Assembly: GCA_964372635.1 (NCBI GenBank)
Contig: CAYJQW010000005.1
Coordinates: 44 to 64,043 of the forward strand
Direction: 5' to 3'
Origin: an uncultured Candidatus Saccharibacteria bacterium
GTDB lineage: Bacteria; Patescibacteriota; Andersenbacteria; UBA10190
Length of the DNA stretch: 64,000 bases
This document shows positions 1-64,000 of this stretch, one piece after another (positions within the stretch are counted from its first letter, which is position 1; every line of letters begins with the position of its first letter). The notes under the pieces are model-generated. The model worked only from the letters and a program-made list of their open reading frames with translations, did not search any database and was not told where the DNA came from. Made by a program: the position numbers and the translations under genes.

Positions 1-238
1 CTGGTCTTATGATAGGCGAAACAATCATTTTTCTGATTGGAGTAAAAAAATCGGCACCGATTTAAATTTGCATTTAGAAAGCGTGATCTGTGCTAATTGT
101 GCTTTCCTAACCCAGAAAATTGAGGAGCAAGGGTTGTCTTTAAAGGAGCTAGTTGCGCGCCGTAAAGCCAAGCCTGATCCAAAAAGGGACTGATCAATTT
201 GTTTGACCAGTCCATTTTTTTAGTTTGCGAACTTTACT

Positions 239-1267
239 TCAGCCGGAAAGACAAAGATTAAACACTTTAATTTGTCCATTCATTTTTTTTACCATTTTAT
301 CCAGTTCTTCATTCAGGATATTTTGCTCAGCAATCGCCTTATTAAAGTCGGCAACTTGCTGATCAAAGGAAGATTTTTTAAGTTCAAATTCAGCTCGTTT
401 GTCATTAGCTTTGGCTTGCAAAGCTGCACCAGCCGTCCAATATGGCTGGGCAGCGTCATTGCCTTGTTCCTGTGCAACTTTGTTTCCCTCATTAATTTTT
501 TCATTGCCTTGGTCGGTAAGATCTGAAATTTCAGAGGCGAGAGCCTCGAGCATGGCTTTGTCACGATCTATTTCAAGGCGTCGCGCTTCAATTGCCACTG
601 CATTATTCTTGAAAGAGGTCTTTTTCTGGTCGAATGTTTTTTGTAAGTCGGCATCAATACCAGGGCAACTAGACAATGGCAGAGCAAATGTCTGCACGGC
701 CAGCCAAGTGTCACGTCCTTCAAACTGGCCGCGACCAACAGCAATACCAAGCTCGCTCATGCCGGCATGTAAAATATTGGCACGATGACCTGGTGAATCC
801 ATCCAAGCTTGAACAAGGTCGGCATCATCTTTGAAATTTCCCAGGGCTAGATTTTCACCGACTCGGATATATTCATAGCTCACGGCCTCTACAACATCGG
901 CTGGACCCTCACCGGTTGGTGATTCGTGGGCAAAATACTGACGGCTAAACATATCAGCCATTTTATTGGCGGCTGCTTTATTAAGTACACTATTACCCGT
1001 TAATGTTTTTAATCCTGCCTGAGTACGATGCTGATTTGTTTGTGCCAAAACACCAGCCACGGTGAGGGGAGTCTGCGCTAATTTAAGAGTAGACGCTACC
1101 CGGAGCGGTCCAGGAGTTATGACTTCTCTAGCTTGTTTAAGCGTCTCGGCAAAATCAACAACACTGTTTGGCGTCGTATATATATTTTTCTGTCCAATCC
1201 AAAACCAAAGTCCACCGACCGCTCCCGTCAATAAAAGTAAAAGAAGTAAGGCGTAAATAAATCGCAT
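239..1267 (-). CDS. Membrane-anchored CAP/SCP (YkwD-like) domain protein with long C-terminal coiled-coil
   Basis: Hydrophobic N-terminus MRFIYALLLLLLLTGAVGG. CAP-like block HESPTGEGP...GENLA...W..SPGHRANIL...GIAV. C-terminal third is Q/E/K-rich and predicted coiled-coil. Confidence 0.6.
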   Translation of the reverse strand: MRFIYALLLLLLLTGAVGGLWFWIGQKNIYTTPNSVVDFAETLKQAREVITPGPLRVASTLKLAQTPLTVAGVLAQTNQHRTQAGLKTLTGNSVLNKAAANKMADMFSRQYFAHESPTGEGPADVVEAVSYEYIRVGENLALGNFKDDADLVQAWMDSPGHRANILHAGMSELGIAVGRGQFEGRDTWLAVQTFALPLSSCPGIDADLQKTFDQKKTSFKNNAVAIEARRLEIDRDKAMLEALASEISDLTDQGNEKINEGNKVAQEQGNDAAQPYWTAGAALQAKANDKRAEFELKKSSFDQQVADFNKAIAEQNILNEELDKMVKKMNGQIKVFNLCLSG

Positions 1268-1370
1268 AAACCTACTATAAACCAGATTTTATGAGTAATA
1301 AAAACCCCCTACGTAACGGCTGTGTTTGTCTTACAGCCATAAGCGTTGAGGGTTTAAGAATCAGTGAATC

Positions 1371-1886
1371 TTAGCCGGCGATATATTCATGCCAAACAGG
1401 TGGAACAAATTGGTCAGGTTCGCGCAAATATTCCACTAGGGAGATGGAATCAATAACCTTTGTCGGCTCTGCAACGGTTAAACTGTGTACGTCATGAATA
1501 TCATTGATCAGCACTAAGTTGCCGTGTCGGCTGACAGTCATAGACAAGAGTAAGAAACCTCGCTCAAGTTTTCTGCGCAGCAGTTTTTTGGCCGGAGTCT
1601 TCATAAAATGAACCTGAAAAGAGTTCCAAGCTGGAATAGTAAGCCCGGCATATGTCCGAATGTTTTTGACCTTCATGGCGTTAGCTCTCGGACATAAATA
1701 CATAATCACTCTTTTTGTAAAGTACAATGGCCGGTCAATTTTCAGACCGACGGCCGTTCGGATATCGGCTGTGCAGTCCGAACCTACCCCCTTCCATGCC
1801 AACTCATCAATGAAATTTAGATCTTGGTCAGGCTGAATGTGAGAGAACATTATTGCGATCCTCCTCAAAAAAAGACCGTGTGACAT
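1371..1886 (-). CDS. Hypothetical protein (171 aa), divergent from the next gene
   Basis: Long ORF with no motif I recognise. Shares a ~200 bp divergent promoter region with the 2088..2663 gene. Confidence 0.35.
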   Translation of the reverse strand: MSHGLFLRRIAIMFSHIQPDQDLNFIDELAWKGVGSDCTADIRTAVGLKIDRPLYFTKRVIMYLCPRANAMKVKNIRTYAGLTIPAWNSFQVHFMKTPAKKLLRRKLERGFLLLSMTVSRHGNLVLINDIHDVHSLTVAEPTKVIDSISLVEYLREPDQFVPPVWHEYIAG

Positions 1887-2087
1887 GTGCTGAAAACCGA
1901 ATCAGCACCCGAAATTACCGTACTGCGGCTTGAATGAAGAATGCAAATAGATATGAGAGTAACTGCACAAAATATGTTGACTTTCACCACGCGGCCATAT
2001 TACGTTATGAGTCGTGACATCGTAAGCTTATTGTGCTATCGCGTTGTTTGGTCTGCACCTTTCACTTCCTATATTAAGGAGTCTAAT

Positions 2088-2663
2088 ATGGATACGGAAA
2101 ATGTGGGTCCGAATATAACTGTTGTCGTGGCCGAACTGCAAAAGCGTTTTTCTGTGCGGAATGCCCAACTGGTAGTTGATCGAGAATCAATTGATGACAT
2201 CGAAGGATTTGATTCTATCGGTCTGCCGGTTGCCGTAAAAATTGCTGGGTCCGATGTACCTATAACACTAGAGGAGAGCCTGAGTCCCGTCGACATTCCT
2301 TCCTCTATCGTTATTCCAAAAATGCCCTTGGCGGTTTTTTTGGATCCTAATCCGTACGCCGACCAGATAATTTTGGAGATTAATGTTGCCTTGAAGCATA
2401 TTCAGGTCTTAGTCGAACTTACAGATGCCGATAACTTGAATTTTTATCTGGAAAGAGATGTGTTTTTTGTATCGAGGCAGGTCGGTGACGGTGTCTCACT
2501 TGGTCAAGCAACCATCCAGCTTGATGTCGCAGTTCCAGATTTTAGTTTTCAAAGTTTCACCGATGAAGTGGCTCTAAAAAGTCTGTTTGCAGCTAACGAA
2601 CTTCAATTGATTTATGAAGCTGCAGCGCCCAGGCAGGGCATCAAGTTTCGTGAGTTCACTTAA
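2088..2663 (+). CDS. Hypothetical acidic cytoplasmic protein (192 aa from ATG 2088; ORF frame is open from 1941)
   Basis: AAGGAG at 2076-2081 sits 6 nt before ATG 2088. D/E-rich with no TM segment. Followed by a strong intrinsic terminator. Confidence 0.45.
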   Translation: MDTENVGPNITVVVAELQKRFSVRNAQLVVDRESIDDIEGFDSIGLPVAVKIAGSDVPITLEESLSPVDIPSSIVIPKMPLAVFLDPNPYADQIILEINVALKHIQVLVELTDADNLNFYLERDVFFVSRQVGDGVSLGQATIQLDVAVPDFSFQSFTDEVALKSLFAANELQLIYEAAAPRQGIKFREFT

Positions 2664-2694
2664 AGGATTTATTTCCATAGAAAAAAAGAATATT

Positions 2695-2726
2695 GCGTTA
2701 GGTTTTTTTCACCTAACGCTTTTTTT
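2695..2726 (+). terminator. Rho-independent terminator (9 bp stem gcgttaggt/acctaacgc followed by T7)
   Basis: Perfect inverted repeat at 2695-2703 and 2711-2719, then ttttttt at 2720-2726. An A-run upstream allows bidirectional function. Confidence 0.65.
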
Positions 2727-3187
2727 ATGATCTTATTTTAATTAATGGGAGGGACATGTTTTTATGTGGTTCGGATTATTGACCGAACTAGCAAGTATTA
2801 GGGATTGAAGCCCTGTGTCTAATTTATGGGGTCAGATCAAGGACGGGATTGATACCTGTGTGGCTGAGTCAAAACGTACCTGTGAGCTCTAGTGTTTTTT
2901 AGTCATTCTCCGCTCTGCTTTGGATGACAGTAAGCATATTAAGTATATTTAGCTAATAAATAGGTTCATTTTGGTAGTTGCAGATCATTTTAGAACCAGC
3001 CTGTCTTGAAAATTCCGCTTAATTAGGCTGATAGAGAAAATTTTAAATAAATTTGCTGGCTTATTTTTGCAACATCTAAAAAAGTGTTGTCAGGACCATA
3101 AAATTTCCATTTTGTAATGTTTATCTGTGGATATGTTGTCAATAATCGCAATTGTTTTACTACAGAGAGCAGGTATATTAAAAAGCT

Positions 3188-3886
3188 ATGTTTATTTGGG
3201 GGAATCGTTTTTTGCCTGCTCTAGTAGTAATTATATCTGTTTTATTTTTGGGTACAGCCGGCGCAGTGGAGGCCTCACATGTAGACCGGGAGCAGCAGCG
3301 CCTTGAACGGGAACAGCGCTCTGCCGAGCGTGATGCCGAACGGGCTCTCAGACGTGCTGAGCGTGAAGCTGAACAAATAGCACGGGAAGAAAAAAGAAAT
3401 CAGGAAGAGGTAAAAGTGCCAACCTGTACTTGCCGTGCCAGTATAAGTTTTTCCCGGCCACAACAGCTTACTTTTCTTAACAACATTCTGACTTTTAAGC
3501 CGAGGCTAGATCTTAGAATCAGTTCCCGTGGTGATGCTGATGCACCAATGTGGCAAGCCAACATGTTGTCTTCAGGTCGTGCCACTTTTTCATCTGGAGA
3601 CATAGCTACGCCGCCTGATTCTAATTTTGAATTCAATAACAGTACAAATGAATTTCCATGTGGCACTACCTATAACCACAGTGGACTTGCTCTTGGCGGG
3701 GTGTCTTTATCAGGAGTTATGCGCACTCTGCTGGGTTTTGATAAAAATCTCAAGGGCACGATTATTATGAGCACCACACTGACAATTCCATCTTGTCAAC
3801 TTGAAGAAATGGTAATGAAGCAGTTTAGCTTTTCACTTACGGGAGCAAACAGCGCGCGGTTGGGTAGCTGGCGTTCGGTGCGCTAA
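3188..3886 (+). CDS. Secreted hypothetical protein with charged helical segment (RE/EQ-rich) and Cys-containing C-terminal domain
   Basis: N-terminal signal/TM LPALVVIISVLFLGTAGAVEA, then REQQRLEREQRSAERDAERALRRAEREAEQIAREEKR. Lies downstream of a ~500 bp AT-rich non-coding region. Confidence 0.45.
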   Translation: MFIWGNRFLPALVVIISVLFLGTAGAVEASHVDREQQRLEREQRSAERDAERALRRAEREAEQIAREEKRNQEEVKVPTCTCRASISFSRPQQLTFLNNILTFKPRLDLRISSRGDADAPMWQANMLSSGRATFSSGDIATPPDSNFEFNNSTNEFPCGTTYNHSGLALGGVSLSGVMRTLLGFDKNLKGTIIMSTTLTIPSCQLEEMVMKQFSFSLTGANSARLGSWRSVR

Positions 3887-4099
3887 ATGTGCTTATGCAC
3901 ATATTGTGGATAACGAGTACCTTGTCAGGCTCTTGTGCTGTGTTATCACTAAATAGAAGTCAAATCCGTGTGTTTTTAGGGGGAAGGGACTAGAGGCACA
4001 GTATTAATATCTGTGTTTTTTTATATCCATGCGAAACATGCGTATCTGTAAAATGACAATCATCAATACTCTGAAACTTTTGAAAGGAGGTGAGTACAG

Positions 4100-5236
4100 A
4101 TGATGACTAACCTAAAGAAGATTCTCTTCAGTGTATCTGCGCTCGCCTTTGCTTTTGCCATCACGGCTGCGCCAGTTATGGCTGCCGAGGTAGACGTAGA
4201 AGGGAACAACACGAACACTGGAGCTGACTCAGACAACGACAACGACTTCGATATTGACAACGACGTAGATGTTGACGTTGATAATGACGCTGACATCGAT
4301 AACGATGCTGACGTCGACGCCGATACTGGTGATAACGAACAAAATGAAAACACTAATGCCGGCGACCTCGAATCCGGGGTTGTGGACTTGTCAGGTGAGT
4401 GGGAAACCATCGTAAATGGTGGTGCTTCACTCTTGAGTGCTAGTACTGGAGATTTAGATGTCGAAGCCGACTTCGTAAACGACACAACTGGTGCTGACTC
4501 AGACAACGACAACGATCTTGACGTTGATAACGATGTTGATCTCGACTTGGACAATATAGCCGACATCGTGAACGATCTCGACTATGACGCCGATACTGGT
4601 GATAACGAACAAAATGAAAACACTAATGCCGGCAGTCTAATGTCGGGTGACGCTTCATTAATGTTTGACATCTTTAACGAAGCTAACAACGATGCTGGAT
4701 TCGCTGGCGCCGCTGGTAGCGACGTGATAATTGATGTCATTGGTGAGAACAACACCACAGGTTCCGATTCAGACAATAGCAACGACTTCGATATTGACAA
4801 CGACTTCGACTATAGTGTCGATAACGATGCTGATATTGATAATGATGTTGATGTAGACATCGACACTGGTGATAACGAGCAAAACGAAAACACCAATGCC
4901 GGTGACTTAAAGTCTGGCAAAGCCGAAGTGGTAGTGTCTCTCAACAATTCCGCCAATAACGGAAGTAGCGCCTCTAGTGCATATACAGGAAATCTCGGTG
5001 TAAAAGCCGACTTCTTAAACGACACAACTGGTGCTGACTCAGACAACGACAACGACCTCGACGTTGATAACGACGTAGATGTTGATGTTGATAATGACGC
5101 TGACATCGATAACGATGTTGACGTTGATGCCAACACTGGTGATAACGAACAAAACGAAAACACCAATGCAGGCAGTACAAAATCAGGAGATGTGAGCATT
5201 GAGCTCAACATTTCTAACGAAGCTAACAACAGCTAG
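4100..5236 (+). CDS. Secreted, extremely acidic tandem-repeat protein (poly Asp-x-Asp/Asn tracts; 4 repeats of ~90 aa)
   Basis: Strong RBS aaaggaggtg 7 nt upstream. Signal peptide ending AAPVMA|AE. Four repeats each carry SDNDND(F/L)D(I/V)DNDVDVDVDNDADIDND.DVDA(D/N)TGDNEQNENTNAG. Confidence 0.75.
   Translation: MMTNLKKILFSVSALAFAFAITAAPVMAAEVDVEGNNTNTGADSDNDNDFDIDNDVDVDVDNDADIDNDADVDADTGDNEQNENTNAGDLESGVVDLSGEWETIVNGGASLLSASTGDLDVEADFVNDTTGADSDNDNDLDVDNDVDLDLDNIADIVNDLDYDADTGDNEQNENTNAGSLMSGDASLMFDIFNEANNDAGFAGAAGSDVIIDVIGENNTTGSDSDNSNDFDIDNDFDYSVDNDADIDNDVDVDIDTGDNEQNENTNAGDLKSGKAEVVVSLNNSANNGSSASSAYTGNLGVKADFLNDTTGADSDNDNDLDVDNDVDVDVDNDADIDNDVDVDANTGDNEQNENTNAGSTKSGDVSIELNISNEANNS
4212..5180 (+). 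repeat. Four tandem ~270 bp near-identical DNA repeats inside the acidic protein gene
   Basis: Units start near 4212, 4488, 4758 and 5028 (periods 276, 270, 270). The first and fourth units are almost identical at nucleotide level, e.g. ggtgataacgaacaaaa(t/c)gaaaacac(t/c)aatgc. Confidence 0.7.
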
Positions 5237-5264
5237 TTTACTAACTGTAAGTGACCTTCGTGTC

Positions 5265-5292
5265 AGGAGGGTAAGTGTCTACTTACCCTCCT
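5265..5292 (+). terminator. Perfect 12 bp hairpin (aggagggtaagt-gtct-acttaccctcct) 30 nt after the stop; terminator-like, no U-tract
   Basis: Inverted repeat read directly. No T-run follows, so it may be a stability element or a leaky terminator between two co-directional surface-protein genes. Confidence 0.4.
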
Positions 5293-5387
5293 CCACGAGC
5301 GTCAAATGGTATAGTAGGGCGCTTTAACAATGAATTAACTGTAGAAATCTAGTGTAAGAAACAGGATCAATAAAAAATAATCTTCCT

Positions 5388-8300
5388 ATGATTCACCTAA
5401 AATTAAAAAGAATATATCTGAAAAAAACCGCAGCTGTTTTTATCATACTATGGTTTAGTCTACTGCCAACTGTCTCAGCTCTGGCTCAGGATGCCGTTGA
5501 CGCCAACGGTAATCCAACTGGTCCAACGGGCCCAACTGGTCCAAAAGGCCCAACTGGTGCTCCAGCATGTACTGGCGCTGGTTGTGGACAAGGAGTAGGA
5601 CAGGGTGAAAATCAAGGCGGGCCGAGCTCGGCTGATTTAGGTGCGGATGAAAACGGAAATTTACCTGAAGGTGTTGTCGACACAAGACAAGGCGCAAATC
5701 AGGGTAAATCTCAGGGCATAGTCAATGGTACGACTGCCACTAACAGTAATACTGGTTCAGGATCAAGCAATACAATTGACTCAGACACAAATAACTCGTC
5801 CTCGGCTACAACAAATAATACTGTCGCTGATAACACTGCGGCGACGGCAACGGCTACAACTGGCAGCAACACACAAAGCAAAAACACTAGTGCCAACGGG
5901 ATAACTTCTGGGAACGCCAGTATCAGTGCGACGGTTGTCAAAACAGATAACACGGCAACAATTGGCGGAACTGCTGGTTTATCTTCACAGCAATATGCCG
6001 GCACCTACAATGGTGATTATGCCGTCGGTTTTGGTGCCGGCACGGCGGCCCTGACTGGTGCCAGCGGGCCAAAATCATATCAGCTGACAAATCAGGTGAC
6101 CGGTTCTAATTCAACTAATGACATTAACGTTTTTACTACCTTAGAAGAACTGGTTGAAGTGCAAAATGATGGCAAGATAAATAATGATCTTAATGTTACG
6201 GCCGACACTGGTAATAATGCGGCCAACGAAAACACCGGTAATGGCTCGATCGTCACAGGCAATGCTAATGTGGCCGCAACTTTGGTTAATTTACTGAATA
6301 CAACTATCATCAACGGCGACCTCTGGATAACGGTCGCGGACATTTTCGGCAATTTGCAAGGCAATATCAATATTCCGGCTATGGCCAGCTATTTCTCAGG
6401 AGTTGTCGGTGGCGGCCTGGCTCTTGATGCCGGCAATTTAACCACCGGCTCAGACTCGCTTAACACGATTGCTGTTGATATAGATGATGTTGAGACATTT
6501 GATGTTACCAATGATGCTAAAATAAAAACAGCCGTTAATGCCACAGCGAATACGGGTAACAACGACACTATCTCTAACACCGGCGGCGGCTCGATCAATA
6601 CCGGCAATGCATCTGTGGCTGCCAGCAATGTTACGTTGGCTAACACAACGATTGAAGGCGGCAACTGGGGACTGTTTGTGGTCAATGCTCTGAACGGTTT
6701 TCTTGGTTTTTTGGTCGGTGACAACGGCAGTGTTAAAGCTCTCTCCCAAGATGAAACAATTCGTGAAATTACCGCTTATAATGACACTACCGGCGCAAAT
6801 TCTGTTAACACCATTGCAGTTACTGATGAACAGACACGAACCACAACCGTCGACAATGACGCTACAATCACCAATACAATCACGGCACTAGCTAATACCG
6901 GTGATAACGACGCTAATAGAAATACCGGTCAGGGAATTATTTCTACTGGGGATGCCGCTATTACTGCTTCAGCGATAAACATTGCGAATACAACAGTTAA
7001 AGATGGTTCTCTCTTTATTGCGGTTGTCAATGTCTTTGGTGATTGGTTTGGTGAACTTTTCTATGGTGGCAGCTCGCTGGCTCAAGCTGCAGCCAGCCAA
7101 GCGGCTGCCAATCAGGAAATTTCCCTAAACGTTGAGAATAATTCCACAGGATCTGAATCAACTAACACAGTTGATGTTGATGTTGATCGCTCGCATACGA
7201 CAACCATTACTAATGATGCTGACCTAGAATTTTCTCTTACGGCGGATGTGAATACCGGTGGTAATCGAGCTAATAAGAATACATTAGGGGCTAGTATTGA
7301 TACAGGTAATGCATTCTTAGCTCAGTACTCCCGAGCGGTAGCCAACGTGACCGGCGTGGCTGGTCCGGGCGGTCTGATTGTAAACGCCGACTTCACAAAT
7401 TCGGAAACTGGCTTTGATTCTAAAAATACTATCCGTGCCGATATTAATGACGAGCGAATTATCACTATCACAAATAACGCCAATCTCAACACCCTGCTTG
7501 GGTCATTAATTACTCCGGCGCTTGTTAATACCGGCCGCAATGAAGCCAATCAGAATACAATTGGTGGTGGTATTCAAACCGGCAACGTCAATGTTGATGC
7601 GGTGATTGCTAATCTCGTGAATAAAGTCCTAATCGCCTTGTCCGGAGAAGGGGTCGAGATCGATGCTACTTTTGTAAACACGTTGACAGGTGCCTTATCA
7701 ACCAATCTTAATGATCTGAATGCGGTGCGAACAGTACTCGCCACAGTGCTCAGTGATGCTGTCATAGACAATATTATTAACCTGTTGCTAAACACCGGCG
7801 CCAATATGTCTAATGAAAACACTAGTGCCAGCCTATCTGGTGCTGACGGCTTTAGTGCTCAAGCGACAGGTAGCGGCTCATCAATTGCCACTGGTGATAT
7901 TTGCGTAAACGGTGTGGTCACTAATAATGCTAATGCGTTTGGTATAAACGTAGATATTTCACAGAATGTAGATAATAACACCATCATCAATAATGATGTG
8001 ACCATTGACTCTACTACGGGCCAAAACGAGCAAAATAGAAATACTAGCGGTGCTCAAAATAATTCGACTGGAACCTGTGCGAAGTTAGCTCAAGTGCCAC
8101 CTGACAATAATCCACCAATGACTGGTGGAACGATCACACCACCACCTGTCGGTGGTGGTTCGGTAAATAGCACTGAGGTAGAGGCAGAAGACAGCGTCAG
8201 TGAAAGTGGTGCAGATAGTCAACCAATCGTGGCTGGTGTGTCATCGGCAAAAACACGGGTCGGATCTAATAGTATTCTTAAGCGTTTTCCGGTGGCGGGT

Positions 8301-8453
8301 AGTGAATCAATAGCTAAGTGGCTCTCAGGGTATCGAAATCCCGCTTGGCTGTATTTTTTAATTTCAGCCTTAGCTCTAGCAATCGTAGCCTCTTACTGTG
8401 ACAAAAAAGCACGGCAAGCCTTAGTTCTACCTGTGCCGATTGAAGCTGTCTAA
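5388..8453 (+). CDS. Large (1021 aa) secreted T/N/G-rich repeat surface protein with N-terminal collagen-like GPT triplets and a C-terminal TM anchor
   Basis: Signal peptide, then GNPTGPTGPTGPKGPTGAP. At least 7 divergent ~110 aa repeats carry (A/V)(D/N)TG.N.AN.NTG.G.I.TGNA.VAA...N.ANTT. The C-terminus AWLYFLISALALAIVASY plus CDKKARQ forms a TM anchor; no LPXTG motif. Confidence 0.7.
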   Translation: MIHLKLKRIYLKKTAAVFIILWFSLLPTVSALAQDAVDANGNPTGPTGPTGPKGPTGAPACTGAGCGQGVGQGENQGGPSSADLGADENGNLPEGVVDTRQGANQGKSQGIVNGTTATNSNTGSGSSNTIDSDTNNSSSATTNNTVADNTAATATATTGSNTQSKNTSANGITSGNASISATVVKTDNTATIGGTAGLSSQQYAGTYNGDYAVGFGAGTAALTGASGPKSYQLTNQVTGSNSTNDINVFTTLEELVEVQNDGKINNDLNVTADTGNNAANENTGNGSIVTGNANVAATLVNLLNTTIINGDLWITVADIFGNLQGNINIPAMASYFSGVVGGGLALDAGNLTTGSDSLNTIAVDIDDVETFDVTNDAKIKTAVNATANTGNNDTISNTGGGSINTGNASVAASNVTLANTTIEGGNWGLFVVNALNGFLGFLVGDNGSVKALSQDETIREITAYNDTTGANSVNTIAVTDEQTRTTTVDNDATITNTITALANTGDNDANRNTGQGIISTGDAAITASAINIANTTVKDGSLFIAVVNVFGDWFGELFYGGSSLAQAAASQAAANQEISLNVENNSTGSESTNTVDVDVDRSHTTTITNDADLEFSLTADVNTGGNRANKNTLGASIDTGNAFLAQYSRAVANVTGVAGPGGLIVNADFTNSETGFDSKNTIRADINDERIITITNNANLNTLLGSLITPALVNTGRNEANQNTIGGGIQTGNVNVDAVIANLVNKVLIALSGEGVEIDATFVNTLTGALSTNLNDLNAVRTVLATVLSDAVIDNIINLLLNTGANMSNENTSASLSGADGFSAQATGSGSSIATGDICVNGVVTNNANAFGINVDISQNVDNNTIINNDVTIDSTTGQNEQNRNTSGAQNNSTGTCAKLAQVPPDNNPPMTGGTITPPPVGGGSVNSTEVEAEDSVSESGADSQPIVAGVSSAKTRVGSNSILKRFPVAGSESIAKWLSGYRNPAWLYFLISALALAIVASYCDKKARQALVLPVPIEAV

Positions 8454-8510
8454 CTGATATTAGATAAAACTTGTCAGGAAACTTTGGGCGTTGTAAACTG
8501 ATGCGTTACC

Positions 8511-9425
8511 ATGAATAAATTGACTAACAAACAATTGAGTTGGATCTTAGCAGGAACTGTTGTCACTCTATTCATTGTGTTAGCGCTTGGTTTTCAACAA
8601 AGATCACTCCGTCAGGGACAAGTAATTCGAGCTGCCTTAGATAAATTAACGATTACTGAATCCCTCCACGCTAAAGCCGATTTTACTATGCATCTACCTA
8701 AGCGATTACGAAATATTCAGCGGCCATTTCGAGAAGTGCATGTAACTATTGAGGGGGATGTTAAAAAAGATGAAACTAATTTTCCACAGATAACCGGTAA
8801 ACTAAACGGAGACTTGACGGGCCCCGGTAATACATTCTTCTTTAACGGTGATGTACGTATTTTCAATGACGCCGTCGCTTTTCATTTGGTTGACTTTCCT
8901 GCTCTTTTAAATCCTCGCGGAACATTGTCGAACCGATGGACATATGTACCGACGAGTCTGCTCTCGACAAAAAATGGCAGTGATGTAACAAGAGAACTCA
9001 AAGACCTAGCTTCAAACTTAAAGTATAAAGGCACTAAAAAAATATCAGGTATTTCGGCCTATCATTACACCGGATCATTTTCAGCTGAACAAGAACAGAC
9101 TTTAAGTACTATATTGGGCCGGGCAATATCAGGGAATTTGGCCCTTGATGTCATCGCTCGACTACTTGCCGCAAATAATGTGAAATCATTTGACCTTTAT
9201 GTAAATACTAAAACCAATGAAATCACCCGACTGGCAATTAATTTTGTGCGACCCCTGACTAACGGTTCTGAAGTTTCAGTTGTCGATCTTAACCTTTCTT
9301 TTACGGATTATGGAAAGAAGGTTTCCATTGACCGGCCAGAGGAACAAGCAAAGGCCAGACCAGAAATCTTTGCCAAGCTGTTTGGCACGTCGAATGTTGG
9401 TTCTGTAACTGTTGAAGCTAATTAA
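8511..9425 (+). CDS. Signal-anchored extracytoplasmic hypothetical protein (304 aa)
   Basis: Single N-terminal TM (SWILAGTVVTLFIVLALGF), then a soluble domain with no motif I recognise. Confidence 0.5.
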   Translation: MNKLTNKQLSWILAGTVVTLFIVLALGFQQRSLRQGQVIRAALDKLTITESLHAKADFTMHLPKRLRNIQRPFREVHVTIEGDVKKDETNFPQITGKLNGDLTGPGNTFFFNGDVRIFNDAVAFHLVDFPALLNPRGTLSNRWTYVPTSLLSTKNGSDVTRELKDLASNLKYKGTKKISGISAYHYTGSFSAEQEQTLSTILGRAISGNLALDVIARLLAANNVKSFDLYVNTKTNEITRLAINFVRPLTNGSEVSVVDLNLSFTDYGKKVSIDRPEEQAKARPEIFAKLFGTSNVGSVTVEAN

Positions 9426-9447
9426 TTTTAAGTAATTACCTGATCTC

Positions 9448-11226
9448 ATGACCTATTTGCCGCGCGCTTTTTTTCTAGGCTTAAGCCTTGTTACTTTGTT
9501 ATCTGCCTCTATCCCACTGGTACCAATTCAGGCCGAAAGTACTGATGAGAATGTATATCTCGTTGTTGAATTAAAAGATACTACGAATGATCCGACAACC
9601 GATAAAGTTTTACGCCGACAATTAAGAGACGTCCGAAGTCTAAGTGACCGTTTGCCGCGCAACTATATAGCCGATGGAAAAAAATTGCGCACGCAAGATT
9701 TACGTCGCTGGCGAGTTGTTGCAGTACCAAGCAGCCGTGCCGATGTTTTACTAGCTGAGCTAAAAGCCAATCCAGCCGTCATTTCAGTTCGCCGCGAAAA
9801 TATCTATCAAACAACTCAATTAACTAACGATCCATTGCTGCCGCAGCAATATGCGCTGAGTGGTAGTCCTGGTATTTCTGTTCAAGCGACATCGGCCTGG
9901 GATAAAACGACAGGGTCGGGTAATACCGTTATAGCGATTATTGACGGCGGGGTCGATCTAACTCATGAAGATTTGATGGGAAAAATTTGGAAAAATCCTA
10001 AGGAAAGTCAAAACGGTCGGGATGATGATGGTAACGGCTTCATTGATGACATCTATGGCTGGGATTTTGTCACAAACCAGCCGGTCAGTTATGCGCACAA
10101 GCACGGCACACACGTGGCGGGCATTGCCGCCGCCAGTGGTAATAACGGCAAAGGTATATCTGGCGTGAATCACGGAGCGCGAATAATGTCTGTGCGGGTT
10201 TTAAACCAGTCTGGACTTGGTCGTGAAGAATGGATCGTTCGCGGAATCGAATACGCCGTGGCTAATGGTGCTAAAATTATTAATCTTAGTATTGCCGGCT
10301 CAGTTTCGGCACCTATGTTAGATGCCATTGAACAAGCTTATGCAAATAATGTCTTGGTTGTAGCCGCAGCCGGCAATAGTGGTCTTGATACAACTTTGCG
10401 CAAAGTATATCCGGTTTGTGCTGATCGTAATGGTATCAATATGGTCCTTGGTGTTGGGGCCACCAATAGTAAAGGTGAGCCGGCGCGTTTTAGTAATTAT
10501 GGAAGTTGTGTTGATGTTTCTGCTCCCGGGGATGATATATTAAGTACAACGCCGGGTAACCGCTATCAAGAAATGAGCGGTACTTCTATGAGTTCACCCT
10601 TGGCGGCCGGCATCGCCGGTTTATACCTGGCACAAAACCCAGGAGCGAGCCCAAGCCAGGTAATCGGGCGTTTGCGCGATTCGCTTGATTCATTTTCGGG
10701 TAGTAAGGCAGCTCTCTGGAACGCGAGATATAAAGGTAAATTAAATGCTGCCAAAGTGGTTGGTGCGCCGGCAGTGTCGGTGCCCTTGCCGACAATTTCG
10801 CCACAACCTTCTACCTCACCGGCATCTCCGCCAGCTACTCCCCAAGCTAATAATCCGGCAGAATTATCGATTGAGCTAGCTGGTCCCGGTGAAAATAAGC
10901 GCGGCACATCTTTCGTTTATACTATAACTGTTCGCAATAGCGGTGGTAGTTCGGCTACCAATGTTCAAGCGATCGCCGATATTGACCGCGACACTAATTT
11001 TATCTCTGGAGCAGACTGCAGTTTAGATGGCCGTGATGTAGTTTGCAGTCGCAACAGCCTTAGTGCTGGCAGCACCACCAGTTTTGCGATAACCGTGGAC
11101 GTGGCTGATGGTGCGCGTTGTAACTCGTCTTTACGCAGCCGAGCCACTGTCTACATGGATGAAAGAGGACGCAGCCGGCGGCAAGATAATAGCGAACGAC
11201 TAAAAACAACCGTGACTTGCGAATAG
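9448..11226 (+). CDS. Secreted subtilisin-like serine protease (peptidase S8) with Pro-rich linker and C-terminal DUF11-like beta-sandwich domain
   Basis: Catalytic triad blocks AIIDGGVD (Asp), HGTHVAGIAAASGNNG (His) and GTSMSSPLAAGIAGL (Ser). Ca-binding-like DDDGNGFIDD. Linker PQPSTSPASPPATPQ, then TYTITVRNSGGSSATNV (DUF11-like). Confidence 0.85.
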   Translation: MTYLPRAFFLGLSLVTLLSASIPLVPIQAESTDENVYLVVELKDTTNDPTTDKVLRRQLRDVRSLSDRLPRNYIADGKKLRTQDLRRWRVVAVPSSRADVLLAELKANPAVISVRRENIYQTTQLTNDPLLPQQYALSGSPGISVQATSAWDKTTGSGNTVIAIIDGGVDLTHEDLMGKIWKNPKESQNGRDDDGNGFIDDIYGWDFVTNQPVSYAHKHGTHVAGIAAASGNNGKGISGVNHGARIMSVRVLNQSGLGREEWIVRGIEYAVANGAKIINLSIAGSVSAPMLDAIEQAYANNVLVVAAAGNSGLDTTLRKVYPVCADRNGINMVLGVGATNSKGEPARFSNYGSCVDVSAPGDDILSTTPGNRYQEMSGTSMSSPLAAGIAGLYLAQNPGASPSQVIGRLRDSLDSFSGSKAALWNARYKGKLNAAKVVGAPAVSVPLPTISPQPSTSPASPPATPQANNPAELSIELAGPGENKRGTSFVYTITVRNSGGSSATNVQAIADIDRDTNFISGADCSLDGRDVVCSRNSLSAGSTTSFAITVDVADGARCNSSLRSRATVYMDERGRSRRQDNSERLKTTVTCE

Positions 11227-11276
11227 TTTCCTTGTATATAATTAAGCGGATCAAAAACTTCCGCTAGAACAACTGA

Positions 11277-13073
11277 GTGCTACACTTGGAGGATATGGCT
11301 GAACGTATCCCGTCTGAAATGTCCGATCAAGATTCGGTATTAGATGAACCAAGTATTGCCAGCGACGAAGACACAGTTATCGGACAGGGTGACGTTGATA
11401 CAGAATTAGAAAACATAGCCTGGAAATTTACTGGTGAAACGACACTTGGTCTTGCCGAACAACATCAAGAAGCTAATCGCCTTAACAGTTTTCTAACAGA
11501 TAAATCAAATAAATTGTCGCAGCCAGCGCTGGAACGCGCTGATACTTTATTAGACAGACTGCGGGACACACGATGGGATAAGGAGGATTTTAATGCAACC
11601 TTTGGCAGTGAAGCTCGACATGTGGACATGGTATTAAAAAGTCCGGCAGGATTTAACCAAGTTGAAAAAATATTAGAAGATCTAAAAGAACGATCTTTTT
11701 CTGAAGTTTGGCGGGATGCCAAGGAAAGGGTAAGCCATGCCGAAGATATTCGTGCCTTATTAGTGGCTGGCGTTTTGCTCCGTGATGCCAATCGAGCCCA
11801 TGCTAATAGTCCTCGAGATATAGGTCAATTGCCAGATATGGATTCCTATAAAAAACAGCATGATAATCTTGAAACTGTCTTGTTAGGCGATTATATATGC
11901 CGTCTTGCCGAAAGCCATTATTTTCAAGAAGCAGGGGACGAGCAAATCGCGCAGCTAGCTCTAAAAAGAAATGGTGCAGAAGATATTAATCACACTATTG
12001 ATCAATTTCGGCCTTATTTGTTGAGTGAGCGGGTACCAAAAATTGTTAAGCAGAACATAAAGAAAACAGTGGCGACACTTCGTGTTGCCCGCCGGAGTTT
12101 AGAAACAGCAAGAGATGCAATTGATTTAGGGGCAAACAATGCAACAGCCATACCAAAAAGAGGTCAAACTTCTCCTGAAGATATATTTATCACGCCGGGT
12201 AAATTAACAGAGGCTGATGTAGTCGCTGCCACAGCGATGGAACAAGAACAAGCCATGGTTGAACTGACACGTGACTTATCTTATGCGACGCTGCAGAAAT
12301 TGAGTGAACCGGCGCGAACACAGCGTCTGGAAAAATTAATTAATGAGCAGCACAATCCCGATTGGCGGCGAAGACAAGCGCAACAAGAATTGGCTCGATG
12401 GCGAGAAGAAGACATAAATATTGCCTATATAGACTGGATATATCAAGTTGTCCACACCGTATCAATTGAGAGTGGTAATTCAGAAAAACTACAGACATCA
12501 GTCGACAATAATAATTCAGCGAATCGGGAAAAACATCGAAAGAAATATGCGGAACTGATGCAAAATGAATTGGGCTATGGTGATACTTTGCAGGAAGGTG
12601 GCTTCTTAAACAATATAACGTCTAACTGGCTCGAACCCTTGGCAGCCAAAATGCAAATGTTTCGTAACCCGCTCAAGTGGTTTAGCCGTCATGGTCAACA
12701 AGAGCTTCAGGTGGCGCGCCATGATTTAGCTGATACTTATAGACAGGCCGCTGAGTCAGCAGAATCTAATCTGGATGGTATTCAGCGGGAGATATTACGA
12801 GAGCTGGCTGATCGTCTGGAACAAATTACGCTGCGAGAGATGCAGGGTGGATTTGAGCCACAGCGGGATTTAGTGGAGCCTTGGAAACAATTGTTGCCCA
12901 TATTGCCTGATACATCGGTAGAAGAAGACGATGACGATTTGATAATTGACGATGCTGATGAGGCAGAGAATAAGTACCCGGTACCTCCAATGTTGCCGAT
13001 GCCTGATGGCACCTATGAACCAAAGCGGCGGGGGCGCTCTTGGTGGCGAATTATCTTTCCATTTCTAAACTGA
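11277..13073 (+). CDS. Hypothetical acidic cytoplasmic protein (~598 aa; alternative start ATG 11295)
   Basis: Long D/E-rich ORF with no TM and no motif I recognise. A GGAGG lies only 2 nt before ATG 11295; the frame opens at GTG 11277. Confidence 0.45.
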   Translation: MLHLEDMAERIPSEMSDQDSVLDEPSIASDEDTVIGQGDVDTELENIAWKFTGETTLGLAEQHQEANRLNSFLTDKSNKLSQPALERADTLLDRLRDTRWDKEDFNATFGSEARHVDMVLKSPAGFNQVEKILEDLKERSFSEVWRDAKERVSHAEDIRALLVAGVLLRDANRAHANSPRDIGQLPDMDSYKKQHDNLETVLLGDYICRLAESHYFQEAGDEQIAQLALKRNGAEDINHTIDQFRPYLLSERVPKIVKQNIKKTVATLRVARRSLETARDAIDLGANNATAIPKRGQTSPEDIFITPGKLTEADVVAATAMEQEQAMVELTRDLSYATLQKLSEPARTQRLEKLINEQHNPDWRRRQAQQELARWREEDINIAYIDWIYQVVHTVSIESGNSEKLQTSVDNNNSANREKHRKKYAELMQNELGYGDTLQEGGFLNNITSNWLEPLAAKMQMFRNPLKWFSRHGQQELQVARHDLADTYRQAAESAESNLDGIQREILRELADRLEQITLREMQGGFEPQRDLVEPWKQLLPILPDTSVEEDDDDLIIDDADEAENKYPVPPMLPMPDGTYEPKRRGRSWWRIIFPFLN

Positions 13074-13140
13074 TATCATATTTACCAGTTATGAAATTTC
13101 CTCGCCGTGAAGCGTCATTTGTGCGCTATACTACTTTAAT

Positions 13141-13623
13141 ATGGCTTCATTTACCGAACGCTCTCCAAATGAGAAGGAAACATTAATTTTTGATTCACCG
13201 GATAAAGCGCGAGAATTCACTGAAGCAGCCCAGGAAAAGATTTCTAAAGAGAAGCGCAATGGTATGCGGCGTGACCGTGAAATTGTTGCCGAAGCTGTAG
13301 CTAACGAATTTGCACAATCTGGTCACGCTGTTCATTCGCTAAAAAAGCCGTGGCAGCATACCCCAGAAGAGCATGTTGAAGTAGAAGATCTGACTGACTT
13401 GGCATTTTCCAAAGACTTAACGACGGCGCTCCGCAAAGCAAAAGTTAGCCGCCACTATCCGCGCAATCTTGACCTTTTTCACGATGTCTTAACGGGGGAG
13501 CTTTATGAAGCTTTACGTGAGCACAAGCTTCATAAGCAACCCCTGATTGGCTGGACTATACTAACACTCAGTGTGGTTATAATCTTCTTTATCATTTTTC
13601 TACTCGTTCTTCTAACCTTATAA
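13141..13623 (+). CDS. Small tail-anchored membrane protein (160 aa, C-terminal TM) immediately upstream of the VirB4-like ATPase
   Basis: Soluble charged N-terminus, then GWTILTLSVVIIFFIIFLLVLLTL at the extreme C-terminus. Confidence 0.4.
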   Translation: MASFTERSPNEKETLIFDSPDKAREFTEAAQEKISKEKRNGMRRDREIVAEAVANEFAQSGHAVHSLKKPWQHTPEEHVEVEDLTDLAFSKDLTTALRKAKVSRHYPRNLDLFHDVLTGELYEALREHKLHKQPLIGWTILTLSVVIIFFIIFLLVLLTL

Positions 13624-13739
13624 ATAATGAATGGCCCATGTCGAATATATAGGGATAAAGAATAGTAATGATTGGTTCTACTTTGTCCAAACTATTTCTG
13701 CTCGAAGTTTTTCTCCTTGAAACATAGATACTTATCTTC

Positions 13740-16226
13740 ATGTCTTTCTTATTTACTCTAATTTTAATTTTGTCGTCGGTTTTTGCCACGGCCTTGTTCC
13801 TTTGGCTTATTTGGCAGACAATTCGCGAGCATGCCCGCCTGCGACGGACACTGGACATTGTCATGATGCAGGTTATGGTTCCAAAAGACTTAACAAAAGA
13901 AGAACGTGAAGAAGGCGTGGGGCAGGCCATTAAAGAGCGTATTGCGGTGGCAGAACAGTGGTTGTCAACTCTGGCCAATCTGCCAATAAAGTCACTAGAT
14001 CGCCTGATATATGGCCGGCCAATTCTCGTTCTTGAAATAGCCGCTCGTCAGGACGGAGTAATCGCTTTTTATGCTGGTACGGAGAGACGCTTTGCTGATC
14101 ATCTTGAGAAGCAAATTTATGCTTTTTATCCCGAGGCTGAAGTGGCGTTAGTCTCTGACTATACTATTTTTGAGTCAGGGGACACGATGAAATTTGGCTG
14201 GTTGCAATTACAGGAAAAACATCACTTGCCCTTGGCCACATATAAGGAGCTAGAAGCTGATCCGATGCAGGCTATGACAGGGGCACTGGCGAAACTACAA
14301 GATGGTGACGCGGCGGTGATTCAATTTGTCTGTCAAGCTGCGGGTAAAAGAGTTCACAAAAAAGGTCGGCGGGCGGCCCGTAAAACCATGCAAGGCAAGC
14401 AATTTGATGTTAGTGGTAATGGTCTTGGTATTAGATCAATCCGCGATGCCCTCACCAAGACAAAAGATGATAAGGCGGCAGCTGAAGCCCAAGCTGCCAA
14501 GCTGACACCGCGTTCTCAGGAGAGAGTTGAGTTAGTCGAGCAAAAGGTAGCTCAGCAGCAATTTTCTGTTAATATTCGCCTTGGCGTCTCAACAAGGCAA
14601 CCTGAAGATGCGGAACGTGCCTTTAATGCAGTTGTCGGTGCCTTTACTCAATATGATTTGCCAGATCTAAATCGATTGCGGTTACGGACAGTTAAAAAAC
14701 AGTCACCATTCATTCGTAGTTTGATTTTTCGTATCCCGCGTCCAAAAACAGCTAGCGCCTTGTCGACGACAGAGCTCACCTCGCTGTTTCATTTTCCGTT
14801 GCCAACAACGGCCACTCCCAACATTCAATGGCGAGGTGCAAAAAATGCTCCCGTTCCAACCGACATGCCAACTGAAGGGATGTTGCTCGGGCACAATGTT
14901 TATCGCGGCATTAATACACCGGTCTATTTACAAAGTGATGATCGCCGTCGTCACTTGTACCTTATTGGACAGACAGGCACCGGCAAAACCACATTATTTT
15001 TCAATATGATTATTCAAGATATTGTCGCCGGCCATGGGGTTGGTGTGGTTGATCCGCATGGTGACTTAATTGAAGACATTTTACTTCATATTCCAAAGGA
15101 GCGTACCAAGGATGTAATTCTTTTTGATCCGCGAGATACCGAAAGGCCACTCGGTTTCAATATTCTGGAAGCACGCGATCCGGCTCAGAAAGATTTAGTG
15201 GTCAATGAAGTTGTTCAAATCCTGCAGAAACTTGCTGCTCGTCTTAATCCTGAGTCTATTGGACCAATGTTTGAGCACTATTTGCGCAATGCCTTATTGG
15301 CGCTCGCGCAAGATCCCAATGCTACTTTAATTGATGTACCGCGAATGTTTGTTGATGATGGCTTTCGTCAAGCCATATTGAAACTAGAACAAGATCCTAC
15401 CGTCAGGCAGTTCTGGGAAAAAGAATATGCTCAATCGCAACGCGGCCAGATGTCAGCGGATATGTTGAGTTATGTGGTGAGTAAATTAGGGCGTTTTATT
15501 GGTAATGTGGTTGTTCGCAATATAATCGGTCAATCTCATTCTAGCTTTGATGTCCGAGAAGTCATGGATCAACAAAAAATATTATTATGTAACTTATCCA
15601 AGGGCCATCTTGGTGATATCAATGCTGACTTGTTGGGCTTTGTTCTGGTCTCAAAAATACAGATTGCAGCTCTTGGCCGAGCTAATGTGGCGGAAGATAA
15701 ACGTCCTGATTTTTACCTTTACTTAGACGAATTTCAAAACTTTACAACTGATAGTATTTCAACAATTCTTTCCGAAGCTAGGAAATACCGTCTTAACCTC
15801 AATTTGACCCACCAATTTATCCAGCAATTAGAGGAAAATATTCGTGAGGCAGTTTTTGGCAACGTTGGTACAGTGATCAGTTATCGTATTGGTGTTGAAG
15901 ATGCTGAATTTATAGCACCGCAGTTTTCGCCAGTGTTTGCTGAATATGACCTAGTTAATTTGGAGAGGTTTACAGCAGTTGCTCGGCCGTTGGTTAATGG
16001 CACTCCAGCACGATCTTTCAGTTTGCGTATTGCGCCGCCACCGCTAAGTGGTGATCCCGAGACCAGAGAATTAATTCGTGAACAGTCAAAGCAACGCTAT
16101 GGACGCTCCAAGGTTTTGGTTGAGGAAGAAATCATCAAGCGGTTTCAAATTGGTGATCCTAAAGCCGCGCCAAAATCGGGGGCTGGCGGGGACTACTTAA
16201 GTGAGTCTTTGTTCGACATAAAGTGA
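13740..16226 (+). CDS. Membrane-anchored FtsK-HerA superfamily P-loop ATPase, VirB4/TraC-like (828 aa)
   Basis: N-terminal TM. Walker A LYLIGQTGTGKTT is at ~residue 405-415, followed by VGVVDPHGDL. Walker B YLYLDEFQNF is at ~residue 660. Size and Walker A position match VirB4-type ATPases rather than VirD4. Confidence 0.55.
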   Translation: MSFLFTLILILSSVFATALFLWLIWQTIREHARLRRTLDIVMMQVMVPKDLTKEEREEGVGQAIKERIAVAEQWLSTLANLPIKSLDRLIYGRPILVLEIAARQDGVIAFYAGTERRFADHLEKQIYAFYPEAEVALVSDYTIFESGDTMKFGWLQLQEKHHLPLATYKELEADPMQAMTGALAKLQDGDAAVIQFVCQAAGKRVHKKGRRAARKTMQGKQFDVSGNGLGIRSIRDALTKTKDDKAAAEAQAAKLTPRSQERVELVEQKVAQQQFSVNIRLGVSTRQPEDAERAFNAVVGAFTQYDLPDLNRLRLRTVKKQSPFIRSLIFRIPRPKTASALSTTELTSLFHFPLPTTATPNIQWRGAKNAPVPTDMPTEGMLLGHNVYRGINTPVYLQSDDRRRHLYLIGQTGTGKTTLFFNMIIQDIVAGHGVGVVDPHGDLIEDILLHIPKERTKDVILFDPRDTERPLGFNILEARDPAQKDLVVNEVVQILQKLAARLNPESIGPMFEHYLRNALLALAQDPNATLIDVPRMFVDDGFRQAILKLEQDPTVRQFWEKEYAQSQRGQMSADMLSYVVSKLGRFIGNVVVRNIIGQSHSSFDVREVMDQQKILLCNLSKGHLGDINADLLGFVLVSKIQIAALGRANVAEDKRPDFYLYLDEFQNFTTDSISTILSEARKYRLNLNLTHQFIQQLEENIREAVFGNVGTVISYRIGVEDAEFIAPQFSPVFAEYDLVNLERFTAVARPLVNGTPARSFSLRIAPPPLSGDPETRELIREQSKQRYGRSKVLVEEEIIKRFQIGDPKAAPKSGAGGDYLSESLFDIK

Positions 16227-16325
16227 ATGAGTTCTGGATGTTAGAAAGGGGCAATATACTGCAAATGTTGAATTTAATTTTCTAGTACTTGCTCAATCTG
16301 CAGTCCTTGTTACGATGATAATCAT

Positions 16326-17531
16326 ATGAATTATGAAAAAAATGAAGAATCAACGAGTAAACATTCAGCAACTATTGAGCTCAGGTCTGATGTTAAATCG
16401 GATATAGTTAAACCGGTCAGCGGCAGTTTGTTAAAGACAATTAAAGGTCCTCACTATATTGGCTGTATCGGCCTTGTATTAATTCTTATCCTTATTGTTG
16501 TTTTTGGGGTGTATGCAGCTAAGAGAAATGTTACCAAATCAACCGAAGAAAGGACTGATAACGGTATTTTTGGACAATTGCCATTTGCTTCTGAACAGGA
16601 AAAAGTTGCCACGACGAGCGGGTTGTCAGGTAAAACTTGTGATCACCCGACCCGGCGACCAATTGGCGTAATGTTGGCCGGGGATCCGATTAATCGGCCG
16701 ATATCAGGCTTTAGCCAAGCCGATATGGTCTGGGAATTACCAGCCCTAGTCAGTAATGTGACCAGATTATTAGCTGTGTATCAATGTGGTGAGCCGACTG
16801 ATATTGGTTCCGTTCGTTCAGCCCGGCATGATTATCTTTTCTTGGCGGACGGAGTTGATGCCATTATCTCGCATTGGGGGGGTAGTTACCACGCATTAAA
16901 TCGAATCAATGCTGGGGAATTTCAATCATTGGATGCGCTGGTTAATCCCAGTCAGGCATTTTTCCGGAAGTCCAACTTACCGGCGCCGTATAACGGTTTC
17001 ACTACCTATGCCAACCTATGGCGAGCTCTGCAGGACGCTGGTTATAGGACTGAAGCTAATTTCAAGGGATATGAGTTTAAAGATGATATTAATCCAACTG
17101 AGCGGCCGGCCGGCGGCAAGCTATCTATTAATTGGCCAGGACAGTTTCGTGTGCATTATGAATATGATCCACAAACGAATCGATATGTACGTTTTTGGGC
17201 TGGCATCAAGCAAATTGACGCTGCTGATAAACAAGTTGTTGCCCCAAGTGCTGTTGTCGTGATACGTGCCACGAATGAGTTTGCCGATGGTCCTGGTGGA
17301 TATAATGATGTGGGTATCCAAGGCTCAGGCACAGGAACAGTTTTTCAAGATGGCCAGTCGATCAATATCACTTGGTCAAAGAGTACAACTAAGTTTAATG
17401 ATCCTATGATATTTACTAATGCTGCCACCGGCCAACCTGTAATTTTTACGCGTGGACAGGTTTGGATAATGACACCAAGTTCCAACATTGATGTCACCTG
17501 GGAACCATTAGCTACTACAACTTCCCCTTAA
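16326..17531 (+). CDS. Signal-anchored DUF3048 family protein (YerB-like)
   Basis: Single TM, then blocks typical of DUF3048 N- and C-domains (PIGVMLAGDP...RPISGFSQADMVWE...ARHDYLFLADG...ISHWGGS). Confidence 0.55.
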   Translation: MNYEKNEESTSKHSATIELRSDVKSDIVKPVSGSLLKTIKGPHYIGCIGLVLILILIVVFGVYAAKRNVTKSTEERTDNGIFGQLPFASEQEKVATTSGLSGKTCDHPTRRPIGVMLAGDPINRPISGFSQADMVWELPALVSNVTRLLAVYQCGEPTDIGSVRSARHDYLFLADGVDAIISHWGGSYHALNRINAGEFQSLDALVNPSQAFFRKSNLPAPYNGFTTYANLWRALQDAGYRTEANFKGYEFKDDINPTERPAGGKLSINWPGQFRVHYEYDPQTNRYVRFWAGIKQIDAADKQVVAPSAVVVIRATNEFADGPGGYNDVGIQGSGTGTVFQDGQSINITWSKSTTKFNDPMIFTNAATGQPVIFTRGQVWIMTPSSNIDVTWEPLATTTSP

Positions 17532-17617
17532 GCAGAAGACCGGAATATAGTCATTCCCAAAAAAAATCACTCTTAAGTTTATTTGCTTATTAATGCCTGA
17601 TTCACGATGCTTAAGAG

Positions 17618-18547
17618 ATGCAATATTTCTATGGTGAGGATACATATGGTGCCCGGGAAGCAATTGTTAAAACTGCTCATGATAAGAACGCAACCATTGT
17701 TTGGCTAGATCGTGATTCTCTCTTAGATCATGCTTTAACTGACATCTTCTCTGGTCAGACCGGACTCTTTGGTCTAACCTTAACAATTTTTCGTGATCCC
17801 TCAACTCTACCCCAAAATTTATTAGGAGAGTTAGTTGAGTTGATTAAACAAAGCAAAAACGCTAACACCATATTATGGGATCGTACCAAGCCTGATCGGC
17901 GATCCGTGTTTTGGAAAACATGCCAGAAATTTTCCCGGGAGTTTCCAGCTTTATCATCGTTGCAGCTCTGCTCATGGCTTGCCATGTTAGCTAAGAAACA
18001 ACATGGCACTATTGACTTAAAGGCGGCACGACATCTTGTTTCAAGGATCGGCCCAGACCGTTGGCGTCTCTTATCAGAGTTGGACCGGCTATTATTGATC
18101 AATGATAGTGTGACCGAAGAGTTAGTAAAAAAAGAAGTAACCGACCAAACTGTTACCGATATCTTTCCACTTCTTGATTTTTTATCAAACGGAGATCAAA
18201 AAAATGTTATCAAGCATCTTGAGCTGTTGCTCGAGCAAGGGGATAGTGAGCTATATATTCTCTCTATGCTGGCGTATCAGTTTCGGGTTCTGCTCATGGT
18301 GAATTATGGATTACGTTTGGGAAAAAACCTGCGGGAAATTTCAAGTGAAGGAAAGCTTCATCCGTATGTTGTCGAAAAAAATAGTCGGGCGGCCGCAACA
18401 TTCACCAATCAATATCTGCAAGATACCCTCACTAAAATCATGGCTACTGATGTTGCTATAAAACAAGGCAAACTTGATGCCAGAACAGGACTTATTATGC
18501 TCATTTCTGGTCTGCTTAAAGAAAAAGCTCTATTGACTGATCAATAG
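17618..18547 (+). CDS. holA: DNA polymerase III delta subunit
   Basis: N-terminal MQYFYGEDTYGAREAI matches the delta-subunit start pattern. Size is ~310 aa, and holA often neighbours rpsT. Confidence 0.5.
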   Translation: MQYFYGEDTYGAREAIVKTAHDKNATIVWLDRDSLLDHALTDIFSGQTGLFGLTLTIFRDPSTLPQNLLGELVELIKQSKNANTILWDRTKPDRRSVFWKTCQKFSREFPALSSLQLCSWLAMLAKKQHGTIDLKAARHLVSRIGPDRWRLLSELDRLLLINDSVTEELVKKEVTDQTVTDIFPLLDFLSNGDQKNVIKHLELLLEQGDSELYILSMLAYQFRVLLMVNYGLRLGKNLREISSEGKLHPYVVEKNSRAAATFTNQYLQDTLTKIMATDVAIKQGKLDARTGLIMLISGLLKEKALLTDQ

Positions 18548-19031
18548 AGCTAGGGGAAAAGCGCACGGATGACTGGCGATGCGGCAGCTTTCGTCAAATC
18601 GGTTGGTGATCTTTTGACACGGTGTTTGAGCCGCTGAACTGATGGTATTCAGACTGTTCATCATGACAGTGCTCGCGTTACCGTTCTGGTCAACCATGAG
18701 ACCAGGGCCGTTCTATGAGGAGGGAAGGTTGAGTGAGGCTTCCCGAAAACTCCTACGGAAGAACACACGCTTCTTGCGAATGCAGATCCATACAACCGCT
18801 ATGCATCTCATTTTTAGTCTTACTCGCGCAGGACAACACAAGTAAGACTCGCCGGGTCGCGAAATGTGCGAAAAAAAGTGGGCACGCCCGGTAAGGAGTC
18901 AAGCGCCGCAAAATCGCTTACTACCTTCGATGCATACTACCAGTCTTGGCCATTATCATGCCCGTTGCCTCAAGACCGCTATTTTCTGGCCGCGCACGCT
19001 TTAGATAATTATCAAAGAGCAATATAAGATA

Positions 19032-19301
19032 CTATTTTTTTGACATATTCGTCACCGCTTTTTGCAATCGGGATTTTTTTCTGGCCGCCGTATTAGCCGG
19101 CAAAACATGGTGGCGGGCCGCTCGATCAATATTTTTTTGAGCAATCTTGAGCAGTTCAACTGCTGTCTTCACATCACCTAAAGTCACAGCCTGGCGGACG
19201 CTTTTAATACTGGCGCGAAATTTCCGCCGCCATGAATCATTTTTGACTCGTCTTCTTTGGCTGGCCCGGAGAGCTTTCCTTGCTGATTCAGTTTGTGGCA
19301 C
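19032..19301 (-). CDS. rpsT: 30S ribosomal protein S20
   Basis: 89 aa basic protein SARKALRASQRRRVKN...KSVRQAV, characteristic of S20. Confidence 0.85.
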   Translation of the reverse strand: MPQTESARKALRASQRRRVKNDSWRRKFRASIKSVRQAVTLGDVKTAVELLKIAQKNIDRAARHHVLPANTAARKKSRLQKAVTNMSKK

Positions 19302-19361
19302 AGATATCTAAGATGCGTAAATAATTAGTAAAGCCAAGTATGAATGATTGTCCATAAAGTG

Positions 19362-20333
19362 TCAAAAGACGATGTTTGGCTGCAAACTAATAGGAGAGTG
19401 CTCAACAGTACCGACGCCAATTAAAGTTTTGTCCATATTAAATACTGCCGCCAGACTATGCTCTAATGCCGAATTGCTATTGTTTTCTATGATTAGTTCG
19501 TTAATTGTTTGCCCCTTTCTATATTTTACGACATTGAGAGGTGATAGAGTTATTCTTGGCAGATGGCCAACAAGCGTTTCAGGAGAAAGCAGGGCTTGTG
19601 GAAAAGTTTCTTGAGTCAAATCATCTAACGAATGAACTTGCCGTATGTCAAGATGACCTATTCTAGTTCGGCGCAATTTTGAACAATAAGCGCCAATTTG
19701 TAAAGCTTCACCAATGTCACGAGCCAAGGCGCGTATGTAGGTTCCAGTGCTACATGTTATACGCAACACAATATTCGGGTATTCATATTTCAAAATGGAA
19801 ATATCCGAGACATGCACTCGTCGCAGGGGCACTGTCACAGACTCCCCTTTTCGAGCATATTCGTACAATTTCATACCAGCGACTTTGATTGCAGCATAAG
19901 CAGGTGGAGATTGCAGATATGATCCTTCAAACTTAGTTAGAACATTTTTGATTCGAGCGTAATCTATTTGTAAGTTTCCCTTTACCTTAATAATTTCGCC
20001 GGTGCTATCATCAGTCGAACTTACTGCCCCAAGCGTGATTGTAGTCTCATACTCCTTTTCCCAAGCGTGCGTAAAGCGAAGTAACCGCGTCGAGGATCCA
20101 ATAGCTACAATTAAAACACCTGTGGCGAACGGATCCAGGGTTCCCGCATGCCCAACTTTTGGTCGCTTACGATCAATTGTTGTCGCTTTCTTCTGGCTAT
20201 GAGCTTGGACTCCACTAGTGGCGTAAGTGGATGACATTATCAAATCTCTTACCCTATCGCACACATCATGGCTTGTCAGGCCGCGAGGTTTGTCAATAAT
20301 AATAACCCCGGAAGTTGTTGCTAGTTTGGACAT
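19362..20333 (-). CDS. truB: tRNA pseudouridine(55) synthase
   Basis: GVIIIDKPRGLTSHDV and the GHAGTLDPFATGVLIVAIGSSTR catalytic motif. Confidence 0.85.
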   Translation of the reverse strand: MSKLATTSGVIIIDKPRGLTSHDVCDRVRDLIMSSTYATSGVQAHSQKKATTIDRKRPKVGHAGTLDPFATGVLIVAIGSSTRLLRFTHAWEKEYETTITLGAVSSTDDSTGEIIKVKGNLQIDYARIKNVLTKFEGSYLQSPPAYAAIKVAGMKLYEYARKGESVTVPLRRVHVSDISILKYEYPNIVLRITCSTGTYIRALARDIGEALQIGAYCSKLRRTRIGHLDIRQVHSLDDLTQETFPQALLSPETLVGHLPRITLSPLNVVKYRKGQTINELIIENNSNSALEHSLAAVFNMDKTLIGVGTVEHSPISLQPNIVF

Positions 20334-20396
20334 CTGTCGGATGATAAGATAAAGTGGCGTTGTTATTTTTTCTTAAGAACCTATAGCGTACAACCT

Positions 20397-21395
20397 ATGG
20401 CAAAAAATGCACTAATTACCGGTATTACCGGACAGGACGGCTCTCATCTCGCCGAGTTGCTTTTAGAAAAAGGCTATTCTGTCTACGGCATTGTTCAGCG
20501 CTCGGCCACTGATCCCTATGACAATATTCGCCACATTCTTAGCGATGTGAATGTCTTAGTTGGAGATTTATCGGATTCCTTGTCTCTAGTCAGGGCTATC
20601 GAAGCATCGCAGCCGGATGAAGTCTATAATTTAGCCGCCCAGTCATTTGTCAAGAGTAGTTATGAAGTACCTGAAATGACGGGAGATGTAACAGGCATAG
20701 GGGTGGCCCGCATGCTTGAGGCTGTTCGTCAGGTGAAACCTGAAGCACGTTTTTATCAAGCCTCAAGTTCGGAGATGTTTGGCAAAGTTATAACTACACC
20801 ACAAACAGAAACTACACCCTTCTATCCACGTAGTCCCTATGGCGTGGCTAAGGTCTACGGTCATTGGATTACTGTAAATTATCGGGAAAGTTACAATATG
20901 TTTGCGTGCTCAGGTATTCTTTTTAACCATGAAGGACCGCGGCGTGGCTATGAATTTGTCACTCAGAAGATCGCTAGTACCGCTGCTTACATCAAGGAAG
21001 GCCTAGTTAGTGAACTACGTCTTGGTAATCTTGAGGCCAAGCGAGACTGGGGATATGCTGGCGATTTTGTCGTCGCCATGTGGCTAATGCTGCAACAAGA
21101 CAAACCTGATGACTATGTGATTGGTACAGGTGAAAATCATTCGGTTCAAGAATTTTGTGAAGTAGCATTTAAACATCTGAATCTGGATTGGCAAGACTAT
21201 GTAGTTAAGGATAAAAAGTTTATGCGGCCAGCTGAGGTTGATACGCTGCTTGCTGATTCCAGTAAGGCCAAGCGACAACTAGGGTGGCAACCAAAAGTTA
21301 ATTTTGAGCAGCTTGTTATTACCATGGTTGAGGCGGCGCAGGAGAAAATCTCTAGAGCTAAATCAGGAGAAATTCCGAGATTACCCGTGGCCTGA
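20397..21395 (+). CDS. gmd: GDP-mannose 4,6-dehydratase
   Basis: ALITGITGQDGSHLAELLLEKGYSVYGI, YNLAAQSFV, YGVAKVYGHWITVNYRESY. Confidence 0.85.
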   Translation: MAKNALITGITGQDGSHLAELLLEKGYSVYGIVQRSATDPYDNIRHILSDVNVLVGDLSDSLSLVRAIEASQPDEVYNLAAQSFVKSSYEVPEMTGDVTGIGVARMLEAVRQVKPEARFYQASSSEMFGKVITTPQTETTPFYPRSPYGVAKVYGHWITVNYRESYNMFACSGILFNHEGPRRGYEFVTQKIASTAAYIKEGLVSELRLGNLEAKRDWGYAGDFVVAMWLMLQQDKPDDYVIGTGENHSVQEFCEVAFKHLNLDWQDYVVKDKKFMRPAEVDTLLADSSKAKRQLGWQPKVNFEQLVITMVEAAQEKISRAKSGEIPRLPVA

Positions 21396-21423
21396 TTAAA
21401 AAATGTGGCGCAACCGGTTAACT

Positions 21424-22326
21424 ATGAGTGATTCTATAATTATTACCGGCGGTCGAGGTTTTGTCGGCCAGCACTTAAAATCCGAGTTACAAAGGATTTT
21501 CAAAAATAGAGAAATAATTTCTTGGGACTTACCGGAGGTTAACATTACTAAACCTGAAACCTATCAAGCTGAACTACGGGCTATTAAACCGGCTTGGATT
21601 TATCACTTGGCGGCTTTTAGTTCTGTCGGAAAAAGTTTTGCTTTAAAGGAACAGGCTTTCAAGATAAATGTTGAAGGTACGAAATCGTTGCTTGAAGCAA
21701 TGACTCACCTCACACCTCACACCGGTATTATTGTAGCAAGTAGTGCGGACATCTATGGGCAAGGATCGAACATTCCCCTGCCTGAGTTGCCGCTTGAACA
21801 ATGCCAGCCAAAAAATCCTTATGCGGCCAGTAAATTGGCTATGGAGAGGCTGATCATTGACGACTTTAATAGCATGGTTATTCGGGTTCGGCCATTTCCG
21901 CATATTGGCCCAGGCCAACAGACTGGTTTTGTCACGGCCGACTTTGCCTCGCAGATAGCTGCGATAGAGAAGCAGCAGCAGCCACCGATCATGAAGGTTG
22001 GCAACTTAAAAACTCAACGAGATTTTACAGATGTTCGCGATGTTGTTCGGGCCTATTGTTTACTAATGGAACATGGCAAACGCGGCGAGGTTTATAATAT
22101 TGCTTCCGGTCAAGCTGTTAGTGTTCAATCTATTCTTAAACATCTTTTAACATTGACTGATTTGGCGATCAGCGTTGAGCCGGATCAAGCGCGGCTCCGT
22201 TCGGCTGATATTGCCATATCTCTTGGTGATGCTACTAAATTGAAACAAACAACAAACTGGCGACCAGAAATACCGCTTGAGCAATCGTTAAAAGATATCT
22301 TAAATTTCTGGCGGACTAAAGTTTGA
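21424..22326 (+). CDS. NAD-dependent epimerase/reductase of the SDR family adjacent to gmd (GDP-4-keto-6-deoxymannose reductase or GDP-fucose synthase type)
   Basis: IIITGGRGFVGQHL Rossmann motif and YAASKLAMERL (YxxxK). Start taken at ATG 21424; the ORF frame opens at 21403. Confidence 0.55.
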   Translation: MSDSIIITGGRGFVGQHLKSELQRIFKNREIISWDLPEVNITKPETYQAELRAIKPAWIYHLAAFSSVGKSFALKEQAFKINVEGTKSLLEAMTHLTPHTGIIVASSADIYGQGSNIPLPELPLEQCQPKNPYAASKLAMERLIIDDFNSMVIRVRPFPHIGPGQQTGFVTADFASQIAAIEKQQQPPIMKVGNLKTQRDFTDVRDVVRAYCLLMEHGKRGEVYNIASGQAVSVQSILKHLLTLTDLAISVEPDQARLRSADIAISLGDATKLKQTTNWRPEIPLEQSLKDILNFWRTKV

Positions 22327-22333
22327 TGGCAGT

Positions 22334-24223
22334 TTATTGCACTCGATATAATTGGTACGAAGAATTTACTGCCACCAGTTGCCAATTTGGTTGAATGACA
22401 AGTTGCGGAAATTGTTGCCGCTCAACTGGTCCAATGACGACAAAACCTGGTTCAATTTCCGGTAAATCTTCGCGTCTCCCCTCATAGAAATCTTTTATAG
22501 CTTGCTCACGGGTAAAATATGGCAAGCCATGACTCCAAACATGACCGGGAAATCCCATATACTGAATTCGGCCTGACAGGGCGACCGGACTATTATGATA
22601 TGGTGCAGTTAAAATAACAGCATTAGTTTCGGTTAATTCTTGTATTTGTCTGGCGATGTTAATGGCCTCGCTATTCCACTCTTCATAGGCTTGAGCAGAA
22701 GGCAAAGCAGTTCTAAAGAGATCCAAAAATCCTGTTTGCATATGAATAATCATAAAAAGAATAACTAAAGTTGATAGAAGCAATCGATTATAACTCAGTA
22801 ATTTATTCAGCAGCCAACCAATTGAAGGCAACGTCAGGATTAGCCACCAGATCAATAGCTTATAGTTGTCCCAGGCCCAAGGAGCAAATATAAATAGATT
22901 AGCGCCGGTGAAAACAAGCAAACCGGCCGCCGTGATTGCTTTAAGAGAACGAGAGCCGGGTATAAGAATACTGAGCAGGCTAACGGGAATTAGTAGGCCG
23001 GCATTTTTAAACCAAAACCACAGCCAGTTTTCTTGAGCTGTCCAACCGGGGGCAAAACGAAAGAATTGCCCAGATGTGCCCGCTACACCATTAATAAAAT
23101 ATAAAACTTCTTGGAAGCCGACAATGACTGAGACACCAGCAAAAACTAGCCACGCCGCCACGGCTTGAGATCGATGGTTGCGTTCACTAAAAATATGGAC
23201 AAGCGCCAGGAATAAAATTGTCGGTATCATGACTAGCACGGTATGAGCATGGGCCAGTGGCATAAGACCGGCGACAACACCGGCCAGAACGAACGGGACG
23301 AGAGATTTTTTTTCAAAAGTTTCCAGTGCAGTGAGCAAGATTATAAGTAAGCTCATGGCTAAGGGTAAGCCGAAAAGCAGTGATCGCTGAGGCAAGAGTC
23401 CGGCGATGATAATATTTAAAAATTGCCAGCCGGGGAGTTCGCCGCCGCTGCCGGTACCAGCGTAGTCGCGAGGCAGATGAAGGAAAAAATCAAGCACTGG
23501 TCGAGCACTATTAGCAAGGTCAGACGTCAGCTGAGTCCAGCCTAAGGTGCTGCCTGAGAATATGAGCAACAGTATCGCTATAGCAGCAGCCGTTGTGTTC
23601 CCTGTAATCGTGCGGGCAAAAATAAAGAACAAAGTAAAAAATATTGGCAGAAGGATAAGGACGGGCGTCGTAACACTTTCTGCGATGGTGGCACCAGCGA
23701 TGACGAGAAGACCGCTGAAGAAATTTATTAAAAATGGATAAAATAATTTACTGCCGGCATAGATAGGATCCTGCGGTGGCACAGCTTGACCTTCAGCAAA
23801 ACCAGTAATATTTGCCACATGCCAGCCGAGATCACCCCAGGCATTTAGGACGTTTGTACTTAAGGCAGTACCATCAAAAAAAAGTAACTTTGGGGCGAGA
23901 AGTAGAGCCAATACCAGCGTCAGAATCAGAACGGTAGTGTTAGCCCGATCCCACAAATTAAAATTTAATACTGATAGTTGCAGTCGGGGCTGAACAGTCA
24001 ACAGAGCTATAAAACCTAAAATTGTTAAAGTAATCCAGATGACAAGCGGAGTTATTTTTATCACTGCCGCTAGAATATAGAAACCGGTTGTCACACTAAC
24101 TAGACCAACAATTGTTCCGATTAATAGATTTGTAACAGTGTCGCGGGCAATATTATAGCGATTAGTAAGACTGCTACCGATAAAACCGGGGATGATAAAA
24201 AGTAAAAGGCCGAGGATTGTCAT
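22334..24223 (-). CDS. Polytopic membrane protein (629 aa, ~14 TM plus C-terminal soluble domain), candidate GT-C-type glycosyltransferase
   Basis: Many hydrophobic helices. Sits next to GDP-sugar genes. No catalytic motif recognised with certainty. Confidence 0.4.
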   Translation of the reverse strand: MTILGLLLFIIPGFIGSSLTNRYNIARDTVTNLLIGTIVGLVSVTTGFYILAAVIKITPLVIWITLTILGFIALLTVQPRLQLSVLNFNLWDRANTTVLILTLVLALLLAPKLLFFDGTALSTNVLNAWGDLGWHVANITGFAEGQAVPPQDPIYAGSKLFYPFLINFFSGLLVIAGATIAESVTTPVLILLPIFFTLFFIFARTITGNTTAAAIAILLLIFSGSTLGWTQLTSDLANSARPVLDFFLHLPRDYAGTGSGGELPGWQFLNIIIAGLLPQRSLLFGLPLAMSLLIILLTALETFEKKSLVPFVLAGVVAGLMPLAHAHTVLVMIPTILFLALVHIFSERNHRSQAVAAWLVFAGVSVIVGFQEVLYFINGVAGTSGQFFRFAPGWTAQENWLWFWFKNAGLLIPVSLLSILIPGSRSLKAITAAGLLVFTGANLFIFAPWAWDNYKLLIWWLILTLPSIGWLLNKLLSYNRLLLSTLVILFMIIHMQTGFLDLFRTALPSAQAYEEWNSEAINIARQIQELTETNAVILTAPYHNSPVALSGRIQYMGFPGHVWSHGLPYFTREQAIKDFYEGRREDLPEIEPGFVVIGPVERQQFPQLVIQPNWQLVAVNSSYQLYRVQ

Positions 24224-24316
24224 AAAAGTCTAACTAATTACTTTCAAAAAAATATTGCGCTTCCTATCTTACTATTGGCAAGGTCTATGTATAAGCTTCT
24301 CTTTAAGCTTTAGCTT

Positions 24317-24709
24317 ATGATGGAACAAAATAAGGTCCGAACACAAACTCATATTATTAGCCACGCCGAGCTGGCTGATCTTTTAGCTGAAACACCGCCC
24401 AAAAATTATGATCGTGTGCACGGGTATAGCTTGGTCAACGTTTCTCCTTGGGAGCAATTTGCGCGGATACATATTCCGGGTTCAATAAATATTACGGAAG
24501 GTAGTGAAGAAGAGTTTGAATATCTCTTTGATAAGAAAAAGGAAATAATCGTGTACGGTATTTCCCCGCAGAATCGTCTTTCCTTATCAATTGCCGAGGA
24601 GCTAACTCGGCGTGGTTTTCACAATGTTATGGCTTATCAAGGTGGCTTGGCAGACTGGCGCTCACACGGCGGCCAGGTTCACCAGTTTCATGTTGAAGGT
24701 GACTATTGA
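24317..24709 (+). CDS. Rhodanese-like domain protein (catalytic Cys replaced by Gly)
   Basis: Rhodanese fold blocks HIPGSINI and IIVYGISPQNRLS, with Gly where the active-site Cys is expected. Its 3' end overlaps the convergent gene by ~80 nt. Confidence 0.5.
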   Translation: MMEQNKVRTQTHIISHAELADLLAETPPKNYDRVHGYSLVNVSPWEQFARIHIPGSINITEGSEEEFEYLFDKKKEIIVYGISPQNRLSLSIAEELTRRGFHNVMAYQGGLADWRSHGGQVHQFHVEGDY

Positions 24710-25946
24710 ACTTTCTCGTGGCGATGTAAATGATGGCCGCCAAAAATATTAGCAGTAATGCGTTTCTGCTCAGAGCTATAATAAACCAAGATACGTCAAC
24801 CGAATTATCATAATACCAGTCCAGAGAGGCCGTATAATTTAGCGGGTACGTCAATTGTGTAAAAATCAGCGATACAATTACCGTGATTAAAATAACCATA
24901 TGTAATGTTTGCGTCCAGACCTGTTTTGGAATCAAGGGTAAAAATGATAGAAACCACCACAAGTACTGCGGATTAAGAACTTTGGCCGTTAGCGTAAATA
25001 CTGTGAGGACAACCAACGGGATAAGTGGATTCCTATAGCCTTCCAAGCGATATCGCCAAAGAAGCCAAATGAAAACTACACCGGTCGGTAAAATCCAGAT
25101 CAAGTTATAGAAGGATAAAGAAAAAATAGTTGTTGGTTCGACTAAACCATGAATGCCGTGGGCATTATCCATTACAAGGTTTTGGCCGGTGCCAATGGCT
25201 AAAATAGTAGCTGCGCTTCCCCACATACTGTCGAGACCAACTGGTTTAATTTGATAACCTCGCAAACTTTCACTAACGTCTTGGATATTCCCACCAAAGA
25301 GTAAAAACGGAATCAACACCAAGGCCAGGCCAGTGCTAAGTCCAATTAAAAAATTTAAGATTAGACGACGGTTATTTATACGAATGAATTCGAAGACAAG
25401 AATGGGAACAATCACAATTGGGTATAACTTAATTGCGATAGCAAGTCCAAGCAACAACCCTGCCCCAGTAACTTGACGCTTCATAAATAAAATCCAGCCC
25501 GATATGGTCAGTAGGGAAACTATTAGATCAAAACGATAAAGTAAAATTGGACCCATGGCAGCCAACATAATAAGTAGCAGCCACGGCTTAGCATTAGGTC
25601 TAAAGCGAGCGTAAACTAAACCATGGCTTATAAGCAGAAGCGCGTTAATAAACAAAGTTGCGGCGAGATAAACAGAATAATTATTTTGAAAAGACTCTAG
25701 GAAGTAAGACACCATAAAAAACCACAAGGCTCCAGGTTGATATTCTTGAAAGCTAATATTTTGCCAGGAACCAGTTTGCCAATATTCTTGCACCTGCTGC
25801 TGATGAATAATTACGTCGGTTTGCAAATGTGATTGCCAGGCAGGATGAAAAGCTTGAATAAAAAGCACAATAGCCAAGACAGTACTACTAACAATAAAGA
25901 CAAGATTCTCATCAGCTAGTAGATTGGCAAAAACATTTTTATTCAT
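24627..25946 (-). CDS. Polytopic membrane protein, DUF2029/GT87-like candidate glycosyltransferase
   Basis: ~11 TM helices. An early extracytoplasmic loop contains EYQPGALWFF (YPP-like motif of GT87/DUF2029 mannosyltransferases). Confidence 0.35.
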   Translation of the reverse strand: MNKNVFANLLADENLVFIVSSTVLAIVLFIQAFHPAWQSHLQTDVIIHQQQVQEYWQTGSWQNISFQEYQPGALWFFMVSYFLESFQNNYSVYLAATLFINALLLISHGLVYARFRPNAKPWLLLIMLAAMGPILLYRFDLIVSLLTISGWILFMKRQVTGAGLLLGLAIAIKLYPIVIVPILVFEFIRINNRRLILNFLIGLSTGLALVLIPFLLFGGNIQDVSESLRGYQIKPVGLDSMWGSAATILAIGTGQNLVMDNAHGIHGLVEPTTIFSLSFYNLIWILPTGVVFIWLLWRYRLEGYRNPLIPLVVLTVFTLTAKVLNPQYLWWFLSFLPLIPKQVWTQTLHMVILITVIVSLIFTQLTYPLNYTASLDWYYDNSVDVSWFIIALSRNALLLIFLAAIIYIATRKFNSHLQHETGEPGRRVSASLPSHLDKP

Positions 25947-25952
25947 ACCAAA

Positions 25953-27989
25953 CTATTTCTTCGGGCGCTCTGCCTGACGCAAGTCTGAGATAACATTACG
26001 TAGTTGCGCGGCCTTTTCAAATTCAAGATTTTGGGCTGCTAATTTCATTTTACTTTCTAACTCGCTCATAACACGGCGCCTTTCATCGGCTGGAATATCG
26101 GCTACCTCCGGCAGATGTAGTACCTGGGCTTGGTGAGCCAGACGATCACGAATTTTTTTTGTAATCGAACGGGGCTTAATTTTGTGATCCTTGTTGTACT
26201 TTGTTTGGATTTTGCGTCGACGCTTAGTTTCCTTTAACGCTTGCTGTATTGATCCAGTTAAGGTGTCAGCATACATAATAACATGCCCCTCAATGTGACG
26301 GGCAGCTCGCCCCATGGTTTGAATCAGGGCCGTGGTTGATCTTAAATAACCTTCCTTATCGGCATCCATGATCGCGACTAGAGAAACTTCTGGTAAATCT
26401 AAGCCTTCTCGTAAAAGATTGATGCCAACTAAAACATCATAAGTGCCAAGTCGTAAGTCGCGTAGGATCTCTAGTCTCTCCAGTGTATCAACTTCACTAT
26501 GGATATAGGCAGATTTAATGCCCATCTCAACTAAATATGTTGAAAGTTCTTCAGCCATGCGTTTTGTTAACGTTGTGACCAGAACACGTTGTTTTTTCTT
26601 CGTGACTTTTTGAATTTCATCCATAATGTCGTCAATCTGATGCTCAGTCGGCCGGACTTCAATCGTTGGATCAAGCAGACCTGTTGGTCGAACAATTTGT
26701 TCAACAATGACATGACTCGTATTATGTTCATAATCCCTTGGGGTTGCGGAAACAAAGATCGTTTGACCAAGCCGATCCTCAAATTCGTTGAATTTGAGCG
26801 GACGATTATCCTTTGCGCTCGGTAACCGAAAGCCGAATCTAACTAATGATTCTTTTCTGGCAGCATCGCCAGCTTGCATACCGCCAATTTGTGGAATCGT
26901 CATGTGTGATTCATCAACAAATGTTAAAAAACCATCACGTCCGTAGGCGTGAATAAAATAGTCGATCAATGTCGCCGGTGGCTCGCCTATGCCACGTCCG
27001 TCAATGTGTCGTGAGTAGTTTTCAATACCTGACACGTAGCCGATTTGGGTAATCATCTCAAGATCAAAGGTCGTGCGCTCCAGAATGCGCTGGGCTTCTA
27101 TGGCCTTACCGAGCTTTTTAAAATACTGGACGCGATCTTGTAGTTCAAGGCGAATACCAGCCATCGCCTGATGCATGCTTTCTTTATTAGTAATAAAAAA
27201 AGTTGCCGGAAAAATGTTTGCCTCCTCAACATAGTTTATTACCTCGCCAGTCAAATCATCCAAACGAACAATTTGTTCAAGCCTAGAGCCAAAAAACTCG
27301 AGACGCAGTACTAAATCTTCGCCGGCCGGGTGAATGTCTATAACATCACCACGGACACGAAAACGACCTCGGCTAAGATCCGTATCATTTCTTTCATATT
27401 GCAATTGCGTCAATTTGCGCAAAACTTCTTGTCTTGACAGCCCAGCACCTTTTTTAAGAACCAATCTCAAGTCCAGATAATCAGTTGGCCTGCCGAGACC
27501 ATAAATACATGAAACTGAAGCTACAACAATTACATCGGAACGAGTTAATACGGCTTCCATCGCGGCGTGTCGCAAGCGATCAATTTCATCATTAATCGCT
27601 GAGTCCTTGGCAATATAGGTATCGGTTCTGGGAATATAAGCTTCGGGTTGGTAATAGTCATAATAAGACACAAAATAATTCACCGAGTTATCAGGAAAAA
27701 ACTCTTTAAATTCCGCAGTTAGTTGGGCCGTCAAAGTTTTGTTATGGGAAATTACAAGCGCAGGTTTTTGAGAAGCGGCGATCACTTCGGCCATCGTGTA
27801 TGTTTTACCGGAACCTGTTACTCCTAACAAAGTTTGTCTATTGGGCTGGGTATTTTTTTTAATTTCCGAATCAGCACCAGATCTGATCTTATGGCCGGTC
27901 TTGGTAAGACCTTGCAATAAATGTTTTATAGCCTGCGGTTGGTCGCCCGCGGGCTTATATGGCGATTTGAGTGTAAACTGGTTTGGCAT
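25953..27989 (-). CDS. uvrB: Excinuclease ABC subunit B
   Basis: [10 protein letters not shown]; [12 protein letters not shown]; helicase motifs; C-terminal UVR domain [18 protein letters not shown] 27989 aligns with canonical UvrB N-termini; the ORF frame is open from GTG 28004. Confidence 0.9.
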
Positions 27990-28018
27990 GAGTATTCTTA
28001 ACACTATAGGCTAAAGAC

Positions 28019-28582
28019 ATGATCGCAAGTTTACAGGGGATAATTTCCAAACTAGAGCCAAAGTCACTTATTATTGATGTGCATGGCTTGGGCTACCGTG
28101 TGGGAGCATTAGGGGCGCTTCTCGCCGATGTTACCATCGGCCAAGAAATGATTTTGTTAATTCACCATCATGTCACTGATAGTGCTGAGACTCTCTACGG
28201 GTTTAAGACGCAAGAGGATCTTAATTTCTTTGAATTATTACTGACGGTGCCGTCTGTTGGGCCACGCACTGCTCTGAATATTTTAGATATAGCCCCACCG
28301 GCGACCTTAGCTCAAGCAGTCATTGAGGATGATATTAAGTTGCTTACTAAAGTATCTGGCATTGGCCGCAAGACAGCTAACCGAATAATAATTGAGCTCA
28401 AAGGCAAGATTGATGAAACATTAATTTCTGGTGCGCCCAGTAATGTTCAGACGGAAACTGTTTCTGCGTTAGTCAGTCTTGGCTTTACCAGGGAGCAAGC
28501 TCGAGCTCTAATTAAGGAATTACCGAAGAACGTCACAACCGTACAAGAGGCAGTTAAGGCGGCGCTTAAAGAAAATAAGTAA
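28019..28582 (+). CDS. ruvA: Holliday junction DNA helicase RuvA
   Basis: MIASLQGII...IDVHGLGYRV N-terminal OB domain, HhH motifs (GIGRKTANRII) and a C-terminal domain. Confidence 0.85.
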   Translation: MIASLQGIISKLEPKSLIIDVHGLGYRVGALGALLADVTIGQEMILLIHHHVTDSAETLYGFKTQEDLNFFELLLTVPSVGPRTALNILDIAPPATLAQAVIEDDIKLLTKVSGIGRKTANRIIIELKGKIDETLISGAPSNVQTETVSALVSLGFTREQARALIKELPKNVTTVQEAVKAALKENK

Positions 28583-28677
28583 TTCATTGAATAATTTTTA
28601 GCCGAGCGGAGTGTTATTTAGAAAATTTTTTTGCTCAGATAGTTTATCAAATTGGCAAAATTATTCATTTCATCTAA

Positions 28678-29667
28678 ATGGTGCCAGATAGATCACAATG
28701 GAATAACTTGGTGGAACAAGCTGCCGGAGGTTCATTTCTTCAAAGCTGGGAATGGGGGGAATTGCAAGGCAGTATGGGTCTCCCCTACCGACGCTTCTTT
28801 TCTAATGAGAATGAAGGGGCTATGGCCTTGGCCATCAGGCGGCCACTCTTTAGTAATCGATCATGGATATATATCCCTCGCGGCCCTCTTTGGCACAAGA
28901 AACCAGCTTTACTGAAGTTGCTGCCTGATGTGCAGGTATGGGCCGAAGAACAGCGGGCCGTATTCATTCGTGTTGAACCGCCAATAGAGGTGGCACATAG
29001 TTTAGACAAATCATGGCGTAAATCTGAACGTGATGTGCAGCCTAGACATACTCTTATGCTTAATCTCACGGACTCGCTTGAAGACATGCGGGCTGACATG
29101 CATCCCAAAACACGCTATAACATCGGTTTGGCTGAGCGGAGTAAAGTCGCAGTTCGTTTCTCAACCGCCAAGCGTGACATTAACGCCTTTATTACCTTGT
29201 CAAAAGAAGTGAAAGAGCGTTCCGGTTTTCGATATCATCCTGATGATTACTATCTGTCTCTGCTGCGATCCCTTGCCCCGGCCAATATGATTGAGCTGGC
29301 TGTGGCTGAACTCAATGGCGTGCCTTTAGCGATCAACCTTTTGATTTCTTGCAAGGACACTGTGACTTATGCTCATGGTGCAAGTTCATCAACTCAACGT
29401 GAGTTCATGGCCCCTCATCTTCTGCAATGGGAAACGATTCGCCGAGCTAAAGAAAACGGTTATAAGTCTTATGATCTTTATGGGGTAGCTCCACCCAATG
29501 CCGGAGCATTACATCCCTGGGCCGGCATTACTCGATTCAAAAAAGGTTTTGGCGGGCAACTATCATCTTATGCTGGCGCTTATGACCATGTTATTGATCC
29601 TGTCTTGTATTGGTTCTACAATATGGCCCACCGAATTAAACAACTGCCAAATAAGATAAAAAACTAA
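28678..29667 (+). CDS. FemAB-family aminoacyl-tRNA-dependent peptidoglycan branch transferase (FemX-like)
   Basis: FLQSWEWGELQ; size ~330 aa like Weissella FemX; GNAT-like duplicated fold blocks (AHGASSSTQREFMAPHLLQWETIRRAKENGYKSYDLYG). Confidence 0.65.
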   Translation: MVPDRSQWNNLVEQAAGGSFLQSWEWGELQGSMGLPYRRFFSNENEGAMALAIRRPLFSNRSWIYIPRGPLWHKKPALLKLLPDVQVWAEEQRAVFIRVEPPIEVAHSLDKSWRKSERDVQPRHTLMLNLTDSLEDMRADMHPKTRYNIGLAERSKVAVRFSTAKRDINAFITLSKEVKERSGFRYHPDDYYLSLLRSLAPANMIELAVAELNGVPLAINLLISCKDTVTYAHGASSSTQREFMAPHLLQWETIRRAKENGYKSYDLYGVAPPNAGALHPWAGITRFKKGFGGQLSSYAGAYDHVIDPVLYWFYNMAHRIKQLPNKIKN

Positions 29668-29732
29668 TTAACTTAAACCCCCATGTTATTAAAGTTTACT
29701 AACAACATTTACCTTATTAACTGCCTTAGTGC

Positions 29733-30950
29733 TTGTGTAATGTGATGAATCTGAATCGTTTGTTTCAACAAACCAAAAACATCTACCACGGCCTGCAGTC
29801 GCAATGGTGGCGGGCATGGTATCGGTGGCCTGATCTTGGCCTGAATATATATGGCGTTACCGGTACTGACGGAAAAACTACCACGGCGATTTTTCTTGCT
29901 GCTATTTTGCAGGAAAATTTTGGACGCGCTTCGGTTGGTCTACTCTCAACTGAACGTATTTATATCGGGGATGAGGTAAAAACCAATTCCACCCACATGA
30001 CAACACTAAACAGTCATCTTGTTTATCAATATTTACGGACGATGCATAACCGAGGCGTGAAACACCTGGTGCTTGAATTGACCAGCCATGCTCTGGATCA
30101 AAACCGCGTGGCCGGCATACGACTATCTGGAGCAATAATTACAAACATTACCCATGAGCATCTTGATTATCATAAGACGATGTCAGCCTACGCTGACGCT
30201 AAAGGCAAAATTGTCAGATATTTAAAATCAAAAGCACCACTTGTCGCCAATGCAGACGACAAATGGACATTACGCATAATTAACAAACTCAGATCTCAGA
30301 ATGAAAATTTGAATGTTATCGAGGTGACGGCTGCCCAAGCGGAAAGTATTCATACTTTTCTGCCCGGTGAATTTAATCAGGCCAACGCGGCCGCGGCGAG
30401 CACACTGGCCCAAGCCGTTGGAATCAATCATAAGAAAATTTCTGAAGGCCTAGCGCGAGTAAAGCAAGTGCCTGGGCGCATGGAATGGATTGAGCTGCCT
30501 AATAAAGCACGGGTACTAATTGATTTTGCTTTAACGCCGTCTGCTTTGGAGCATCTCTATCGTTATTTAAGATCTGAGGTGTCTGGCAAAATTTATGCTG
30601 TTTATGGTGCCGCCGGTCGTCGAGATCGCACTAAACGTCCATTGCAGAGCCGTGTCATTGCTCGTTTTGCCGATGAAATTGTCGTCACACAAGACGAACC
30701 ATACACTGAACCGGAAGAACAAATTTATACTGATCTTGAAGCTGGTCTTGAAGGTTTCAAAGTTCCCTGGCAACGTATTTCTGATCGGCGTGAGGCTTTG
30801 CGCTATGCTTTAAAGAAGGCTAGTCAGGGAGACGCCGTTGTTATCACGGGGATGGGGAATTTTACGACAAGAGTTGTTGGCACCGAACACATACCGTGGA
30901 ATGATCGAAATGTTGTTCAGCAGCTTATATCTGAGCTTACACTTAAATAA
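29733..30950 (+). CDS. MurE-like Mur ligase lacking the N-terminal UDP-binding domain (central + C-terminal domains only)
   Basis: YGVTGTDGKTTT P-loop about 40 aa from the start; ITNITHEHLDYH; DFALTPSALE; VYGAAGRRDRTKRP...FADEIVVTQDEP matches the MurE GCGGDRDKGKRP...VTDDNP block. Only 65 nt separate it from the upstream gene, so a missing N-domain cannot be hidden upstream. Confidence 0.7.
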   Translation: MCNVMNLNRLFQQTKNIYHGLQSQWWRAWYRWPDLGLNIYGVTGTDGKTTTAIFLAAILQENFGRASVGLLSTERIYIGDEVKTNSTHMTTLNSHLVYQYLRTMHNRGVKHLVLELTSHALDQNRVAGIRLSGAIITNITHEHLDYHKTMSAYADAKGKIVRYLKSKAPLVANADDKWTLRIINKLRSQNENLNVIEVTAAQAESIHTFLPGEFNQANAAAASTLAQAVGINHKKISEGLARVKQVPGRMEWIELPNKARVLIDFALTPSALEHLYRYLRSEVSGKIYAVYGAAGRRDRTKRPLQSRVIARFADEIVVTQDEPYTEPEEQIYTDLEAGLEGFKVPWQRISDRREALRYALKKASQGDAVVITGMGNFTTRVVGTEHIPWNDRNVVQQLISELTLK

Positions 30951-30971
30951 AAGAAGCAGGGGGCTTACTCT

Positions 30972-31331
30972 ATGAATATAATTGTCATTGATACTTCACA
31001 GCGTGAGGCTAGCGTCTTCGTTGCTTATAATACAAAAGTCTTGGCGCAACAAAAATGGTCGGGCGATAAACACCTTTCTGTAAAACTGATTGAAAGTATT
31101 GATCAAGTCTTAATGCAATCCGGAATCAGTCTAAATCAGATAAATCGAATTGCTGTTCACGGCGGGCCTGGTAACTATTCTGCTCTAAGAGCCGGTATCG
31201 TCACGGCTTCAACTTTAGCGCAGGCACTTGGTATTAATCTTGTCAGTGTCAAAGGTATGGATATGGTTCAGATACTTAATGAGGCAATTGATGCTGATCC
31301 TGTCGCAGTCGTCAAGCCACAATACATCTAG
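30972..31331 (+). CDS. tsaB: TsaB (YeaZ)-like protein, N-terminal half only (119 aa)
   Basis: MNIIVIDTS...GPGNYSALRAGIVTASTLAQALGINLVSV matches the TsaB N-domain. The ORF stops after ~120 aa and is followed by 385 nt of non-coding DNA. Confidence 0.55.
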   Translation: MNIIVIDTSQREASVFVAYNTKVLAQQKWSGDKHLSVKLIESIDQVLMQSGISLNQINRIAVHGGPGNYSALRAGIVTASTLAQALGINLVSVKGMDMVQILNEAIDADPVAVVKPQYI

Positions 31332-31437
31332 TGCCTAAACATCGTTTTGCCATTAATGTAATACAAGCCATGATCGTTAAGATTGTGAATTTAATTAACA
31401 AACCAAAAATGCCACTAGTTTGTAATGTCATATATTC

Positions 31438-31467
31438 TTGACATGTCGGTATAAAGCTTCGTATACT
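31438..31467 (+). promoter_or_regulatory. Candidate sigma70-type promoter for rpoBC (TTGACA-18 nt-TATACT), ~250 nt upstream of rpoB
   Basis: ttgaca at 31438-31443 and tatact at 31462-31467 with an 18 nt spacer. A long 5' leader with several short hairpins follows. Confidence 0.35.
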
Positions 31468-31716
31468 CAATAAATCGTCTTAGGACGAGCTCGATTTGTG
31501 TGCAAAACAATTTAAATGGTGCGTCAGGCTAATCGCGCAGAGTAACATTATAAGCTCTGTTGACAGGATTTATCCTCGCGGTTCTCCCTGGACACGCATA
31601 GAGTAAGTTATACACAGGTTCTCATGAACTTGGCTCGCGACGGCATTAACAGGGAATAAACACCCTATTGAGCAAAACACACCCATTTATTCACTTAGGG
31701 ATTTTTCTTTATTTAT

Positions 31717-34700
31717 ATGCCGAAAGCGAAAGAGTCAGAGGGATTTTCTAATAAATCTTTACGCGAGCGAACAACCTTTTCAAGTGAGTCCACCGCTTTT
31801 TCCAAAGCGCCGGATCTTCTTTTGTTACAAGTAGAATCATACAATTGGTTTTTTGAGAAGGGTTTAGCAGAATTATTTAGCGAGATTTCTCCGATTGAAG
31901 ACTATGGTGGTAATTTAGAATTACAATTTCTTGATCATTATCTAGATGCACCAAAACACACCGAGGAAACCGCTCGGGATCGCAATGCAACCTATGAATC
32001 ACCCTTGCGAAGTGCCGTTCGACTGATTAACAAAAAAACTGGTGAAGTTAAGGAGCAAGAAGTCTACCTCGGAGAATTTCCGGTGATGACGCCGCGCGGT
32101 ACGTTCATTATTAACGGTGTCGAACGAGTGGTGGTTTCACAGCTCATCCGTTCGCCAGGAGCATTTTTTACAACCAACTACAATAAAGGCCGTAATTGGT
32201 ACGGAGCTAAAGTAATCCCCAACCGTGGGGCTTGGCTTGAGCTTGAGACAGCCGCTGATGGTGCCATCTATGTCAAAATTGATCGAAAAAGAAAAGTTGT
32301 TGTAACGGCTCTGCTGCGCGCGTTCGGTAAGGCATCTAACACTGAAATCAAGAAACTATTTGCCGATATCGATACTGACGAAGAACTTTCCTATATTGAT
32401 GCAACTATTGCCAAAGATACATCAACCAATGAAGAAGAAGGCTTAAAAGAAGTTTATAAGCGATTACGGCCTGGTGATATGGCTACAGTTGATAATGCTC
32501 GTCAAATGGTCAAAGACATGTTTTTCCGTTTTGATCGCTACGATTTTGGTAGAGTTGGTCGTTATCGTGTTAATCAACGTCTCGGGCTTAAGATTCCTTT
32601 AGATGATCCAGCTCACCGGGTCTTAAAAGTTGACGACATTGTGGCGGTCATTCGTGAAATTATTCGACTTAATATTACGCAGGATCTAGCTGACGATATT
32701 GACCATCTCGGTAACCGCCGTGTCAGGGCCGTTGGGGAACTTATTCAAAATAAATTTCGTGTCGGCTTGATGCGCATGGAACGCATCGCTAAAGATAGAA
32801 TGAGCACGCTGGACCTGGAAGCAGTAACTCCGTCACAGCTTGTCAACGCTCGTCCCATCATAGCCGCCATCAAAGAGTTTTTTACCAGTTCGCAGTTATC
32901 GCAGTTTATGGATCAAACGAATGTTCTGTCTGAAGTTGAGCATAAGCGACGCTTGTCCGCCATGGGTCCAGGTGGACTGGAAAGAAATCGAGCTGGTTTT
33001 GAAGTTCGAGATGTCCATCGCAGCCATTACGGTCGCATCTGCCCCATTCAGACGCCAGAAGGACCAAATATTGGGCTAGTTGGCCACATGGCTCTATATG
33101 CCCGAATTAATGAATACGGTTTTTTAGAAACACCTTATCGGAAAGTCGTTGATGGCAAAGTAACAAACACTATTGAGTACATTGATGCCTACACTGAAGA
33201 TACTAAGATTATCGCGCATGCGGCCGAAAGTCTGAAAAAAGACGGATCGTTTGTGAGTAACAGAGTTGAGGCCCGTGAAAAAGGCCAATTTGCCGAGGTG
33301 ACGCCAGGTGATGTTGATTATATGGACGTTGCGACTAATCAGTTAGCGTCTATTGCAGCCAGCTTGATTCCTTTCATTGAACATGATGACGCCCAACGTG
33401 CTTTGATGGGATCAAATATGCAGCGACAAGCCGTACCATCAATGGTGCCTCAGGCGCCGCGGGTTGGTACTGGTTTTGAATCTAGAGCTGCCGCCGACTC
33501 AGGACAGGTGGTCGTTGCTCTTAGCGATGGCATCGTTACTGAGATTGATGGCCAGCACATAACGATTGTCGATGACAAAAAGGAAAAACATTTTTATAGA
33601 TTACAGAATTTTTTACGCAGTAATCAATCAACTGCTTTATTGCAACGTCCCATTGTTTCAAATGGTGACCATGTTCGCAAAGGGCAAGTTATTGCTGATG
33701 GTTCCTCAACTGATCGAGGAGAATTGGCCCTCGGCCAAAATCTGACGGTAGCGTTTATACCTTGGTATGGTGGTAATTTTGAAGATGCGATTGTGGTTTC
33801 GGAAACCATTGTACGAGATGATCGTTTTAGCTCTATCCATATCGAAGATTTTATTATCGATGTCCGGGACACAAAATTAGGTCCAGAAGTAGTTACGCGA
33901 GATATCCCGAACGTCAGTGAAGAAAAACTTCGTAATCTTGATGAAGACGGTATTGTTCGCATTGGGGCTGAAGTTCGCTCTGGTGATATCTTGATTGGCA
34001 AAGTTACCAATAAGGGTGAGACCGATCTCACTGCCGAAGAGCGACTGTTGCGAGCTATATTTGGTGAAAAGGCTAAGGATGTTAAAGATACCTCACTGTA
34101 CCTGCGTCATGGTGAGAATGGGAAAATTGTTGATGTTAAAACATTTTCTCGTGAAGAAGGCGATCGTCTGCCGAGCGGCGTTATTCGCCAAGTCCAAGTC
34201 AGCGTGGCACAAATACGTAAGTTACAGGTTGGCGATAAATTTGCCGGCCGACATGGGAATAAAGGTGTCATTTCGATGGTTGTAGCCCAGGAAGATATGC
34301 CGTACCTGGCTGACGGCACGCCAGTGGATATTGTTTTAAATCCCTTAGGTGTAGCCAGCCGTATGAACATTGGTCAGATCTTAGAAACACATCTTGGTAT
34401 TGCCGCGGAAAAACTTAATTTGTTTGCAGCCTCCCCACCATTTGCTGGTGTTGCTGAAAAAACTGTCCGTGAGCAACTTATTAAAGCAGGACTTCCCCCT
34501 GACGGTAAAGTGGATCTCTATGATGGCAAATCAGGACAAAAGTTTGATCATGCAGTGACAGTTGGCGTGATGTATATATTAAAACTTCATCACTTGGTGG
34601 AGGAGAAGATCCATATGCGTTCCACAGGACCATACTCGCTTGTAACGCAGCAACCGCTTGGTGGCAAAGCCCAATTTGGTGGTCAGCGTTTTGGCGAAAT

Positions 34701-35004
34701 GGAAGTATGGGCTCTAGAAGCTTATGGTGCAGCCTACACGTTACAGGAAATGTTGACGATCAAGTCTGATGATGTGATTGGTCGAAGTAAAACATATGAA
34801 GCAATCGTGAAGGGTGAACCAATCCATACGCCGCATTCGCCGGCCGCCTTTGATGTGCTTGTTCAGGAGTTGAAAGGTCTAGCTCTTAATGTTGACCTAG
34901 TCGGCCAAAACAAGGTTTCAAACGAGATTCAGCGAGAGCATGTCGGTGTTGATAATAAACGGGAAAAACATCGTGTCGACACAAAGACAAGAATTCGTTC
35001 ATAA
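31717..35004 (+). CDS. rpoB: DNA-directed RNA polymerase subunit beta
   Basis: 1095 aa with classic conserved blocks (GNRRVR..GEL, NMQRQAVP, GRHGNKGV, EVWALEAYGAAYTLQEMLT). Confidence 0.97.
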   Translation: MPKAKESEGFSNKSLRERTTFSSESTAFSKAPDLLLLQVESYNWFFEKGLAELFSEISPIEDYGGNLELQFLDHYLDAPKHTEETARDRNATYESPLRSAVRLINKKTGEVKEQEVYLGEFPVMTPRGTFIINGVERVVVSQLIRSPGAFFTTNYNKGRNWYGAKVIPNRGAWLELETAADGAIYVKIDRKRKVVVTALLRAFGKASNTEIKKLFADIDTDEELSYIDATIAKDTSTNEEEGLKEVYKRLRPGDMATVDNARQMVKDMFFRFDRYDFGRVGRYRVNQRLGLKIPLDDPAHRVLKVDDIVAVIREIIRLNITQDLADDIDHLGNRRVRAVGELIQNKFRVGLMRMERIAKDRMSTLDLEAVTPSQLVNARPIIAAIKEFFTSSQLSQFMDQTNVLSEVEHKRRLSAMGPGGLERNRAGFEVRDVHRSHYGRICPIQTPEGPNIGLVGHMALYARINEYGFLETPYRKVVDGKVTNTIEYIDAYTEDTKIIAHAAESLKKDGSFVSNRVEAREKGQFAEVTPGDVDYMDVATNQLASIAASLIPFIEHDDAQRALMGSNMQRQAVPSMVPQAPRVGTGFESRAAADSGQVVVALSDGIVTEIDGQHITIVDDKKEKHFYRLQNFLRSNQSTALLQRPIVSNGDHVRKGQVIADGSSTDRGELALGQNLTVAFIPWYGGNFEDAIVVSETIVRDDRFSSIHIEDFIIDVRDTKLGPEVVTRDIPNVSEEKLRNLDEDGIVRIGAEVRSGDILIGKVTNKGETDLTAEERLLRAIFGEKAKDVKDTSLYLRHGENGKIVDVKTFSREEGDRLPSGVIRQVQVSVAQIRKLQVGDKFAGRHGNKGVISMVVAQEDMPYLADGTPVDIVLNPLGVASRMNIGQILETHLGIAAEKLNLFAASPPFAGVAEKTVREQLIKAGLPPDGKVDLYDGKSGQKFDHAVTVGVMYILKLHHLVEEKIHMRSTGPYSLVTQQPLGGKAQFGGQRFGEMEVWALEAYGAAYTLQEMLTIKSDDVIGRSKTYEAIVKGEPIHTPHSPAAFDVLVQELKGLALNVDLVGQNKVSNEIQREHVGVDNKREKHRVDTKTRIRS

Positions 35005-35012
35005 ATTTTCTT

Positions 35013-38000
35013 ATGCAAGGCAGACCACCACAATCAATTTTTAGTTCTATTCGTTTAGCCTTAGCCAGCCCTGAGCAAATCTTAGACTGGTCTCACGGCG
35101 AAGTTACAAAACCTGAGACGATAAATTATCGAACCCAAAAACCTGAGAAGGAAGGGTTGTTTGATGAACGAATATTCGGTCCGGTTAAAGATTGGGAATG
35201 TAGTTGCGGTAAATATCGCCGAATTCGCTATAAAGGTATTATCTGTGACAAATGTGGTGTTGAAGTTACTCGTTCAATTGTTCGGCGTGAACGCATGGCC
35301 CATATTAAGTTAGCCACACCAGTATCACATATCTGGTTTTTGCGCGGGGTGCCATCAAAGATGGGACTACTTTTAGACATTAATGTCTCACAGTTGGAAA
35401 AGGTTATATATTTCGCCTCATACATAGTGACTGAAGTAGATGAAGTCGCCAAAGAAGAAGTTTTAAAGAGGCTTGATTCTGAAGCTGATTCCAAGCGAGC
35501 AGCAATCAAACAAGGTTATAAGCAACTCCGTAATGAAATTAAAAAAGATGCCAAGAATCGGGAGAAGAGAAAAACTAAATTGTCTGACGAGGAAAAGGTT
35601 CAATTGAAGAAACTTGATGAGGCTATCTCAAATGCACGCGATCAGCTCAAAGCCCTTAAAACCTATCATATTATTTCTGAAGTTGAATATCGTGATTTGT
35701 CCCTCAAATATGGTCATGTGTTTAAAGCTGGTATTGGCTCGGAAGCCATCAGAGCGATCTTTGAGAAGATGAACATTAATACTTTGATTTCAGGACTGAC
35801 CGAGAAAATGAGTACGGCCAGTGCCGCCGAACGCAAGCGTATTGTTAGGCGCTTGGCGCTATTACAAGGCATGCAAGCCTCAGGTGTCAGACCAGAATGG
35901 ATGTTTCTAGCTGTCTTGCCGGTTATTCCTCCGGATTTGCGTCCGATGGTGCAACTTGATGGTGGTCGTTTTGCAGCCTCAGACTTAAATGATCTCTACC
36001 GTCGTGTTATTAATCGTAATAATCGGTTGAAGCGTTTACTTGAGCTTGGTGCACCTGAAGTGATAACACGAAATGAAAAACGTATGCTCCAAGAAGCCGT
36101 TGATGCCCTCATTGATAACTCAGCTAGACGAGGCTCAACGACAATGAGCACTACCGGACAGCGGCGACAACTAAAATCAATGGCCGATATGCTTAAAGGA
36201 AAACAAGGTCGCTTCCGTCAGAATCTTCTTGGTAAGCGTGTTGACTACTCTGGGCGATCAGTCATTGTTGTTGGTCCTGAGTTAAAATTACATCAGTGCG
36301 GTTTACCGAAAACAATGGCTCTCGAACTATTTAAGCCATTTGTTATTCACGAATTAATAGAGCGCGAACTGGCCCACAATATTCGTTCAGCCAGTAGATT
36401 AATTGAGCAAGGTATTCCCGAAGTCTGGGATGCCTTAGAAGAAGTTACTAAGGTCCACAAAGTTCTTCTTAATCGGGCGCCAACGTTGCACCGTCTTGGT
36501 ATTCAGGCTTTTCAACCTGTGTTAATTGAGGGTAAAGCTATCCAGATTCATCCTATGGTGACTGTGCCGTTCAATGCTGATTTCGATGGTGATCAGATGG
36601 CCGTTCATGTGCCACTTTCATCGCAAGCCCGCTTTGAGGCTGATGAGATCATGTTGAGTAGTCACAACTTATTGAAGCCAGCCGATGGTAAGCCAGCAAC
36701 TTCGGCCTCACAAGACATAGTTTTAGGCTTGTACTACATTAGTTTACCTAAGCCAGGTATGAAGGGTACTGGGCATGCCTTCTCTTCCATTAATGAGGTG
36801 AACATCGCATATCAATTAGATGAAGTTGCCATTAATGCTCTGATAAAGGTGCCGGATCCTGAGACGCGTTCCAAGAAAAAAAGTGGTCAGATCATCGAAA
36901 CAACAATCGGGCGCTTACTGTTTTACGAGATTTTGCCAGCGGGGTATCCCTTTGTTAATAATGTTCTCGATAAAGGACGACTGAAAAAGATCATTGCGTC
37001 TGTGTTGCGAGATTATGGCCGTGATGCTACCGCCGAATTTATTGATAAAATGAAAGAACTTGGTTTTAAGTTTGCGACTCGCAGTGGTTTGTCGTGGGGT
37101 ATGGGAGATTTAGCAGAACCTGCGGCCAAAAAAGATATTATTACCCGCGCGGAAAATGAAGTTACGACCATTCGTGAACAATTTGCCGATGGGTTATTGA
37201 CCGACGAGGAACGATACCGCATGACCGTCGCCGTGTGGGATAAAGCCCGTGAAAGCATGAGTGAAGCAACAAAGCAAGCTCTTGATAAAGAAAGTTCAGT
37301 CCATGCGATGGTTAGTTCCGGTGCTCGTGGCTCCTGGGGCCAGACATTACAGATGATGGGCATGAAAGGGACTGTGGCCGGACCAACTGGCCGGGTAGTT
37401 GAACTGCCAATCAAGAGTAGTTTCAAAGAAGGATTTAATGCCCTTGAATATTTTCTCTCAACCCATGGTACACGCAAAGGTATGGCCGATACCGCTTTGC
37501 GGACCGCCACGGCTGGTTACTTGACACGGCGTTTAGTAAACGTGGCTCAAGATGTTGTCGTTCGTGAAGAAGATTGTCAGGATGTTGAAGGTGGCACTTT
37601 CACTAAAGCAGATAGTGAAGAAGTAGGTACAACCCTTGGCCAGCGGGTATTGGGACGTATCTTAGCTCAGGGAGTTAAACATCCGAAGACGGGTAAAACA
37701 TTATTCCCGCGCGGTACACTGATTACAGAAACTGAAGCGGAAGAAATTGATAAGCGAGAAATTGCAGAGCTGACCATCCGTTCCGTTGTTGCCTGCCAAG
37801 CAAAAAACGGTATTTGCCGGCAGTGTTATGGTTGGGATTTGGGTCATAATAAATTAGTGGAAATTGGTGAAGCGGTCGGTGTTGTTGCCGCCCAAGCGAT
37901 TGGGGAACCAGGAACACAATTAACGATGAGAACTTTTCATTCCGGTGGAATTTCAGGGCAGGATATTACCCAAGGTTTGCCACGTGTTGAAGAACTCTTT

Positions 38001-38957
38001 GAAGCGCGTGAACCAAAAGGTGAAGCATTGATGAGTGAAATTGATGGTTTAGCAAAAGTCAGCGTAGGTGATAAAGAGGCCATCATCACGATTTCAAGCC
38101 AGGGGAACAGAAGTGTTGAATATAATGTGACGGGCGCCATAGTTACTAAAGGTATTAAAACAGGCTCAAAAGTAAAAGAGGGTGATAGCCTTTTCGTCAA
38201 TGTTGAAGCGGAGAAAGTCAACGCTCTATTTTCAGGCGATATCAGTCTTAAAAACAATATCTTAAAATTGCGTGGACGCGGTAAGGATGTTCGTACCTAT
38301 ACTGTGCCGTCGACGACATCTCTTGAGATAAGTGATGGTGACACATTGTTAGCAGGACAGCAGTTGACCGAAGGACATGTCAATGTTCAAAATTTATTTT
38401 CAGCTGCCGGAATTCGTGCTGTGCAGCAATACATCTTGCGTGAAGTTCAGCAGGTATATGCTATTCAAGGTGAAACAATAAACGACAAGCACTTGGAAAT
38501 AATGGTCAGACAAATGTTGTCACGTATTCGCGTACGCGATGCTGGGGACACAAACTTACCGCCCGGACGTATCATTGAATACCAGGAATTTAGACGTGTT
38601 AATTCTGCCACAGAATCTCAAGATAAACAGCCGGCTCTTGGCGAACGTATGCTGCTTGGTATTACCAAAGTCGCCTTGACTACCAACAGCTTCCTCTCCA
38701 GCGCCTCGTTTATGGAAACAGCCCGGACCTTAATCGATGCCGCTGTGATGGGACGTGAAGATACGTTAAAAGGTTTGAAGGAAAATGTAATTATTGGCCG
38801 CTTAATTCCAGCAGGGACGGGCTATCATGGTGAGTCAAAAATTGTAGCCAAGGTTAAAGAAGTTGTTGTCGCTGAAGCAGCTGCTCATGTTCAAGAGCGG
38901 GTTACAAAACCAGCCACTGTGACACAAACGGGCCTAGCCCAGCAAATTATTAAGTGA
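35013..38957 (+). CDS. rpoC: DNA-directed RNA polymerase subunit beta'
   Basis: 1314 aa; Zn-finger [23 protein letters not shown]; catalytic [12 protein letters not shown]; starts 8 nt after the rpoB stop. Confidence 0.97.
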
Positions 38958-39203
38958 GCTATCATATTTGATCGCTCTGCGCAAATTTAAAAGTTTGTTT
39001 GTGCGATTTAGAAACAACATAACACCAGTATAATATATAGCTTAACGCAGCTATTAATCGAGACTAGAAGAAGTAAATCTTATACTTTTTAAGAAGTCGA
39101 ATTAACGGTCATAGCCATGTATACTTTATAAATCCTCAAAATTAGCGGTCTAAAAGAGGCTATGAGGGTATATTTATTGTTTGAATAAGCAACTTCATAT
39201 TTT

Positions 39204-41474
39204 ATGAGATTGAATCCTTTCAGGCGCCGGCAATATAAGCGCAGGCGATCTTCTTCAGCCGGTTGGCTAAAACCAGCTACGAAGAAGGCAATTGTTGGCG
39301 TTGTTCTCCTGCTTATAGCAATCATCACAGTTTTTAGCTTTTTTGGACAAGCTGGCAGCATTGGTATTGTCATTTTGAGAATGTTACGTTTGTCATTTGG
39401 CTGGCTAGCTTACGGAGCACCCTTTCTATTTGTTTATGTTAGCTATTATTTACTTCGACCGAATTTAGAGCCGTTGCCACGTTCGCGGGTGATAGGCGTT
39501 ATTCTGCTTACTATAGGTTTACTTGGCACATTCCATTTAATCGGAATAGCTCCTGACGACGCCTTACAAGTAGCCTCTGAAGGTAAAGGCGGCGGTTTTC
39601 TTGGGTTCACTCTAAGTTATCCCTTAAGCTTGGCCTTATCAGTAGTCGTATCTATTATTGTTTTCCTAGCTGCTCTAATAATTGGTATTTTTATGACGTT
39701 TAATCTCTCGCCAGCTGAAGCGGTTGAGCGTCTGATGGGCCTCTGGCCCGAGACCATATCCGAAGATGATACTGACGACGAGGAAAAATTAGACAATGAT
39801 GAAGAAACACATACTGCTGTCTCCCCTCCTCGCTTTCGCATTAGATCGATGGGCAATGCTGTGCCAAAGATTGATCCAGCTCAATTAAAGCTTGATGAAG
39901 AACGTGCTCAAAAAGAGAAACATCAAAAAATTATGCAGCAAAAACAATTAAAACAAGCAAATCGAAAATACGTGCCACCACCACTTGAATTATTAGCTAC
40001 CAGCACGCGCCAACCCGAAGGAGGAGATATTGAAACGAATAAAGACACTATTAAAACGACTCTGGAGAATTTCAATATCACTGTCACGATGGGTAAAGCT
40101 AAGGTTGGTCCTACTGTTACGCAATACACATTCCGTCCAGATGAAGGTATTCGTTTATCACAGATTACTGCTCTGCAAAATGATCTGGCGCGTGCGCTTA
40201 AGGCTCATCCGGTTCGGATTGAGGCGCCTATTCCTAATACCGATCTAGTAGGTATAGAAATACCTAACAAGGAAGTGGCCTCGGTACGTCTGCGGGATTT
40301 GCTTGGCAGTAAAGAAATGAAACGGGCTGAATCACCTTTATCCATAGGCTTAGGGCGTGATGTCTCAGGCATAGCAGTAACAGCAGAACTAGATCGCATG
40401 CCCCATTTACTGATTGCTGGCGCTACGAATTCCGGAAAATCTGTCGCGATCCACTCAATTCTCATGTCGCTCTTATATCGAAACTCGCCGGCAATCTTGC
40501 GTCTGATTCTCATTGACCCAAAGAGGGTTGAGCTGACGGCTTATAACGGTATTCCCCATCTCTGGGGGGATCCAGTCATCGTCGACATGGCTAAGGCACT
40601 CAATGCCTTGAAATGGGTATTGCGGCAAATGGATAAACGCTACAAGCTGCTGGAAGAATCAGGCTCACGTAATCTCTTTTCATATAACGTGAACAATCCG
40701 GAAAATGCCATGCCTTTTATCGTGATCGTGGTGGATGAGCTGGCCGTACTTATGGCCAAGCACGTCCGTGATGTTGAGGGGCCGGTGGTGCGTCTCAGCC
40801 AGCAAGCTCGGGCTGTCGGAATACATCTGATTTTGGCCACGCAGCGGCCAAGTGTCAATGTTATCACCGGTCTGATTAAAGCTAATATTCCGACCCGGAT
40901 TGCTCTTAAGGTTGTCTCTCAAGTTGATTCGCGCACGATTCTTGATATGGCCGGCGCCGAAAAACTTGTTGGCACTGGTGATATGTTGTTTCTCGCCAGC
41001 GACAATGCCCGGCCGCGCCGGTTACAGGGTGGCCTAGTTTCTGAGGAAGAGGTCAGCAGAGTTGTCCAGTTTATTATTGAGAATAATGACGCGTCGGATT
41101 TTACCGATGAGGAATCAATTACTGAGGGAGAAAGTCGAGTAATTGGGAGCAGTGGCATTATTGGCGACGATGTTTTACTAACCGAGGCCAAACGTGTCGC
41201 CAACGCGGCTGGCAAAGTGAGTGCTAGCTTACTCCAGCGTCGCTTAAAAGTAGGCTATTCTCGAGCTGCTCGCCTACTTGACATGCTGGAAGCAGCTGGG
41301 ATTATTGGTCCGGCTGATGGTAACAAACCCCGCGAAGTCTTAAGGCGTGAAGCTCAAGATAGACACGAACCCGACCAGAAAAATAGTGACCTTAGTATGA
41401 CTGATGAAGATAGTGCTGATGATGACGATGATAATGATACCGAGGACGATAATTCAGTTATCAATGAAAATTAA
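39204..41474 (+). CDS. ftsK: DNA translocase FtsK/SpoIIIE
   Basis: N-terminal TM helices, acidic linker, motor domain with HLLIAGATNSGKSV Walker A and IVIVVDELA Walker B, and a C-terminal gamma-like domain. Confidence 0.85.
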   Translation: MRLNPFRRRQYKRRRSSSAGWLKPATKKAIVGVVLLLIAIITVFSFFGQAGSIGIVILRMLRLSFGWLAYGAPFLFVYVSYYLLRPNLEPLPRSRVIGVILLTIGLLGTFHLIGIAPDDALQVASEGKGGGFLGFTLSYPLSLALSVVVSIIVFLAALIIGIFMTFNLSPAEAVERLMGLWPETISEDDTDDEEKLDNDEETHTAVSPPRFRIRSMGNAVPKIDPAQLKLDEERAQKEKHQKIMQQKQLKQANRKYVPPPLELLATSTRQPEGGDIETNKDTIKTTLENFNITVTMGKAKVGPTVTQYTFRPDEGIRLSQITALQNDLARALKAHPVRIEAPIPNTDLVGIEIPNKEVASVRLRDLLGSKEMKRAESPLSIGLGRDVSGIAVTAELDRMPHLLIAGATNSGKSVAIHSILMSLLYRNSPAILRLILIDPKRVELTAYNGIPHLWGDPVIVDMAKALNALKWVLRQMDKRYKLLEESGSRNLFSYNVNNPENAMPFIVIVVDELAVLMAKHVRDVEGPVVRLSQQARAVGIHLILATQRPSVNVITGLIKANIPTRIALKVVSQVDSRTILDMAGAEKLVGTGDMLFLASDNARPRRLQGGLVSEEEVSRVVQFIIENNDASDFTDEESITEGESRVIGSSGIIGDDVLLTEAKRVANAAGKVSASLLQRRLKVGYSRAARLLDMLEAAGIIGPADGNKPREVLRREAQDRHEPDQKNSDLSMTDEDSADDDDDNDTEDDNSVINEN

Positions 41475-42199
41475 TGGCTAAAAAACAGGTCGGAGAGATC
41501 CACCATTCAAAGGCAGTAGCAACACGACCTCAAGGGCCTGGTGTTCGACCTGGTAAGACACGATCCGACGTAAGTGTTGGTAGTCTCTTAAGAACTGCGC
41601 GTGAACACAGGCGCTTGACTCTTGATGATGTTGTTACCGAACTACACATTCCGCGTAAACATCTCATTGCTTTAGAGCAAGGTAATTTATCAGTGTTTAC
41701 CGCTGAGATCTATGCTCATGGGGCGTTTACAAAATATGCTTCCTTTTTGGATGTCCAAGCTGATCATACTCACCATGCTTTTATGCGGGTTCTTTCCGGG
41801 GCCCGTGAATTCGTGCCGTTGCGAGTGCACACACCGCGTCCGTGGTTACATGCAATGTTCACACCCCATTGGATTTTAGCCGCTGCTCTTAGCTTTGTAG
41901 CTACTATCTTGGGTGGCTATATTGCTTGGCAGGTTAACTCTTTCTTTCGTCTGCCTGGGTTGACTTTAGCCGAACCATCAGCCGGGGTTAGTGAAACCCA
42001 GAACATAACAGTGCGGGGCACAGCCGGTGGTGATGCTGACATTACTGTTAATGGCGAACAAGTTTTATTAAATCAAGACGGTCTTTTTTCCTATGATCTA
42101 GTCTTAAGAAAAGGTGTCAATACGATACGTGTTGAAGCAACCAACGGCGCGGGGAGAACCAGAACCATCACTAGAGATGTGCTTGTGCCACGACAATAG
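41474..42199 (+). CDS. HTH (XRE-type) - TM - C-terminal domain protein, RodZ-like
   Basis: LLRTAREHRRLTLDDVVTELHIPRKHLIALEQG HTH; TM (ILAAALSFVATILGGYIAW); C-terminal beta-rich domain. Its start overlaps the ftsK stop (TAATG). Confidence 0.45.
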   Translation: MAKKQVGEIHHSKAVATRPQGPGVRPGKTRSDVSVGSLLRTAREHRRLTLDDVVTELHIPRKHLIALEQGNLSVFTAEIYAHGAFTKYASFLDVQADHTHHAFMRVLSGAREFVPLRVHTPRPWLHAMFTPHWILAAALSFVATILGGYIAWQVNSFFRLPGLTLAEPSAGVSETQNITVRGTAGGDADITVNGEQVLLNQDGLFSYDLVLRKGVNTIRVEATNGAGRTRTITRDVLVPRQ

Positions 42200-42251
42200 A
42201 CGGGGTATGTTGTGGTGATGTCTCACCTAAGAAAAATTAGCTTTTAATTTA

Positions 42252-43298
42252 TTGACCAAACCTATGAATAAGGAAGCAACTAGAGAAAAAGTAAAGAAAG
42301 ATACACCGGAGACAGTAAAGCAACAGGCCGCTGACGCTGCAGTTGAAGAGATTAAAGAGCGATTCGGTGAAGGAGCGATTATGAAATTGGGTGAAGCCAG
42401 AAAAGTTGATATTGATGCCATCGCTACTGGTTCTATTTCACTCGATATTGCCTTAGGTATTAAAGGAGTTCCCAGGGGACGTATTATTGAAATCTATGGT
42501 CCTGAGTCAAGTGGAAAATCAACCCTGGCGCTCCATATCTCTGCCAATGCTCAGAAAAATAATGGTACTGTAGCGTATATTGATGCGGAACATGCTCTCG
42601 ACCCGCAATATGCTAAGCGCATAGGCGTTAATATCGATAGTCTACTCATTAGTCAGCCGGATACGGGTGAGCAGGCGCTCGAAATTGTTGAAACCTTAGT
42701 TGAGTCTGGCGCTGTTGATTTAATTGTCATTGATTCGGTCGCTGCCCTTACTCCGCGAGCCGAGATTGAAGGTGAGATGGGTGATTCACATATGGGCCTA
42801 CAAGCTAGGCTGATGAGTCAAGCTCTGCGTAAATTAACAGCCATTGTGGCTAAAACGAACACCACCGTCATTTTCATTAACCAGATTCGCATGCAGATTG
42901 GCGTTATGTTTGGCAATCCGGAAACAACTACTGGCGGCAAAGCACTTAAGTTTTACTCTTCAGTTCGAATTGAAGTTCGTCGTCGTGCCAATATTAAAAT
43001 GGGCGAGAAGATTATTGGCAATCGTGTGTTTGCGAAAGTCGTTAAGAATAAAGTTGCACCGCCATTCAAAGTGGCTGAATTTGATATTATGTATAATGAA
43101 GGCATTAGTTATGAAGGCGATATTGTTGACAAAGCACTCGAGTACAAGTTAGTTCAGAAGTCAGGGAGCTGGTTGTCGTATGGTGATATAAAAATCGGGC
43201 AGGGTCGGGAAGCGGCCAAAGCATTTTTAAGGGAAGATAAAAAAATCGCCAAGGAACTAACCATGACGATTTGGAAAAAGGTTGAAGCCGACAACTAA
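42252..43298 (+). CDS. recA: Recombinase RecA
   Basis: [38 protein letters not shown]; IDAEHALDP; and the remaining RecA blocks. Confidence 0.95.
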
Positions 43299-43870
43299 CT
43301 AACAGTCCGAAATTGTGCCTGCACGCAAGCACAAATTGACAGTAGTACTTGCCCATTCCAGTCGTATCCTCTCGGGCCTCGATAAATAATATGTGGCCTC
43401 GTATTTTGGTGTACTGAAATGAGAGTAATATATTCTTGACCTATGACTTGTAGACGCTGGCGTAGACATGCCATCTCAGCTGGACTTAGAACAGACAGAA
43501 TCGGGTAGTAAAATGTATACTTTCCCAGTGTTTTACTAGAGTGAATCTGGTGAGATTCAACGCGACAAGACAATAATTCAGCCAGTGATTCCAATCGTTT
43601 GACATATAATGCTGGTAGATCAAATGAAGTGGAAAGTAAATTAATGGCGCGTGATACAATCTGCTCCGTTTCAATGTTACTTGGACAACATAGGCTTATT
43701 TTTGTCCCTGTAATCCATACATCACTAACGATTTTCGGATCGTAACTATTTAGTAATCTTTGTGCGATCCGGTATCTAAGACTTGGCTTACTGTATGGTC
43801 CAACGTAATAGATGTTAATCTGATTGATCAATGGATTCAAGCGACGAGTAGGCAAAACGACGTATTCCAT
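43295..43870 (-). CDS. Hypothetical protein (191 aa), convergent with and overlapping the recA stop by 4 nt
   Basis: Long ORF with no motif I recognise. Confidence 0.3.
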
Positions 43871-43935
43871 TGCACACCTCCATAGGTTAAACAGGCAATT
43901 GGAAAGAACGATTAATAATTCATCAGCCTAGCTTG

Positions 43936-44235
43936 TTACTTTAAGGATGACAAGAGTTTCTCCCAATCATCATCGGCGGCGGATCTATTTCTTTTTGTGA
44001 GTCCGCAGCGTCGACATTTCTGCGTCAACTTAAGAGTATAGGGGTCTGAACCTTCATACGATATGGTTGGCATAAGGCCGTGGCAAGTTGCCGCCCGATC
44101 ACCTGGCACTGTAGCATCAACGTGTTTACTAGTGAAACAGCTTGGGCAATGGTTACGACAAGTACCTTGAGCCGGTGGTACAGTCTGACCACAAGACTCA
44201 CAATTAAAGCTATCGTTACGAGGGATGAAGCTCAT
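43936..44235 (-). CDS. RNHCP domain-containing Cys-rich small protein
   Basis: Contains the literal CRNHCPSC motif and further Cys pairs (CESCG..., CRRCG) typical of the RNHCP zinc-ribbon-like domain. Confidence 0.5.
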   Translation of the reverse strand: MSFIPRNDSFNCESCGQTVPPAQGTCRNHCPSCFTSKHVDATVPGDRAATCHGLMPTISYEGSDPYTLKLTQKCRRCGLTKRNRSAADDDWEKLLSSLK

Positions 44236-44446
44236 AGTTCAAAACACAAATATTAAAACACAAAAAAACAAACAAAGCCTAACGATGCACAGCCCAAACC
44301 ACATTGTTTGTGCATTTGTGAGTTTGGAAACTGGATTTTATTTAGACTTTGGATAAAGTGATTTGGTGATTTTCTAGGCGACAATGCGTTTTGAAAATGT
44401 TCTTTGCTTGGACTTTGTGCACGTCTGTGTTTTGTGCTTTCTCTAA

Positions 44447-44665
44447 CTATTGACCTCGATAGCCAAGTAATCCCATCTCACGAGCTCGCTTAACTTCTCT
44501 GGCAACATGGCGCTGCGCTTTTGCAGACAGGCCAGTTTTCCGGCGAGGATAAATTTTATTTTGACTGCTGATAAATCGACGCAGAATATCGGTATCACGA
44601 AAAGTGATACTCTTCAAAATTTCATCAGGGATATAAATTGGTTCACGACGTTTTCTTATAGGCAT
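44447..44665 (-). CDS. rpsR: 30S ribosomal protein S18
   Basis: ITFRDTDILRRFISSQNKIYPRRKTGLSAKAQRHVAREVKRAREMGLL. Confidence 0.85.
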   Translation of the reverse strand: MPIRKRREPIYIPDEILKSITFRDTDILRRFISSQNKIYPRRKTGLSAKAQRHVAREVKRAREMGLLGYRGQ

Positions 44666-44806
44666 AGATTACATTATTGACATAAAAATATTCTTAAAGT
44701 TTACTATGATCTTCAAAATTAGCTCCGCGAATTTCCGGCAGCTATTTTCAAATTCGTTACATGATTGTTTATCAAAAAATTACTAAAGTCCATAGGTGTG
44801 TTGTGC

Positions 44807-45265
44807 TTAGAAAGGAATATCCTCAATTCTGATTTCTTCATCACTTGTGGCCGCTACGGTGACGACTGGTGTGGGTTTTGGAGATTCGATGGCCGCCTGT
44901 TGAGTTTTTTGATCAGATGTTTTTACAGACCATTCACTGCGACTACCGAGCATAATCATATTATCGGCTACTATTTCAGTCCGATAATTTTTCTTGCCGT
45001 CGTTGCCTTCCCAGTTGCGAGTCTGGAGGTGTCCTTCAACATAAATTTGCCGTCCTTTGCTTAAGTATTGAGCACAGATTTCGGCCAGACGACGCCAGGC
45101 GACGATATTGTGATACTCGGTTGCATCACGTTGATTACCCTTATCATCTTTCCAAACTCGGTTAGTGGCTATACTAAAATTTGTTACACTAACACCTTGC
45201 GGTGTAGTTTTCACTTCAGGATCGCGAGTCAAGCGTCCGATGAGCATAACTTTGTTTAGATCCAT
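44807..45265 (-). CDS. ssb: Single-stranded DNA-binding protein
   Basis: MDLNKVMLIGRLTRDPE OB-fold start, with a C-terminal acidic tail ending DIPF. Confidence 0.9.
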   Translation of the reverse strand: MDLNKVMLIGRLTRDPEVKTTPQGVSVTNFSIATNRVWKDDKGNQRDATEYHNIVAWRRLAEICAQYLSKGRQIYVEGHLQTRNWEGNDGKKNYRTEIVADNMIMLGSRSEWSVKTSDQKTQQAAIESPKPTPVVTVAATSDEEIRIEDIPF

Positions 45266-45273
45266 ATAAGTGT

Positions 45274-45705
45274 TTACTTTACTTCTTCCTCAAGCGCCTT
45301 TTTAATTTTGGCCTCGACTTCTTCTTCGGACATTTCTTTAGCCGGCTTAGCTATTGCTTTTCTTGGTTCCGTATAGGCTTTTGTTGCCGCTTCAAAGGTG
45401 CTTAAGGCAATTTCTTCGCGCTTAGTGGTCTGAAGAATGGATGTTCTGATAACTCCCTCTTCTTTCTTAAGCAGGCTGCGGATATCGGCAATATGAGCTG
45501 GATCAATAGAGGCTTGAATCGTGCGCAAAAAACCCGCTTGCTGTTTCTGGATAGGATAAATTAGTCTGCGGCGAATACTGTCTGAATTCCAACTTATAGC
45601 CCCTTGTTTATCTTCAATGATCTTATCAATCTTATTATTAAGTTCACTGCGAATCTCGTCAGTTAAGCCAAGAGCCGAAACGTAGCTAATTTCATATTCC
45701 TTCAT
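45274..45705 (-). CDS. rpsF: 30S ribosomal protein S6
   Basis: MKEYEISYV start; size and the conserved rpsF-ssb-rpsR operon order. Confidence 0.75.
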   Translation of the reverse strand: MKEYEISYVSALGLTDEIRSELNNKIDKIIEDKQGAISWNSDSIRRRLIYPIQKQQAGFLRTIQASIDPAHIADIRSLLKKEEGVIRTSILQTTKREEIALSTFEAATKAYTEPRKAIAKPAKEMSEEEVEAKIKKALEEEVK

Positions 45706-45898
45706 AGAGTCTGAACAGAATACAGTATTCCCTTAAATTAAGCAAACTGACGTGCGGAATTGATAATTGACCATAAGAGAGTCGGGTGTAAGCTTTAGAA
45801 TACTAGTATACTTTCGTTTAACCGGTAAGCAAAAAATGATCTGCCATTTATGGCAAGCGTCCTGCACCTTAAAAATCAATTTTTTGGAGGCTACCGTT

Positions 45899-46228
45899 AT
45901 GTCTCATCAAAAACAAAAGTTGGTACTAAAAAAGACGTGCCAGCGCAAGAATCGGGATCGTTTCATCTTTGTTGATCCAGTAACTGGTCAACAAGTTGGC
46001 AGCGGCGATGGTTCTGAAACCACAGTTCGAAAAATGTTGCTTAAAAAATTTCCGCATTTATCCGAAAACCAAGTTACTAATCTGTTTAAGAATGCTCGCA
46101 TGTGCTACGACACGGAGCACAATTTAGATGTCCCAAATCTTGAAATGACAGCTGAAAACGATGATTGTGATTTTGAAAGCGACTTTTTCACTGATGATAT
46201 GCCTGACGATGATGATATGATTGGCTGA
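45899..46228 (+). CDS. Small hypothetical protein with strongly acidic C-terminus (109 aa from ATG 45899)
   Basis: GGAGG 7 nt upstream of ATG 45899. C-terminus DDCDFESDFFTDDMPDDDDMIG. Followed by an intrinsic terminator. Confidence 0.4.
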   Translation: MSHQKQKLVLKKTCQRKNRDRFIFVDPVTGQQVGSGDGSETTVRKMLLKKFPHLSENQVTNLFKNARMCYDTEHNLDVPNLEMTAENDDCDFESDFFTDDMPDDDDMIG

Positions 46229-46246
46229 AGCATTGCAACTTATTTT

Positions 46247-46276
46247 CCCTTGGTATTAAATACCAGGGGATTTTAT
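46247..46276 (+). terminator. Intrinsic terminator (10 bp stem cccttggtat/ataccagggg, 3 nt loop, then ATTTTAT)
   Basis: Read directly from sequence. Lies between the small acidic gene (+) and the ychF 3' end (-). Confidence 0.5.
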
Positions 46277-47367
46277 ACAGAAAACTTAAATAGCATAATG
46301 TCACCATCTCGCACAATGTACTCTTTACCTTCATTCCTGACTTTGCCAGCTGAACGTGCTGCCGCATAAGATCCGGCTGTAATTAAATCATCATATGCCA
46401 CTGTCTCAGCCCGGATAAAGCCGCGCTCGAAGTCAGAATGAATTTTTCCAGCGGCCTGCGGGGCTGTGCTGCCCGAGACTACTGTCCAGGCACGGGATTC
46501 AGTCGGGCCGGTAGTTAGAAATGTAATTAATCCCAAGAGTTGATAACTGGCGGCGATCAGACGATCAAGACCAGTTTCTTTCAATCCGTATTCTTGTAAA
46601 AAAGTAAACCTATCCTCGTTTGAGAGTTCTATAACTTCCTGTTCAATCTTTATACTTAAAGGAAGTACGGGAGAAAATATTTTTTTAAACTTCGCAATAG
46701 CCTCATCTTTTTTTATTTGGGTTTCACTGACATTGGCTAAATAAAGCGTTGGCTTAGCTGTTAAGAGAGAAAATGAGCGAATAATCTCTTGTTCTTCTTT
46801 CCTTAATGGCAAATCACGTGCTGGTTTACCAGCGGATAAATGATCCTCAAGTTTTTTAAGCGCCACTATTTTAACTTTCCAGCGTAGTCCATTGGGTGAA
46901 GTGGGGCTGTTTCCTTTAGCATCATGTTCTGCTTGTTGCTTAGCCTTACTCACTAATTCCAAGTCTGCCAAGGCTAATTCTGTTTCAATGGTAGCCACAT
47001 CAGCTTGGGGATCTACTTTGTTATCTACATGAATGGTATTGAGATCTTCAAAAAATCTCACAACATGAACAATTGCATCAACTTCACGAATGTGTGAGAG
47101 GAACTTGTTGCCCAGACCCTCGCCTTTATGTGCCCCCTTGACCAACCCGGCAATATCAACAAACTCGATAGTCGTTGGTGTAATTTTGGCAGATTTAGAC
47201 AGCACTAAAAGTTTTTCTAAACGTTGATCAGGCACCGGCACCACACCCACATTTGGTTCGATAGTGGTAAAAGGAAAATTCGCACTTTCGGCGGCTTGCT
47301 TAGTGAGCGCATTAAATAGAGTACTTTTACCTACGTTAGGTAAACCGACTATTCCTGCTTTTAACAT
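46273..47367 (-). CDS. ychF: Ribosome-binding ATPase YchF (Obg-family GTPase)
   Basis: [22 protein letters not shown], a G-domain, and a C-terminal TGS domain. Confidence 0.9.
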
Positions 47368-47412
47368 TCATTATATGTAGCTCGACCGTCATCTTTCGGC
47401 AAGGGTGCAATG
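47357..47412 (+). repeat. Repeat copy A (degenerate): the real ychF start and upstream region
   Basis: cttttaaCATtcattatatgt...ctttcggcaag shares blocks with copies B and C. CAT at 47365-47367 is the ychF ATG on the minus strand. Confidence 0.55.
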
Positions 47413-47480
47413 GAAAATCAAGGCGCCTATATAAGCCAGTTTGCTAGTCAGTAGAAGTAAGAAAGAGATTAATTGTACTT

Positions 47481-47513
47481 GACCCCTTTTTGACCCCTTT
47501 TTGTCTTTTTGTC
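47481..47513 (+). repeat. Short tandem repeat gaccccttttt x2 plus gtcttttt gtc
   Basis: Direct reading of the sequence between repeat copies A and B. Confidence 0.6.
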
Positions 47514-47517
47514 ATAC

Positions 47518-47573
47518 AACTTTTAACATTTCTTATATGTCGCGGCGGTGTCGTTTCGGCAAGAATCGGAACA
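47518..47573 (+). repeat. Repeat copy B (left boundary of the GC-rich block), ~54 nt identical to copy C
   Basis: acttttaacatttcttatatgtcgcggcggtgtcgtttcggcaagaatcg. On the minus strand it retains ATGTTAAAAG, which mimics the ychF start codons. Confidence 0.65.
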
Positions 47574-47599
47574 ACATCGACCAATGGGAGCAGTAACTA

Positions 47600-49063
47600 C
47601 TATTGCCGTCGAACTATGTTGGCTTCATTCTTCGTAAATATGTTGCGGCTGGCGTGACTGAAGCTGGGGTTGACGTGGTCTAGAAATATCGCTGCTTTCT
47701 GGCTCCTGACGATCGTGTTGGCCGTAAGTGTGTTATTGCGAACGTCGTCTTTTAGGTAAATGCCATAGCGGTTTCCGACCAACTTGTTGTCAAGCACTAT
47801 GTTTTTGTCCGTTCGAAGGTATACGCCACCACGACTGTTAGTGATTGTGTTGTTTCTGATAATCGTGTTTCCCGCTCCTTGATAGAGATACACACCGTAG
47901 TCGCGATTGTTTGCCAGTGTGTTGTATTCGACGAGGTTGCTGGTGGCAGGATCGTTAATGCGGATGCCGTTATTGTTGTCGTACGCCGTATTGTGGCGGA
48001 TGACGTTGTTGCTAGAACGATACACAGCGATTCCGTCCTGGTTGTTGTAAACCGTGTTGTCTTCTAACAAGTTATTGTGTGAGTCTTCATGAATTATAAT
48101 CCCGTGGCCTTGGTTATCATAGGAGATGTTGCCGCGGAAGGTATTACCGCGGCAGCGTTCGGAGACAATGATTCCGTGCTTGCCGTTGTGGTGAGCGCGG
48201 TTGCCGACGATCAGAGCGTAGTTAGAATCATTGTACGGATCGAGACCATAAATCACGTTGCGGTATAGCTCATTGTTAAGCCAGTTCATACCTACAGCTC
48301 CGAAAGTGTAGGTGCCGTAGTAGTTATGATGGAAGGAGCTTCCTCGTACCTCACCGGTCAAGAGGTGTACGCCCGACGTATCATCCGCTCGCCAACTAAC
48401 GCCGTAGTGGCCGCTTATGTTCGGCTGCGAGGCGTATCCAAGATAGGCAAGCTCGGCATCAATAATGTCCATGCGGGCATCCTGACCGGCACGGACATAG
48501 GCGCGGCCATCCTGCCAGCGGTAGTCATAGTCGCGCGCCTGCACGTCCCACGAGGTCAGACGCACACCTTCAATATAGATGCGACCTTGAACGACACGAA
48601 TCCAGACAAATTTTTCCGGTGTGCTGGTTAGCTTGAGGTCGGTTACCTCGGTAACTGTTAGTTCCAGCAGCACATCGCGATTAATCAGCAGATTAGTTTT
48701 TAGCAGCCAACTTGTTAATCCCAGCTGCTGTACGTGGTCGGGGCCAAGTGCGCGGGACAGGTCGGACATAGTCACGCTCGTGCCGGGGCCGCTGACGCTG
48801 ATCCTATCTTTCTCCGGCTCGTAGACAATTGTCGGTTTAGCCGACTGGTTTGTGGTGGCACGCAACGCCGCATCAGTGATGTCGTAACGGTGCAGCGGCA
48901 CGGTGATAAGTTGGTCGGCTACAAATTGCTGCCTCTGATTAACCGCAGTGAGATCAGCCACAGTGGTGTGGTAGCGGCGAGCAATCAGCGACATTGTATC
49001 TCCGTTCTTCCAGACGTAGGGAGCATCCCAGGTCTCGGTTGTGCGGTAAGCAGGCGCGGTCAC
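47600..49063 (-). CDS. LysM + right-handed parallel beta-helix (PbH1 repeat; pectate-lyase/NosD/AlgG-like) protein, no signal peptide
   Basis: N-terminal LysM-like YVWKNGDTMSLIARRYHTTVADLTAVNQ...LITVPL. About 9 PbH1-type repeats (NNQDGIAVYRSSNNVIRHNTAYDNNNGIRIN...). Start overlaps the GT2 stop (ATGA). Confidence 0.65.
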   Translation of the reverse strand: MTAPAYRTTETWDAPYVWKNGDTMSLIARRYHTTVADLTAVNQRQQFVADQLITVPLHRYDITDAALRATTNQSAKPTIVYEPEKDRISVSGPGTSVTMSDLSRALGPDHVQQLGLTSWLLKTNLLINRDVLLELTVTEVTDLKLTSTPEKFVWIRVVQGRIYIEGVRLTSWDVQARDYDYRWQDGRAYVRAGQDARMDIIDAELAYLGYASQPNISGHYGVSWRADDTSGVHLLTGEVRGSSFHHNYYGTYTFGAVGMNWLNNELYRNVIYGLDPYNDSNYALIVGNRAHHNGKHGIIVSERCRGNTFRGNISYDNQGHGIIIHEDSHNNLLEDNTVYNNQDGIAVYRSSNNVIRHNTAYDNNNGIRINDPATSNLVEYNTLANNRDYGVYLYQGAGNTIIRNNTITNSRGGVYLRTDKNIVLDNKLVGNRYGIYLKDDVRNNTLTANTIVRSQKAAIFLDHVNPSFSHASRNIFTKNEANIVRRQ

Positions 49064-50433
49064 CTGGAAAGCGGCCAGGTGGTGGGTGGGTTACTAAGTG
49101 CGGATTCGTCAATACTCTCTGCTCTGACGGTTGTCGGGGTTAACTGGCTTGTCCCGTAAACCACCCCACTTAAAACCACAATAATTACGGCGGTTGCTCC
49201 ATAGGCTGCTATTAACTTGAGCCAGGTGTGTTGTGGCAAGCGGTTTTTATCCCAGCGAGTGATCCAACCTTGCTGGTTCATAGTAATAAGTGCGTATATG
49301 CGCACGAAAGCTGTAATAAAGGTGTACAAGATGTAGATTGGCAAAAGGACGATGTCTGCCGGCCGACGCCGCAGGTGCGACCAGAGGCGAATTAGGCGGC
49401 TGGCGTGCCACCACACCAGCACAATTCCGGCAGCCAACCAATATTCGCGCAGCAGTGCAGCGGCAAAATAAAGTGGTGAGAACAACAGCACAAACGGCTG
49501 AATCATTTGATCGACAATAAAGAACGCCAACGCAGGATGTCGCCAAACCCAGCCCTCCCAAAGGGCCCGCAGGTTGGCTCGCCAACTGTTACGAGTCCAG
49601 CGCAATCGCTGCTTCAGTAGTATTCCCAGTCGGTCAGCGCCCGGCGTAAAGACGCGGGCAGTTTGCTGAAACGCCAGGTGCCAGCCTTTTGCGGCAACCA
49701 GATAGGTGAGACGTTTATCTTCGCCGCTTATGACAGGTTTGCCCCAAAAAGTTTCGTTGACCATATCCGGCAGCACAGGCAAGAGCGTCTGGCGGCGGTA
49801 CAAGGCGGTGCGCCCTGACAAGCAAGTCAGTACGGTGCCGCTTCCGGCTAGATACGGCATTTCATCGGAGTAGCGCAGATCGAGTTGAATATCGAATAGG
49901 GCCTGGGCGACTGTCGTGACCGCTAGCACATTTTGCCGAGTGGCCACGCCACCCACACGGGGGTCACTAAAAGCTGGCAGCGCTTCGGTTAACATAGTTG
50001 GATCCCACAACGTGTCGCTGTCAACTAGAGCAATTATATCGCCGGTAGCCGCCCGCGCGCCGTCGGCCAAAGCCTGTCGCTTACCGGGCGTGGTGGTCAC
50101 AATCAGCTTCGCGGCCGGGTATTGGGCCGCAAACTTACGAAACACCTGCTGGCAGGATTTATCCGTGTGGTCAATGACGGCAATAATCTCGAGTGGGTCG
50201 TTCGCCTGCCAGGAATATAGAGCTTGCTGAAATAATGTAGGTTCTTCGTTATACACTGGCGTGACGACAGACACCGAGCCGCGATACACACCGCGCATCG
50301 GTCGGTAGCGCCGGCCCATCACTTTCTTATATAACCAGACACTCCAACGCCAGATGCCGACAACACTGAGAGGAAAATAAAACGCGATCAGACCTGGGAT
50401 GTCGTGCACTTCAATTGAAAAAAAGTCAGTCAC
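49060..50433 (-). CDS. Processive family-2 glycosyltransferase (hyaluronan/cellobiuronan/cellulose-synthase-like, QxxRW)
   Basis: N-terminal TM helices; GT-A domain with VVTPVYNEEP, DSDT (DxD) and QRLRW; C-terminal TM bundle. Size (457 aa) and topology resemble HasA/Cps3S-type membrane synthases. Confidence 0.75.
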   Translation of the reverse strand: MTDFFSIEVHDIPGLIAFYFPLSVVGIWRWSVWLYKKVMGRRYRPMRGVYRGSVSVVTPVYNEEPTLFQQALYSWQANDPLEIIAVIDHTDKSCQQVFRKFAAQYPAAKLIVTTTPGKRQALADGARAATGDIIALVDSDTLWDPTMLTEALPAFSDPRVGGVATRQNVLAVTTVAQALFDIQLDLRYSDEMPYLAGSGTVLTCLSGRTALYRRQTLLPVLPDMVNETFWGKPVISGEDKRLTYLVAAKGWHLAFQQTARVFTPGADRLGILLKQRLRWTRNSWRANLRALWEGWVWRHPALAFFIVDQMIQPFVLLFSPLYFAAALLREYWLAAGIVLVWWHASRLIRLWSHLRRRPADIVLLPIYILYTFITAFVRIYALITMNQQGWITRWDKNRLPQHTWLKLIAAYGATAVIIVVLSGVVYGTSQLTPTTVRAESIDESALSNPPTTWPLSR

Positions 50434-51400
50434 GGTTGGCCACCAGATTGACTGATAACTCTGCGTCCACCAACTGGGTATTGTGGACTCTAAGTTCTGG
50501 TTGTGGAGCCGGTGAGGCCGCCGTATGTATAGAGTCGTTCAGCGCAATAGTGGCCGCCAGGACGGGCATGTCATAACCATTCTTAGTCGCCCAGGCATAG
50601 AACGCCTGCGTGTCCTTAGGTAAGCACATGCCGTCGAAAGCTCCAAAGTCGCGTGTCCCATAGGTCGCATTCCACATCCCTTCACAGCTAAGAGCGGTTA
50701 GCTTGAAGATGGTCTCATGATCCAGGCCCCGCACCTGACAAATCCGTCGCATTTCATTAAAGAAACTAATCTTAGTGGCGTTGAACAAATTGTGAGCATA
50801 TTTTTGCAGTTCGGCTTCCTGAATAGAAACTCGAACCAAAGGACAGTCGAATCCTTGGTAGAGATCAGCCAACAAGTCGCCCGAGCGTTGGTCAAATTGA
50901 CCGATCACGATCAGCCACGGTTGTCGAAAATCTTCCGCAGCGCTCTTTTCACGTAAGTACTCGGGATTCATGCACAAGCCAAAATCACGTCCTCTAAGTT
51001 TGCCCGACTCTCGCTCAAGAATCGGTGCGATCACTGTCTCAGTAGTTCCGGGCGGGACTGTGCTACGCACGGTTACTAAGTGATAACGATTCATAGTTTT
51101 CAAGCGCTGCCCCAGTTCATATGCCGCCGCTTCGATATGCGCCAGGCTAATGCTCCCCTCGGCCGTGGGTGTGGAAACGGTAAGAAGAGAAATATCTGAG
51201 TCGTCACCAGCTTTTCTTAGCGACTGCGGCAAGTAGCAGCGCAAACCTCGCTGCTGGAGGTGTGTAACCGTGGCTGCATTCACGTCAACGAACTGAACAG
51301 TGTAGCCTTGTCCTAGTAATCCCAGACCAGTGGCCTGGCCGACGACACCAGCACCGATAACGGAGATAGTTAGTTTTTTTGTCTGGTGTTTTCTATGCAT
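50426..51400 (-). CDS. UDP-glucose/GDP-mannose dehydrogenase family protein (short, 324 aa)
   Basis: N-terminal Rossmann ISVIGAGVVGQATGLGL and catalytic-Cys block GAFDGMCLPKD (compare GGSCFPKD). Overlaps the GT2 start. Confidence 0.65.
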   Translation of the reverse strand: MHRKHQTKKLTISVIGAGVVGQATGLGLLGQGYTVQFVDVNAATVTHLQQRGLRCYLPQSLRKAGDDSDISLLTVSTPTAEGSISLAHIEAAAYELGQRLKTMNRYHLVTVRSTVPPGTTETVIAPILERESGKLRGRDFGLCMNPEYLREKSAAEDFRQPWLIVIGQFDQRSGDLLADLYQGFDCPLVRVSIQEAELQKYAHNLFNATKISFFNEMRRICQVRGLDHETIFKLTALSCEGMWNATYGTRDFGAFDGMCLPKDTQAFYAWATKNGYDMPVLAATIALNDSIHTAASPAPQPELRVHNTQLVDAELSVNLVANRD

Positions 51401-51478
51401 AACAACCGACTAATTTAACATGGCGGCTTTAAAACCTCAAGTATTACTCTTAAATGGATAGGTGTTGCAGGTACTACC

Positions 51479-53440
51479 CTATTGCCTCAAGGCTTCAATT
51501 GGCTCCAACTTAGCCGCCCGCAGCGCTGGATATGTGCCTGATATCAGACCGATCAGGCCACCTAAAAGAGGGGCGAGCAATGGAATACTTGGATCTAAAA
51601 CAGGTGTCCAGACTTGGTAGGCTCCTACAGCTACTACTACCAGAGTGCCTAGACTGGCGCCAATGATACCTCCGATGATTCCCATGGAAGTACTTTCGAT
51701 GAAAAACTGTGTCGCAATATGACGGCGCGTGGCACCGAGCGAGCGGCGCAGTCCGATTTCACCGATGCGCTCAATCACAGATATTAGAGTTATATTTCCG
51801 ATACCAATTGCTCCCACAACAAGGGATAAGCCGCCTAGTAAGAGCATTAGTATATTTAATTCACTTTGGATGGCCTCGCGCACGCGTTTGGGCTCAGGTG
51901 GCGAGACAATCTTTAATGTTTTTGGATCATCCGGTCGTAGAGCCAGCGGAGCTTGGCGTGAAATCAACGTTGCGGCACCAATTCTGGTTTCAATGATTAC
52001 CGAGCTAGGACTTGATAACCCAAAATCACGCCTTGCTGTTTCTTCGGGAATAATGACTGAACCGAGTAGGTCTGGCTGTCGACCGACACCGTCCAAGATT
52101 CCCATCACGAGGTATATCTTATCCCCAATGGCGATCGCTGGCAGATGCTCAACACCGACAATATTAAGCCGCTCGGCTGCCGAAGGACCCAGCACGGCAA
52201 CACGATCTCCTCGCTGGGAGTGACCCTTATCCGGCAAACGACCATTTTTCAGGTTGGCTCGTACAGTCGCAAACAATTCAGGCGACGCAGCTTGAACAGC
52301 CAATTTGAAATCCGTCTGACGGCGCGGGTCAGTAATAGTTGATGCACTAACCAGGGCGTCTTGGCTAGCTACCGGGCTCAATGTTCCGGCGGTAACTACG
52401 CCATTAAGGCGAAGCAGACGCTGAGCAGCATCCCAAGGGATGACTTTATTTTGTTGGCTAGCCAGACTGGCGCGAGGCGTCACCATGATTTCAGTGGCAG
52501 CTAGTTCATTGAAAGTTCCAATAATACGATTACTTGCTGTGCGTGATACTCCAACGGTGGCGACCAAAGCAGCGATACCAATCACTACCCCCAGGCTAGT
52601 CAGTGCGGTGCGAGTTGGATTGGCGAACAGACCGGCGATTGCTTCACTTACGAGGTCATGAATAGTTATGCCTGAGCGTGAAACCACATTCGCCGACCGG
52701 CTAGTACCGGCGGAGTTCATGGTGGTCAGCATAGTTTTTTCGCTCGACTGCTCAATTGATTTGCCATCTATGATTTCGAGACGTCGGCCAGCGCGCGCGG
52801 CCACATCTTCATCATGAGTAACGACCACTATTGTTAGCCCCTGTTGATGCAAGTTCTCCAGCAGCTCAAGGAGGTTGGCGGCTGACTTCGAATCTAAGTT
52901 ACCAGTTGGTTCGTCACACAATAACAGATCCGGAGTACCAATCAAGGCGCGGGCAATGGCAACCCGTTGTTTTTGTCCACCTGATAATTTGGTTGTCAGA
53001 AAATCAGCCCGGTCACCTAGGCCGACTTGATTAATAGCGGCTAAAGCCCGTTCACGCCGGCCGTGGTGCGATTGCTTTCGGTACACTTCTGCTAGCATCA
53101 CATTTTCGACTACTGATTTGTGTGGCAATAGGTGAAACGATTGAAAGACGAAGCCAATGTGTCGACTGCGCAGTCCAGCCCGCTCGACTTCGGTTAACTT
53201 CGTGGTATCGATGCCGCGGAAAAAATATTGACCGGCTGTTGGCCGATCTAAGCAGCCAATAATATTTAAGAGTGTTGATTTACCCGAGCCTGATGGGCCA
53301 GTGATTGCTAACCACTCGCCTGTCTCAAGCCGAAAATCAACCCCGGCCAGGGCTTGGACAGGCGCGTCAGTACCGAACTGACGACCAACGTTACTGAGCA
53401 AAAGTATCGTTTCAACGGGTGAACTTTTTGATGTTTTCAT
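51479..53440 (-). CDS. MacB-type ABC transporter (fused ATPase + FtsX-like permease)
   Basis: Walker A GPSGSGKST; signature LSGGQKQRVAIARAL; Walker B LLLCDEPTGNLD; then a large extracytoplasmic domain and 4 TM helices (FtsX fold). Confidence 0.8.
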   Translation of the reverse strand: MKTSKSSPVETILLLSNVGRQFGTDAPVQALAGVDFRLETGEWLAITGPSGSGKSTLLNIIGCLDRPTAGQYFFRGIDTTKLTEVERAGLRSRHIGFVFQSFHLLPHKSVVENVMLAEVYRKQSHHGRRERALAAINQVGLGDRADFLTTKLSGGQKQRVAIARALIGTPDLLLCDEPTGNLDSKSAANLLELLENLHQQGLTIVVVTHDEDVAARAGRRLEIIDGKSIEQSSEKTMLTTMNSAGTSRSANVVSRSGITIHDLVSEAIAGLFANPTRTALTSLGVVIGIAALVATVGVSRTASNRIIGTFNELAATEIMVTPRASLASQQNKVIPWDAAQRLLRLNGVVTAGTLSPVASQDALVSASTITDPRRQTDFKLAVQAASPELFATVRANLKNGRLPDKGHSQRGDRVAVLGPSAAERLNIVGVEHLPAIAIGDKIYLVMGILDGVGRQPDLLGSVIIPEETARRDFGLSSPSSVIIETRIGAATLISRQAPLALRPDDPKTLKIVSPPEPKRVREAIQSELNILMLLLGGLSLVVGAIGIGNITLISVIERIGEIGLRRSLGATRRHIATQFFIESTSMGIIGGIIGASLGTLVVVAVGAYQVWTPVLDPSIPLLAPLLGGLIGLISGTYPALRAAKLEPIEALRQ

Positions 53441-54990
53441 TATTTAAAACCAATGACAATCAGCTGACTTGGTGTCAGCGTTCCGGTGACGGGAGTGACT
53501 TCCACAAAACCATTGGCCGACAAACCGGTTTTCACAGTGACATACTGTAGAGATCCATCTTCGTCTACTTGTACACGCGAGGTACCATCAGCGGCCAGGG
53601 AGACAGCACTGATAGGTACGGCGATCACTTCATCCTTAGTTGATTCAATCGGAATGGTGAGTCGTAGTGATGTGCCTTCCAGAGTGGTGGGAGTTGTATC
53701 AACTGTTACTTCAAAATAGACGTGGAAGCCATCCACTCCGTTGGTGCCGGGCGCAGCGGCGACTTTAGTCACGATACCGGTTGCTTCTATGCCTAAGTCC
53801 GCCTCGTCTATCTTCACTTTCATGTCGGGTTTTACCAGCGCGGCTTCGGCAAGCGGCAGAGAAGCATCAATCACGACTTGATTATTAGTGACTGTTAACA
53901 CTGGTCCTTTCGCAACTGCGCCAACGGCAACGTCAACTTGTTTGATGCGCGCTGGCAGCGAGTTTACAAACATGACTTCATTGGCAGGTACTTGAATACC
54001 CGTTTTGCTTTGGACACGACTTAGATCGGACGCAATGCGTGCGGCTAACGCCTTGGCCACTACGGCTTCACGTTGTCCAATCTGCTGCGCATTCAGGGCC
54101 GTCTGTACGGCAATAGTGCCTTCTTGCCGTAATGCTTTAGCAGAGGCTTCAGCAGCCTTAAAATCGGCGGTGGCTTTAGCTTTTTCTTCATTAGTTGCAC
54201 TTAAGTCCCCAGTGACTTTAAGGTACGTCGCCTTTTTTGCTTCAATGTCAGCAGTCGCGGCGATATTAGTGCCGGCTGCTTTATCACGGGTAGCCGCAAC
54301 TAACTTAGGCCCAGCGGCCAGTGTGGCGATGAACTGATCTTTCTCTGCCACGGCCAACTCCTCGATTAGGGTGTGAATTTCCTTGAGTTGCTCTGGAGTT
54401 GGCTCAAATGGTTGCCAATTGGATCTGGCGTACCATGCAGCTACAGCGGCGGCGGTTTGGGCATCGTACCGCCCATCGATGATTCCGGGATAAAAACCCA
54501 GTCGTTTAAGGCCCTGTTCTAATTGCATTATATCTTCACCAATAGTACCTGGAGTCATATCCCGAAACGCGGGGATGGCACCTTCCATGACAAACACCGG
54601 ACGGTCACCAATAGTGAAAGCGACCTGACCTTCTTTAAATTGCGCATTGGGCAAGGGAAGGGTAGTGATCAGTGTCTCGAGCGGTTTGGCGGCCGAGTGA
54701 GGCAGCGATATTGTTTGTGGCAGACCGAAGCGAGCCGTGCCGCGAGTCACAATATCAGAGGTAAGCACGCGTTTCTCGATCGGAACCAGAATCGGCGAGG
54801 CTAGTGGCGGGGCCACTTCGGCAGCGATTTCGGCTGGCGATTTAATACGTGATCCAACTAGCCAACTACCCAGCGCCAACACAACAACTGCTCCGAGAAT
54901 TAGACTGATGAGCTTTGACCTTTTTTGCGTGTGTGCCAGTTCAGCGATAGGTTTCGGTATCAGACGAAACAATGTCAGTTTTATATTCAT
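53440..54990 (-). CDS. HlyD/MacA-family periplasmic adaptor (membrane fusion protein) with inserted peptidoglycan-binding domain
   Basis: N-terminal TM; PG_binding_1-like LEQGLKRLGFYPGIIDGRYDAQTAAAVAAWY; long Ala/Lys-rich coiled-coil hairpin; C-terminal beta-barrel/MP domains. Start overlaps the MacB gene. Confidence 0.7.
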   Translation of the reverse strand: MNIKLTLFRLIPKPIAELAHTQKRSKLISLILGAVVVLALGSWLVGSRIKSPAEIAAEVAPPLASPILVPIEKRVLTSDIVTRGTARFGLPQTISLPHSAAKPLETLITTLPLPNAQFKEGQVAFTIGDRPVFVMEGAIPAFRDMTPGTIGEDIMQLEQGLKRLGFYPGIIDGRYDAQTAAAVAAWYARSNWQPFEPTPEQLKEIHTLIEELAVAEKDQFIATLAAGPKLVAATRDKAAGTNIAATADIEAKKATYLKVTGDLSATNEEKAKATADFKAAEASAKALRQEGTIAVQTALNAQQIGQREAVVAKALAARIASDLSRVQSKTGIQVPANEVMFVNSLPARIKQVDVAVGAVAKGPVLTVTNNQVVIDASLPLAEAALVKPDMKVKIDEADLGIEATGIVTKVAAAPGTNGVDGFHVYFEVTVDTTPTTLEGTSLRLTIPIESTKDEVIAVPISAVSLAADGTSRVQVDEDGSLQYVTVKTGLSANGFVEVTPVTGTLTPSQLIVIGFK

Positions 54991-55023
54991 AGCCCCGATG
55001 TACCCCTTTTACTCCACCTGTCT

Positions 55024-55995
55024 TTAGTTTTGTGGTGCGCCGTAAAGTTCAGTTTCAACCTGAACTACAACCGGCTCAATGAATTCCTCCGCGCAGTCAA
55101 AATCGGCGACGGCGATCGCTCGTTCCTCGCCTTGCAGCTCAGTTAACACCTTTTGGATATCAGGAGCTAAAGTGCTTGGATCAGCCTCACCAGTAATACT
55201 AGTCAGGCGATCTTGAAGGTCTTTTTCAATTTCTTCGGGGTTATTGTAGTTAAAACCTGCTTTCCGGATGCAACTCGCCCACTTGGCAGTGGCAGCGATT
55301 ACTCGCGAATCTTGCGCAATCAGCACATCGCCTGGGTTAGTGTAAGCGCCGCCTAACTGATCGCGGTTAAACACTTGTTCGATGGCGGTGCGTGTACAAC
55401 CACCCACTTGCGAGAAGTCTTCAGCTTCAAGAGAGACGGCAAACGTGGCAGTCGTGTTTTCACCAAAGAGGGAACGGTTGTAAGCTACCTGGTTACTGGC
55501 CGACAAGTTAATAAACAGTTGTACATTCTGGCTACCTAAGCCAATAGTGGCAGCGTGGTCAGCACCAGAAAGCTGGGGGGCAGTACCAAGCTTAGTATTC
55601 TGCGTGGAAATACCGTAGCCGAATTGGGAACGGAATTCATCATCAGTTAATCCGGCAATTTTTTTATCGGCGTCCATGGATTTTCGCACGGTGAGATAAT
55701 CGGCCGGGATATATTGAAAACCAGTGGTCTTCATACAACTGGCAATACCTTGTTCAACTGCCTCGATATTCTTCACCAACTCGGCTTTGGTCAAACCAAA
55801 TTCTTCGGCTCCTGGCAATATAGCTGCAGGGGATTGTGAGATAGTGGCGGGCGATGGTTTGCGGCTAGGCCAAAGATTATCGTTAGGACTGACAATATAG
55901 GAAATACCAGCGATGGTGGCGATCACGAGCACAGTCAGTAATAACGGTTTCTTTTTCATCTCTACACATCTAGCACAGACCATCTGACTAGTCAA
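55024..55995 (-). CDS. Exported hypothetical protein with two Cys-containing internal repeats (likely start at MKKKPLLL, near coordinate 55959)
   Basis: Signal/TM KKKPLLLTVLVIATIAGISYIV. Repeated blocks C.KTTGFQYIPAD and CIRKAGFNYNNPEE. First gene of the minus-strand operon. Confidence 0.4.
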   Translation of the reverse strand: MTSQMVCARCVEMKKKPLLLTVLVIATIAGISYIVSPNDNLWPSRKPSPATISQSPAAILPGAEEFGLTKAELVKNIEAVEQGIASCMKTTGFQYIPADYLTVRKSMDADKKIAGLTDDEFRSQFGYGISTQNTKLGTAPQLSGADHAATIGLGSQNVQLFINLSASNQVAYNRSLFGENTTATFAVSLEAEDFSQVGGCTRTAIEQVFNRDQLGGAYTNPGDVLIAQDSRVIAATAKWASCIRKAGFNYNNPEEIEKDLQDRLTSITGEADPSTLAPDIQKVLTELQGEERAIAVADFDCAEEFIEPVVVQVETELYGAPQN

Positions 55996-56041
55996 CGTAC
56001 AGAACTTGTGCTACTTTTGTCGATAAGGAGGGGTCCTTCAT

Positions 56042-56542
56042 GTGCATAGTTGTATGATGCGTATCTCCTTCTTCATTATTTCTATTACTCTAACCGCAGT
56101 TAGTCTGGCTGGGGTTTTTTTATATTACTTTCTACAGTTGCAGTCGGCGTCTTTGACAGATAGTTCCTTTATTCAGAGCGATACTAAATCAGCTCAGATT
56201 ATACCGATTAAAGATACTGAGCTAAATCATGTGGTGTTGACAGAGCGGGCGACACAGCGACTGGCCATTGCGACTGTTCCAGTTCAGGTTGCCACTTCAG
56301 CTCAGGCTAGACAGGAAAATGGCCGCACAATTATTCCGTATTCGGCAGTGATTTACGATCCGAACGGAGCTACCTGGACATACACGAATCCAGAAACTTT
56401 TGTGTATGTCAGGCATCCCATCACGATTGTCTATATTGAAGAAGACTTTGCTGTTCTCAGCAGCGGTCCACCATCTGATACGAGGGTGGTGACGGTCGGG
56501 GCGGCTGAACTGTTTGGAGCTGAGTTTGGTGTCGGCAAGTAA
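56042..56542 (+). CDS. Minimal membrane-fusion-protein-like adaptor (TM + beta-barrel/membrane-proximal domain only; no alpha-hairpin)
   Basis: N-terminal TM; C-terminal IIPYSAVIYDPNGATWTYTNPETFVYVRHPITIVYIEEDFAVLSSGPPSDTRVVTVGAAEL matches the MFP C-terminal pattern (VP..AV...G..VYV...V..G.VV.G). Immediately precedes two RND genes. Confidence 0.45.
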   Translation: MHSCMMRISFFIISITLTAVSLAGVFLYYFLQLQSASLTDSSFIQSDTKSAQIIPIKDTELNHVVLTERATQRLAIATVPVQVATSAQARQENGRTIIPYSAVIYDPNGATWTYTNPETFVYVRHPITIVYIEEDFAVLSSGPPSDTRVVTVGAAELFGAEFGVGK

Positions 56543-56554
56543 CGGATATACGTT

Positions 56555-59500
56555 GTGGCTATACCAGTGATCCGTCATATAGTTGAGACAAGTTTGCGGC
56601 TTCGGTTTCTGATGGTGGCGATTATTATTGTCTTGTTGCTAGTTGGCGTAAGTGAGTTTCCGGAAATACCAGTCGACGTGTGGCCTGAACTCAACCCGCC
56701 GTTAGTAGAAATTCAAACTGAAGCACTTGGGTTGGCTGCGGCTGAAGTGGAATCCTTAATCACCGTTCCGATGGAGGCGGATTTACTCAACGGTATTGCC
56801 TTCCTAGACCACATCACGTCGGAGTCGGTGGCTGGTTTATCGTCTATTCGCCTCATTTTCGAACCTGGGACTGATCCGATGATAGCCCGGCAATTAGTGG
56901 CTGAACGATTAACGCAAGCGTTTGCATTGCCCAACGTGTCAAAACCACCAATGATGCTGCAGCCTCTGTCGAGTACAAACCGGGTGATGATGATTGGTCT
57001 TTCTTCGCAGGATTTATCGTTAATTGATTTATCTGTGCTGGCGCGATGGAATATTAGGCCACGCTTAATGGGTGTTCCGGGAGTTGCAAACGTGGCAATT
57101 TGGGGTCAGCGGGAACAGCAGTTACAGGTACAGGTTGATCCAGAACGACTTTATCGGCAAGGCGTCACTCTCCAACAAATCATTGAAACTGCTGGCAATG
57201 CTCTGTGGGTATCGCCACTTAGTTTTTTGAATTCCTCGACACCTGGCACGGCTGGTTGGATAGATACACCCAATCAACGACTTGGTCTCCACCATGTCTT
57301 ACCCATTAAAGGGCCAGAGGACCTATCTAAGGTATCAGTCGCAGGTAGCAGTGGGCTGCGTTTGAGTGATGTGGCCACAGTAGTGGAAGATCATCAACCG
57401 CTAATTGGTGATGCGGGGTTAAGTGATCAGGCGGGTCTCCTGCTGGTCATTGAAAGGTTTCCTGAAGCTAACACATTGGAAGTAACCGATGATGTGGAAG
57501 AAGTACTCGACGCTCTACAACCTGGTCTTACTGGGGTCGAGATCGACACCATTTTCCGCCCGGCCAGTTATATCGAGCTAACGATCTATAATTTGGTTGT
57601 TGCTGCGCTGTTGGCTGGCGTGTTTATTGGGCTGGCGTTATTTACTTTTCTTGATGCGTGGCGCGTGGTGTTCATTGGCGTTCTGTCGATTCTTGGAGTA
57701 CTACTCATCGCTGGGCTGATTCTGTTACTACACGGGACGAGTATCAATGCGATGATGATTGTAGGAATTGTAATTGCCATTACTATCGTCATCGATGATG
57801 TAGTGCTTGACAGCGAAACAACGGTGCGGCGACTACGTGAATCAGCTGATATGAATCGTGATCAGTCGCTGCAGTCAGTGATTGTATCTGCCACGCTGCA
57901 GCTGCGTCGTCCGTTAAGCTATGCGACAATAATCATGTTACTAATTGTGTTGCCGGCCTTCTTCTTGCCTAATCCCGTCGGCGCATTTTTCCGGCCACTA
58001 GCGTATGCATATATTTACGTGTTGCTTGCAGCTGTAGTAGTGACACTAGTTATCACGCCGATGTTAAGTCTGATACTATTGTCAACTTCGCGGCGTACCC
58101 ATGACGCACCGGCGATCATCATACTGCTCTCACAACGTTACCGAAATTTACTCACGCGTTGGCTTGGTGTCCCTCGCCGCGTGACTAGCGCGGTTGTGAT
58201 CACTGTACTTGGAGGTCTATTACTACTGCCACTTATTACCGTGTCTTTGCTGCCCGTGTTTAAGCAGACGGATCTACTAGTGCGGCTGAAAGGTATACCT
58301 GGCACGTCGCAACAGGAGATGAACCGGATGGCAGTTTCGGTCAAGCAGGAGGTGCGATCGATACCGGGCATTCGGAATGTCGGATTTCAGGTCGGGCGAG
58401 CCATAACCGGGGATCAAGTCGTTGGTATCAATTCAGGTGAGCTGTGGATAAGCCTTTCTCCTACGGCGGTGTATGAGGCAACAGTGGATAGAGTTCGAAA
58501 AGTGGTTGATGGCTACCTTGGTTTTGCGAGCGCGGTACAGACCTATCAACCAGACAAAGCCGAACAAATATTATCTCGCGCTGAGCAAGACCTGGTTGTG
58601 CGCGTGTACGGTCATGAGTTAGATGAACTCCAGCGTCAGGCCGAGATAGTACAGCAGCGCCTTGCAGAGATTGAAGGTATCAGAGATGTACATGCACAAC
58701 TGTCGGACCTGGAGCCGCAAGTGGAAATAGAGGTGGATTTAGCGGCGGCCGAACGCTATCAAATTAAACCTGGTGATGTCCGTCGGCAGGCGAGTACGTT
58801 GTTGTCTGGTTTGCAAGTGGGTAATCTATTTCAAGATCAGAAAGTCTTCGATGTTGTCGTCTGGGGTGTACCTGAATTACGCCAGAATTTGACTAAACTA
58901 CAGGAACTTCAGATTGACACGCCGGGCGGCCAGGTGCGCTTGAGGGAATTAGCCGATGTGCGCATTGTGCCCTCACCCACCATTATTATACGTGACGCTG
59001 TCTCGCGTTATATTGATGTTGTTGGGAGCGTGCATGGTCGGGATGCACGAGCGGTGAAACGTAATGTCACCAAGGTTCTCTCAAGTCTAGTGTTTCCCTT
59101 AGAGTACCATGCAGAAGTACTGGATGAATCGGCTATACAGCAGCGAGCCGAGTGGCGCACCTTAAGCGTGGTGGGTGCGGTCTTAGTGGCGTGTTTACTT
59201 TTGCTCCAGGCGGCTTTTCAAAATTGGAGGGTAGCCGTACTCTTTTTTATCAGTGTGCCGTTAGCACTTGTTGGCGGTCTGGCGGCAGCGATACTTGGTG
59301 GCGGTACGCTTACAATCGGTTCAGTAGGTGGATTCTTGGCGGTGTTAGCAATTGTGGTTAGAAGTGGTGTGGTGCTGCTCGATCACTGGCAACAACTCGA
59401 ACAGCAGGCAGGCATGCCTTTTGGCTTAGCCCTTGTCTTGCGTGGTAGCCAAGAGCGACTCACACCAATTCTCATGTCTGCCAGTGCGATCGGTCTGGCG

Positions 59501-59647
59501 ATGCTACCACTTGTGCTGTTTGGTACTATTCCTGGGTACGAACTACTGCATTCACTGGCGATTGTTACTATTGGTGGCTTAATTACCTCGACTCTCTTTC
59601 TTCTCTTTCTTCTGCCAGCGTTGTACTTGCGGTTTGGGAAGTCTTGA
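56555..59647 (+). CDS. RND efflux transporter, HME (CzcA/CusA-like) type, paralog 1
   Basis: 1030 aa, 12-TM RND architecture. N-terminal block IFEPGTDPMIARQLVAERL resembles CzcA IFKDGTD..ARQLV. TM4 has IVIDDVVLDSE. Confidence 0.8.
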   Translation: MAIPVIRHIVETSLRLRFLMVAIIIVLLLVGVSEFPEIPVDVWPELNPPLVEIQTEALGLAAAEVESLITVPMEADLLNGIAFLDHITSESVAGLSSIRLIFEPGTDPMIARQLVAERLTQAFALPNVSKPPMMLQPLSSTNRVMMIGLSSQDLSLIDLSVLARWNIRPRLMGVPGVANVAIWGQREQQLQVQVDPERLYRQGVTLQQIIETAGNALWVSPLSFLNSSTPGTAGWIDTPNQRLGLHHVLPIKGPEDLSKVSVAGSSGLRLSDVATVVEDHQPLIGDAGLSDQAGLLLVIERFPEANTLEVTDDVEEVLDALQPGLTGVEIDTIFRPASYIELTIYNLVVAALLAGVFIGLALFTFLDAWRVVFIGVLSILGVLLIAGLILLLHGTSINAMMIVGIVIAITIVIDDVVLDSETTVRRLRESADMNRDQSLQSVIVSATLQLRRPLSYATIIMLLIVLPAFFLPNPVGAFFRPLAYAYIYVLLAAVVVTLVITPMLSLILLSTSRRTHDAPAIIILLSQRYRNLLTRWLGVPRRVTSAVVITVLGGLLLLPLITVSLLPVFKQTDLLVRLKGIPGTSQQEMNRMAVSVKQEVRSIPGIRNVGFQVGRAITGDQVVGINSGELWISLSPTAVYEATVDRVRKVVDGYLGFASAVQTYQPDKAEQILSRAEQDLVVRVYGHELDELQRQAEIVQQRLAEIEGIRDVHAQLSDLEPQVEIEVDLAAAERYQIKPGDVRRQASTLLSGLQVGNLFQDQKVFDVVVWGVPELRQNLTKLQELQIDTPGGQVRLRELADVRIVPSPTIIIRDAVSRYIDVVGSVHGRDARAVKRNVTKVLSSLVFPLEYHAEVLDESAIQQRAEWRTLSVVGAVLVACLLLLQAAFQNWRVAVLFFISVPLALVGGLAAAILGGGTLTIGSVGGFLAVLAIVVRSGVVLLDHWQQLEQQAGMPFGLALVLRGSQERLTPILMSASAIGLAMLPLVLFGTIPGYELLHSLAIVTIGGLITSTLFLLFLLPALYLRFGKS

Positions 59648-59656
59648 ACCTAAGTT

Positions 59657-62600
59657 ATGATTCGTCGGAAGATTATTGACAGTACTAATGTCACATCGAC
59701 CTTGTTCTTGCAGTGGGTCATTCGCACAAGCCTACAGTTTCGCTACCTCGTCATATTTATAGTGGTGGCGCTTATTGTCTTTGGCATCGATGCGATTCGC
59801 CAGATGCCAGTTGATGTGTTTCCAGAGTTTGCGCCACCGCGGGTCGAGATTCAGACTCCCAGCCTGGGCCTTTCCGCGACTGAGGTGGAAGCACTGGTAA
59901 CAACGCCATTGGAGGAGATATTTAATGGGGTGCCGCAGCTGGATATCATGCGTTCCAAATCAGTGGAACAATTATCGTCCATAGTGCTTATCTTTGAACC
60001 CGGCACTGAATTGATGAAAGCTCGGCAGTTGGTAGCCGAGCGGTTAGCTATTGCGATACCTATCTTGCCAACCTGGGCAGCCCCTCCGGTGATGATGCCG
60101 CCGCTGTCATCAACGGCACGGACGATGAAAATAGGTATTTCTTCGAACGACCGCAGCGTGATCGAACTGTCAATGATCACATATTGGAAGATTAGGGAAC
60201 GATTGTTGCGCGTACCTGGCGTGGCCAACTTAGTGATTTGGGGCGAGCAGATTCAAATGCCGCAGGTGCAAGTTGATCCGGAGCGTCTTCAAGCAGAGGG
60301 TGTGTCGATTGATGAAGTTTTGCAGGTTACTTCAGATACGCTGGACTCTGGGATGATCCAATACTCTGACGGATCAAGAATAGGCGCGGGCGGATTTTTA
60401 GTGACGCCCAACCAACAGTTGGCGATTCGTCACGTGCTGCCTTTTCTTGAACCAAGTGATTTGGCGCGTATAGTAATAAATGACCGCACCAAAAGTGACG
60501 GCACACCGCTACGATTGGGTGACGTAGCGAATTTAGTGGAGGGTACATGGCCCATGATTGGTGATGCAGTAGTTAACGATGGTCCTGGACTTCTGCTGAT
60601 TGTTGAAAAGTTTCCCTGGGGTAACACGCTTGAGGTGACTCGAGGGGTCGAAGCAGCGATCGATGAAATGCGACCTGGATTACCAGGTATCGACATTGAC
60701 ACCACCATTTTCCGGCCGGCAACGTTTGTGCAAGCCGCGCTCAATAATTTGGTAACCTCTTTACTGATTGGGGCAGGCCTGGCGGTAGTGGTGCTTCTCC
60801 TTTTTCTATGGGACTGGCGGATCGCGCTGATTTCCGCCGCGATTATTCCAGTGACGGCGGTGCTTACTTTGCTGGTACTGTCTTGGTTGGGAACAACACT
60901 TAATGTGATGGTATTAGCGGGGTTGGTGATCGCCATTGGCGCGGTGATTGACGATGCCATTGTTGATGTCGAAAACATTGTGCGGCGACTCCGCCAATAT
61001 CGCCGGCAAGGAAGCACTAAAGGAACGGCTGAGATTATCCGCTTAGCGTCAGTCGAAGTACGCAGTGCCATTATCAATGCGTCGCTGATTGAGATGATCG
61101 CGCTTATTCCAGTCTTCTTTTTACCTGGGCTATCGGGCGCTTTTTTTCGACCGCTGGCCCAAGCTTATGTAGTGGCGACTATAATATCCCCGTTGGTTGC
61201 GCTCACGGTTACACCAGCGCTGATTTTGATTTTGTTGGAGAATGCGCCAATTCGTGAGCGCCTGTCTCCAATTATTCCGTATCTTCAGCGGAGCTATGAC
61301 AGGTTGCTGGCGAGAATTATTAAAGTACCGCGGCTGGCGTATGCGGCCTGCGGTGTGCTGTTGGCATCTGGTATTGTGGTATGGCCACATTTAGGGCAGG
61401 AGTTACTACCCTCGTTTAAAGAACGAGACTTTCTGATGCATTGGGTGGCTAAGCCTGGCACATCGCATCCGGAAATGGTGCGAATCTCCACTCGGGCTTG
61501 TCAGGAACTACGCACTATACCGGGGGTTCGTAATTGTGGTTCCCACATTGGGCAAGCGTTACTAATGGATGAGGTCTACGGCATTTATTTTGCTGAGAAT
61601 TGGGTGAGTGTTGATCCCGCGGTTGACTATGACGTGACACTCGCCAAAATCCAGGAGATGGTTAATGGTTATCCCGGGCTGGTACGTGATGTACAGACCT
61701 ATCTAAAAGAACGCATTAGAGAAGTCCTGACCGGGTCAAGTCATCCGATTGTCGTTCGCATCTATGGCCAGGACATGGGAGTCTTGCGAGGGTTAGCTCA
61801 AGAAGTGCAGGAGGAACTTGCTAAAATTAGTGGCATTGTTGATGCACAAGCGGAGCTTTTAGTTGATATTCCCCAGATACAGATTGAAGTCGATTTAACG
61901 GCAGCCGAGAAATTCGGTCTTAAACCAGGTGATGTTCGCCGACAGGCGGCCTATATGGTGGCGGGTGAAGAAGCGGGCGATATTCACACCGCTAATCGTA
62001 CTTATGATGTACAGGTATGGAGTACACCAGCCTCACGACACAGCCTGAGCAGTATAAAAAACATGCTAATAAATACGCCCACAGGACAAACCATCCGTTT
62101 GACGGATGTTGCCGATGTCCGTATCGCACCAGCGCCTAATGCTATCAATCACGAAGGTCTCTCCAGAAGACTTAACGTTGAAGCTGATGTGGTAGGAAGA
62201 GATCTGGGCTCAGTGATTGACGATGTCGAAGATGCTCTCGATACAGTTCAATTTCCCCTGGGCTACTATCCGACATTGCTTGGCGAATACGCCGAGCGAC
62301 AAGCGGCGCAAGAGCGCATTGTGATTATGGGTCTCCTTGCGGTGCTCGTGATTTTCTGCCTCTTACGGGTATCGCTTGGGAGTTGGAAAGTGGCAACTAT
62401 GGCTTTTTTAAGCTTGCCAATGGCGCTGTCGGGAGGCATCCTAGCGGCGCTTTTGTTTGGCGGCGTATTGACGCTCGGTTCTTTGGTTGGTCTTCTCACC
62501 ATTTTAGGCATAGCAGCGCGTAATAGCATTATGCTCATTAGTCACTTTCAACATCTTGAAACAGTAGAAGGCATACCTTTTGGATCGGCTTTGGTTCAAC

Positions 62601-62842
62601 AGGGTGCACGAGAACGACTGGTACCGATTCTCATGACCGTGTTAACGGCCGGACTGGCATTGGTGCCGCTCGTGATTGCTGGCAATATTCCTGGGCATGA
62701 AATTGAACATCCGATGGCCATTGTTATACTCGGTGGCCTACTAACCTCGACGCTGGCCAACTTGTTTGTAGTGCCCGTGTTATACCTAAGGTTTTTCATC
62801 CCTTCGACAGGCTCACTTTTCGACCAGCGTAAAGTGCCATGA
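59657..62842 (+). CDS. RND efflux transporter, HME (CzcA/CusA-like) type, paralog 2
   Basis: 1061 aa; IFEPGTELMKARQLVAERL; TM4 AVIDDAIVDVENIVRRL. In tandem with paralog 1, separated by 9 nt. Confidence 0.8.
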   Translation: MIRRKIIDSTNVTSTLFLQWVIRTSLQFRYLVIFIVVALIVFGIDAIRQMPVDVFPEFAPPRVEIQTPSLGLSATEVEALVTTPLEEIFNGVPQLDIMRSKSVEQLSSIVLIFEPGTELMKARQLVAERLAIAIPILPTWAAPPVMMPPLSSTARTMKIGISSNDRSVIELSMITYWKIRERLLRVPGVANLVIWGEQIQMPQVQVDPERLQAEGVSIDEVLQVTSDTLDSGMIQYSDGSRIGAGGFLVTPNQQLAIRHVLPFLEPSDLARIVINDRTKSDGTPLRLGDVANLVEGTWPMIGDAVVNDGPGLLLIVEKFPWGNTLEVTRGVEAAIDEMRPGLPGIDIDTTIFRPATFVQAALNNLVTSLLIGAGLAVVVLLLFLWDWRIALISAAIIPVTAVLTLLVLSWLGTTLNVMVLAGLVIAIGAVIDDAIVDVENIVRRLRQYRRQGSTKGTAEIIRLASVEVRSAIINASLIEMIALIPVFFLPGLSGAFFRPLAQAYVVATIISPLVALTVTPALILILLENAPIRERLSPIIPYLQRSYDRLLARIIKVPRLAYAACGVLLASGIVVWPHLGQELLPSFKERDFLMHWVAKPGTSHPEMVRISTRACQELRTIPGVRNCGSHIGQALLMDEVYGIYFAENWVSVDPAVDYDVTLAKIQEMVNGYPGLVRDVQTYLKERIREVLTGSSHPIVVRIYGQDMGVLRGLAQEVQEELAKISGIVDAQAELLVDIPQIQIEVDLTAAEKFGLKPGDVRRQAAYMVAGEEAGDIHTANRTYDVQVWSTPASRHSLSSIKNMLINTPTGQTIRLTDVADVRIAPAPNAINHEGLSRRLNVEADVVGRDLGSVIDDVEDALDTVQFPLGYYPTLLGEYAERQAAQERIVIMGLLAVLVIFCLLRVSLGSWKVATMAFLSLPMALSGGILAALLFGGVLTLGSLVGLLTILGIAARNSIMLISHFQHLETVEGIPFGSALVQQGARERLVPILMTVLTAGLALVPLVIAGNIPGHEIEHPMAIVILGGLLTSTLANLFVVPVLYLRFFIPSTGSLFDQRKVP

Positions 62843-62917
62843 GCTTGTCGAGGAACAGGGTTAATCTTAAGTGCGTCGAAGAAGATTGACACCTCATCTG
62901 GCCAGCAGTATCGTGAC

Positions 62918-63811
62918 ATGATGTTTCCACTACGACATTTTCATATCTTATTAGGGGCAGTTGTAATCTCATTGGTAATTTTCGGTTTTGTTCGTCGGTC
63001 CGGCTCGATGCCGGTGGTGACTGACGGTAATGAGTTAACCGATGCGCAACCTATACGGTTCGAGGAAATTGACCCGAGTAATTTTGACCGATCAACGACG
63101 ATCGACAACCCGTGGTGGTCGCTAAAGCCTGGGACGAGATGGGTGTACGAAGGGTATAGTCTAGCGGATGGCGAGCGTGTTCGCCATATGGTAGTGGATA
63201 CCGTAACCGATCTTACCAAGGATATTAATGGCATACGTGCGGTCGTGAGTCTGGAGGAAGATTACAGTGATGGCAAATTAATCGAGAGAGAAATTGCCTT
63301 TCACGCACAGGACAAAAATGGCAATGTGTGGCACTTAGGTCAGCTGCGAGAAGAGTATGAGGATACGCATTTCAGTGGGGCTCAAGCCTGGTTGGTTGGC
63401 CATCTCACTGACGCCAAAGCGGGGATCAGGATGTTAGCCACGCCAGTTCAGGGTGCCAGCTATTCTCAGGGTTATGCGCCGCCGCCTTTTCACTGGACCG
63501 ATCGTAGCTATGTCTCTCAACTGGGCCAGCAGACGCGAGTCGCTGCGGGTAGCTACAATGACGTGATGATCATCGAAGAGTGGGACGAGGAAACTCCACC
63601 CGGGGTCTTTCAGACTAAATACTACGCCCGCGGGGTGGGCTTAGTTCGGGTTGGCTTTAGAGGTGATGATCCTGAGCAAGAGGAATTAGAGTTGGTTAAG
63701 GTTGAGCAGTTGGGACCAGCATTTTTAGCTGAAGCTCGTGAAGAGGCGTTAAAAATTGAGGAGCGGGCCTATGTGTACGGCCACACGTCGCCTGCAGAGC
63801 AGATCAAGTGA
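62918..63811 (+). CDS. Signal-anchored hypothetical protein (297 aa), last gene of the island
   Basis: N-terminal TM (ILLGAVVISLVIFGFV), then a soluble domain with no motif I recognise. Confidence 0.4.
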   Translation: MMFPLRHFHILLGAVVISLVIFGFVRRSGSMPVVTDGNELTDAQPIRFEEIDPSNFDRSTTIDNPWWSLKPGTRWVYEGYSLADGERVRHMVVDTVTDLTKDINGIRAVVSLEEDYSDGKLIEREIAFHAQDKNGNVWHLGQLREEYEDTHFSGAQAWLVGHLTDAKAGIRMLATPVQGASYSQGYAPPPFHWTDRSYVSQLGQQTRVAAGSYNDVMIIEEWDEETPPGVFQTKYYARGVGLVRVGFRGDDPEQEELELVKVEQLGPAFLAEAREEALKIEERAYVYGHTSPAEQIK

Positions 63812-63873
63812 CGTGAAACTTTTGCCTGTGCGCAGGCGAAAGGATTAGTTTGGATATTGGTATGCAAATACCA

Positions 63874-63933
63874 AACTTTAACATTTCTTATATGTCGCGG
63901 CGGTGTCGTTTCGGCAAGAATCGAACTAACATC
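63874..63933 (+). repeat. Repeat copy C (right boundary of the GC-rich block)
   Basis: aactttaacatttcttatatgtcgcggcggtgtcgtttcggcaagaatcg is identical to copy B over ~54 nt. Two small hairpins precede it (gcctgtgcgcaggc; ttggtatgcaaataccaa). Confidence 0.65.
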
Positions 63934-64000
63934 ATAGTGTTTGTCTTTCATGTTTTGTGAAAAAATGATGGCTACCCAAATAAGCTCCTACATCTTTCGT

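Follow-up and report, generated by a model that had tools for sequence, protein, structure and literature searches.

The window, a 64,000-nt stretch of a Saccharibacteria-like genome, contains an intact ychF gene on its minus strand, followed downstream by rpsF, ssb and rpsR as in other Patescibacteria (the same order is found on contig L105). The start of this gene occurs more than once (Table 1). Copy A, cccttgccgaaagatgacggtcgagctacatataatgaATGTTAAAAGcagg on the minus strand, comprises a TTGCCG block, a ACATATAA/TATAAT block and, at 47367, the ATG and first codons that open the ychF reading frame. Copy B, cttgccgaaacgacaccgccgcgacatataagaaATGTTAAAAGttgtatga on the same strand, places a second ATG 162 nt upstream of the first. 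As the preliminary description of this DNA had stated, that pseudo-start leads into an ORF of only five codons on the minus strand (47529-47512). Copy C, ATGTTAAAG with its ATG at 63884, is 92% identical to copy B over 62 nt (63872-63933 against 47517-47578). A scan of the window for the pattern ACATATAANNAATGTTAAAAG, allowing up to three mismatches, returned copies A, B and C only; chance alone would give 0.03 matches, and three were never reached in 100 shuffles. When the 60 nt around the start are compared, 44 positions agree between A and B and 56 between B and C.

Table 1. Features of the ychF locus and the adjoining acquired block (positions are those of the window).
Feature	Position	Strand	Basis or content
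ychF, intact target gene (364 aa)	46273..47367	-	ORF; Pfam MMR_HSR1 and YchF-GTPase_C
Copy A, probable attR-type junction fused to ychF	47349..47417	-	ychF-proximal end of 224-nt repeat
Right copy of 224-nt direct repeat (B-spacer-A)	47349..47572	-	blastn; left copy beyond window
Collapsed B-A interval	47418..47516	-	decayed integrase-tail remnant and 11-mer tandem duplication
Copy B, probable degenerate junction	47512..47578	-	left arm 92% identical to C; ATG 47529
Cargo module 1	47600..51400	-	LysM/right-handed beta-helix protein, glycosyltransferase, dehydrogenase-like protein
Cargo module 2, seven-gene efflux block	51479..63811	.	Pfam; Chloroflexota-like
Copy C, probable junction at far cargo end	63853..63933	-	B-type left arm, dyad, degenerate tail
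Start of interval leading to A' (intact dyad and tail) and B' past window end	63934..64000	-	L082 overlap and extension

The three copies originally reported, A (47358-47403), B and C, are all present, but they are not the full set. Contig L082 (GCA_964572235.1) overlaps the window by 1,932 nt at 100% identity and extends 340 nt beyond its end. It carries a second B-spacer-A unit, with the B' ATG at composite position 64296 and the A' ATG at 64134, so that the total is at least five. A and A' agree at 54 of the 60 positions around the start. All four junction types are real sequences: the left flanks of B and B' differ, as do A and A'.

Between copies B and C lie 16.3 kb of foreign DNA. The GC content of this block is 0.47-0.55 (about 0.50), compared with 0.40-0.48 (about 0.43) in the rest of the window, and reaches 52-55% over 48001-51000, in the first cargo module. 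This module encodes a LysM/right-handed beta-helix protein of 487 aa (for which an exact look-up returned no record), a family-2 glycosyltransferase of 457 aa and a UDP-glucose/GDP-mannose dehydrogenase-like protein of 324 aa. The second comprises a MacB-type ABC transporter, a peptidoglycan-binding adaptor, two hypothetical proteins, two RND pumps and a 297-aa hypothetical protein. Its seven genes are syntenic with two Anaerolineae-type contigs (L111 and L112) at 51-78% amino acid identity, and pumps labelled as Anaerolineae, Caldilineaceae or Promineifilum match an RND pump of the block at 72-81% identity, whereas the host YchF is at most 76% identical to any protein in 5.8 billion clusters. 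In deviant composition and foreign gene content the block is thus a genomic island. Its insertion target is the start of a protein-coding gene, unlike that of islands that target tRNA or tmRNA genes, neither of which was found in the window. Resolvase, Recombinase and zinc-ribbon domains were found by Pfam in none of the 10 cargo proteins, no recombinase gene was detected in the window or the 340-nt extension (Pfam; tblastn with the large serine recombinase (LSR) of contig L106, E 1e-4), and the window likewise yielded no HTH_17 gene.

The block is bracketed not just by copies B and C but by a 224-nt direct repeat of the whole B-spacer-A unit (47349-47572 and composite positions 64116-64338, 95.5% identity by blastn), which places a ychF start within a target-derived repeat at both ends, as expected of attL and attR. 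By inspection, the B and spacer part of the repeat (about 170 nt) is identical between the two copies and the A part has diverged. Such a repeat could also have been used by homologous recombination of the RecA or Campbell type, in which a circle carrying a B-spacer-A copy would cross over with the chromosomal copy and no recombinase would be needed to place the 16.3-kb block; the older junctions might even then be recombinase scars. The length of the repeat, the confinement of its divergence to the A part, the lack of an integrase in the block and the presence of recA in the window (42252-43298) all fit such a route for the latest insertion or duplication. It would, however, account for the last step only, leaving unexplained why the repeat is built from ychF starts that carry dyad cores and integrase tails and why the same architecture lies beside LSR genes in other lineages (both described below), and I consider it unlikely.

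The repeat also bears on whether the assembly itself can be trusted. A perfect repeat of about 170 nt exceeds the unique anchor of a short read, so the integrated layout depends on the path taken by the assembler, and the cargo might instead exist mainly as a circle of about 16.6 kb (C-cargo-B-spacer-A'-tail), or in some other arrangement, that is not integrated at ychF. Logan contigs of ERR3478686 break in copy A, where L001 begins 16 nt ahead of the ATG, and in copy C (L083), and the source contig (64,080 nt) ends about 80 nt past the window. Nevertheless, the window contig and L082, with their 1,932-nt identical overlap, take both paths of the integrated configuration, and the copies would remain att-type junctions even in a circle. 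An artefact of this kind is therefore quite improbable.

A closer view of the copies shows what was duplicated along with the start. A non-functional copy consists of the ychF start followed by an inverted-repeat partner. The core of A', AAAAGTTGGGATAGG-TACGCT-ACCATCCCAACCATT, has 15-nt arms around 6 nt (DNA fold z -4.7), a 15-6-15 layout that recurs in L003 and in about 12 Patescibacteria metagenome contigs. Copy C retains a dyad, TTTGGTAT-ttgc-ATACCAA (63875-63857, z -2.6), whereas copy B, which has lost its dyad core and the greater part of its tail, has no dyad symmetry (z -0.17). Beyond the core a coding tail is kept in A' and weakly in C; B and B' lack most of both the inverted-repeat partner and the tail. 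The interval between A and B holds a trace of the same tail, AAGGGGTCAAGTACAATTA at 47470-47488 (codons RGQVQL), a 19-mer that ends the A' tail ORF in L082. The tandem 11-mer pair reported earlier between A and B as two copies of GACCCCTTTTT is indeed there, as AAAAAGGGGTC at 47481-47502. The 155 nt between A and B are what is left of a collapsed interval, and the 11-mer repeat is a duplication within the decayed integrase-tail remnant there.

The tail behaves like coding sequence. Divergence by codon position is 0.36/0.20/0.56, and synonymous codon differences number 66 in the coding frame compared with 13 and 10 in the other two; judged from these patterns, the tail is protein-coding. It is homologous to sequence found at ychF-start copies throughout Patescibacteria: against a profile of the tail, that of A' scores an hhalign probability of 89% (E 2e-6) and that of L003 98% (E 7e-14). 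The profile also matches about 224 clusters (50% identity) of 'hypothetical proteins', and eight cluster representatives are C-terminal LSR fragments that continue in frame into the tail, one such fusion lying 1.3 kb upstream of ychF. These fragments are all N-terminally truncated; no full-length LSR-plus-tail protein was seen among them. For the present genome the link to the LSR family consists of a 27-column tail match and the dyad geometry of one copy, A', which lies outside the window. In the L003 junctions the left arms contain an in-frame TGA within their TTGACC box, so that translation of an integrase gene lying upstream could not continue into the tail there.

Other origins for the junction sequence were considered and set aside. 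As a piece of ychF the tail is poorly explained, its similarity to YchF residues 30-55 being unconvincing by eye and the reading frame and LSR fusions providing a better account. The small ORF that spans the junctions has no Pfam or PHROG match. As many of its copies begin with an ATG it may be a free-standing small gene, but this is less likely, as that ATG overlaps an extended -10-like TGnTAAAAT, the L003 copies have no start codon and LSR fragments enter the tail in frame. The left arms of A, B and C showed no convincing similarity to C-terminal LSR remnants.

If the copies had nothing to do with integration, they might be conserved regulatory repeats or a mobile promoter, with duplicated ychF promoter and leader modules driving or insulating the genes beside them. 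Every L003 copy has TTGACC-17-TAGAGT 6 nt before the ATG, the dyad with its T-run scores as terminator-like, and on L105 the displaced start, a nuclease-family gene and ychF are co-oriented in an operon-like manner. The TATAAT of copy A does end 2 nt before the ATG, as first described, but its reading as a canonical sigma-70 promoter has to be rejected, since it lies too close to the ATG and 21 nt away from TTGCCG. A promoter scan of A and B found no sigma-70-like site, and no Rfam family matched within 46000-64000. Furthermore, the sequence after the start is constrained at the codon level in a different frame and forms an in-frame continuation of LSR genes, and the copies bracket foreign DNA. 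A purely regulatory origin is thus very improbable.

Copies of the ychF start are not confined to this genome. They lie 0.5-2.7 kb upstream of the real ychF and on the same strand in L003, L087, L088, L091, L096, L010, L036, L068, L105 and L106-L108. L003 has five to six of them, and arrays reach six in Patescibacteria. In L106-L108 a gene with Resolvase, Recombinase and Zn_ribbon_recom domains adjoins ychF and overlaps its start, preceded in L106 by an HTH_17 gene. L004, whose YchF is 63% identical to that of the window, has an LSR 42% identical to the L106 type at the same position, and in L055 the C-terminus of an LSR overlaps ychF. In L106, L004 and L055 the 3' end of an LSR gene thus occupies the place that copy A has in the window. 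All three lineages have the ychF ATG at the second codon position of the LSR frame, and the tail is read in this frame as well. This single phase of overlap, together with the in-frame LSR-tail fragments, suggests that attP lies inside the 3' end of the integrase gene.

Searches for an empty site or a free element returned nothing. No close relative was available for an empty-site comparison (YchF identity peaks at 70% among GTDB species representatives and at 76% in the set of 5.8 billion clusters), and the regions upstream of ychF in relatives did not align to the window. Exact-pattern scans of IMG/VR and JGI metagenomes for the A/B/C motif found nothing, and IMG/VR was scanned with the conserved right arm and the L106 LSR, again with no match, so that no free attP form was recovered.

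The recombinase need not have been of the serine type. An integron-like, Xer/dif-like or dusA-type tyrosine recombinase would be in keeping with the 15-6-15 inverted repeats, which resemble the core sites of such enzymes, and with the cassette-like L003 arrays, whose spacing of about 1 kb looks integron-like; ATGTTAAA also resembles part of the XerD arm of dif. On the other hand, all recombinases found adjoining ychF are serine recombinases, and tblastn detected no tyrosine recombinase motif in the window or the examined loci, which is a weak negative. A dif-like site was rejected, as by inspection the 11-6-11 spacing of dif does not fit A and B. It is therefore highly unlikely that a tyrosine recombinase made these junctions.

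The suggestion that duplication of the ychF 5' end is a scar of site-specific integration has gained support from the foreign cargo, the dyad and tail of A' and the LSR genes that adjoin ychF in relatives. Mobile elements have probably integrated one after another, by site-specific recombination, at about codons 7-8 of ychF, a hot spot that would extend across Patescibacteria, and the copies would be the attachment-site junctions that they left behind. The elements would use an LSR, the likely maker of the junctions in this genome too, and their attP would be located within the final ~45 codons of the integrase gene and would bring with it a new start for ychF (the ATG and 7-8 codons). Upon integration ychF would stay intact, and its previous start would be displaced to the far end of the element and fused there to the severed integrase tail. 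The new junction would again resemble a ychF start, so that further elements could insert and arrays could be built. Serine integrases normally recombine attP with attB only, and tandem arrays would thus depend on such a regeneration of attB. On this model ychF would now be served by the junction at copy A. A' would be an old junction that has kept its dyad core and integrase tail in good condition, C would be a degraded one, and B and B' would have suffered internal deletions; the 16.3 kb from C to B, with Chloroflexota-like efflux and polysaccharide genes, would be cargo whose integrase has been lost. The segment of about 16.8 kb from the A' core to the A core, flanked by the 224-nt repeat, might be lost or gained through an LSR acting in trans or through homologous recombination. 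No integrase is left in the window, and any present mobility of the segment would be conjectural.

In known LSR prophages and gene-intervening elements (phiC31, Bxb1, A118, SPbeta, skin; reviews include PMC3783163) the integrase gene lies at the edge of the element, and the att sites, which are short (about 40-50 bp) and have imperfect dyad symmetry around a central crossover, include sites in protein-coding genes. A recombinase gene occupies such an edge in L106-L108, L004 and L055 but not in the window, and the small HTH gene found next to int in LSR elements has a counterpart in the HTH_17 gene of L106. I know of no described LSR whose last ~45 codons are exchanged by integration, nor, to my knowledge, has an LSR attP been described that supplies a replacement gene start, keeping the target functional and building arrays. 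A full-text literature search for either case found no report, which is a weak negative. Coding attP sites are nevertheless familiar from elsewhere. The integrase gene of SSV1-type archaeal viruses contains attP and is split upon integration. Broussard and colleagues reportedly described in 2013 an integration-dependent immunity of mycobacteriophages, in which the repressor loses a C-terminal tag on integration. Both resemble the proposed ychF elements in having a coding attP and in altering a gene product by integration, but they use tyrosine integrases at tRNA genes, whereas in the ychF elements only the C-terminal tail of a serine integrase would be exchanged.

Closer parallels exist in outcome. 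Islands and prophages specific to dusA insert into the 5' end of a housekeeping gene and supply it with a new one (Farrugia et al., Nucleic Acids Res 2015, PMC4482086), leaving a remnant 5' end at the far side and imperfect flanking direct repeats (PMC4482086). The ychF junctions would share the replacement of the 5' end and the far-side remnant. The dusA islands, however, depend on a tyrosine integrase, reside in dusA of Proteobacteria and have a 21-bp consensus in attL and attR, whereas the ychF junctions belong to Patescibacteria, are LSR-associated and have an attP that would overlap the coding end of its own integrase. The ychF junctions are analogous to dusA-type islands in mechanism and not members of that group. 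At ychF itself, a pneumococcal prophage remnant lies between dnaN and ychF and uses the region upstream of ychF as attB; its integration and excision rearrange the ychF promoter and alter ychF expression (PMC6375853). That attB is a 14-bp site in the -35 region, not a coding start as here, and the remnant has an integrase and experimentally shown excision but neither arrays nor codon replacement (PMC6375853). The ychF arrays also resemble integron arrays in their short gene-bearing intervals between similar sites, their fixed locus and the arrival of new insertions by the fixed end, but they have no IntI-type tyrosine recombinase or attC, and their units are a ychF start plus an integrase tail. 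The evidence supports the reading of the ychF-start copies as integration scars. A broader claim, that a widespread and undescribed family of Patescibacteria serine integrases targets ychF codons 7-8, carries attP in the integrase gene and regenerates attB into integron-like arrays, can be put forward only tentatively, and I regard it as rather doubtful in full.

Patescibacteria (CPR) have tiny genomes, almost no genetic tools and few characterised mobile elements. A hot spot in a universal gene, together with an integrase family and recognisable att sites, would help in finding islands and tracking gene flow, here of a Chloroflexota-type efflux module into a Saccharibacteria-like genome. In this light, 47.6-63.9 kb of the window would be acquired cargo between old attachment sites, and the window would hold scars and cargo only. 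An integrase and attB pair could in principle become a candidate engineering tool for Patescibacteria. If the broader claim is true, integration would have produced, as a by-product, a family of small 'hypothetical proteins', the ~224 clusters being ghost ORFs composed of a ychF promoter or start and an integrase tail. Finally, integration may remodel the C-terminus of the integrase itself, and the swap of its last ~45 residues would then be a possible built-in switch of activity or direction.

The preliminary description had reported three copies of the ychF start in the window (A, B and C), and a pattern for the ACATATAA block plus start matches exactly these three sites against a chance expectation of 0.03. 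Copy A (cccttgccgaaagatgacggtcgagctacatataatga) directly precedes the ATG of the ychF ORF and carries the perfect TATAAT reported 2 nt ahead of it. Copy B (cttgccgaaacgacaccgccgcgacatataagaaATGTTAAAAGttgtatga), whose ATG lies 162 nt upstream of A's, ends in a five-codon ORF, and copy C is 92% identical to B across 62 nt. All three are real, but the count was too low. The window covers almost the whole of its source contig (64,080 nt); the 2,272-nt contig L082 (GCA_964572235.1) matches the window without a difference over 1,932 nt and reaches 340 nt further, where another B-spacer-A unit (B' and A') lies upstream of C. The two units form a 224-nt direct repeat of 95.5% identity, within which B plus spacer (~170 nt) is identical by inspection and the A part has diverged (54/60 positions). 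Past A', ychF-like codons run for about ten codons (MLKVGIGTLP) before divergence. The best relatives of the host's YchF bear the label Candidatus Saccharibacteria, and the host is a Saccharibacteria-like member of Patescibacteria; the closest match in the YchF search was 76%, with no close relative to give an empty site.

Coordinates of the features discussed (composite, window numbering continued into L082)
Feature	Sequence	Position	Strand	Details
ychF ORF, 364 aa	window	46273-47367	minus	YchF domains
P-loop palindrome	window	47326-47344	minus	
Tandem 11-mer	window	47481-47502		
Copy B, ATG	window	47529		
Copy C	window	63872-63933		
A'	composite	64134		
B', ATG	composite	64296		
224-nt direct repeat	composite	47349-47572; 64116-64338		
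Cargo module 1	window			LysM/beta-helix protein, family-2 glycosyltransferase, sugar dehydrogenase
Cargo module 2	window			MacB-type transporter, peptidoglycan-binding adaptor, two RND pumps, three hypothetical proteins
Seven-gene syntenic block	window	51479-63811		
17-nt inverted repeat	window	42800-42816; 43920-43936		
Dyad cores with T-run	L003	3514-3537; 4290-4313; 6345-6368; 7376-7399		
Fic and TrmB-like HTH genes	L109	13014-16362		
Fic and TrmB-like HTH genes	L003	206-3441		
Junction ORF, nuclease gene, ychF	L105	10001-12117		

The DNA between the copies is foreign. From 48 kb onwards, as far as the window reaches, GC content stays at 0.47-0.55, whereas it is 0.40-0.48 in most of the remaining window. 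Pumps labelled Anaerolineae, Caldilineaceae, Promineifilum or Chloroflexota share 72-81% identity with the 1,061-aa RND pump, and seven genes are syntenic with two contigs (L111, L112; GC 56-57%) at 51-78% amino acid identity, one of which carries the name Anaerolineae. No integrase, tRNA or Rfam family was found within the cargo block. Together these seven genes, for MacB, a peptidoglycan-binding adaptor, two RND pumps and some small proteins, make up an Anaerolineae-type efflux module inside a Saccharibacteria-like genome, an inter-phylum transfer into a reduced genome. Elsewhere in the window, a perfect 17-nt inverted repeat (ACAAGCTAGGCTGATGA / TCATCAGCCTAGCTTGT) flanks 1.1 kb that takes in the 3' portion of recA together with a 191-aa ORF matching no family.

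To judge from their sequence, the ychF-start copies have the anatomy of recombination sites. At A' an inverted repeat of the ychF codons GTT GGG ATA comes after them, giving two 15-nt arms with 6 nt between them (AAAAGTTGGGATAGG-TACGCT-ACCATCCCAACCATT; DNA fold z -4.7). The dyad of C is weaker (TTTGGTAT-ttgc-ATACCAA, z -2.6) and B has none (z -0.17). ychF itself has an 8-bp palindrome (TTTACCTA-acg-TAGGTAAA, fold z -2.2) in its P-loop codons, GLPNVGK; this may be chance or a piece of the attachment site's right half.

When the ychF loci of 80 relatives were screened for additional copies of their own ychF start, L003 (YchF 67% identical) stood out with 5 or 6 copies spaced 0.7-2.6 kb apart. 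Aligned, these consist of TTGACC-17-TAGAGT 6 nt ahead of ATG, ychF codons 1-8, a dyad (TGGGATAGT-cagcac-ACTATCCCA) and a conserved tail of ~105 nt. The promoter scan tool supports the conserved blocks as a promoter in L003; it gives no such support in the window, where a promoter-like region had been claimed. The L003 dyad cores with their T-run score as intrinsic-terminator-like and might stop transcription coming from displaced ychF promoters. A pattern that A' shares with L003 (AAAGTTGGGAYAG-N10-ATCCCA) matched 18 metagenome contigs, about 12 of which, read on the proper strand, show ychF start, 15-6-15 dyad and conserved tail; where loci are long enough (L087, L088, L091, L096), the genuine ychF follows 0.5-2.6 kb downstream and has the same orientation. 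A profile search of all the loci examined found arrays of two to six junctions upstream of ychF (L003, L010, L036, L068, L094-L098, L102-L108).

Other genes adjoin these arrays. Fic-domain and TrmB-like HTH genes do so in two lineages, and in L109 they lie between ychF and rpsF, a layout that points to another variable spot, on the downstream side of ychF. Microgenomates-type contigs (L105; also L085, L091/L094) repeat the order junction ORF, endonuclease/exonuclease/phosphatase-family gene, ychF, with ychF only 16 nt after the nuclease gene, as if the latter were a one-gene remnant fixed in the ychF operon.

The tail is coding sequence belonging to an integrase. Among five divergent copies, divergence per codon position is 0.36/0.20/0.56, and the tail frame has 66 synonymous codon differences where the two alternative frames have 13 and 10. 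Its translation (WD.HFTVPTFDFYFK..IPKANKERLIIERD.LGRIVHS) is conserved from Microgenomates-type contigs through L003, and is recognisable at A' (hhalign probability 89%, E 2e-6; L003 tail 98%, E 7e-14). Gene callers annotate it as small hypothetical proteins, almost all of 40-200 aa, in 103 clusters at 90% and 224 at 50% identity, none with a Pfam or PHROG match. In L106, L107 and L108, behind two junctions come small genes over ~8 kb, an HTH_17 gene and the gene for a 547-aa large serine recombinase (LSR; Resolvase, Recombinase, Zn_ribbon_recom); the 3' end of this last gene and the ychF start have 44 nt in common. A 42%-identical LSR adjoins ychF in L004 (YchF 63% identical to the window's), and an LSR C-terminus overlaps ychF in the Berkelbacteria contig L055. 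The ychF ATG falls at codon position 2 of the LSR frame in all three lineages, and the tail frame is identical. In eight cluster representatives a C-terminal piece of an LSR (...IIDKVII.ERSGVEVWAHLPLP..KLGYEP...) continues in frame into the tail; one of the eight is encoded 1.3 kb upstream of ychF. Full-length integrase plus tail was not recovered, and searches of IMG/VR gave nothing related. Patescibacteria hypothetical proteins of 40-90 aa (~224 clusters at 50% identity; L085, L091, L096, L098, L102-L108; P0121-P0223, P0344-P0474) appear to be an integration by-product, a displaced ychF promoter or start, read in the +2 frame and fused to the severed integrase tail; in many, the initial ATG overlaps a TGnTAAAAT extended -10-like motif.

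On the simplest reading, the integrase gene of the free element would end with the tail, with attP inside the gene, and integration would split off the tail, leaving it behind the displaced ychF start. The L003 tail is not currently readable from an upstream gene because its left arms hold an in-frame TGA inside the -35-like box. Serine integrases normally recombine only attP with attB; arrays therefore need a new junction acting as attB, a property inferred from the copy of ychF codons 1-7 that the element carries. In the model for the window, A would be the junction presently fused to ychF, A' an older, well-preserved one, C a degenerate one, and B and B' junctions with an internal deletion. 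The tail residue in B and B' is a 19-mer (AAGGGGTCAAGTACAATTA) whose codons, RGQVQL, close the tail ORF, and the tandem 11-mer noted earlier, which is indeed present, is a small duplication inside it. The B-A and B'-A' intervals would be collapsed remnants, with cargo in the C-B interval.

A composite segment (A' tail, C, cargo, B, spacer, A left arm) entering an A-type site on a chromosome already carrying B-spacer could explain the arrangement; for the latest event, homologous recombination between the 224-nt copies would serve equally well. The integrated layout hinges on the path that assemblers took through the 170-nt perfect repeat, and a circular form of 16.6 kb may exist instead of it or alongside it. 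Independent k=31 Logan contigs of one run (ERR3478686) break inside A (L001 position 1, 16 nt before ATG) and inside C (L083 end), a pattern also to be expected of repeats truly present in the reads.

In function, the dusA-specific islands come closest: they replace the dusA 5' end and leave a remnant 5' end, but their integrases are tyrosine recombinases. A pneumococcal prophage remnant uses a 14-bp attB in the ychF promoter. An attP within the element's own gene is known for SSV1-type integrases and mycobacteriophage repressors. Full-text literature searches turned up neither LSR elements described at the ychF of Patescibacteria nor an LSR gene that its own integration truncates, a weak negative in both cases. 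The original reading of the copies as an integration scar is supported and extended by the foreign cargo, the dyads, their recurrence and the LSR beside ychF in relatives. The window copy lacks the integrase gene that marks an LSR element, there being no recombinase gene in the window, and is best described as a decayed island that has no integrase but keeps att scars. The significance of the window's own scars is low; it is higher for the family they reveal, which seems to work as LSR integrative elements do, with replacement of the 5' end.

Follow-up and report, generated by a model that had tools for sequence, protein, structure and literature searches.

A probable non-autonomous cargo island bracketed by copies of the ychF 5′ end in a Patescibacteria chromosome

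Islands at the 5′ end of dusA hold DusA-specific tyrosine integrases, encoded next to the junction, and semiconserved att sites of 21 bp (PMC4482086). The ssrA islands of Dehalococcoides have the tmRNA gene as their target, at its 3′ end, together with repeats of 20 bp and a serine recombinase, DsiB, and some of them, devoid of an integration module, have been proposed to be CIMEs (PMC3146451). Cis-mobilizable elements (CIMEs) are by definition neighbours of an integrase-encoding ICE or IME that is cognate to them and mobilises them (review PMC5704250). The gene ychF is also a known target: pipolins with large serine recombinases use it as an attachment site (PMC11551731), and the pneumococcal satellite prophage PhiBM6001.4 integrates at the ychF site with 26-bp att sites (PMC10383233).

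The locus described here lies in a stretch of 64,000 nt (the window) from an uncultured Candidatus Saccharibacteria bacterium (GTDB Patescibacteriota; Andersenbacteria; UBA10190), corresponding to positions 44 to 64,043 of the forward strand of contig CAYJQW010000005.1 (assembly GCA_964372635.1). A literature search turned up little describing islands in CPR/Patescibacteria, whose genomes are tiny. Directly upstream of ychF, the window holds a block of ~16 kb (16.3 kb) with efflux-pump and polysaccharide genes (Table 1), which is probably, though far from certainly, a laterally acquired and now non-autonomous cargo island at the 5′ end of this gene. Copies of the ychF 5′ end bracket the block, as is commonly left behind when DNA inserts where a gene begins; on this reading the block is a decayed genomic island of a rather ordinary type, and it is the host that is unusual. 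A first-pass annotation had proposed an island, and a distinct accessory block between direct repeats, free of recombinases, is indeed present. This proposal needs amending in that the two repeats are only part of a larger array derived from the ychF 5′ end, that the GC content of the transporter genes is partly intrinsic, and that the connectivity across a 153-nt perfect repeat rests on one contig.

Table 1. Features of the ychF locus and of the adjoining block (window coordinates).
Feature	Coordinates	Strand	Remarks
ychF (redox-regulated ATPase YchF), target gene	46273..47367	-	Pfam MMR_HSR1 + YchF-GTPase_C; 100% match to P0121
Copy A, functional ychF 5′ region CTTGCCGAAA...CATATAATGA-ATGTTAAAAG	47358..47403	-	34 invariant columns common to B, C, D, E
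Spacer (sp) between A and B	47404..47519	-	100% identical to the D-E spacer beyond the window
Copy B, left bracketing repeat	47517..47578	+	exact core 47522-47568
Polysaccharide arm	47600..51400	-	beta-helix/LysM protein, GT2 synthase, dehydrogenase-like protein
MacB-type ABC exporter (ATPase + MacB_PCD + FtsX), 516-aa PG_binding_1 protein, 323-aa protein	51479..55995	-	collinear homologues in L008, L091
166-aa protein, two AcrB/CzcA-family RND permeases, 297-aa protein	56042..63811	+	
Pair of terminator-like hairpins between the final gene of the block and copy C, abutting the latter	63819..63877	+	fold z = -3.6; terminator-like site 63819-63842
Copy C, right bracketing repeat	63872..63933	+	exact core 63877-63923
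AT-rich segment (~180 nt), start; leads to copies D, E outside the window	63934..64000	.	seen in L001

The bracketing repeats, copies B and C, are real, direct and located where the first-pass annotation had placed them, although the identity of ~54 nt attributed to them amounts to 47 nt exact, or 57 of 62 nt when extended; shuffled sequences gave 0 such matches as the chance expectation. Both belong to an array of at least five copies (A-B...C-D-E), which share 34 invariant alignment columns across the ychF upstream region and ATGTTAAAAG. Copy A comprises 36 nt upstream of ychF and its first 10 coding nucleotides, with the start codon inside the repeat. On the ychF-sense strand, copy B is a paralogue of the ychF 5′ end that continues into a relic ORF of five codons (MLKVV followed by a stop), and copy C, which is also found in contig L001 of another assembly and at the end of contig L005, carries the relic start MLKFGI... 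The repeats are paralogues of the ychF 5′ region (~45 nt upstream and the first codons), which identifies the target site. Copies D and E lie just past the window, where L001 holds D-spacer-E at 2048-2272 (~64116-64340 in window numbering). The flank of copy C, previously described as unseen, is therefore visible for ~340 nt past the window end, and contains further repeat copies and neither an integrase nor a tRNA.

The order E-spacer-D beyond the block repeats the order B-spacer-A beside ychF as a duplication of 220 nt with 95.9% identity (BLAST, L001 2048-2267 against window 47349-47568). The two copies match perfectly over 153 nt and then lose identity across the ATG region, although some similarity persists as far as about +30 in the reading frame. 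These segments are a better candidate for the junction pair than B and C, which are only part of the array. Copy D consists of the upstream region and ~30 nt of ychF-like coding sequence, whose translation, MLKVGIGTLPSQ, aligns with YchF and which is divergent thereafter. Copy D is a displaced and decayed ychF start at the distal junction, matching the way in which dusA islands displace the 5′ end of their target gene (PMC4482086).

The block also stands out in composition. Its GC content is 50.6% (sd 2.1) against 43.8% in the backbone at 1-47516 (1-kb windows, sd 2.2, maximum 49.2), from which its tetranucleotide distance is roughly doubled, and GC3 is 0.506±0.059 in 10 block genes versus 0.384±0.029 in 29 backbone genes (Mann-Whitney p = 7e-6). 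The GC step begins no more than ~100 nt from copy B, GC has returned to 0.40 immediately past the final gene of the block, and all three measures change at B and C on both sides; the uniform composition that the first-pass annotation had named as evidence against an island was thus not found. The left arm is the richest part, as that annotation had described (GC3 of 0.53–0.62 in the polysaccharide arm, backbone maximum 0.48), but its windows of 58–72% GC were not recovered, the richest 200-nt window reaching 59%. The transporter genes exhibit lower values (0.44–0.53), and their offset over neighbouring genes, +0.08 here, is +0.06 in the homologous module of contig L091. Their GC excess is therefore intrinsic in part, and GC alone is weak evidence for the transporter portion. 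Since GC3 is ~0.47 here and ~0.64 in L091, the block is not a recent import.

The accessory content (polysaccharide synthase module, MacAB-like exporter and CzcA-like RND pumps) is as first described. The polysaccharide arm encodes a beta-helix/LysM protein with an AlgG-like match (47600-49063), a processive GT2 synthase with NodC/PgaC-like matches and a UDP-glucose/GDP-mannose dehydrogenase-like protein. The RND permease genes occupy 56555-59647 and 59657-62842, the 166-aa protein has a weak RND adaptor match, and the 297-aa protein, whose ORF adjoins copy C, is membrane-anchored with a weak DUF3108-like match; the 323-aa protein has no family match. No recombinase, transposase or relaxase was detected in any block ORF with Pfam and NCBIfam (to E ≤ 10 for three unannotated ORFs), in agreement with the first reading, so neither end of the block holds a mobility gene and no tyrosine integrase adjoins the junction. 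No recombinase was seen in the whole window or in the ~340 nt beyond it, and the window contains no tRNA, tmRNA or Rfam match that could mark a tRNA- or tmRNA-adjacent insertion. Without genes for recombination, replication or transfer, the block is non-autonomous today, and the direct repeats are candidate attL and attR sites. Comparison with plasmids and phages, as the first-pass annotation had suggested, gave no megablast match among 72,556 plasmids and 50,697 phages; in distant mode, coverage reached only 4–7%, through generic RND genes, and neither DNA nor gene content points to a plasmid or prophage.

The gene order ychF-rpsF-ssb-rpsR-recA-ftsK-rpoC is conserved in relatives. Those of L006/L011, L013 and L014 have the same synteny with different genes upstream of ychF, and the block is absent from this locus, contrary to the presence in all relatives that had been set as a second ground for rejecting an island. 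These relatives are distant (66–75% identity in YchF), and the nearest one with an unoccupied locus, at only 75%, does not represent a true empty site; neither an excised form nor an empty site of the same species was observed. YchF itself has its closest relatives anywhere at 74–76%, which are CPR where named. The cargo, on the other hand, has its closest named relatives in another phylum: the second RND permease is 72–77% identical to proteins named Anaerolineae, Caldilineaceae, Promineifilum and Chloroflexota, and homologues of the 297-aa protein are named Anaerolineae and Thermomicrobiales.

The block probably entered through recombination between the ychF 5′ region of the chromosome and a copy of it brought in by an element. 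Such an insertion would leave the block flanked at either end by a copy of the sequence that both partners have in common: the ychF-side copy (B-spacer-A) would keep the gene intact, and the far copy (E-spacer-D) would bear the displaced, decaying ychF start. Copy C, as well as the similarity of B, C and E to A and D, would be traces of previous events there. A recombinase could have acted in trans or been lost, which would make the block a remnant of the CIME kind; alternatively, a RecA-dependent single crossover (Campbell-type) within ~220 nt of homology may have sufficed.

Among the alternatives, the one that survives best, although it is still unlikely, is assembly ambiguity: integration upstream of ychF would then be false, or only one of the states in which the block exists. 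The sequence could instead derive from a 16.8-kb circle (block-C-180 nt-D-spacer-core) coexisting with an unoccupied chromosome (ychF-A-spacer-core-AACTA...), or from a block located elsewhere whose contig was mis-joined at the repeat. The spacer and core are perfectly repeated over 153–155 nt, more than the k-mers typical of short-read assemblers, and an integrated form is therefore indistinguishable from a circle plus an empty site, which fits the same short-read graph. Every available assembly breaks in or at the repeat cluster: the source contig (64,080 nt) ends inside it, at most 80 nt past the window, L002 begins 16 nt upstream of ychF, L005 ends exactly where core C ends, and L001, only 2,272 nt long, stops 5 nt after core E. 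The join A-spacer-B-block thus depends on a single contig; no longer one was found in genome, metagenome and viral collections. The k-mers with which L001 ends (spacer-core-AACTA) cannot be placed uniquely in the D or the A context and read exactly as a B × C or B × E recombinant, and joining both contig ends would restore the order of transporter module and surface-protein cluster found in L091 and L008. However, the cores on both sides derive from a CPR ychF start and lie within 22–60 nt of the genes at the two ends of the block, a pattern not expected of a cross-organism chimera, and the link of the right end of the block to C-D-spacer-E is reproduced in a second assembly, L001. Moreover, the 16.8-kb circle would have no replication or recombination genes, a 64-kb circle with rpoBC, recA and ftsK but no tRNA is an implausible replicon, and the left contig end holds no trace of the repeat.

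Less likely still is a native origin, in which the transporter module would be an old resident, common to the organisms of L008 and L091 together with a surface-protein cluster, that was moved beside ychF by internal rearrangement between dispersed ychF-promoter-like repeats, its high GC being a property of the genes. In L091 and L008, the module adjoins, and is collinear with, homologues of window genes 3188-9858, and this linkage to the genes at 3.2–9.4 kb counts against an island. The GC3 offset of the module over the surface cluster is similar in L091 and the window, and the transporter GC3 is far from that of a donor with 60% GC. A protein of L091 also occurs on contig L092, whose name includes "01um", possibly a 0.1-µm filter fraction, which would hint at ultra-small cells. 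Against this origin, the 297-aa family is equidistant among the window, L008 and L091 (70–73%), while the neighbouring surface protein is 59% identical between L008 and L091 and only 30–36% identical between either and the window, so the module is closer than vertical descent predicts. In addition, all named top matches of the second RND permease and the 297-aa protein are Chloroflexota and none is CPR, one homologue is located on a 4.3-Mb chromosome, the GC3 of the polysaccharide arm exceeds that of any backbone gene, and CPR relatives with conserved synteny have no such block near ychF.

Copy A may act as the ychF promoter, and reads TTGCCG-17-TACATA-6-ATG where the relative L006 has TTGACT-17-TACAGT-6-ATG. 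It is highly improbable that the copies serve only in regulation, as duplicated ychF promoters in tandem or as leader elements, and flank the block by chance, with no role in recombination. The L006 sequence, the position of the motif immediately 5′ of ychF and the placement of B upstream of A, both oriented alike, would suit such a role. However, copy C is directed at the 3′ end of a convergent gene, no gene follows D or E, the motif yields no promoter in a strict sigma-70 scan, no Rfam match and no significant fold, and the copies carry decaying ychF codons that regulation would not need.

Returning to the island reading, if the Chloroflexota affinity of the block, with its two RND pumps, MacB exporter and polysaccharide synthase, holds, it would represent a sizeable lateral gain affecting the cell envelope, and the cargo could hint at which organisms live alongside this bacterium. 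Competence machinery has been reported in CPR bacteria. More speculatively, and with a low probability, the ychF 5′ region might be a reusable landing pad, where imported DNA with a ~220-nt copy would integrate by RecA single crossover with no integrase, each event leaving a displaced ychF start; the envelope and efflux module might thus have been gained from Chloroflexota-like neighbours, possibly the hosts of this ultra-small bacterium. The array of ychF-start relics is a concrete recombination hotspot that can be tested by PCR. As the repeat cluster breaks every short-read assembly examined, islands of this kind will tend to be lost or mis-binned in metagenome-assembled genomes.

Compared with known systems, the block resembles dusA islands in targeting a conserved housekeeping gene at its 5′ end, in the imperfect direct repeats that flank it, and in holding a working 5′ end beside the island with a remnant 5′ end displaced to the far side (PMC4482086); unlike them, it lacks an integrase, duplicates ~220 nt, of which 153 nt are perfect, and has additional internal copies. 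With CIMEs and accretion at att sites it shares putative attL- and attR-like direct repeats, the lack of integration or transfer genes and a repeat array at one target gene (PMC5704250), although no integrase-bearing partner is visible beside it and its excision is hypothetical. As in the Dehalococcoides ssrA islands, several direct repeats of the target end have built up to one side of an essential gene present in single copy and mark the limits of synteny-breaking islands (PMC3146451); here, however, a protein gene is targeted at its 5′ end, with longer repeats and no visible recombinase. Finally, ychF, or the intergenic stretch immediately 5′ of it, is the integration site in common with pipolins (PMC11551731) and PhiBM6001.4 (PMC10383233), but those elements carry recombinases and pipolin or phage cores, whereas this block consists of transport and polysaccharide cargo only.

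The direct repeats placed by the first-pass annotation at both ends of the block are real and lie, on the plus strand, where it had put them. However, their identity over ~54 nt does not hold, since the two match exactly over at most 47 nt, and at 57/62 when extended. A 44-nt core matches twice in the window, against 0.00 matches expected (100 shuffles), and a third copy (A) contains the start codon of ychF. Read in the ychF sense, all copies share CTTGCCGAAA...ACAT.TAA..AATGTTAAA (alignment; 34 invariant columns), which corresponds to the region just 5' of ychF and its first codons, ATG TTA AAA. The sequence past 64000, unseen in the first pass, is now visible for ~272-340 nt in L001, a contig of another assembly of the same species (CAZNEF010000011.1, 2,272 nt; 100% identity over the shared part), where C is followed by ~180 AT-rich nt, copy D, a spacer and copy E. 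The E-spacer-D segment is 95.9% identical to B-spacer-A over 220 nt, with 153 nt perfect; the mismatches are concentrated at the ATG region, and similarity is lost ~30 nt into the ychF frame. Compared with the real YchF N-terminus, translation from the copies gives MLKVGIGTLPSQ... for D, MLKFGI... for C and MLKVV* for both B and E. These relic translations, together with the 220-nt duplication, yield the order E-sp-D-180 nt-C-[block]-B-sp-A::ychF in the ychF sense (sp, spacer). Copy D is a 5' end of ychF that has been displaced and is decaying. A second short repeat, AATTGTACTTGACCCCTT, is found in both the A-B spacer and the C-D segment, one time each, suggesting that the stretches between the copies go back to a single unit, of which they would be degenerate copies.

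Coordinates and content of the features in the window and in related contigs
Feature	Coordinates	Content or remark
Left backbone core		FtsK, RodZ-like HTH protein, RecA, RNHCP protein, SSB, S6, YchF
Further left backbone		UvrB, RuvA, TruB, VirD4-like ATPase, many ORFs without Pfam match (family scan left out two large ORFs at 31717-38957)
Surface/secreted cluster	window 3188-9425, with 9448-11226	232-aa, 378-aa Asp-rich, 1021-aa and 304-aa proteins, then S8 subtilase
Coupling ATPase	window 13740-16226	828 aa, VirD4/TraG-like (T4SS-DNA_transf, TrwB_AAD_bind, TraG-D_C)
B-spacer-A segment	window 47349-47568	
Copy A	window 47358-47403	ychF start codon at 47367, minus strand
Copy B	window 47517-47578	plus strand
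Copy C	window 63872-63933	plus strand
Longest exact run, B and C	window 47522-47568 = 63877-63923	
AATTGTACTTGACCCCTT	window 47471-47488; L001 1955-1972	A-B spacer; C-D segment
Block	window 47579-63871	beta-helix/LysM protein, GT2 synthase, UDP-glucose dehydrogenase-like protein; MacB-type ABC exporter, PG-binding protein, two small unannotated proteins; two AcrB/CzcA-family RND permeases, 297-aa membrane-anchored protein
Part shared with L001	window 62069-64000	
Collinear surface-cluster regions	L091 10962-17806; L008 11027-12023	
IS110-family transposase	L009 5427-6926	4.3-Mb chromosome, ERZ25039603 contig_372
Contig end near ychF	L010 1-36	JBBDZC010000008.1, Andersenbacteria MAG, 142 kb

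The block holds accessory cargo (polysaccharide, MacB and RND genes) without a mobility gene, as had been proposed: a recombinase, transposase or relaxase match was obtained for none of its ORFs. A hidden integrase was also sought, by running the three unannotated ORFs against Pfam (E<=10) and NCBIfam as well as by translating and inspecting the 297-aa ORF, and none was found. Because it carries no integrase, the block is classed as an island or CIME-like remnant (CIME, cis-mobilizable element) and not as an integrative element. In the backbone, no other conjugation genes were recognised near the VirD4/TraG-like coupling ATPase.

The contrast in composition is genuine, although weaker than the hand-sampled values of 58-72% implied, given that the richest 200-nt window reaches 59%. 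GC content is 43.8% at 1-47516 (1-kb windows, sd 2.2, maximum 49.2) versus 50.6% in the block (sd 2.1), rising within ~100 nt of B and falling to 0.40 immediately past the last block gene. Measured against the backbone profile, tetranucleotide distance is 0.021-0.027 in the block versus ~0.011-0.015 in most backbone 4-kb windows. GC3 is 0.506+-0.059 in 10 block ORFs versus 0.384+-0.029 in 29 backbone ORFs (Mann-Whitney p=7e-6) and peaks in the three polysaccharide genes (0.53-0.62).

The feature holds up, and there is now an explanation for its target site. We lean, with modest confidence, towards insertion of an island at the 5' end of ychF. The incoming DNA would have carried a copy homologous to the ychF 5' region and recombined with its chromosomal counterpart, either through a recombinase acting in trans or through RecA on the 220 nt of homology. 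The order ychF-rpsF-ssb-rpsR-recA-rodZ-like-ftsK-rpoC is kept in the relatives L006 and L011 (JGI; of the same lineage, so that L011 is not an independent relative) and in L010 (GCA_040900375.1). Upstream of ychF, however, lie a DinG-like helicase in L006, a methyltransferase and a PurD-like gene in L013, and unannotated ORFs in L014. The block is absent from this position in these three relatives, which are too distant for any to be a strict empty site. Synteny thus breaks at the ychF 5' end, and the block is lineage-specific. L010, which shares the backbone synteny, ends 36 nt upstream of ychF; motif similarity is not visible there, and this end, suggestive at most of a shared hotspot, may be fortuitous or may mark a further variable junction there. 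A search of 5.8 billion proteins puts the closest relatives of YchF at 74-76% identity; those that are named belong to Candidatus Andersenbacteria, as does the syntenic MAG, whereas the same-species MAG (L001/L003) is labelled Candidatus Saccharibacteria; the CPR lineage label is hence uncertain.

The arrangement around the repeats also depends on assembly. The source contig (64,080 nt) stops between C and D, <=80 nt past the window. Of the Logan contigs from ERR3478686, L002 breaks 16 nt upstream of ychF and L005 exactly where core C ends; L001 stops 5 nt past core E. The spacer plus core is a perfect repeat over 153-155 nt, longer than the k-mers that we assume for these short-read assemblers (the L001 record name suggests k=141), so that A-sp-core leading into the block and D-sp-core leading into AACTA are indistinguishable from the alternative pairing. 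The latter, a 16.8-kb circle beside an unoccupied ychF locus, is in our judgement unlikely, but deserves to be kept in mind; as the two resolutions are one recombination between repeats apart, both may coexist. A chimera of two organisms was rejected as the main reading, being unlikely in view of the ychF-derived cores located 22-60 nt from both terminal genes and of the right-end linkage, which recurs in L001. Searches for longer sequence past the window returned only the 2.3-kb L001/L003 from the genome collection, no match to the motif in JGI metagenomes, and, with exact proteins, only fragmented Logan contigs breaking at the repeats.

A native module relocated by rearrangement is less probable still. 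Its attraction comes from contigs L008 (SRR22387924, ~60% GC) and L091 (GCA_964359735.1, 58-61% GC), on which the transporter module occurs in collinear copies. In L091, the module is immediately followed by genes for 190, 375, 996 and 306 aa, homologous (36-45% identity) to window 3188-3886, 4100-5236, 5388-8453 and 8511-9425 in the same order and orientation, whereas in the window both clusters are ~40 kb apart, at opposite contig ends. L008 holds a homologue of the first surface gene and then the start of an Asp-rich protein, similar by eye to that of the window, which bears 270-nt tandem repeats (ND.D.D...TGDNEQNENT). The rate calibration nevertheless favours transfer of the module: the 297-aa family is equidistant among window, L008 and L091 (73, 70, 72%), whereas the adjacent surface protein shows 59% between L008 and L091 and 30-36% to the window. 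GC3 of the module exceeds that of the surface cluster by ~+0.06 in L091 and +0.08 in the window, so the transporter genes owe part of their GC signal to intrinsic composition; their GC3 of ~0.47 is well away from what a recent import from a donor of 60% GC would show.

Regarding the source of the cargo, the second RND permease has 8,000 matches, the best 76-81% identical, and among its top 120 all named matches but one are Chloroflexota (Anaerolineae, Caldilineaceae, Anaerolineales, Promineifilum; 72-77%). For the 297-aa protein there are 1,996 homologues; where named, these come from Anaerolineae and Thermomicrobiales. One of them is found on a 4.3-Mb chromosome, adjoining PG_binding and MacB genes. 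On that of L009, the module lacks RND pumps and the IS110-family transposase is situated ~3 kb from a 286aa-290aa-PG_binding-MacB cluster. The plasmid or phage affinity that had been considered was not borne out: similarity went no further than generic RND genes, there were no matches in plasmid or phage collections, and the repeat motif is absent from viral contigs.

That the repeats are purely regulatory is highly improbable, even though copy A (TTGCCG-17-TACATA-6-ATG) and the same position in L006 (TTGACT-17-TACAGT-6-ATG) suggest a promoter abutting a leaderless ychF start. A strict sigma-70 consensus scan of the window called no promoter in the motif, so this reading is retained as a positional inference only and not as a called site. 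An AT-rich stretch containing TATAAT abuts the ychF ATG, which, with the L006 sequence, suggests leaderless expression, and in most backbone ORFs the 20 nt ahead of the start lack a Shine-Dalgarno-like sequence. An RNA gene was discarded as well: the repeat has no tRNA or tmRNA and no significant fold, and against Rfam (gathering and E<=1) it gave only two chance-level sRNA matches. The whole 64-kb window is devoid of tRNA, tmRNA or any Rfam-recognised RNA, despite its recA, ftsK and ribosomal protein genes.

The feature draws its importance mainly from the CPR host, from cargo that is apparently cross-phylum and from the array of relics at ychF. Pipolins (PMC11551731) and a pneumococcal satellite prophage (PMC10383233) are known to use ychF, or the region upstream of it, as an attachment site. 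In dusA islands, the 5' end of the gene is replaced and a remnant is left (PMC4482086), and the block has in common with them an apparent 5'-end insertion with a displaced remnant. CIMEs are decayed elements that keep their att repeats after their mobility genes have gone (PMC5704250); in the block, repeats that would be candidate att sites likewise occur without mobility genes. Finally, tandem repeat relics pile up in the ssrA islands of Dehalococcoides (PMC3146451), which resemble the ychF array in their multiple repeat relics.

What the first reader, a model, noticed from the sequence alone, without database searches (positions are those of the whole stretch)
47600..51400. UGDH -> processive GT2 synthase -> LysM/beta-helix: compact synthase-dependent glucuronic-acid polysaccharide module; beta-helix protein lacks a signal peptide
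Gene order and overlapping stops and starts (50426-50433, 49060-49063) indicate one operon. The dehydrogenase precedes the QxxRW membrane synthase, mirroring Cps3D-Cps3S (pneumococcal type 3 cellobiuronic acid capsule) and HasB/HasA (hyaluronan) logic. A single enzyme polymerises and exports a GlcA-containing polymer. The third gene encodes a LysM motif plus about 9 PbH1 beta-helix repeats, the fold of polysaccharide lyases, hydrolases and C5-epimerases such as AlgG. LysM implies an extracytoplasmic, wall-bound location, yet there is no signal peptide. The ORF starts by a 4 nt overlap right after the synthase's last TM helix and a 35 aa tail. One attractive possibility is that it is, or was, a C-terminal extracellular extension of the synthase separated by a frameshift. 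Alternatively it is exported non-classically.
Basis: partly seen in the sequence, partly recalled or inferred. Interest (0 to 1): 0.65.

Follow-up and report, generated by a model that had tools for sequence, protein, structure and literature searches.

The report
Split synthase–epimerase polysaccharide gene cassette
This is a broken copy of an uncharacterised cassette, common in Patescibacteria and Chloroflexota, in which a hyaluronan-synthase-like membrane enzyme normally carries its own extracellular LysM and AlgG-like polymer-modifying domain; here a one-base frameshift has cut that domain off and left it without an export signal.

Summary
The three minus-strand genes and their 8-nt and 4-nt overlaps are real.

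- **Fusion is the norm.** In 71 of 82 related synthase genes from GTDB species genomes, the GT2 synthase and the LysM/beta-helix protein are one ORF of about 910-1000 aa. A one-base insertion anywhere in window ~49063-49093 restores a 944-aa ORF colinear with those fusions. A second assembler reproduces the split without any indel.
- **The orphaned domain looks compromised.** It has no signal or anchor, whereas every complete standalone paralogue in relatives has one. Its catalytic DPHD motif reads DPYN. It departs from 16 of 92 near-invariant family positions, more than any relative.
- **The "UGDH" is not canonical.** It belongs to a conserved two-domain subfamily that lacks the nucleotide-sugar-binding C-terminal domain. 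It scores equally against AlgD and an archaeal UGDH.
- **Folds.** The synthase model matches class I hyaluronan synthases. The beta-helix model matches AlgG.
- **Context.** The cassette has foreign base composition and lies in a block bracketed by repeats of the ychF 5' end.

The glucuronic-acid polymer is not established. The cassette family appears undescribed; this copy is a degenerate member.

The parts
50426..51400 (-). Short two-domain sugar 6-dehydrogenase (324 aa): NAD-binding and central domains with catalytic CLPKD, but no C-terminal NDP-sugar-binding domain
   Evidence: Pfam PF03721 and PF00984 only; TIGR03026 matched over positions 2-298 of 413. All top 120 homologues are 289-360 aa with the same two domains. 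Best PDB hits are AlgD 1MFZ (161 bits) and Pyrobaculum UGDH 3VTF (160 bits).
50612..50626 (-). Catalytic Cys motif CLPKD of the dehydrogenase (Cys259)
   Evidence: Translation check; aligned to GSCLPKD of GDP-mannose dehydrogenase.
49060..50433 (-). Hyaluronan-synthase/NodC-like membrane-integrated processive GT2 synthase (457 aa) with DSD, GEDKR, QRLRW and GWITRW motifs
   Evidence: Pfam and NCBIfam hits. AF2 model pLDDT 91.8. Best solved folds are Chlorella virus HAS and Xenopus HAS1, TM-score 0.70-0.74 over the whole length. Motif coordinates checked.
49252..49269 (-). GWITRW, equivalent to the cytosolic WGTR gating loop of hyaluronan synthases
   Evidence: phmmer maps window residues 114-398 onto CvHAS 174-463, placing W390 on CvHAS W454. 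The gating loop is cytosolic, between IFH3 and TMH5 (PMC11750622).
49144..49224 (-). Last transmembrane helix of the synthase, the only TM helix after the gating loop; it takes the chain from inside to outside
   Evidence: AF2 helix 404-430; KD15 2.57. Flanking charges follow the positive-inside rule, as read from the sequence.
49063..49093 (-). Interval in which both reading frames are open. A one-base insertion (or a -1 shift) anywhere here fuses the synthase to the LysM/beta-helix ORF. It contains the tract AACCCACCCACCACC.
   Evidence: Frame translation. In-silico insertion gives a 944-aa ORF aligned over residues 15-940 with the 974-977 aa fusions of L005, L006 and L008.
47600..49063 (-). 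Orphaned LysM plus AlgG-like beta-helix ORF (487 aa from GTG; 464 aa from the ATG at codon 24); no signal peptide or anchor
   Evidence: AF2 pLDDT 89.8. Best solved fold is AlgG 4NK6, E 3e-18, followed by AlgE4 and AlgE6.
48890..49018 (-). LysM domain (residues 16-58)
   Evidence: Pfam PF01476, 26.6 bits against a cutoff of 20.9. Beta-alpha-alpha-beta arrangement in the model: E11-17, H24-30, H35-42, E52-58.
47669..48736 (-). Right-handed parallel beta-helix (residues about 110-465)
   Evidence: Pfam Beta_helix and NosD; regular three-strand coils in the AF2 model.
48230..48241 (-). DPYN in place of the catalytic DPHD motif (H277Y, D278N)
   Evidence: Translation. Of 89 relatives, 71 have DPHD and none has DPY. 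The motif aligns to DPHD of AlgG. The motif's His is the proposed proton abstractor (PMC4444821).
47517..47578 (.). Left boundary repeat of the GC-rich block that holds the cassette (copy B, derived from the ychF 5' end and promoter)
63872..63933 (.). Right boundary repeat (copy C, 92% identical to copy B)

Best explanation
**What the cassette is.** The three genes are one copy of a conserved, uncharacterised cassette found mainly in Patescibacteria and Chloroflexota. It has two parts.
- A short two-domain sugar 6-dehydrogenase.
- A single polypeptide of about 950 aa: a HAS-like GT2 synthase (N-terminus out, GT domain in the cytoplasm), one extra TM helix after the cytosolic gating loop, a linker of about 48 aa, a LysM domain and an AlgG-like beta-helix on the outer face.

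**Inferred mechanism of the intact cassette.**
1. The dehydrogenase supplies a uronic-acid donor.
2. The synthase polymerises it and threads it through its own channel.
3. The tethered beta-helix acts on the emerging polyuronate by C5-epimerisation or beta-elimination through its DPHD site.
4. LysM holds the module on the peptidoglycan or on a GlcNAc-containing product.

**What happened in this genome.** A genuine one-base frameshift in the linker (window ~49063-49093) has split the gene.
- The upstream product is still a complete synthase ending in an extracellular tail, like the naturally short forms of about 420-430 aa in Chloroflexota. It is probably still active.
- The downstream LysM/beta-helix ORF can only be made, if at all, by re-initiation at the overlapping GTG or at the internal ATG.
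- That product would stay in the cytoplasm. It has lost the catalytic His and is diverging at conserved sites. The modification step is therefore most likely lost or altered.

**Shown:** architecture, fusion in relatives, frame geometry, folds, motif change, absence of an export signal.
**Inferred:** substrate, chemistry, activity of each part, and that the split is a mutation and not a regulated event.
For: **Fusion is the norm.** The fused genes P0005/L001 and P0242/L004 each sit directly after a 302-307 aa short dehydrogenase. Of 82 close GT2 relatives in GTDB species genomes, 71 are single GT2+LysM/beta-helix ORFs. The short dehydrogenase is directly adjacent in 54 of these. Pfam confirms the order GT2, LysM, Beta_helix.

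**Geometry.** The beta-helix frame is -1 relative to the synthase frame and is open for only 9 codons upstream of the GTG. A one-base insertion gives a 944-aa ORF aligned in one piece (45% identity, about 860 bits) with 974-977 aa fusions. The linker would be 42 aa, against 27-62 (median 48) in relatives.

**Not an assembly indel.** Logan contig L003 (run ERR3478686) matches window 47539-49560 with 1 mismatch and 0 gaps, and has the same GTGA overlap.

**Topology.** The GT2 model matches CvHAS and XlHAS1. The WGTR-equivalent loop is cytosolic and a single TM helix follows it.

**Orphan status.** There is no hydrophobic N-terminus, unlike every complete standalone paralogue.

**Degeneration.** DPHD has become DPYN, a change seen in none of 89 relatives. 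The beta-helix departs at 16 of 92 near-invariant positions (relatives: median 2, maximum 11). The synthase departs at 7 of 106 and the dehydrogenase at 2 of 74. The only difference between the two assemblies is a nonsynonymous change at a conserved Tyr of the beta-helix.

**AlgG affinity.** NCBIfam AlgG 104.6 bits; PDB 4OZY and 4NK6; Foldseek 4NK6 E 3e-18.
Against: - The downstream ORF is still intact over 487 codons and keeps strong third-position bias (GC3 0.62 against GC 0.52). That is more than expected for a long-dead pseudogene, so it may still be translated and selected, or the split is recent and the substitutions predate it.
- His-to-Tyr in a lyase/epimerase site need not abolish catalysis. 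Tyr serves as base or acid in some polysaccharide lyases (my own knowledge, not checked here).
- The MAG and the Logan contig may derive from the same reads, so population heterogeneity at the site is untested.
- No activity, substrate or product is known for any member of the family.
- It is unexplained how a dehydrogenase without the NDP-binding domain could make a nucleotide uronic acid.
Confidence: 0.65

Rival explanations
1. Functional gene fission. The LysM/beta-helix protein is made separately by coupled re-initiation at GTGA, and it has a new role. That role is either cytoplasmic (for example acting on a precursor or binding the synthase) or follows non-classical export, possibly through the adjacent MacB/HlyD-like ABC system.
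For: The ORF is intact over 487 codons with coding-like GC3. The stop and start overlap. A MacB-type transporter and a PG_binding_1 adaptor lie 79 nt upstream on the same strand. The altered DPYN site could reflect a changed function.
Against: LysM and AlgG-type domains are extracytoplasmic in every relative, either fused after a TM helix or carrying a signal peptide. The MacB/HlyD genes accompany the cassette in only 1 of 79 loci. The GTG has no Shine-Dalgarno at a usable distance (read directly). The protein is the most divergent member at conserved positions.
Confidence: 0.13
2. Sequencing or consensus artefact, or minority allele. In most cells the gene is an intact 944-aa fusion, and the frameshift exists only in the assembled consensus.
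For: The interval contains short C runs (AACCCACCCACCACC). Other MAG loci show similar isolated breaks: the dehydrogenase is split in L070 and the beta-helix in L052.
Against: Two assemblies made with different software agree base for base across the junction, with 0 gaps in 2022 nt. The runs are only 3 nt long. The beta-helix also carries independent signs of relaxed constraint, DPYN and 16/92 deviations, which an indel artefact would not produce.
Confidence: 0.1
3. Programmed -1 recoding. A fraction of ribosomes slip in the CCCACCC tract and make the full synthase-epimerase, so the cell produces both a bare synthase and a modifying synthase.
For: The required shift is -1 and the two frames overlap by 11 codons. 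P-site slippage of tRNA-Pro on C_CCA is conceivable.
Against: There is no canonical X_XXY_YYZ heptamer in the interval (read directly). No stimulatory RNA structure was found: MFE z-score 0.27. No other family member among the 79 loci is split at this position, so there is no conservation of a recoding site.
Confidence: 0.07

Closest known systems
Class I hyaluronan synthases (Chlorella virus HAS, vertebrate HAS1-3, streptococcal HasA) with HasB UDP-glucose dehydrogenase
   Same: Single membrane-integrated GT2 that polymerises and translocates. DxD, G(D/E)D(K)R and QxxRW motifs and a W-x-T-R gating loop are present. These are the best whole-length structural matches (TM-score 0.70-0.74). A dehydrogenase gene of the same superfamily lies directly upstream.
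   Different: Only 17-19% identity. One N-terminal and three C-terminal membrane helices instead of two plus four, so the C-terminus is outside. The normal form carries an extracellular LysM and beta-helix. The dehydrogenase lacks the UDP-binding domain that HasB has. The product is unknown.
Alginate pathway: AlgD (GDP-mannose dehydrogenase), Alg8/Alg44 synthase, AlgG periplasmic mannuronan C5-epimerase
   Same: Same three-step logic: sugar 6-dehydrogenase, GT2 polymerase, then polymer-level modification by a DPHD beta-helix. The beta-helix's best sequence and fold matches are AlgG. The dehydrogenase's best solved match is AlgD, tied with an archaeal UGDH.
   Different: The GT2 is HAS/NodC-like; no Alg8 model appears among its NCBIfam hits. 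No Alg44, AlgK, AlgE or AlgX genes were seen in the ORFs examined next to the cassette. The epimerase-like domain is covalently tethered to the synthase and not a free periplasmic protein. AlgG scores 104.6 bits against an equivalog cutoff of 700. In this window DPHD reads DPYN.
Pneumococcal type 3 capsule Cps3D-Cps3S and NodC chitooligosaccharide synthase
   Same: Compact arrangement of dehydrogenase plus a single processive GT2 (Cps3D/Cps3S). NodC is the best NCBIfam model for the GT2 (103.9 bits).
   Different: Far below the NodC equivalog cutoff of 550. Neither system has an extracellular modifying domain. Cps3D is a full three-domain UGDH (my own knowledge).
Unnamed fused GT2-LysM-beta-helix proteins of Patescibacteria/Chloroflexota MAGs (e.g. 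MDO8497323.1, MEK7557157.1, annotated only as 'glycosyltransferase')
   Same: True homologues: synthase 50-58% identical, beta-helix 35-44%, dehydrogenase 45-61%, with the same gene order.
   Different: They are single ORFs with an intact DPHD. The window copy is split, lacks the catalytic His, and sits in a compositionally foreign block.

Membership tests
HAS/NodC/chitin-synthase-type processive GT2 synthases | GT-A domain with DxD, G(D/E)DR and QxxRW motifs | tested here: met
   DSD 138-140, GEDKR 237-241 and QRLRW 275-279. All are invariant in 94 homologues.
HAS/NodC/chitin-synthase-type processive GT2 synthases | Membrane-integrated fold with interface helices and a channel, resembling solved HAS | tested here: met
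   AF2 pLDDT 91.8. Foldseek hits 9YQ5, 7SP7 and 8SMP with E 1e-17 to 3e-19 and TM-score 0.70-0.74.
Class I hyaluronan synthase (strict) | Two N-terminal plus four C-terminal TM helices with a cytosolic C-terminus; WGTR(G) gating loop | tested here: not met
   One N-terminal helix (9-40) and a single helix (404-430) after the gating loop. The motif is W-I-T-R.
Class I hyaluronan synthase (strict) | Product is hyaluronan, made from UDP-GlcNAc and UDP-GlcA | not testable with these tools
   No biochemical data exist for any member. Identity to solved HAS is 17-19%.
UDP-glucose/GDP-mannose 6-dehydrogenase family | N-terminal NAD-binding domain and central domain with catalytic Cys, Lys and Asn | tested here: met
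   PF03721 (1.3e-29) and PF00984 (2.2e-18). TIGR03026 scores 199.5 bits against a cutoff of 189.8. CLPKD and KYAHN are present.
UDP-glucose/GDP-mannose 6-dehydrogenase family | C-terminal NDP-sugar-binding domain (PF03720) | tested here: not met
   The protein ends 66 residues after the catalytic Cys. All 65 cassette-linked homologues end 11-92 residues after it. The top 120 homologues lack PF03720. Full-length forms appear only below about 190 bits.
UDP-glucose 6-dehydrogenase (specifically, versus GDP-mannose dehydrogenase) | Closer to characterised UGDH than to GMD; equivalog score reached | tested here: inconclusive
   AlgD 1MFZ scores 161.1 bits and Pyrobaculum UGDH 3VTF 160.3 bits. AglM scores 178 against a cutoff of 670, and TuaD 127 against 700.
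AlgG/AlgE mannuronan C5-epimerases | Right-handed beta-helix fold superposable on AlgG | tested here: met
   Foldseek 4NK6: E 3e-18, TM-score 0.72 normalised to the target.
AlgG/AlgE mannuronan C5-epimerases | Catalytic Y-G-x-D-P-H-D motif | tested here: not met
   The window has YGLDPYND. Relatives have DPHD in 71 of 89.
AlgG/AlgE mannuronan C5-epimerases | NCBIfam equivalog score (NF038177, cutoff 700) | tested here: not met
   104.6 bits.
AlgG/AlgE mannuronan C5-epimerases | Extracytoplasmic location via a signal peptide or secretion signal | tested here: not met
   No hydrophobic N-terminus: KD15 maximum 0.36.
LysM domain | Pfam PF01476 above the gathering score, and a beta-alpha-alpha-beta fold | tested here: met
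   26.6 bits against 20.9, though only profile positions 4-27 are matched. Secondary structure in the model is E11-17, H24-30, H35-42, E52-58.
Fused GT2-TM-LysM-beta-helix synthases with adjacent short dehydrogenase (unnamed cassette) | Colinear homology of all three parts and the same gene order | tested here: met
Fused GT2-TM-LysM-beta-helix synthases with adjacent short dehydrogenase (unnamed cassette) | Synthase and beta-helix encoded in one ORF | tested here: not met
   Split by a -1 frame change at 49060-49063.

The most novel reading that the evidence does not exclude
The intact cassette is an undescribed minimal polyuronate machine. One polypeptide synthesises, exports and, through a covalently tethered AlgG-type domain at the channel exit, epimerises or trims an alginate-like or glycosaminoglycan-like polymer. 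It is fed by a new class of sugar 6-dehydrogenase that works without the canonical nucleotide-binding domain. It would be a main surface-polymer pathway of many Patescibacteria (CPR) and some Chloroflexota. The window shows a laterally acquired copy in the act of losing the modification step.
Probability: 0.35. Interest if true: 0.75.

Novelty: new variant of a known kind. Interest (0 to 1): 0.55.

Why it matters
- **A new arrangement for synthase-dependent polysaccharide systems.** Known systems such as hyaluronan, cellulose, alginate and PNAG keep polymerisation and polymer modification on separate proteins. In this family the two are fused through an extra transmembrane helix, so modification would be coupled one-to-one to each emerging chain.
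- **A lead on the Patescibacteria cell surface.** The family is widespread in Patescibacteria, whose cell surface and host-attachment chemistry are largely unknown.
- **An unexplained dehydrogenase.** It comes with a dehydrogenase subfamily whose way of recognising its substrate is unexplained.
- **Practical annotation value.** For this window, the third gene should be annotated as the detached, probably non-exported C-terminal part of the synthase, and the first gene should not be called UGDH without qualification.

Tried and rejected
- **Programmed frameshifting.** No canonical slippery heptamer, and no unusual downstream RNA structure (z 0.27). Kept only as a low-probability rival.
- **Export by the adjacent MacB/HlyD-like pump.** These genes occur near the cassette in 1 of 79 loci. 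Rejected as a conserved partner.
- **Accidental truncation of the dehydrogenase in this genome.** Rejected: the short form is the rule in a large clade.
- **NosD-like assignment of the beta-helix.** The Pfam NosD hit is a generic beta-helix match. NCBIfam NosD scores 45.5 against a cutoff of 300, and the best folds are AlgG and AlgE.
- **Identifying the organism.**
  - Exact look-ups of housekeeping proteins gave unnamed singleton clusters.
  - The window's genome is not among the best 80 GTDB hits.
  - No tRNA or Rfam match was found in the window.
  - The host taxon stays unknown.
- **Exact-sequence contig look-ups.** Look-ups of the GT2 and of the 487-aa ORF found nothing on record.
- **Literature.** Searches for Patescibacteria/CPR with C5-epimerase, hyaluronan synthase or alginate, and for LysM with C5-epimerase, found nothing relevant.
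- **Promoter and terminator scan of 47.3-55.2 kb.** Fewer or no more sites than in shuffled sequence, so it does not bear on the operon question.

Full report
**1. What is in the sequence**

Three minus-strand ORFs occupy 47600-51400.
- A 324-aa dehydrogenase at 51400..50426.
- A 457-aa GT2 at 50433..49060.
- A 487-aa LysM/beta-helix protein at 49063..47600, counted from a GTG.

The first pair overlaps by 8 nt (GTGACTGA) and the second by 4 nt (GTGA).

Pfam and NCBIfam support the domain calls.
- The GT2 hits Glyco_tranf_2_3 and Glycos_transf_2, with NodC as the best NCBIfam model (103.9 bits).
- The third protein hits LysM (26.6 bits, cutoff 20.9), Beta_helix (1e-37) and NosD. Its best named NCBIfam model is mannuronan C5-epimerase AlgG (104.6 bits, far below the 700-bit cutoff).

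The maximum 15-residue hydropathy in the first 80 residues is 0.36.

The "UGDH" has only the NAD-binding and central domains and stops 66 residues after its catalytic Cys (CLPKD). It has no C-terminal nucleotide-sugar-binding domain.

**2. The split gene is normally one gene**

Homology searches first turned up two fused relatives.
- P0005 (MDO8497323.1, at least 842 aa).
- P0242 (881 aa).

In both, a closely related synthase runs through a GWITRW motif, one more TM helix and a linker into LysM and the beta-helix. Both lie directly after a 302-307 aa short dehydrogenase (L001 and L004).

A scan of one genome per GTDB species found 439 relatives. I analysed the 79 best loci.
- Of 82 synthase genes, 71 are single ORFs of roughly 910-1000 aa holding both the GT2 and the LysM/beta-helix parts. 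Pfam confirmed the domain order on examples.
- The short dehydrogenase is immediately adjacent in 54 of the 71 fused genes (44 upstream, 10 downstream) and in 9 of the 11 unfused genes.
- Hosts are mostly Patescibacteria: Levy-, Davies-, Roizman-, Curtiss-, Woese-, Ames-, Andersen-, Morani-, Nomura- and Taylor-bacteria, and WWE3. Chloroflexota also appear: Caldilineaceae, Ardenticatenaceae and Dehalococcoidia.

The geometry in the window fits a broken fusion.
- The beta-helix frame is -1 relative to the synthase frame and is open for only nine codons upstream of the GTG.
- Inserting one base anywhere in about 49063-49093 yields a 944-aa ORF. It aligns in a single segment (residues 15-940, about 45% identity, about 860 bits) with 974-977 aa fusions.
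- The reconstituted linker between the last TM helix and LysM would be 42 aa. In relatives it is 27-62 aa, median 48.
- The naturally unfused Chloroflexota synthases of about 420-430 aa end within a few residues of that helix. The window's 27-aa tail is therefore a linker remnant and not an ancestral terminus.

Locus L002 shows a different relic of the same fusion. Its LysM/beta-helix gene starts inside the synthase's IFH3 and WxTRW region, with no GT2 domain left.

**3. Is the frameshift real?**

An independently assembled Logan contig from run ERR3478686 (L003, 2022 nt) covers window 47539-49560. It has one mismatch, no gaps and the same GTGA overlap.

An assembler-introduced indel is therefore unlikely. 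Whether the reads are the same as those behind the MAG is unknown. I found no sign of programmed recoding: there is no X_XXY_YYZ heptamer in the 33-nt interval, and the downstream RNA folds no better than shuffled sequence (z 0.27).

**4. Topology**

The AlphaFold model of the synthase (pLDDT 91.8) is most similar over its whole length to Chlorella virus and Xenopus hyaluronan synthases (TM-score 0.70-0.74).

phmmer aligns window residues 114-398 with CvHAS 174-463, which puts W390 of GWITRW on W454 of the CvHAS WGTRG gating loop. That loop is cytosolic. It inserts into the active site and connects IFH3 with TMH5 (PMC11750622).

HAS has two helices after the loop. This protein has one (404-430). 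The chain therefore ends outside, consistent with the positive charges before the helix and the acidic tail after it.

It is not met.

**5. State of the orphaned domain**

The model of the third protein (pLDDT 89.8) has a beta-alpha-alpha-beta LysM followed by a regular beta-helix. Its best solved match is AlgG (4NK6, E 3e-18), followed by the AlgE4 and AlgE6 A-modules.

In AlgG and AlgE the His of the Y-G-x-D-P-H-D motif is the proposed proton abstractor (PMC4444821).
- Seventy-one of 89 related beta-helix domains have DPHD, and none has DPY.
- The window has YGLDPYND, that is H277Y and D278N.

At positions at least 90% conserved among relatives:

| Protein | Window deviations | Relatives, median | Relatives, maximum |
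|---|---|---|---|
| Beta-helix | 16 of 92 | 2 | 11 |
| Synthase | 7 of 106 | 2 | 13 |
| Dehydrogenase | 2 of 74 | 2 | 8 |

The single base difference between the two assemblies is a nonsynonymous change at a conserved Tyr of this domain.

Every complete standalone beta-helix paralogue next to related synthases has a hydrophobic N-terminal signal or anchor. The window protein does not.

Against a long-dead pseudogene, the ORF is unbroken and keeps strong third-position bias (GC3 0.62). Either the split is recent or some selection persists.

**6. The dehydrogenase**

The short form is not an accident of this genome.
- All 120 best homologues (50-61% identity) are 289-360 aa with the same two Pfam domains.
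- All 65 cassette-linked copies end 11-92 residues after the catalytic Cys.
- In an exhaustive search of 50%-identity cluster representatives, roughly the first 75 hits are almost all short. Canonical proteins of 420-460 aa appear only below about 190 bits.

The catalytic residues are retained (alignment). The best solved relatives are P. aeruginosa GDP-mannose dehydrogenase AlgD (161 bits) and Pyrobaculum UGDH (160 bits). Typical bacterial UGDHs score 35-104 bits.

The nucleotide sugar, and even whether the substrate is a nucleotide sugar, is therefore undetermined. The title's "glucuronic-acid" is an assumption. An AlgD/AlgG-like mannuronate reading is equally compatible with the evidence.

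**7. Mechanism proposed**

For the intact cassette I infer the following steps.
1. Cytoplasmic oxidation of a hexose C6.
2. Processive polymerisation and translocation by the HAS-like synthase.
3. Action of the tethered DPHD beta-helix on the emerging polyuronate at the outer face, by C5-epimerisation or beta-elimination, which share their first step.
4. LysM anchoring to peptidoglycan or to a GlcNAc-containing product.

For this window, the synthase and dehydrogenase are probably functional. The modifying domain is detached, not exported and catalytically non-canonical. The polymer, if made, would be unmodified. I put this at 0.65. The rivals are:
- functional fission or non-classical export (0.13);
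- consensus artefact or minority allele (0.10);
- programmed -1 recoding (0.07).

**8. Context**

The cassette is compositionally foreign. GC3 is 0.53-0.62, against 0.34-0.41 in the housekeeping genes of the window. It lies at the edge of a 16.3-kb block with GC 0.50-0.54, against 0.43 elsewhere.

The block is bracketed by 62-nt repeats (47517-47578 and 63872-63933, 92% identical). These are copies of the ychF start and promoter region.

A second NCBI contig (L085) shows that a 220-nt unit, 96% identical to 47349-47568, follows just beyond the window end. The Logan contigs break at these repeats, so the host-to-island linkage rests on the MAG assembly.

The MacB-like and HlyD-like genes upstream are not conserved partners.

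**9. Comparison and novelty**

The parts are recognisable: a HAS/NodC-type synthase, a UGDH/GMD-family dehydrogenase, an AlgG-type beta-helix and a LysM domain. What appears undescribed is the arrangement.
- A synthase covalently fused through an extra TM helix to an extracellular polymer-modifying domain.
- Its pairing with a dehydrogenase that lacks the NDP-binding domain.

Database entries say only "glycosyltransferase", and four literature searches found nothing.

I classify it as a new variant of a known kind. The window holds a degenerate, laterally acquired member.

Noticed in passing
window 47349-47578 and 63872-63933; L085 2048-2267: The GC-rich 16.3-kb block (47579-63871) is bracketed by repeats copied from the ychF start and promoter: copy A at the true ychF start, and copies B and C, 92% identical over 62 nt. 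A second assembly (L085) shows a further 220-nt A+B unit, 96% identical, about 115 nt past copy C. It includes a pseudo-ychF start, MLKVGIG. This looks like site-specific insertion, possibly serial, at the ychF 5' end. Pfam found no integrase in the block. Logan contigs break at the repeats, so host-to-island linkage rests on the MAG assembly alone.
   Followed up: partly
window 50426-51400; all cassette loci L001, L004-L083: A large, diverse clade of UDPG/GDP-Man-dehydrogenase-family proteins (285-340 aa) lacks the C-terminal nucleotide-sugar-binding domain yet keeps the catalytic Cys, Lys and Asn. They are almost always next to the HAS-like synthase. How they bind their substrate is unexplained.
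   Followed up: partly
L004 9997-14221; L009, L037, L048, L062: Where the fused beta-helix of a relative has itself lost the DPHD motif, a second, signal-peptide-bearing standalone beta-helix gene lies next to it. That second gene has DPHD in four of the five loci, the exception being L062. This suggests repeated hand-over of the catalytic role to a free paralogue.
   Followed up: partly
L011, L020, L028: Some Patescibacteria loci carry two tandem fused synthase genes flanking one short dehydrogenase.
   Followed up: no
L002 9877-11719: A LysM/beta-helix gene whose N-terminus is a relic of the synthase (IFH3-like helix, SWVTRWDK, TM helix) with no GT2 domain upstream. This is a different way of breaking the same fusion, and one that keeps the membrane anchor.
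   Followed up: partly
L070 38-991; L052 1329-4252: Other MAG loci show single frame breaks inside the dehydrogenase (L070) or inside the beta-helix (L052). Either real decay or MAG errors occur elsewhere in this family.
   Followed up: no
window 51479-54990 and 56555-62842: The same GC-rich block holds a MacB-type ABC transporter, a 516-aa adaptor-like protein with a PG_binding_1 domain, and two tandem AcrB-family RND pumps (1030 and 1061 aa). The ORFs at 55024-55995, 56042-56542 and 62918-63811 have no Pfam match.
   Followed up: partly
window 1-64000: There is no tRNA gene and no Rfam family at gathering score in 64 kb. Every housekeeping protein that was found on exact look-up (RpoB, RpoC, YchF, SSB; RecA was not on record) is an unnamed singleton at 90% identity. 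The host appears to be a poorly sampled lineage, and I could not name it.
   Followed up: partly
window 48133-48135 (codon 311 of the beta-helix ORF) versus L003: The only difference between the MAG and the Logan contig over 2022 nt is Tyr311 to His, at a position where the relatives I inspected by eye have Tyr (one has Phe).
   Followed up: no
record titles (e.g. L005, L007, L008): Many 'binchicken' MAGs titled 'uncultured Gammaproteobacteria bacterium' carry this typically patescibacterial cassette. The organism labels of those records look like placeholders and should not be used for taxonomy.
   Followed up: no
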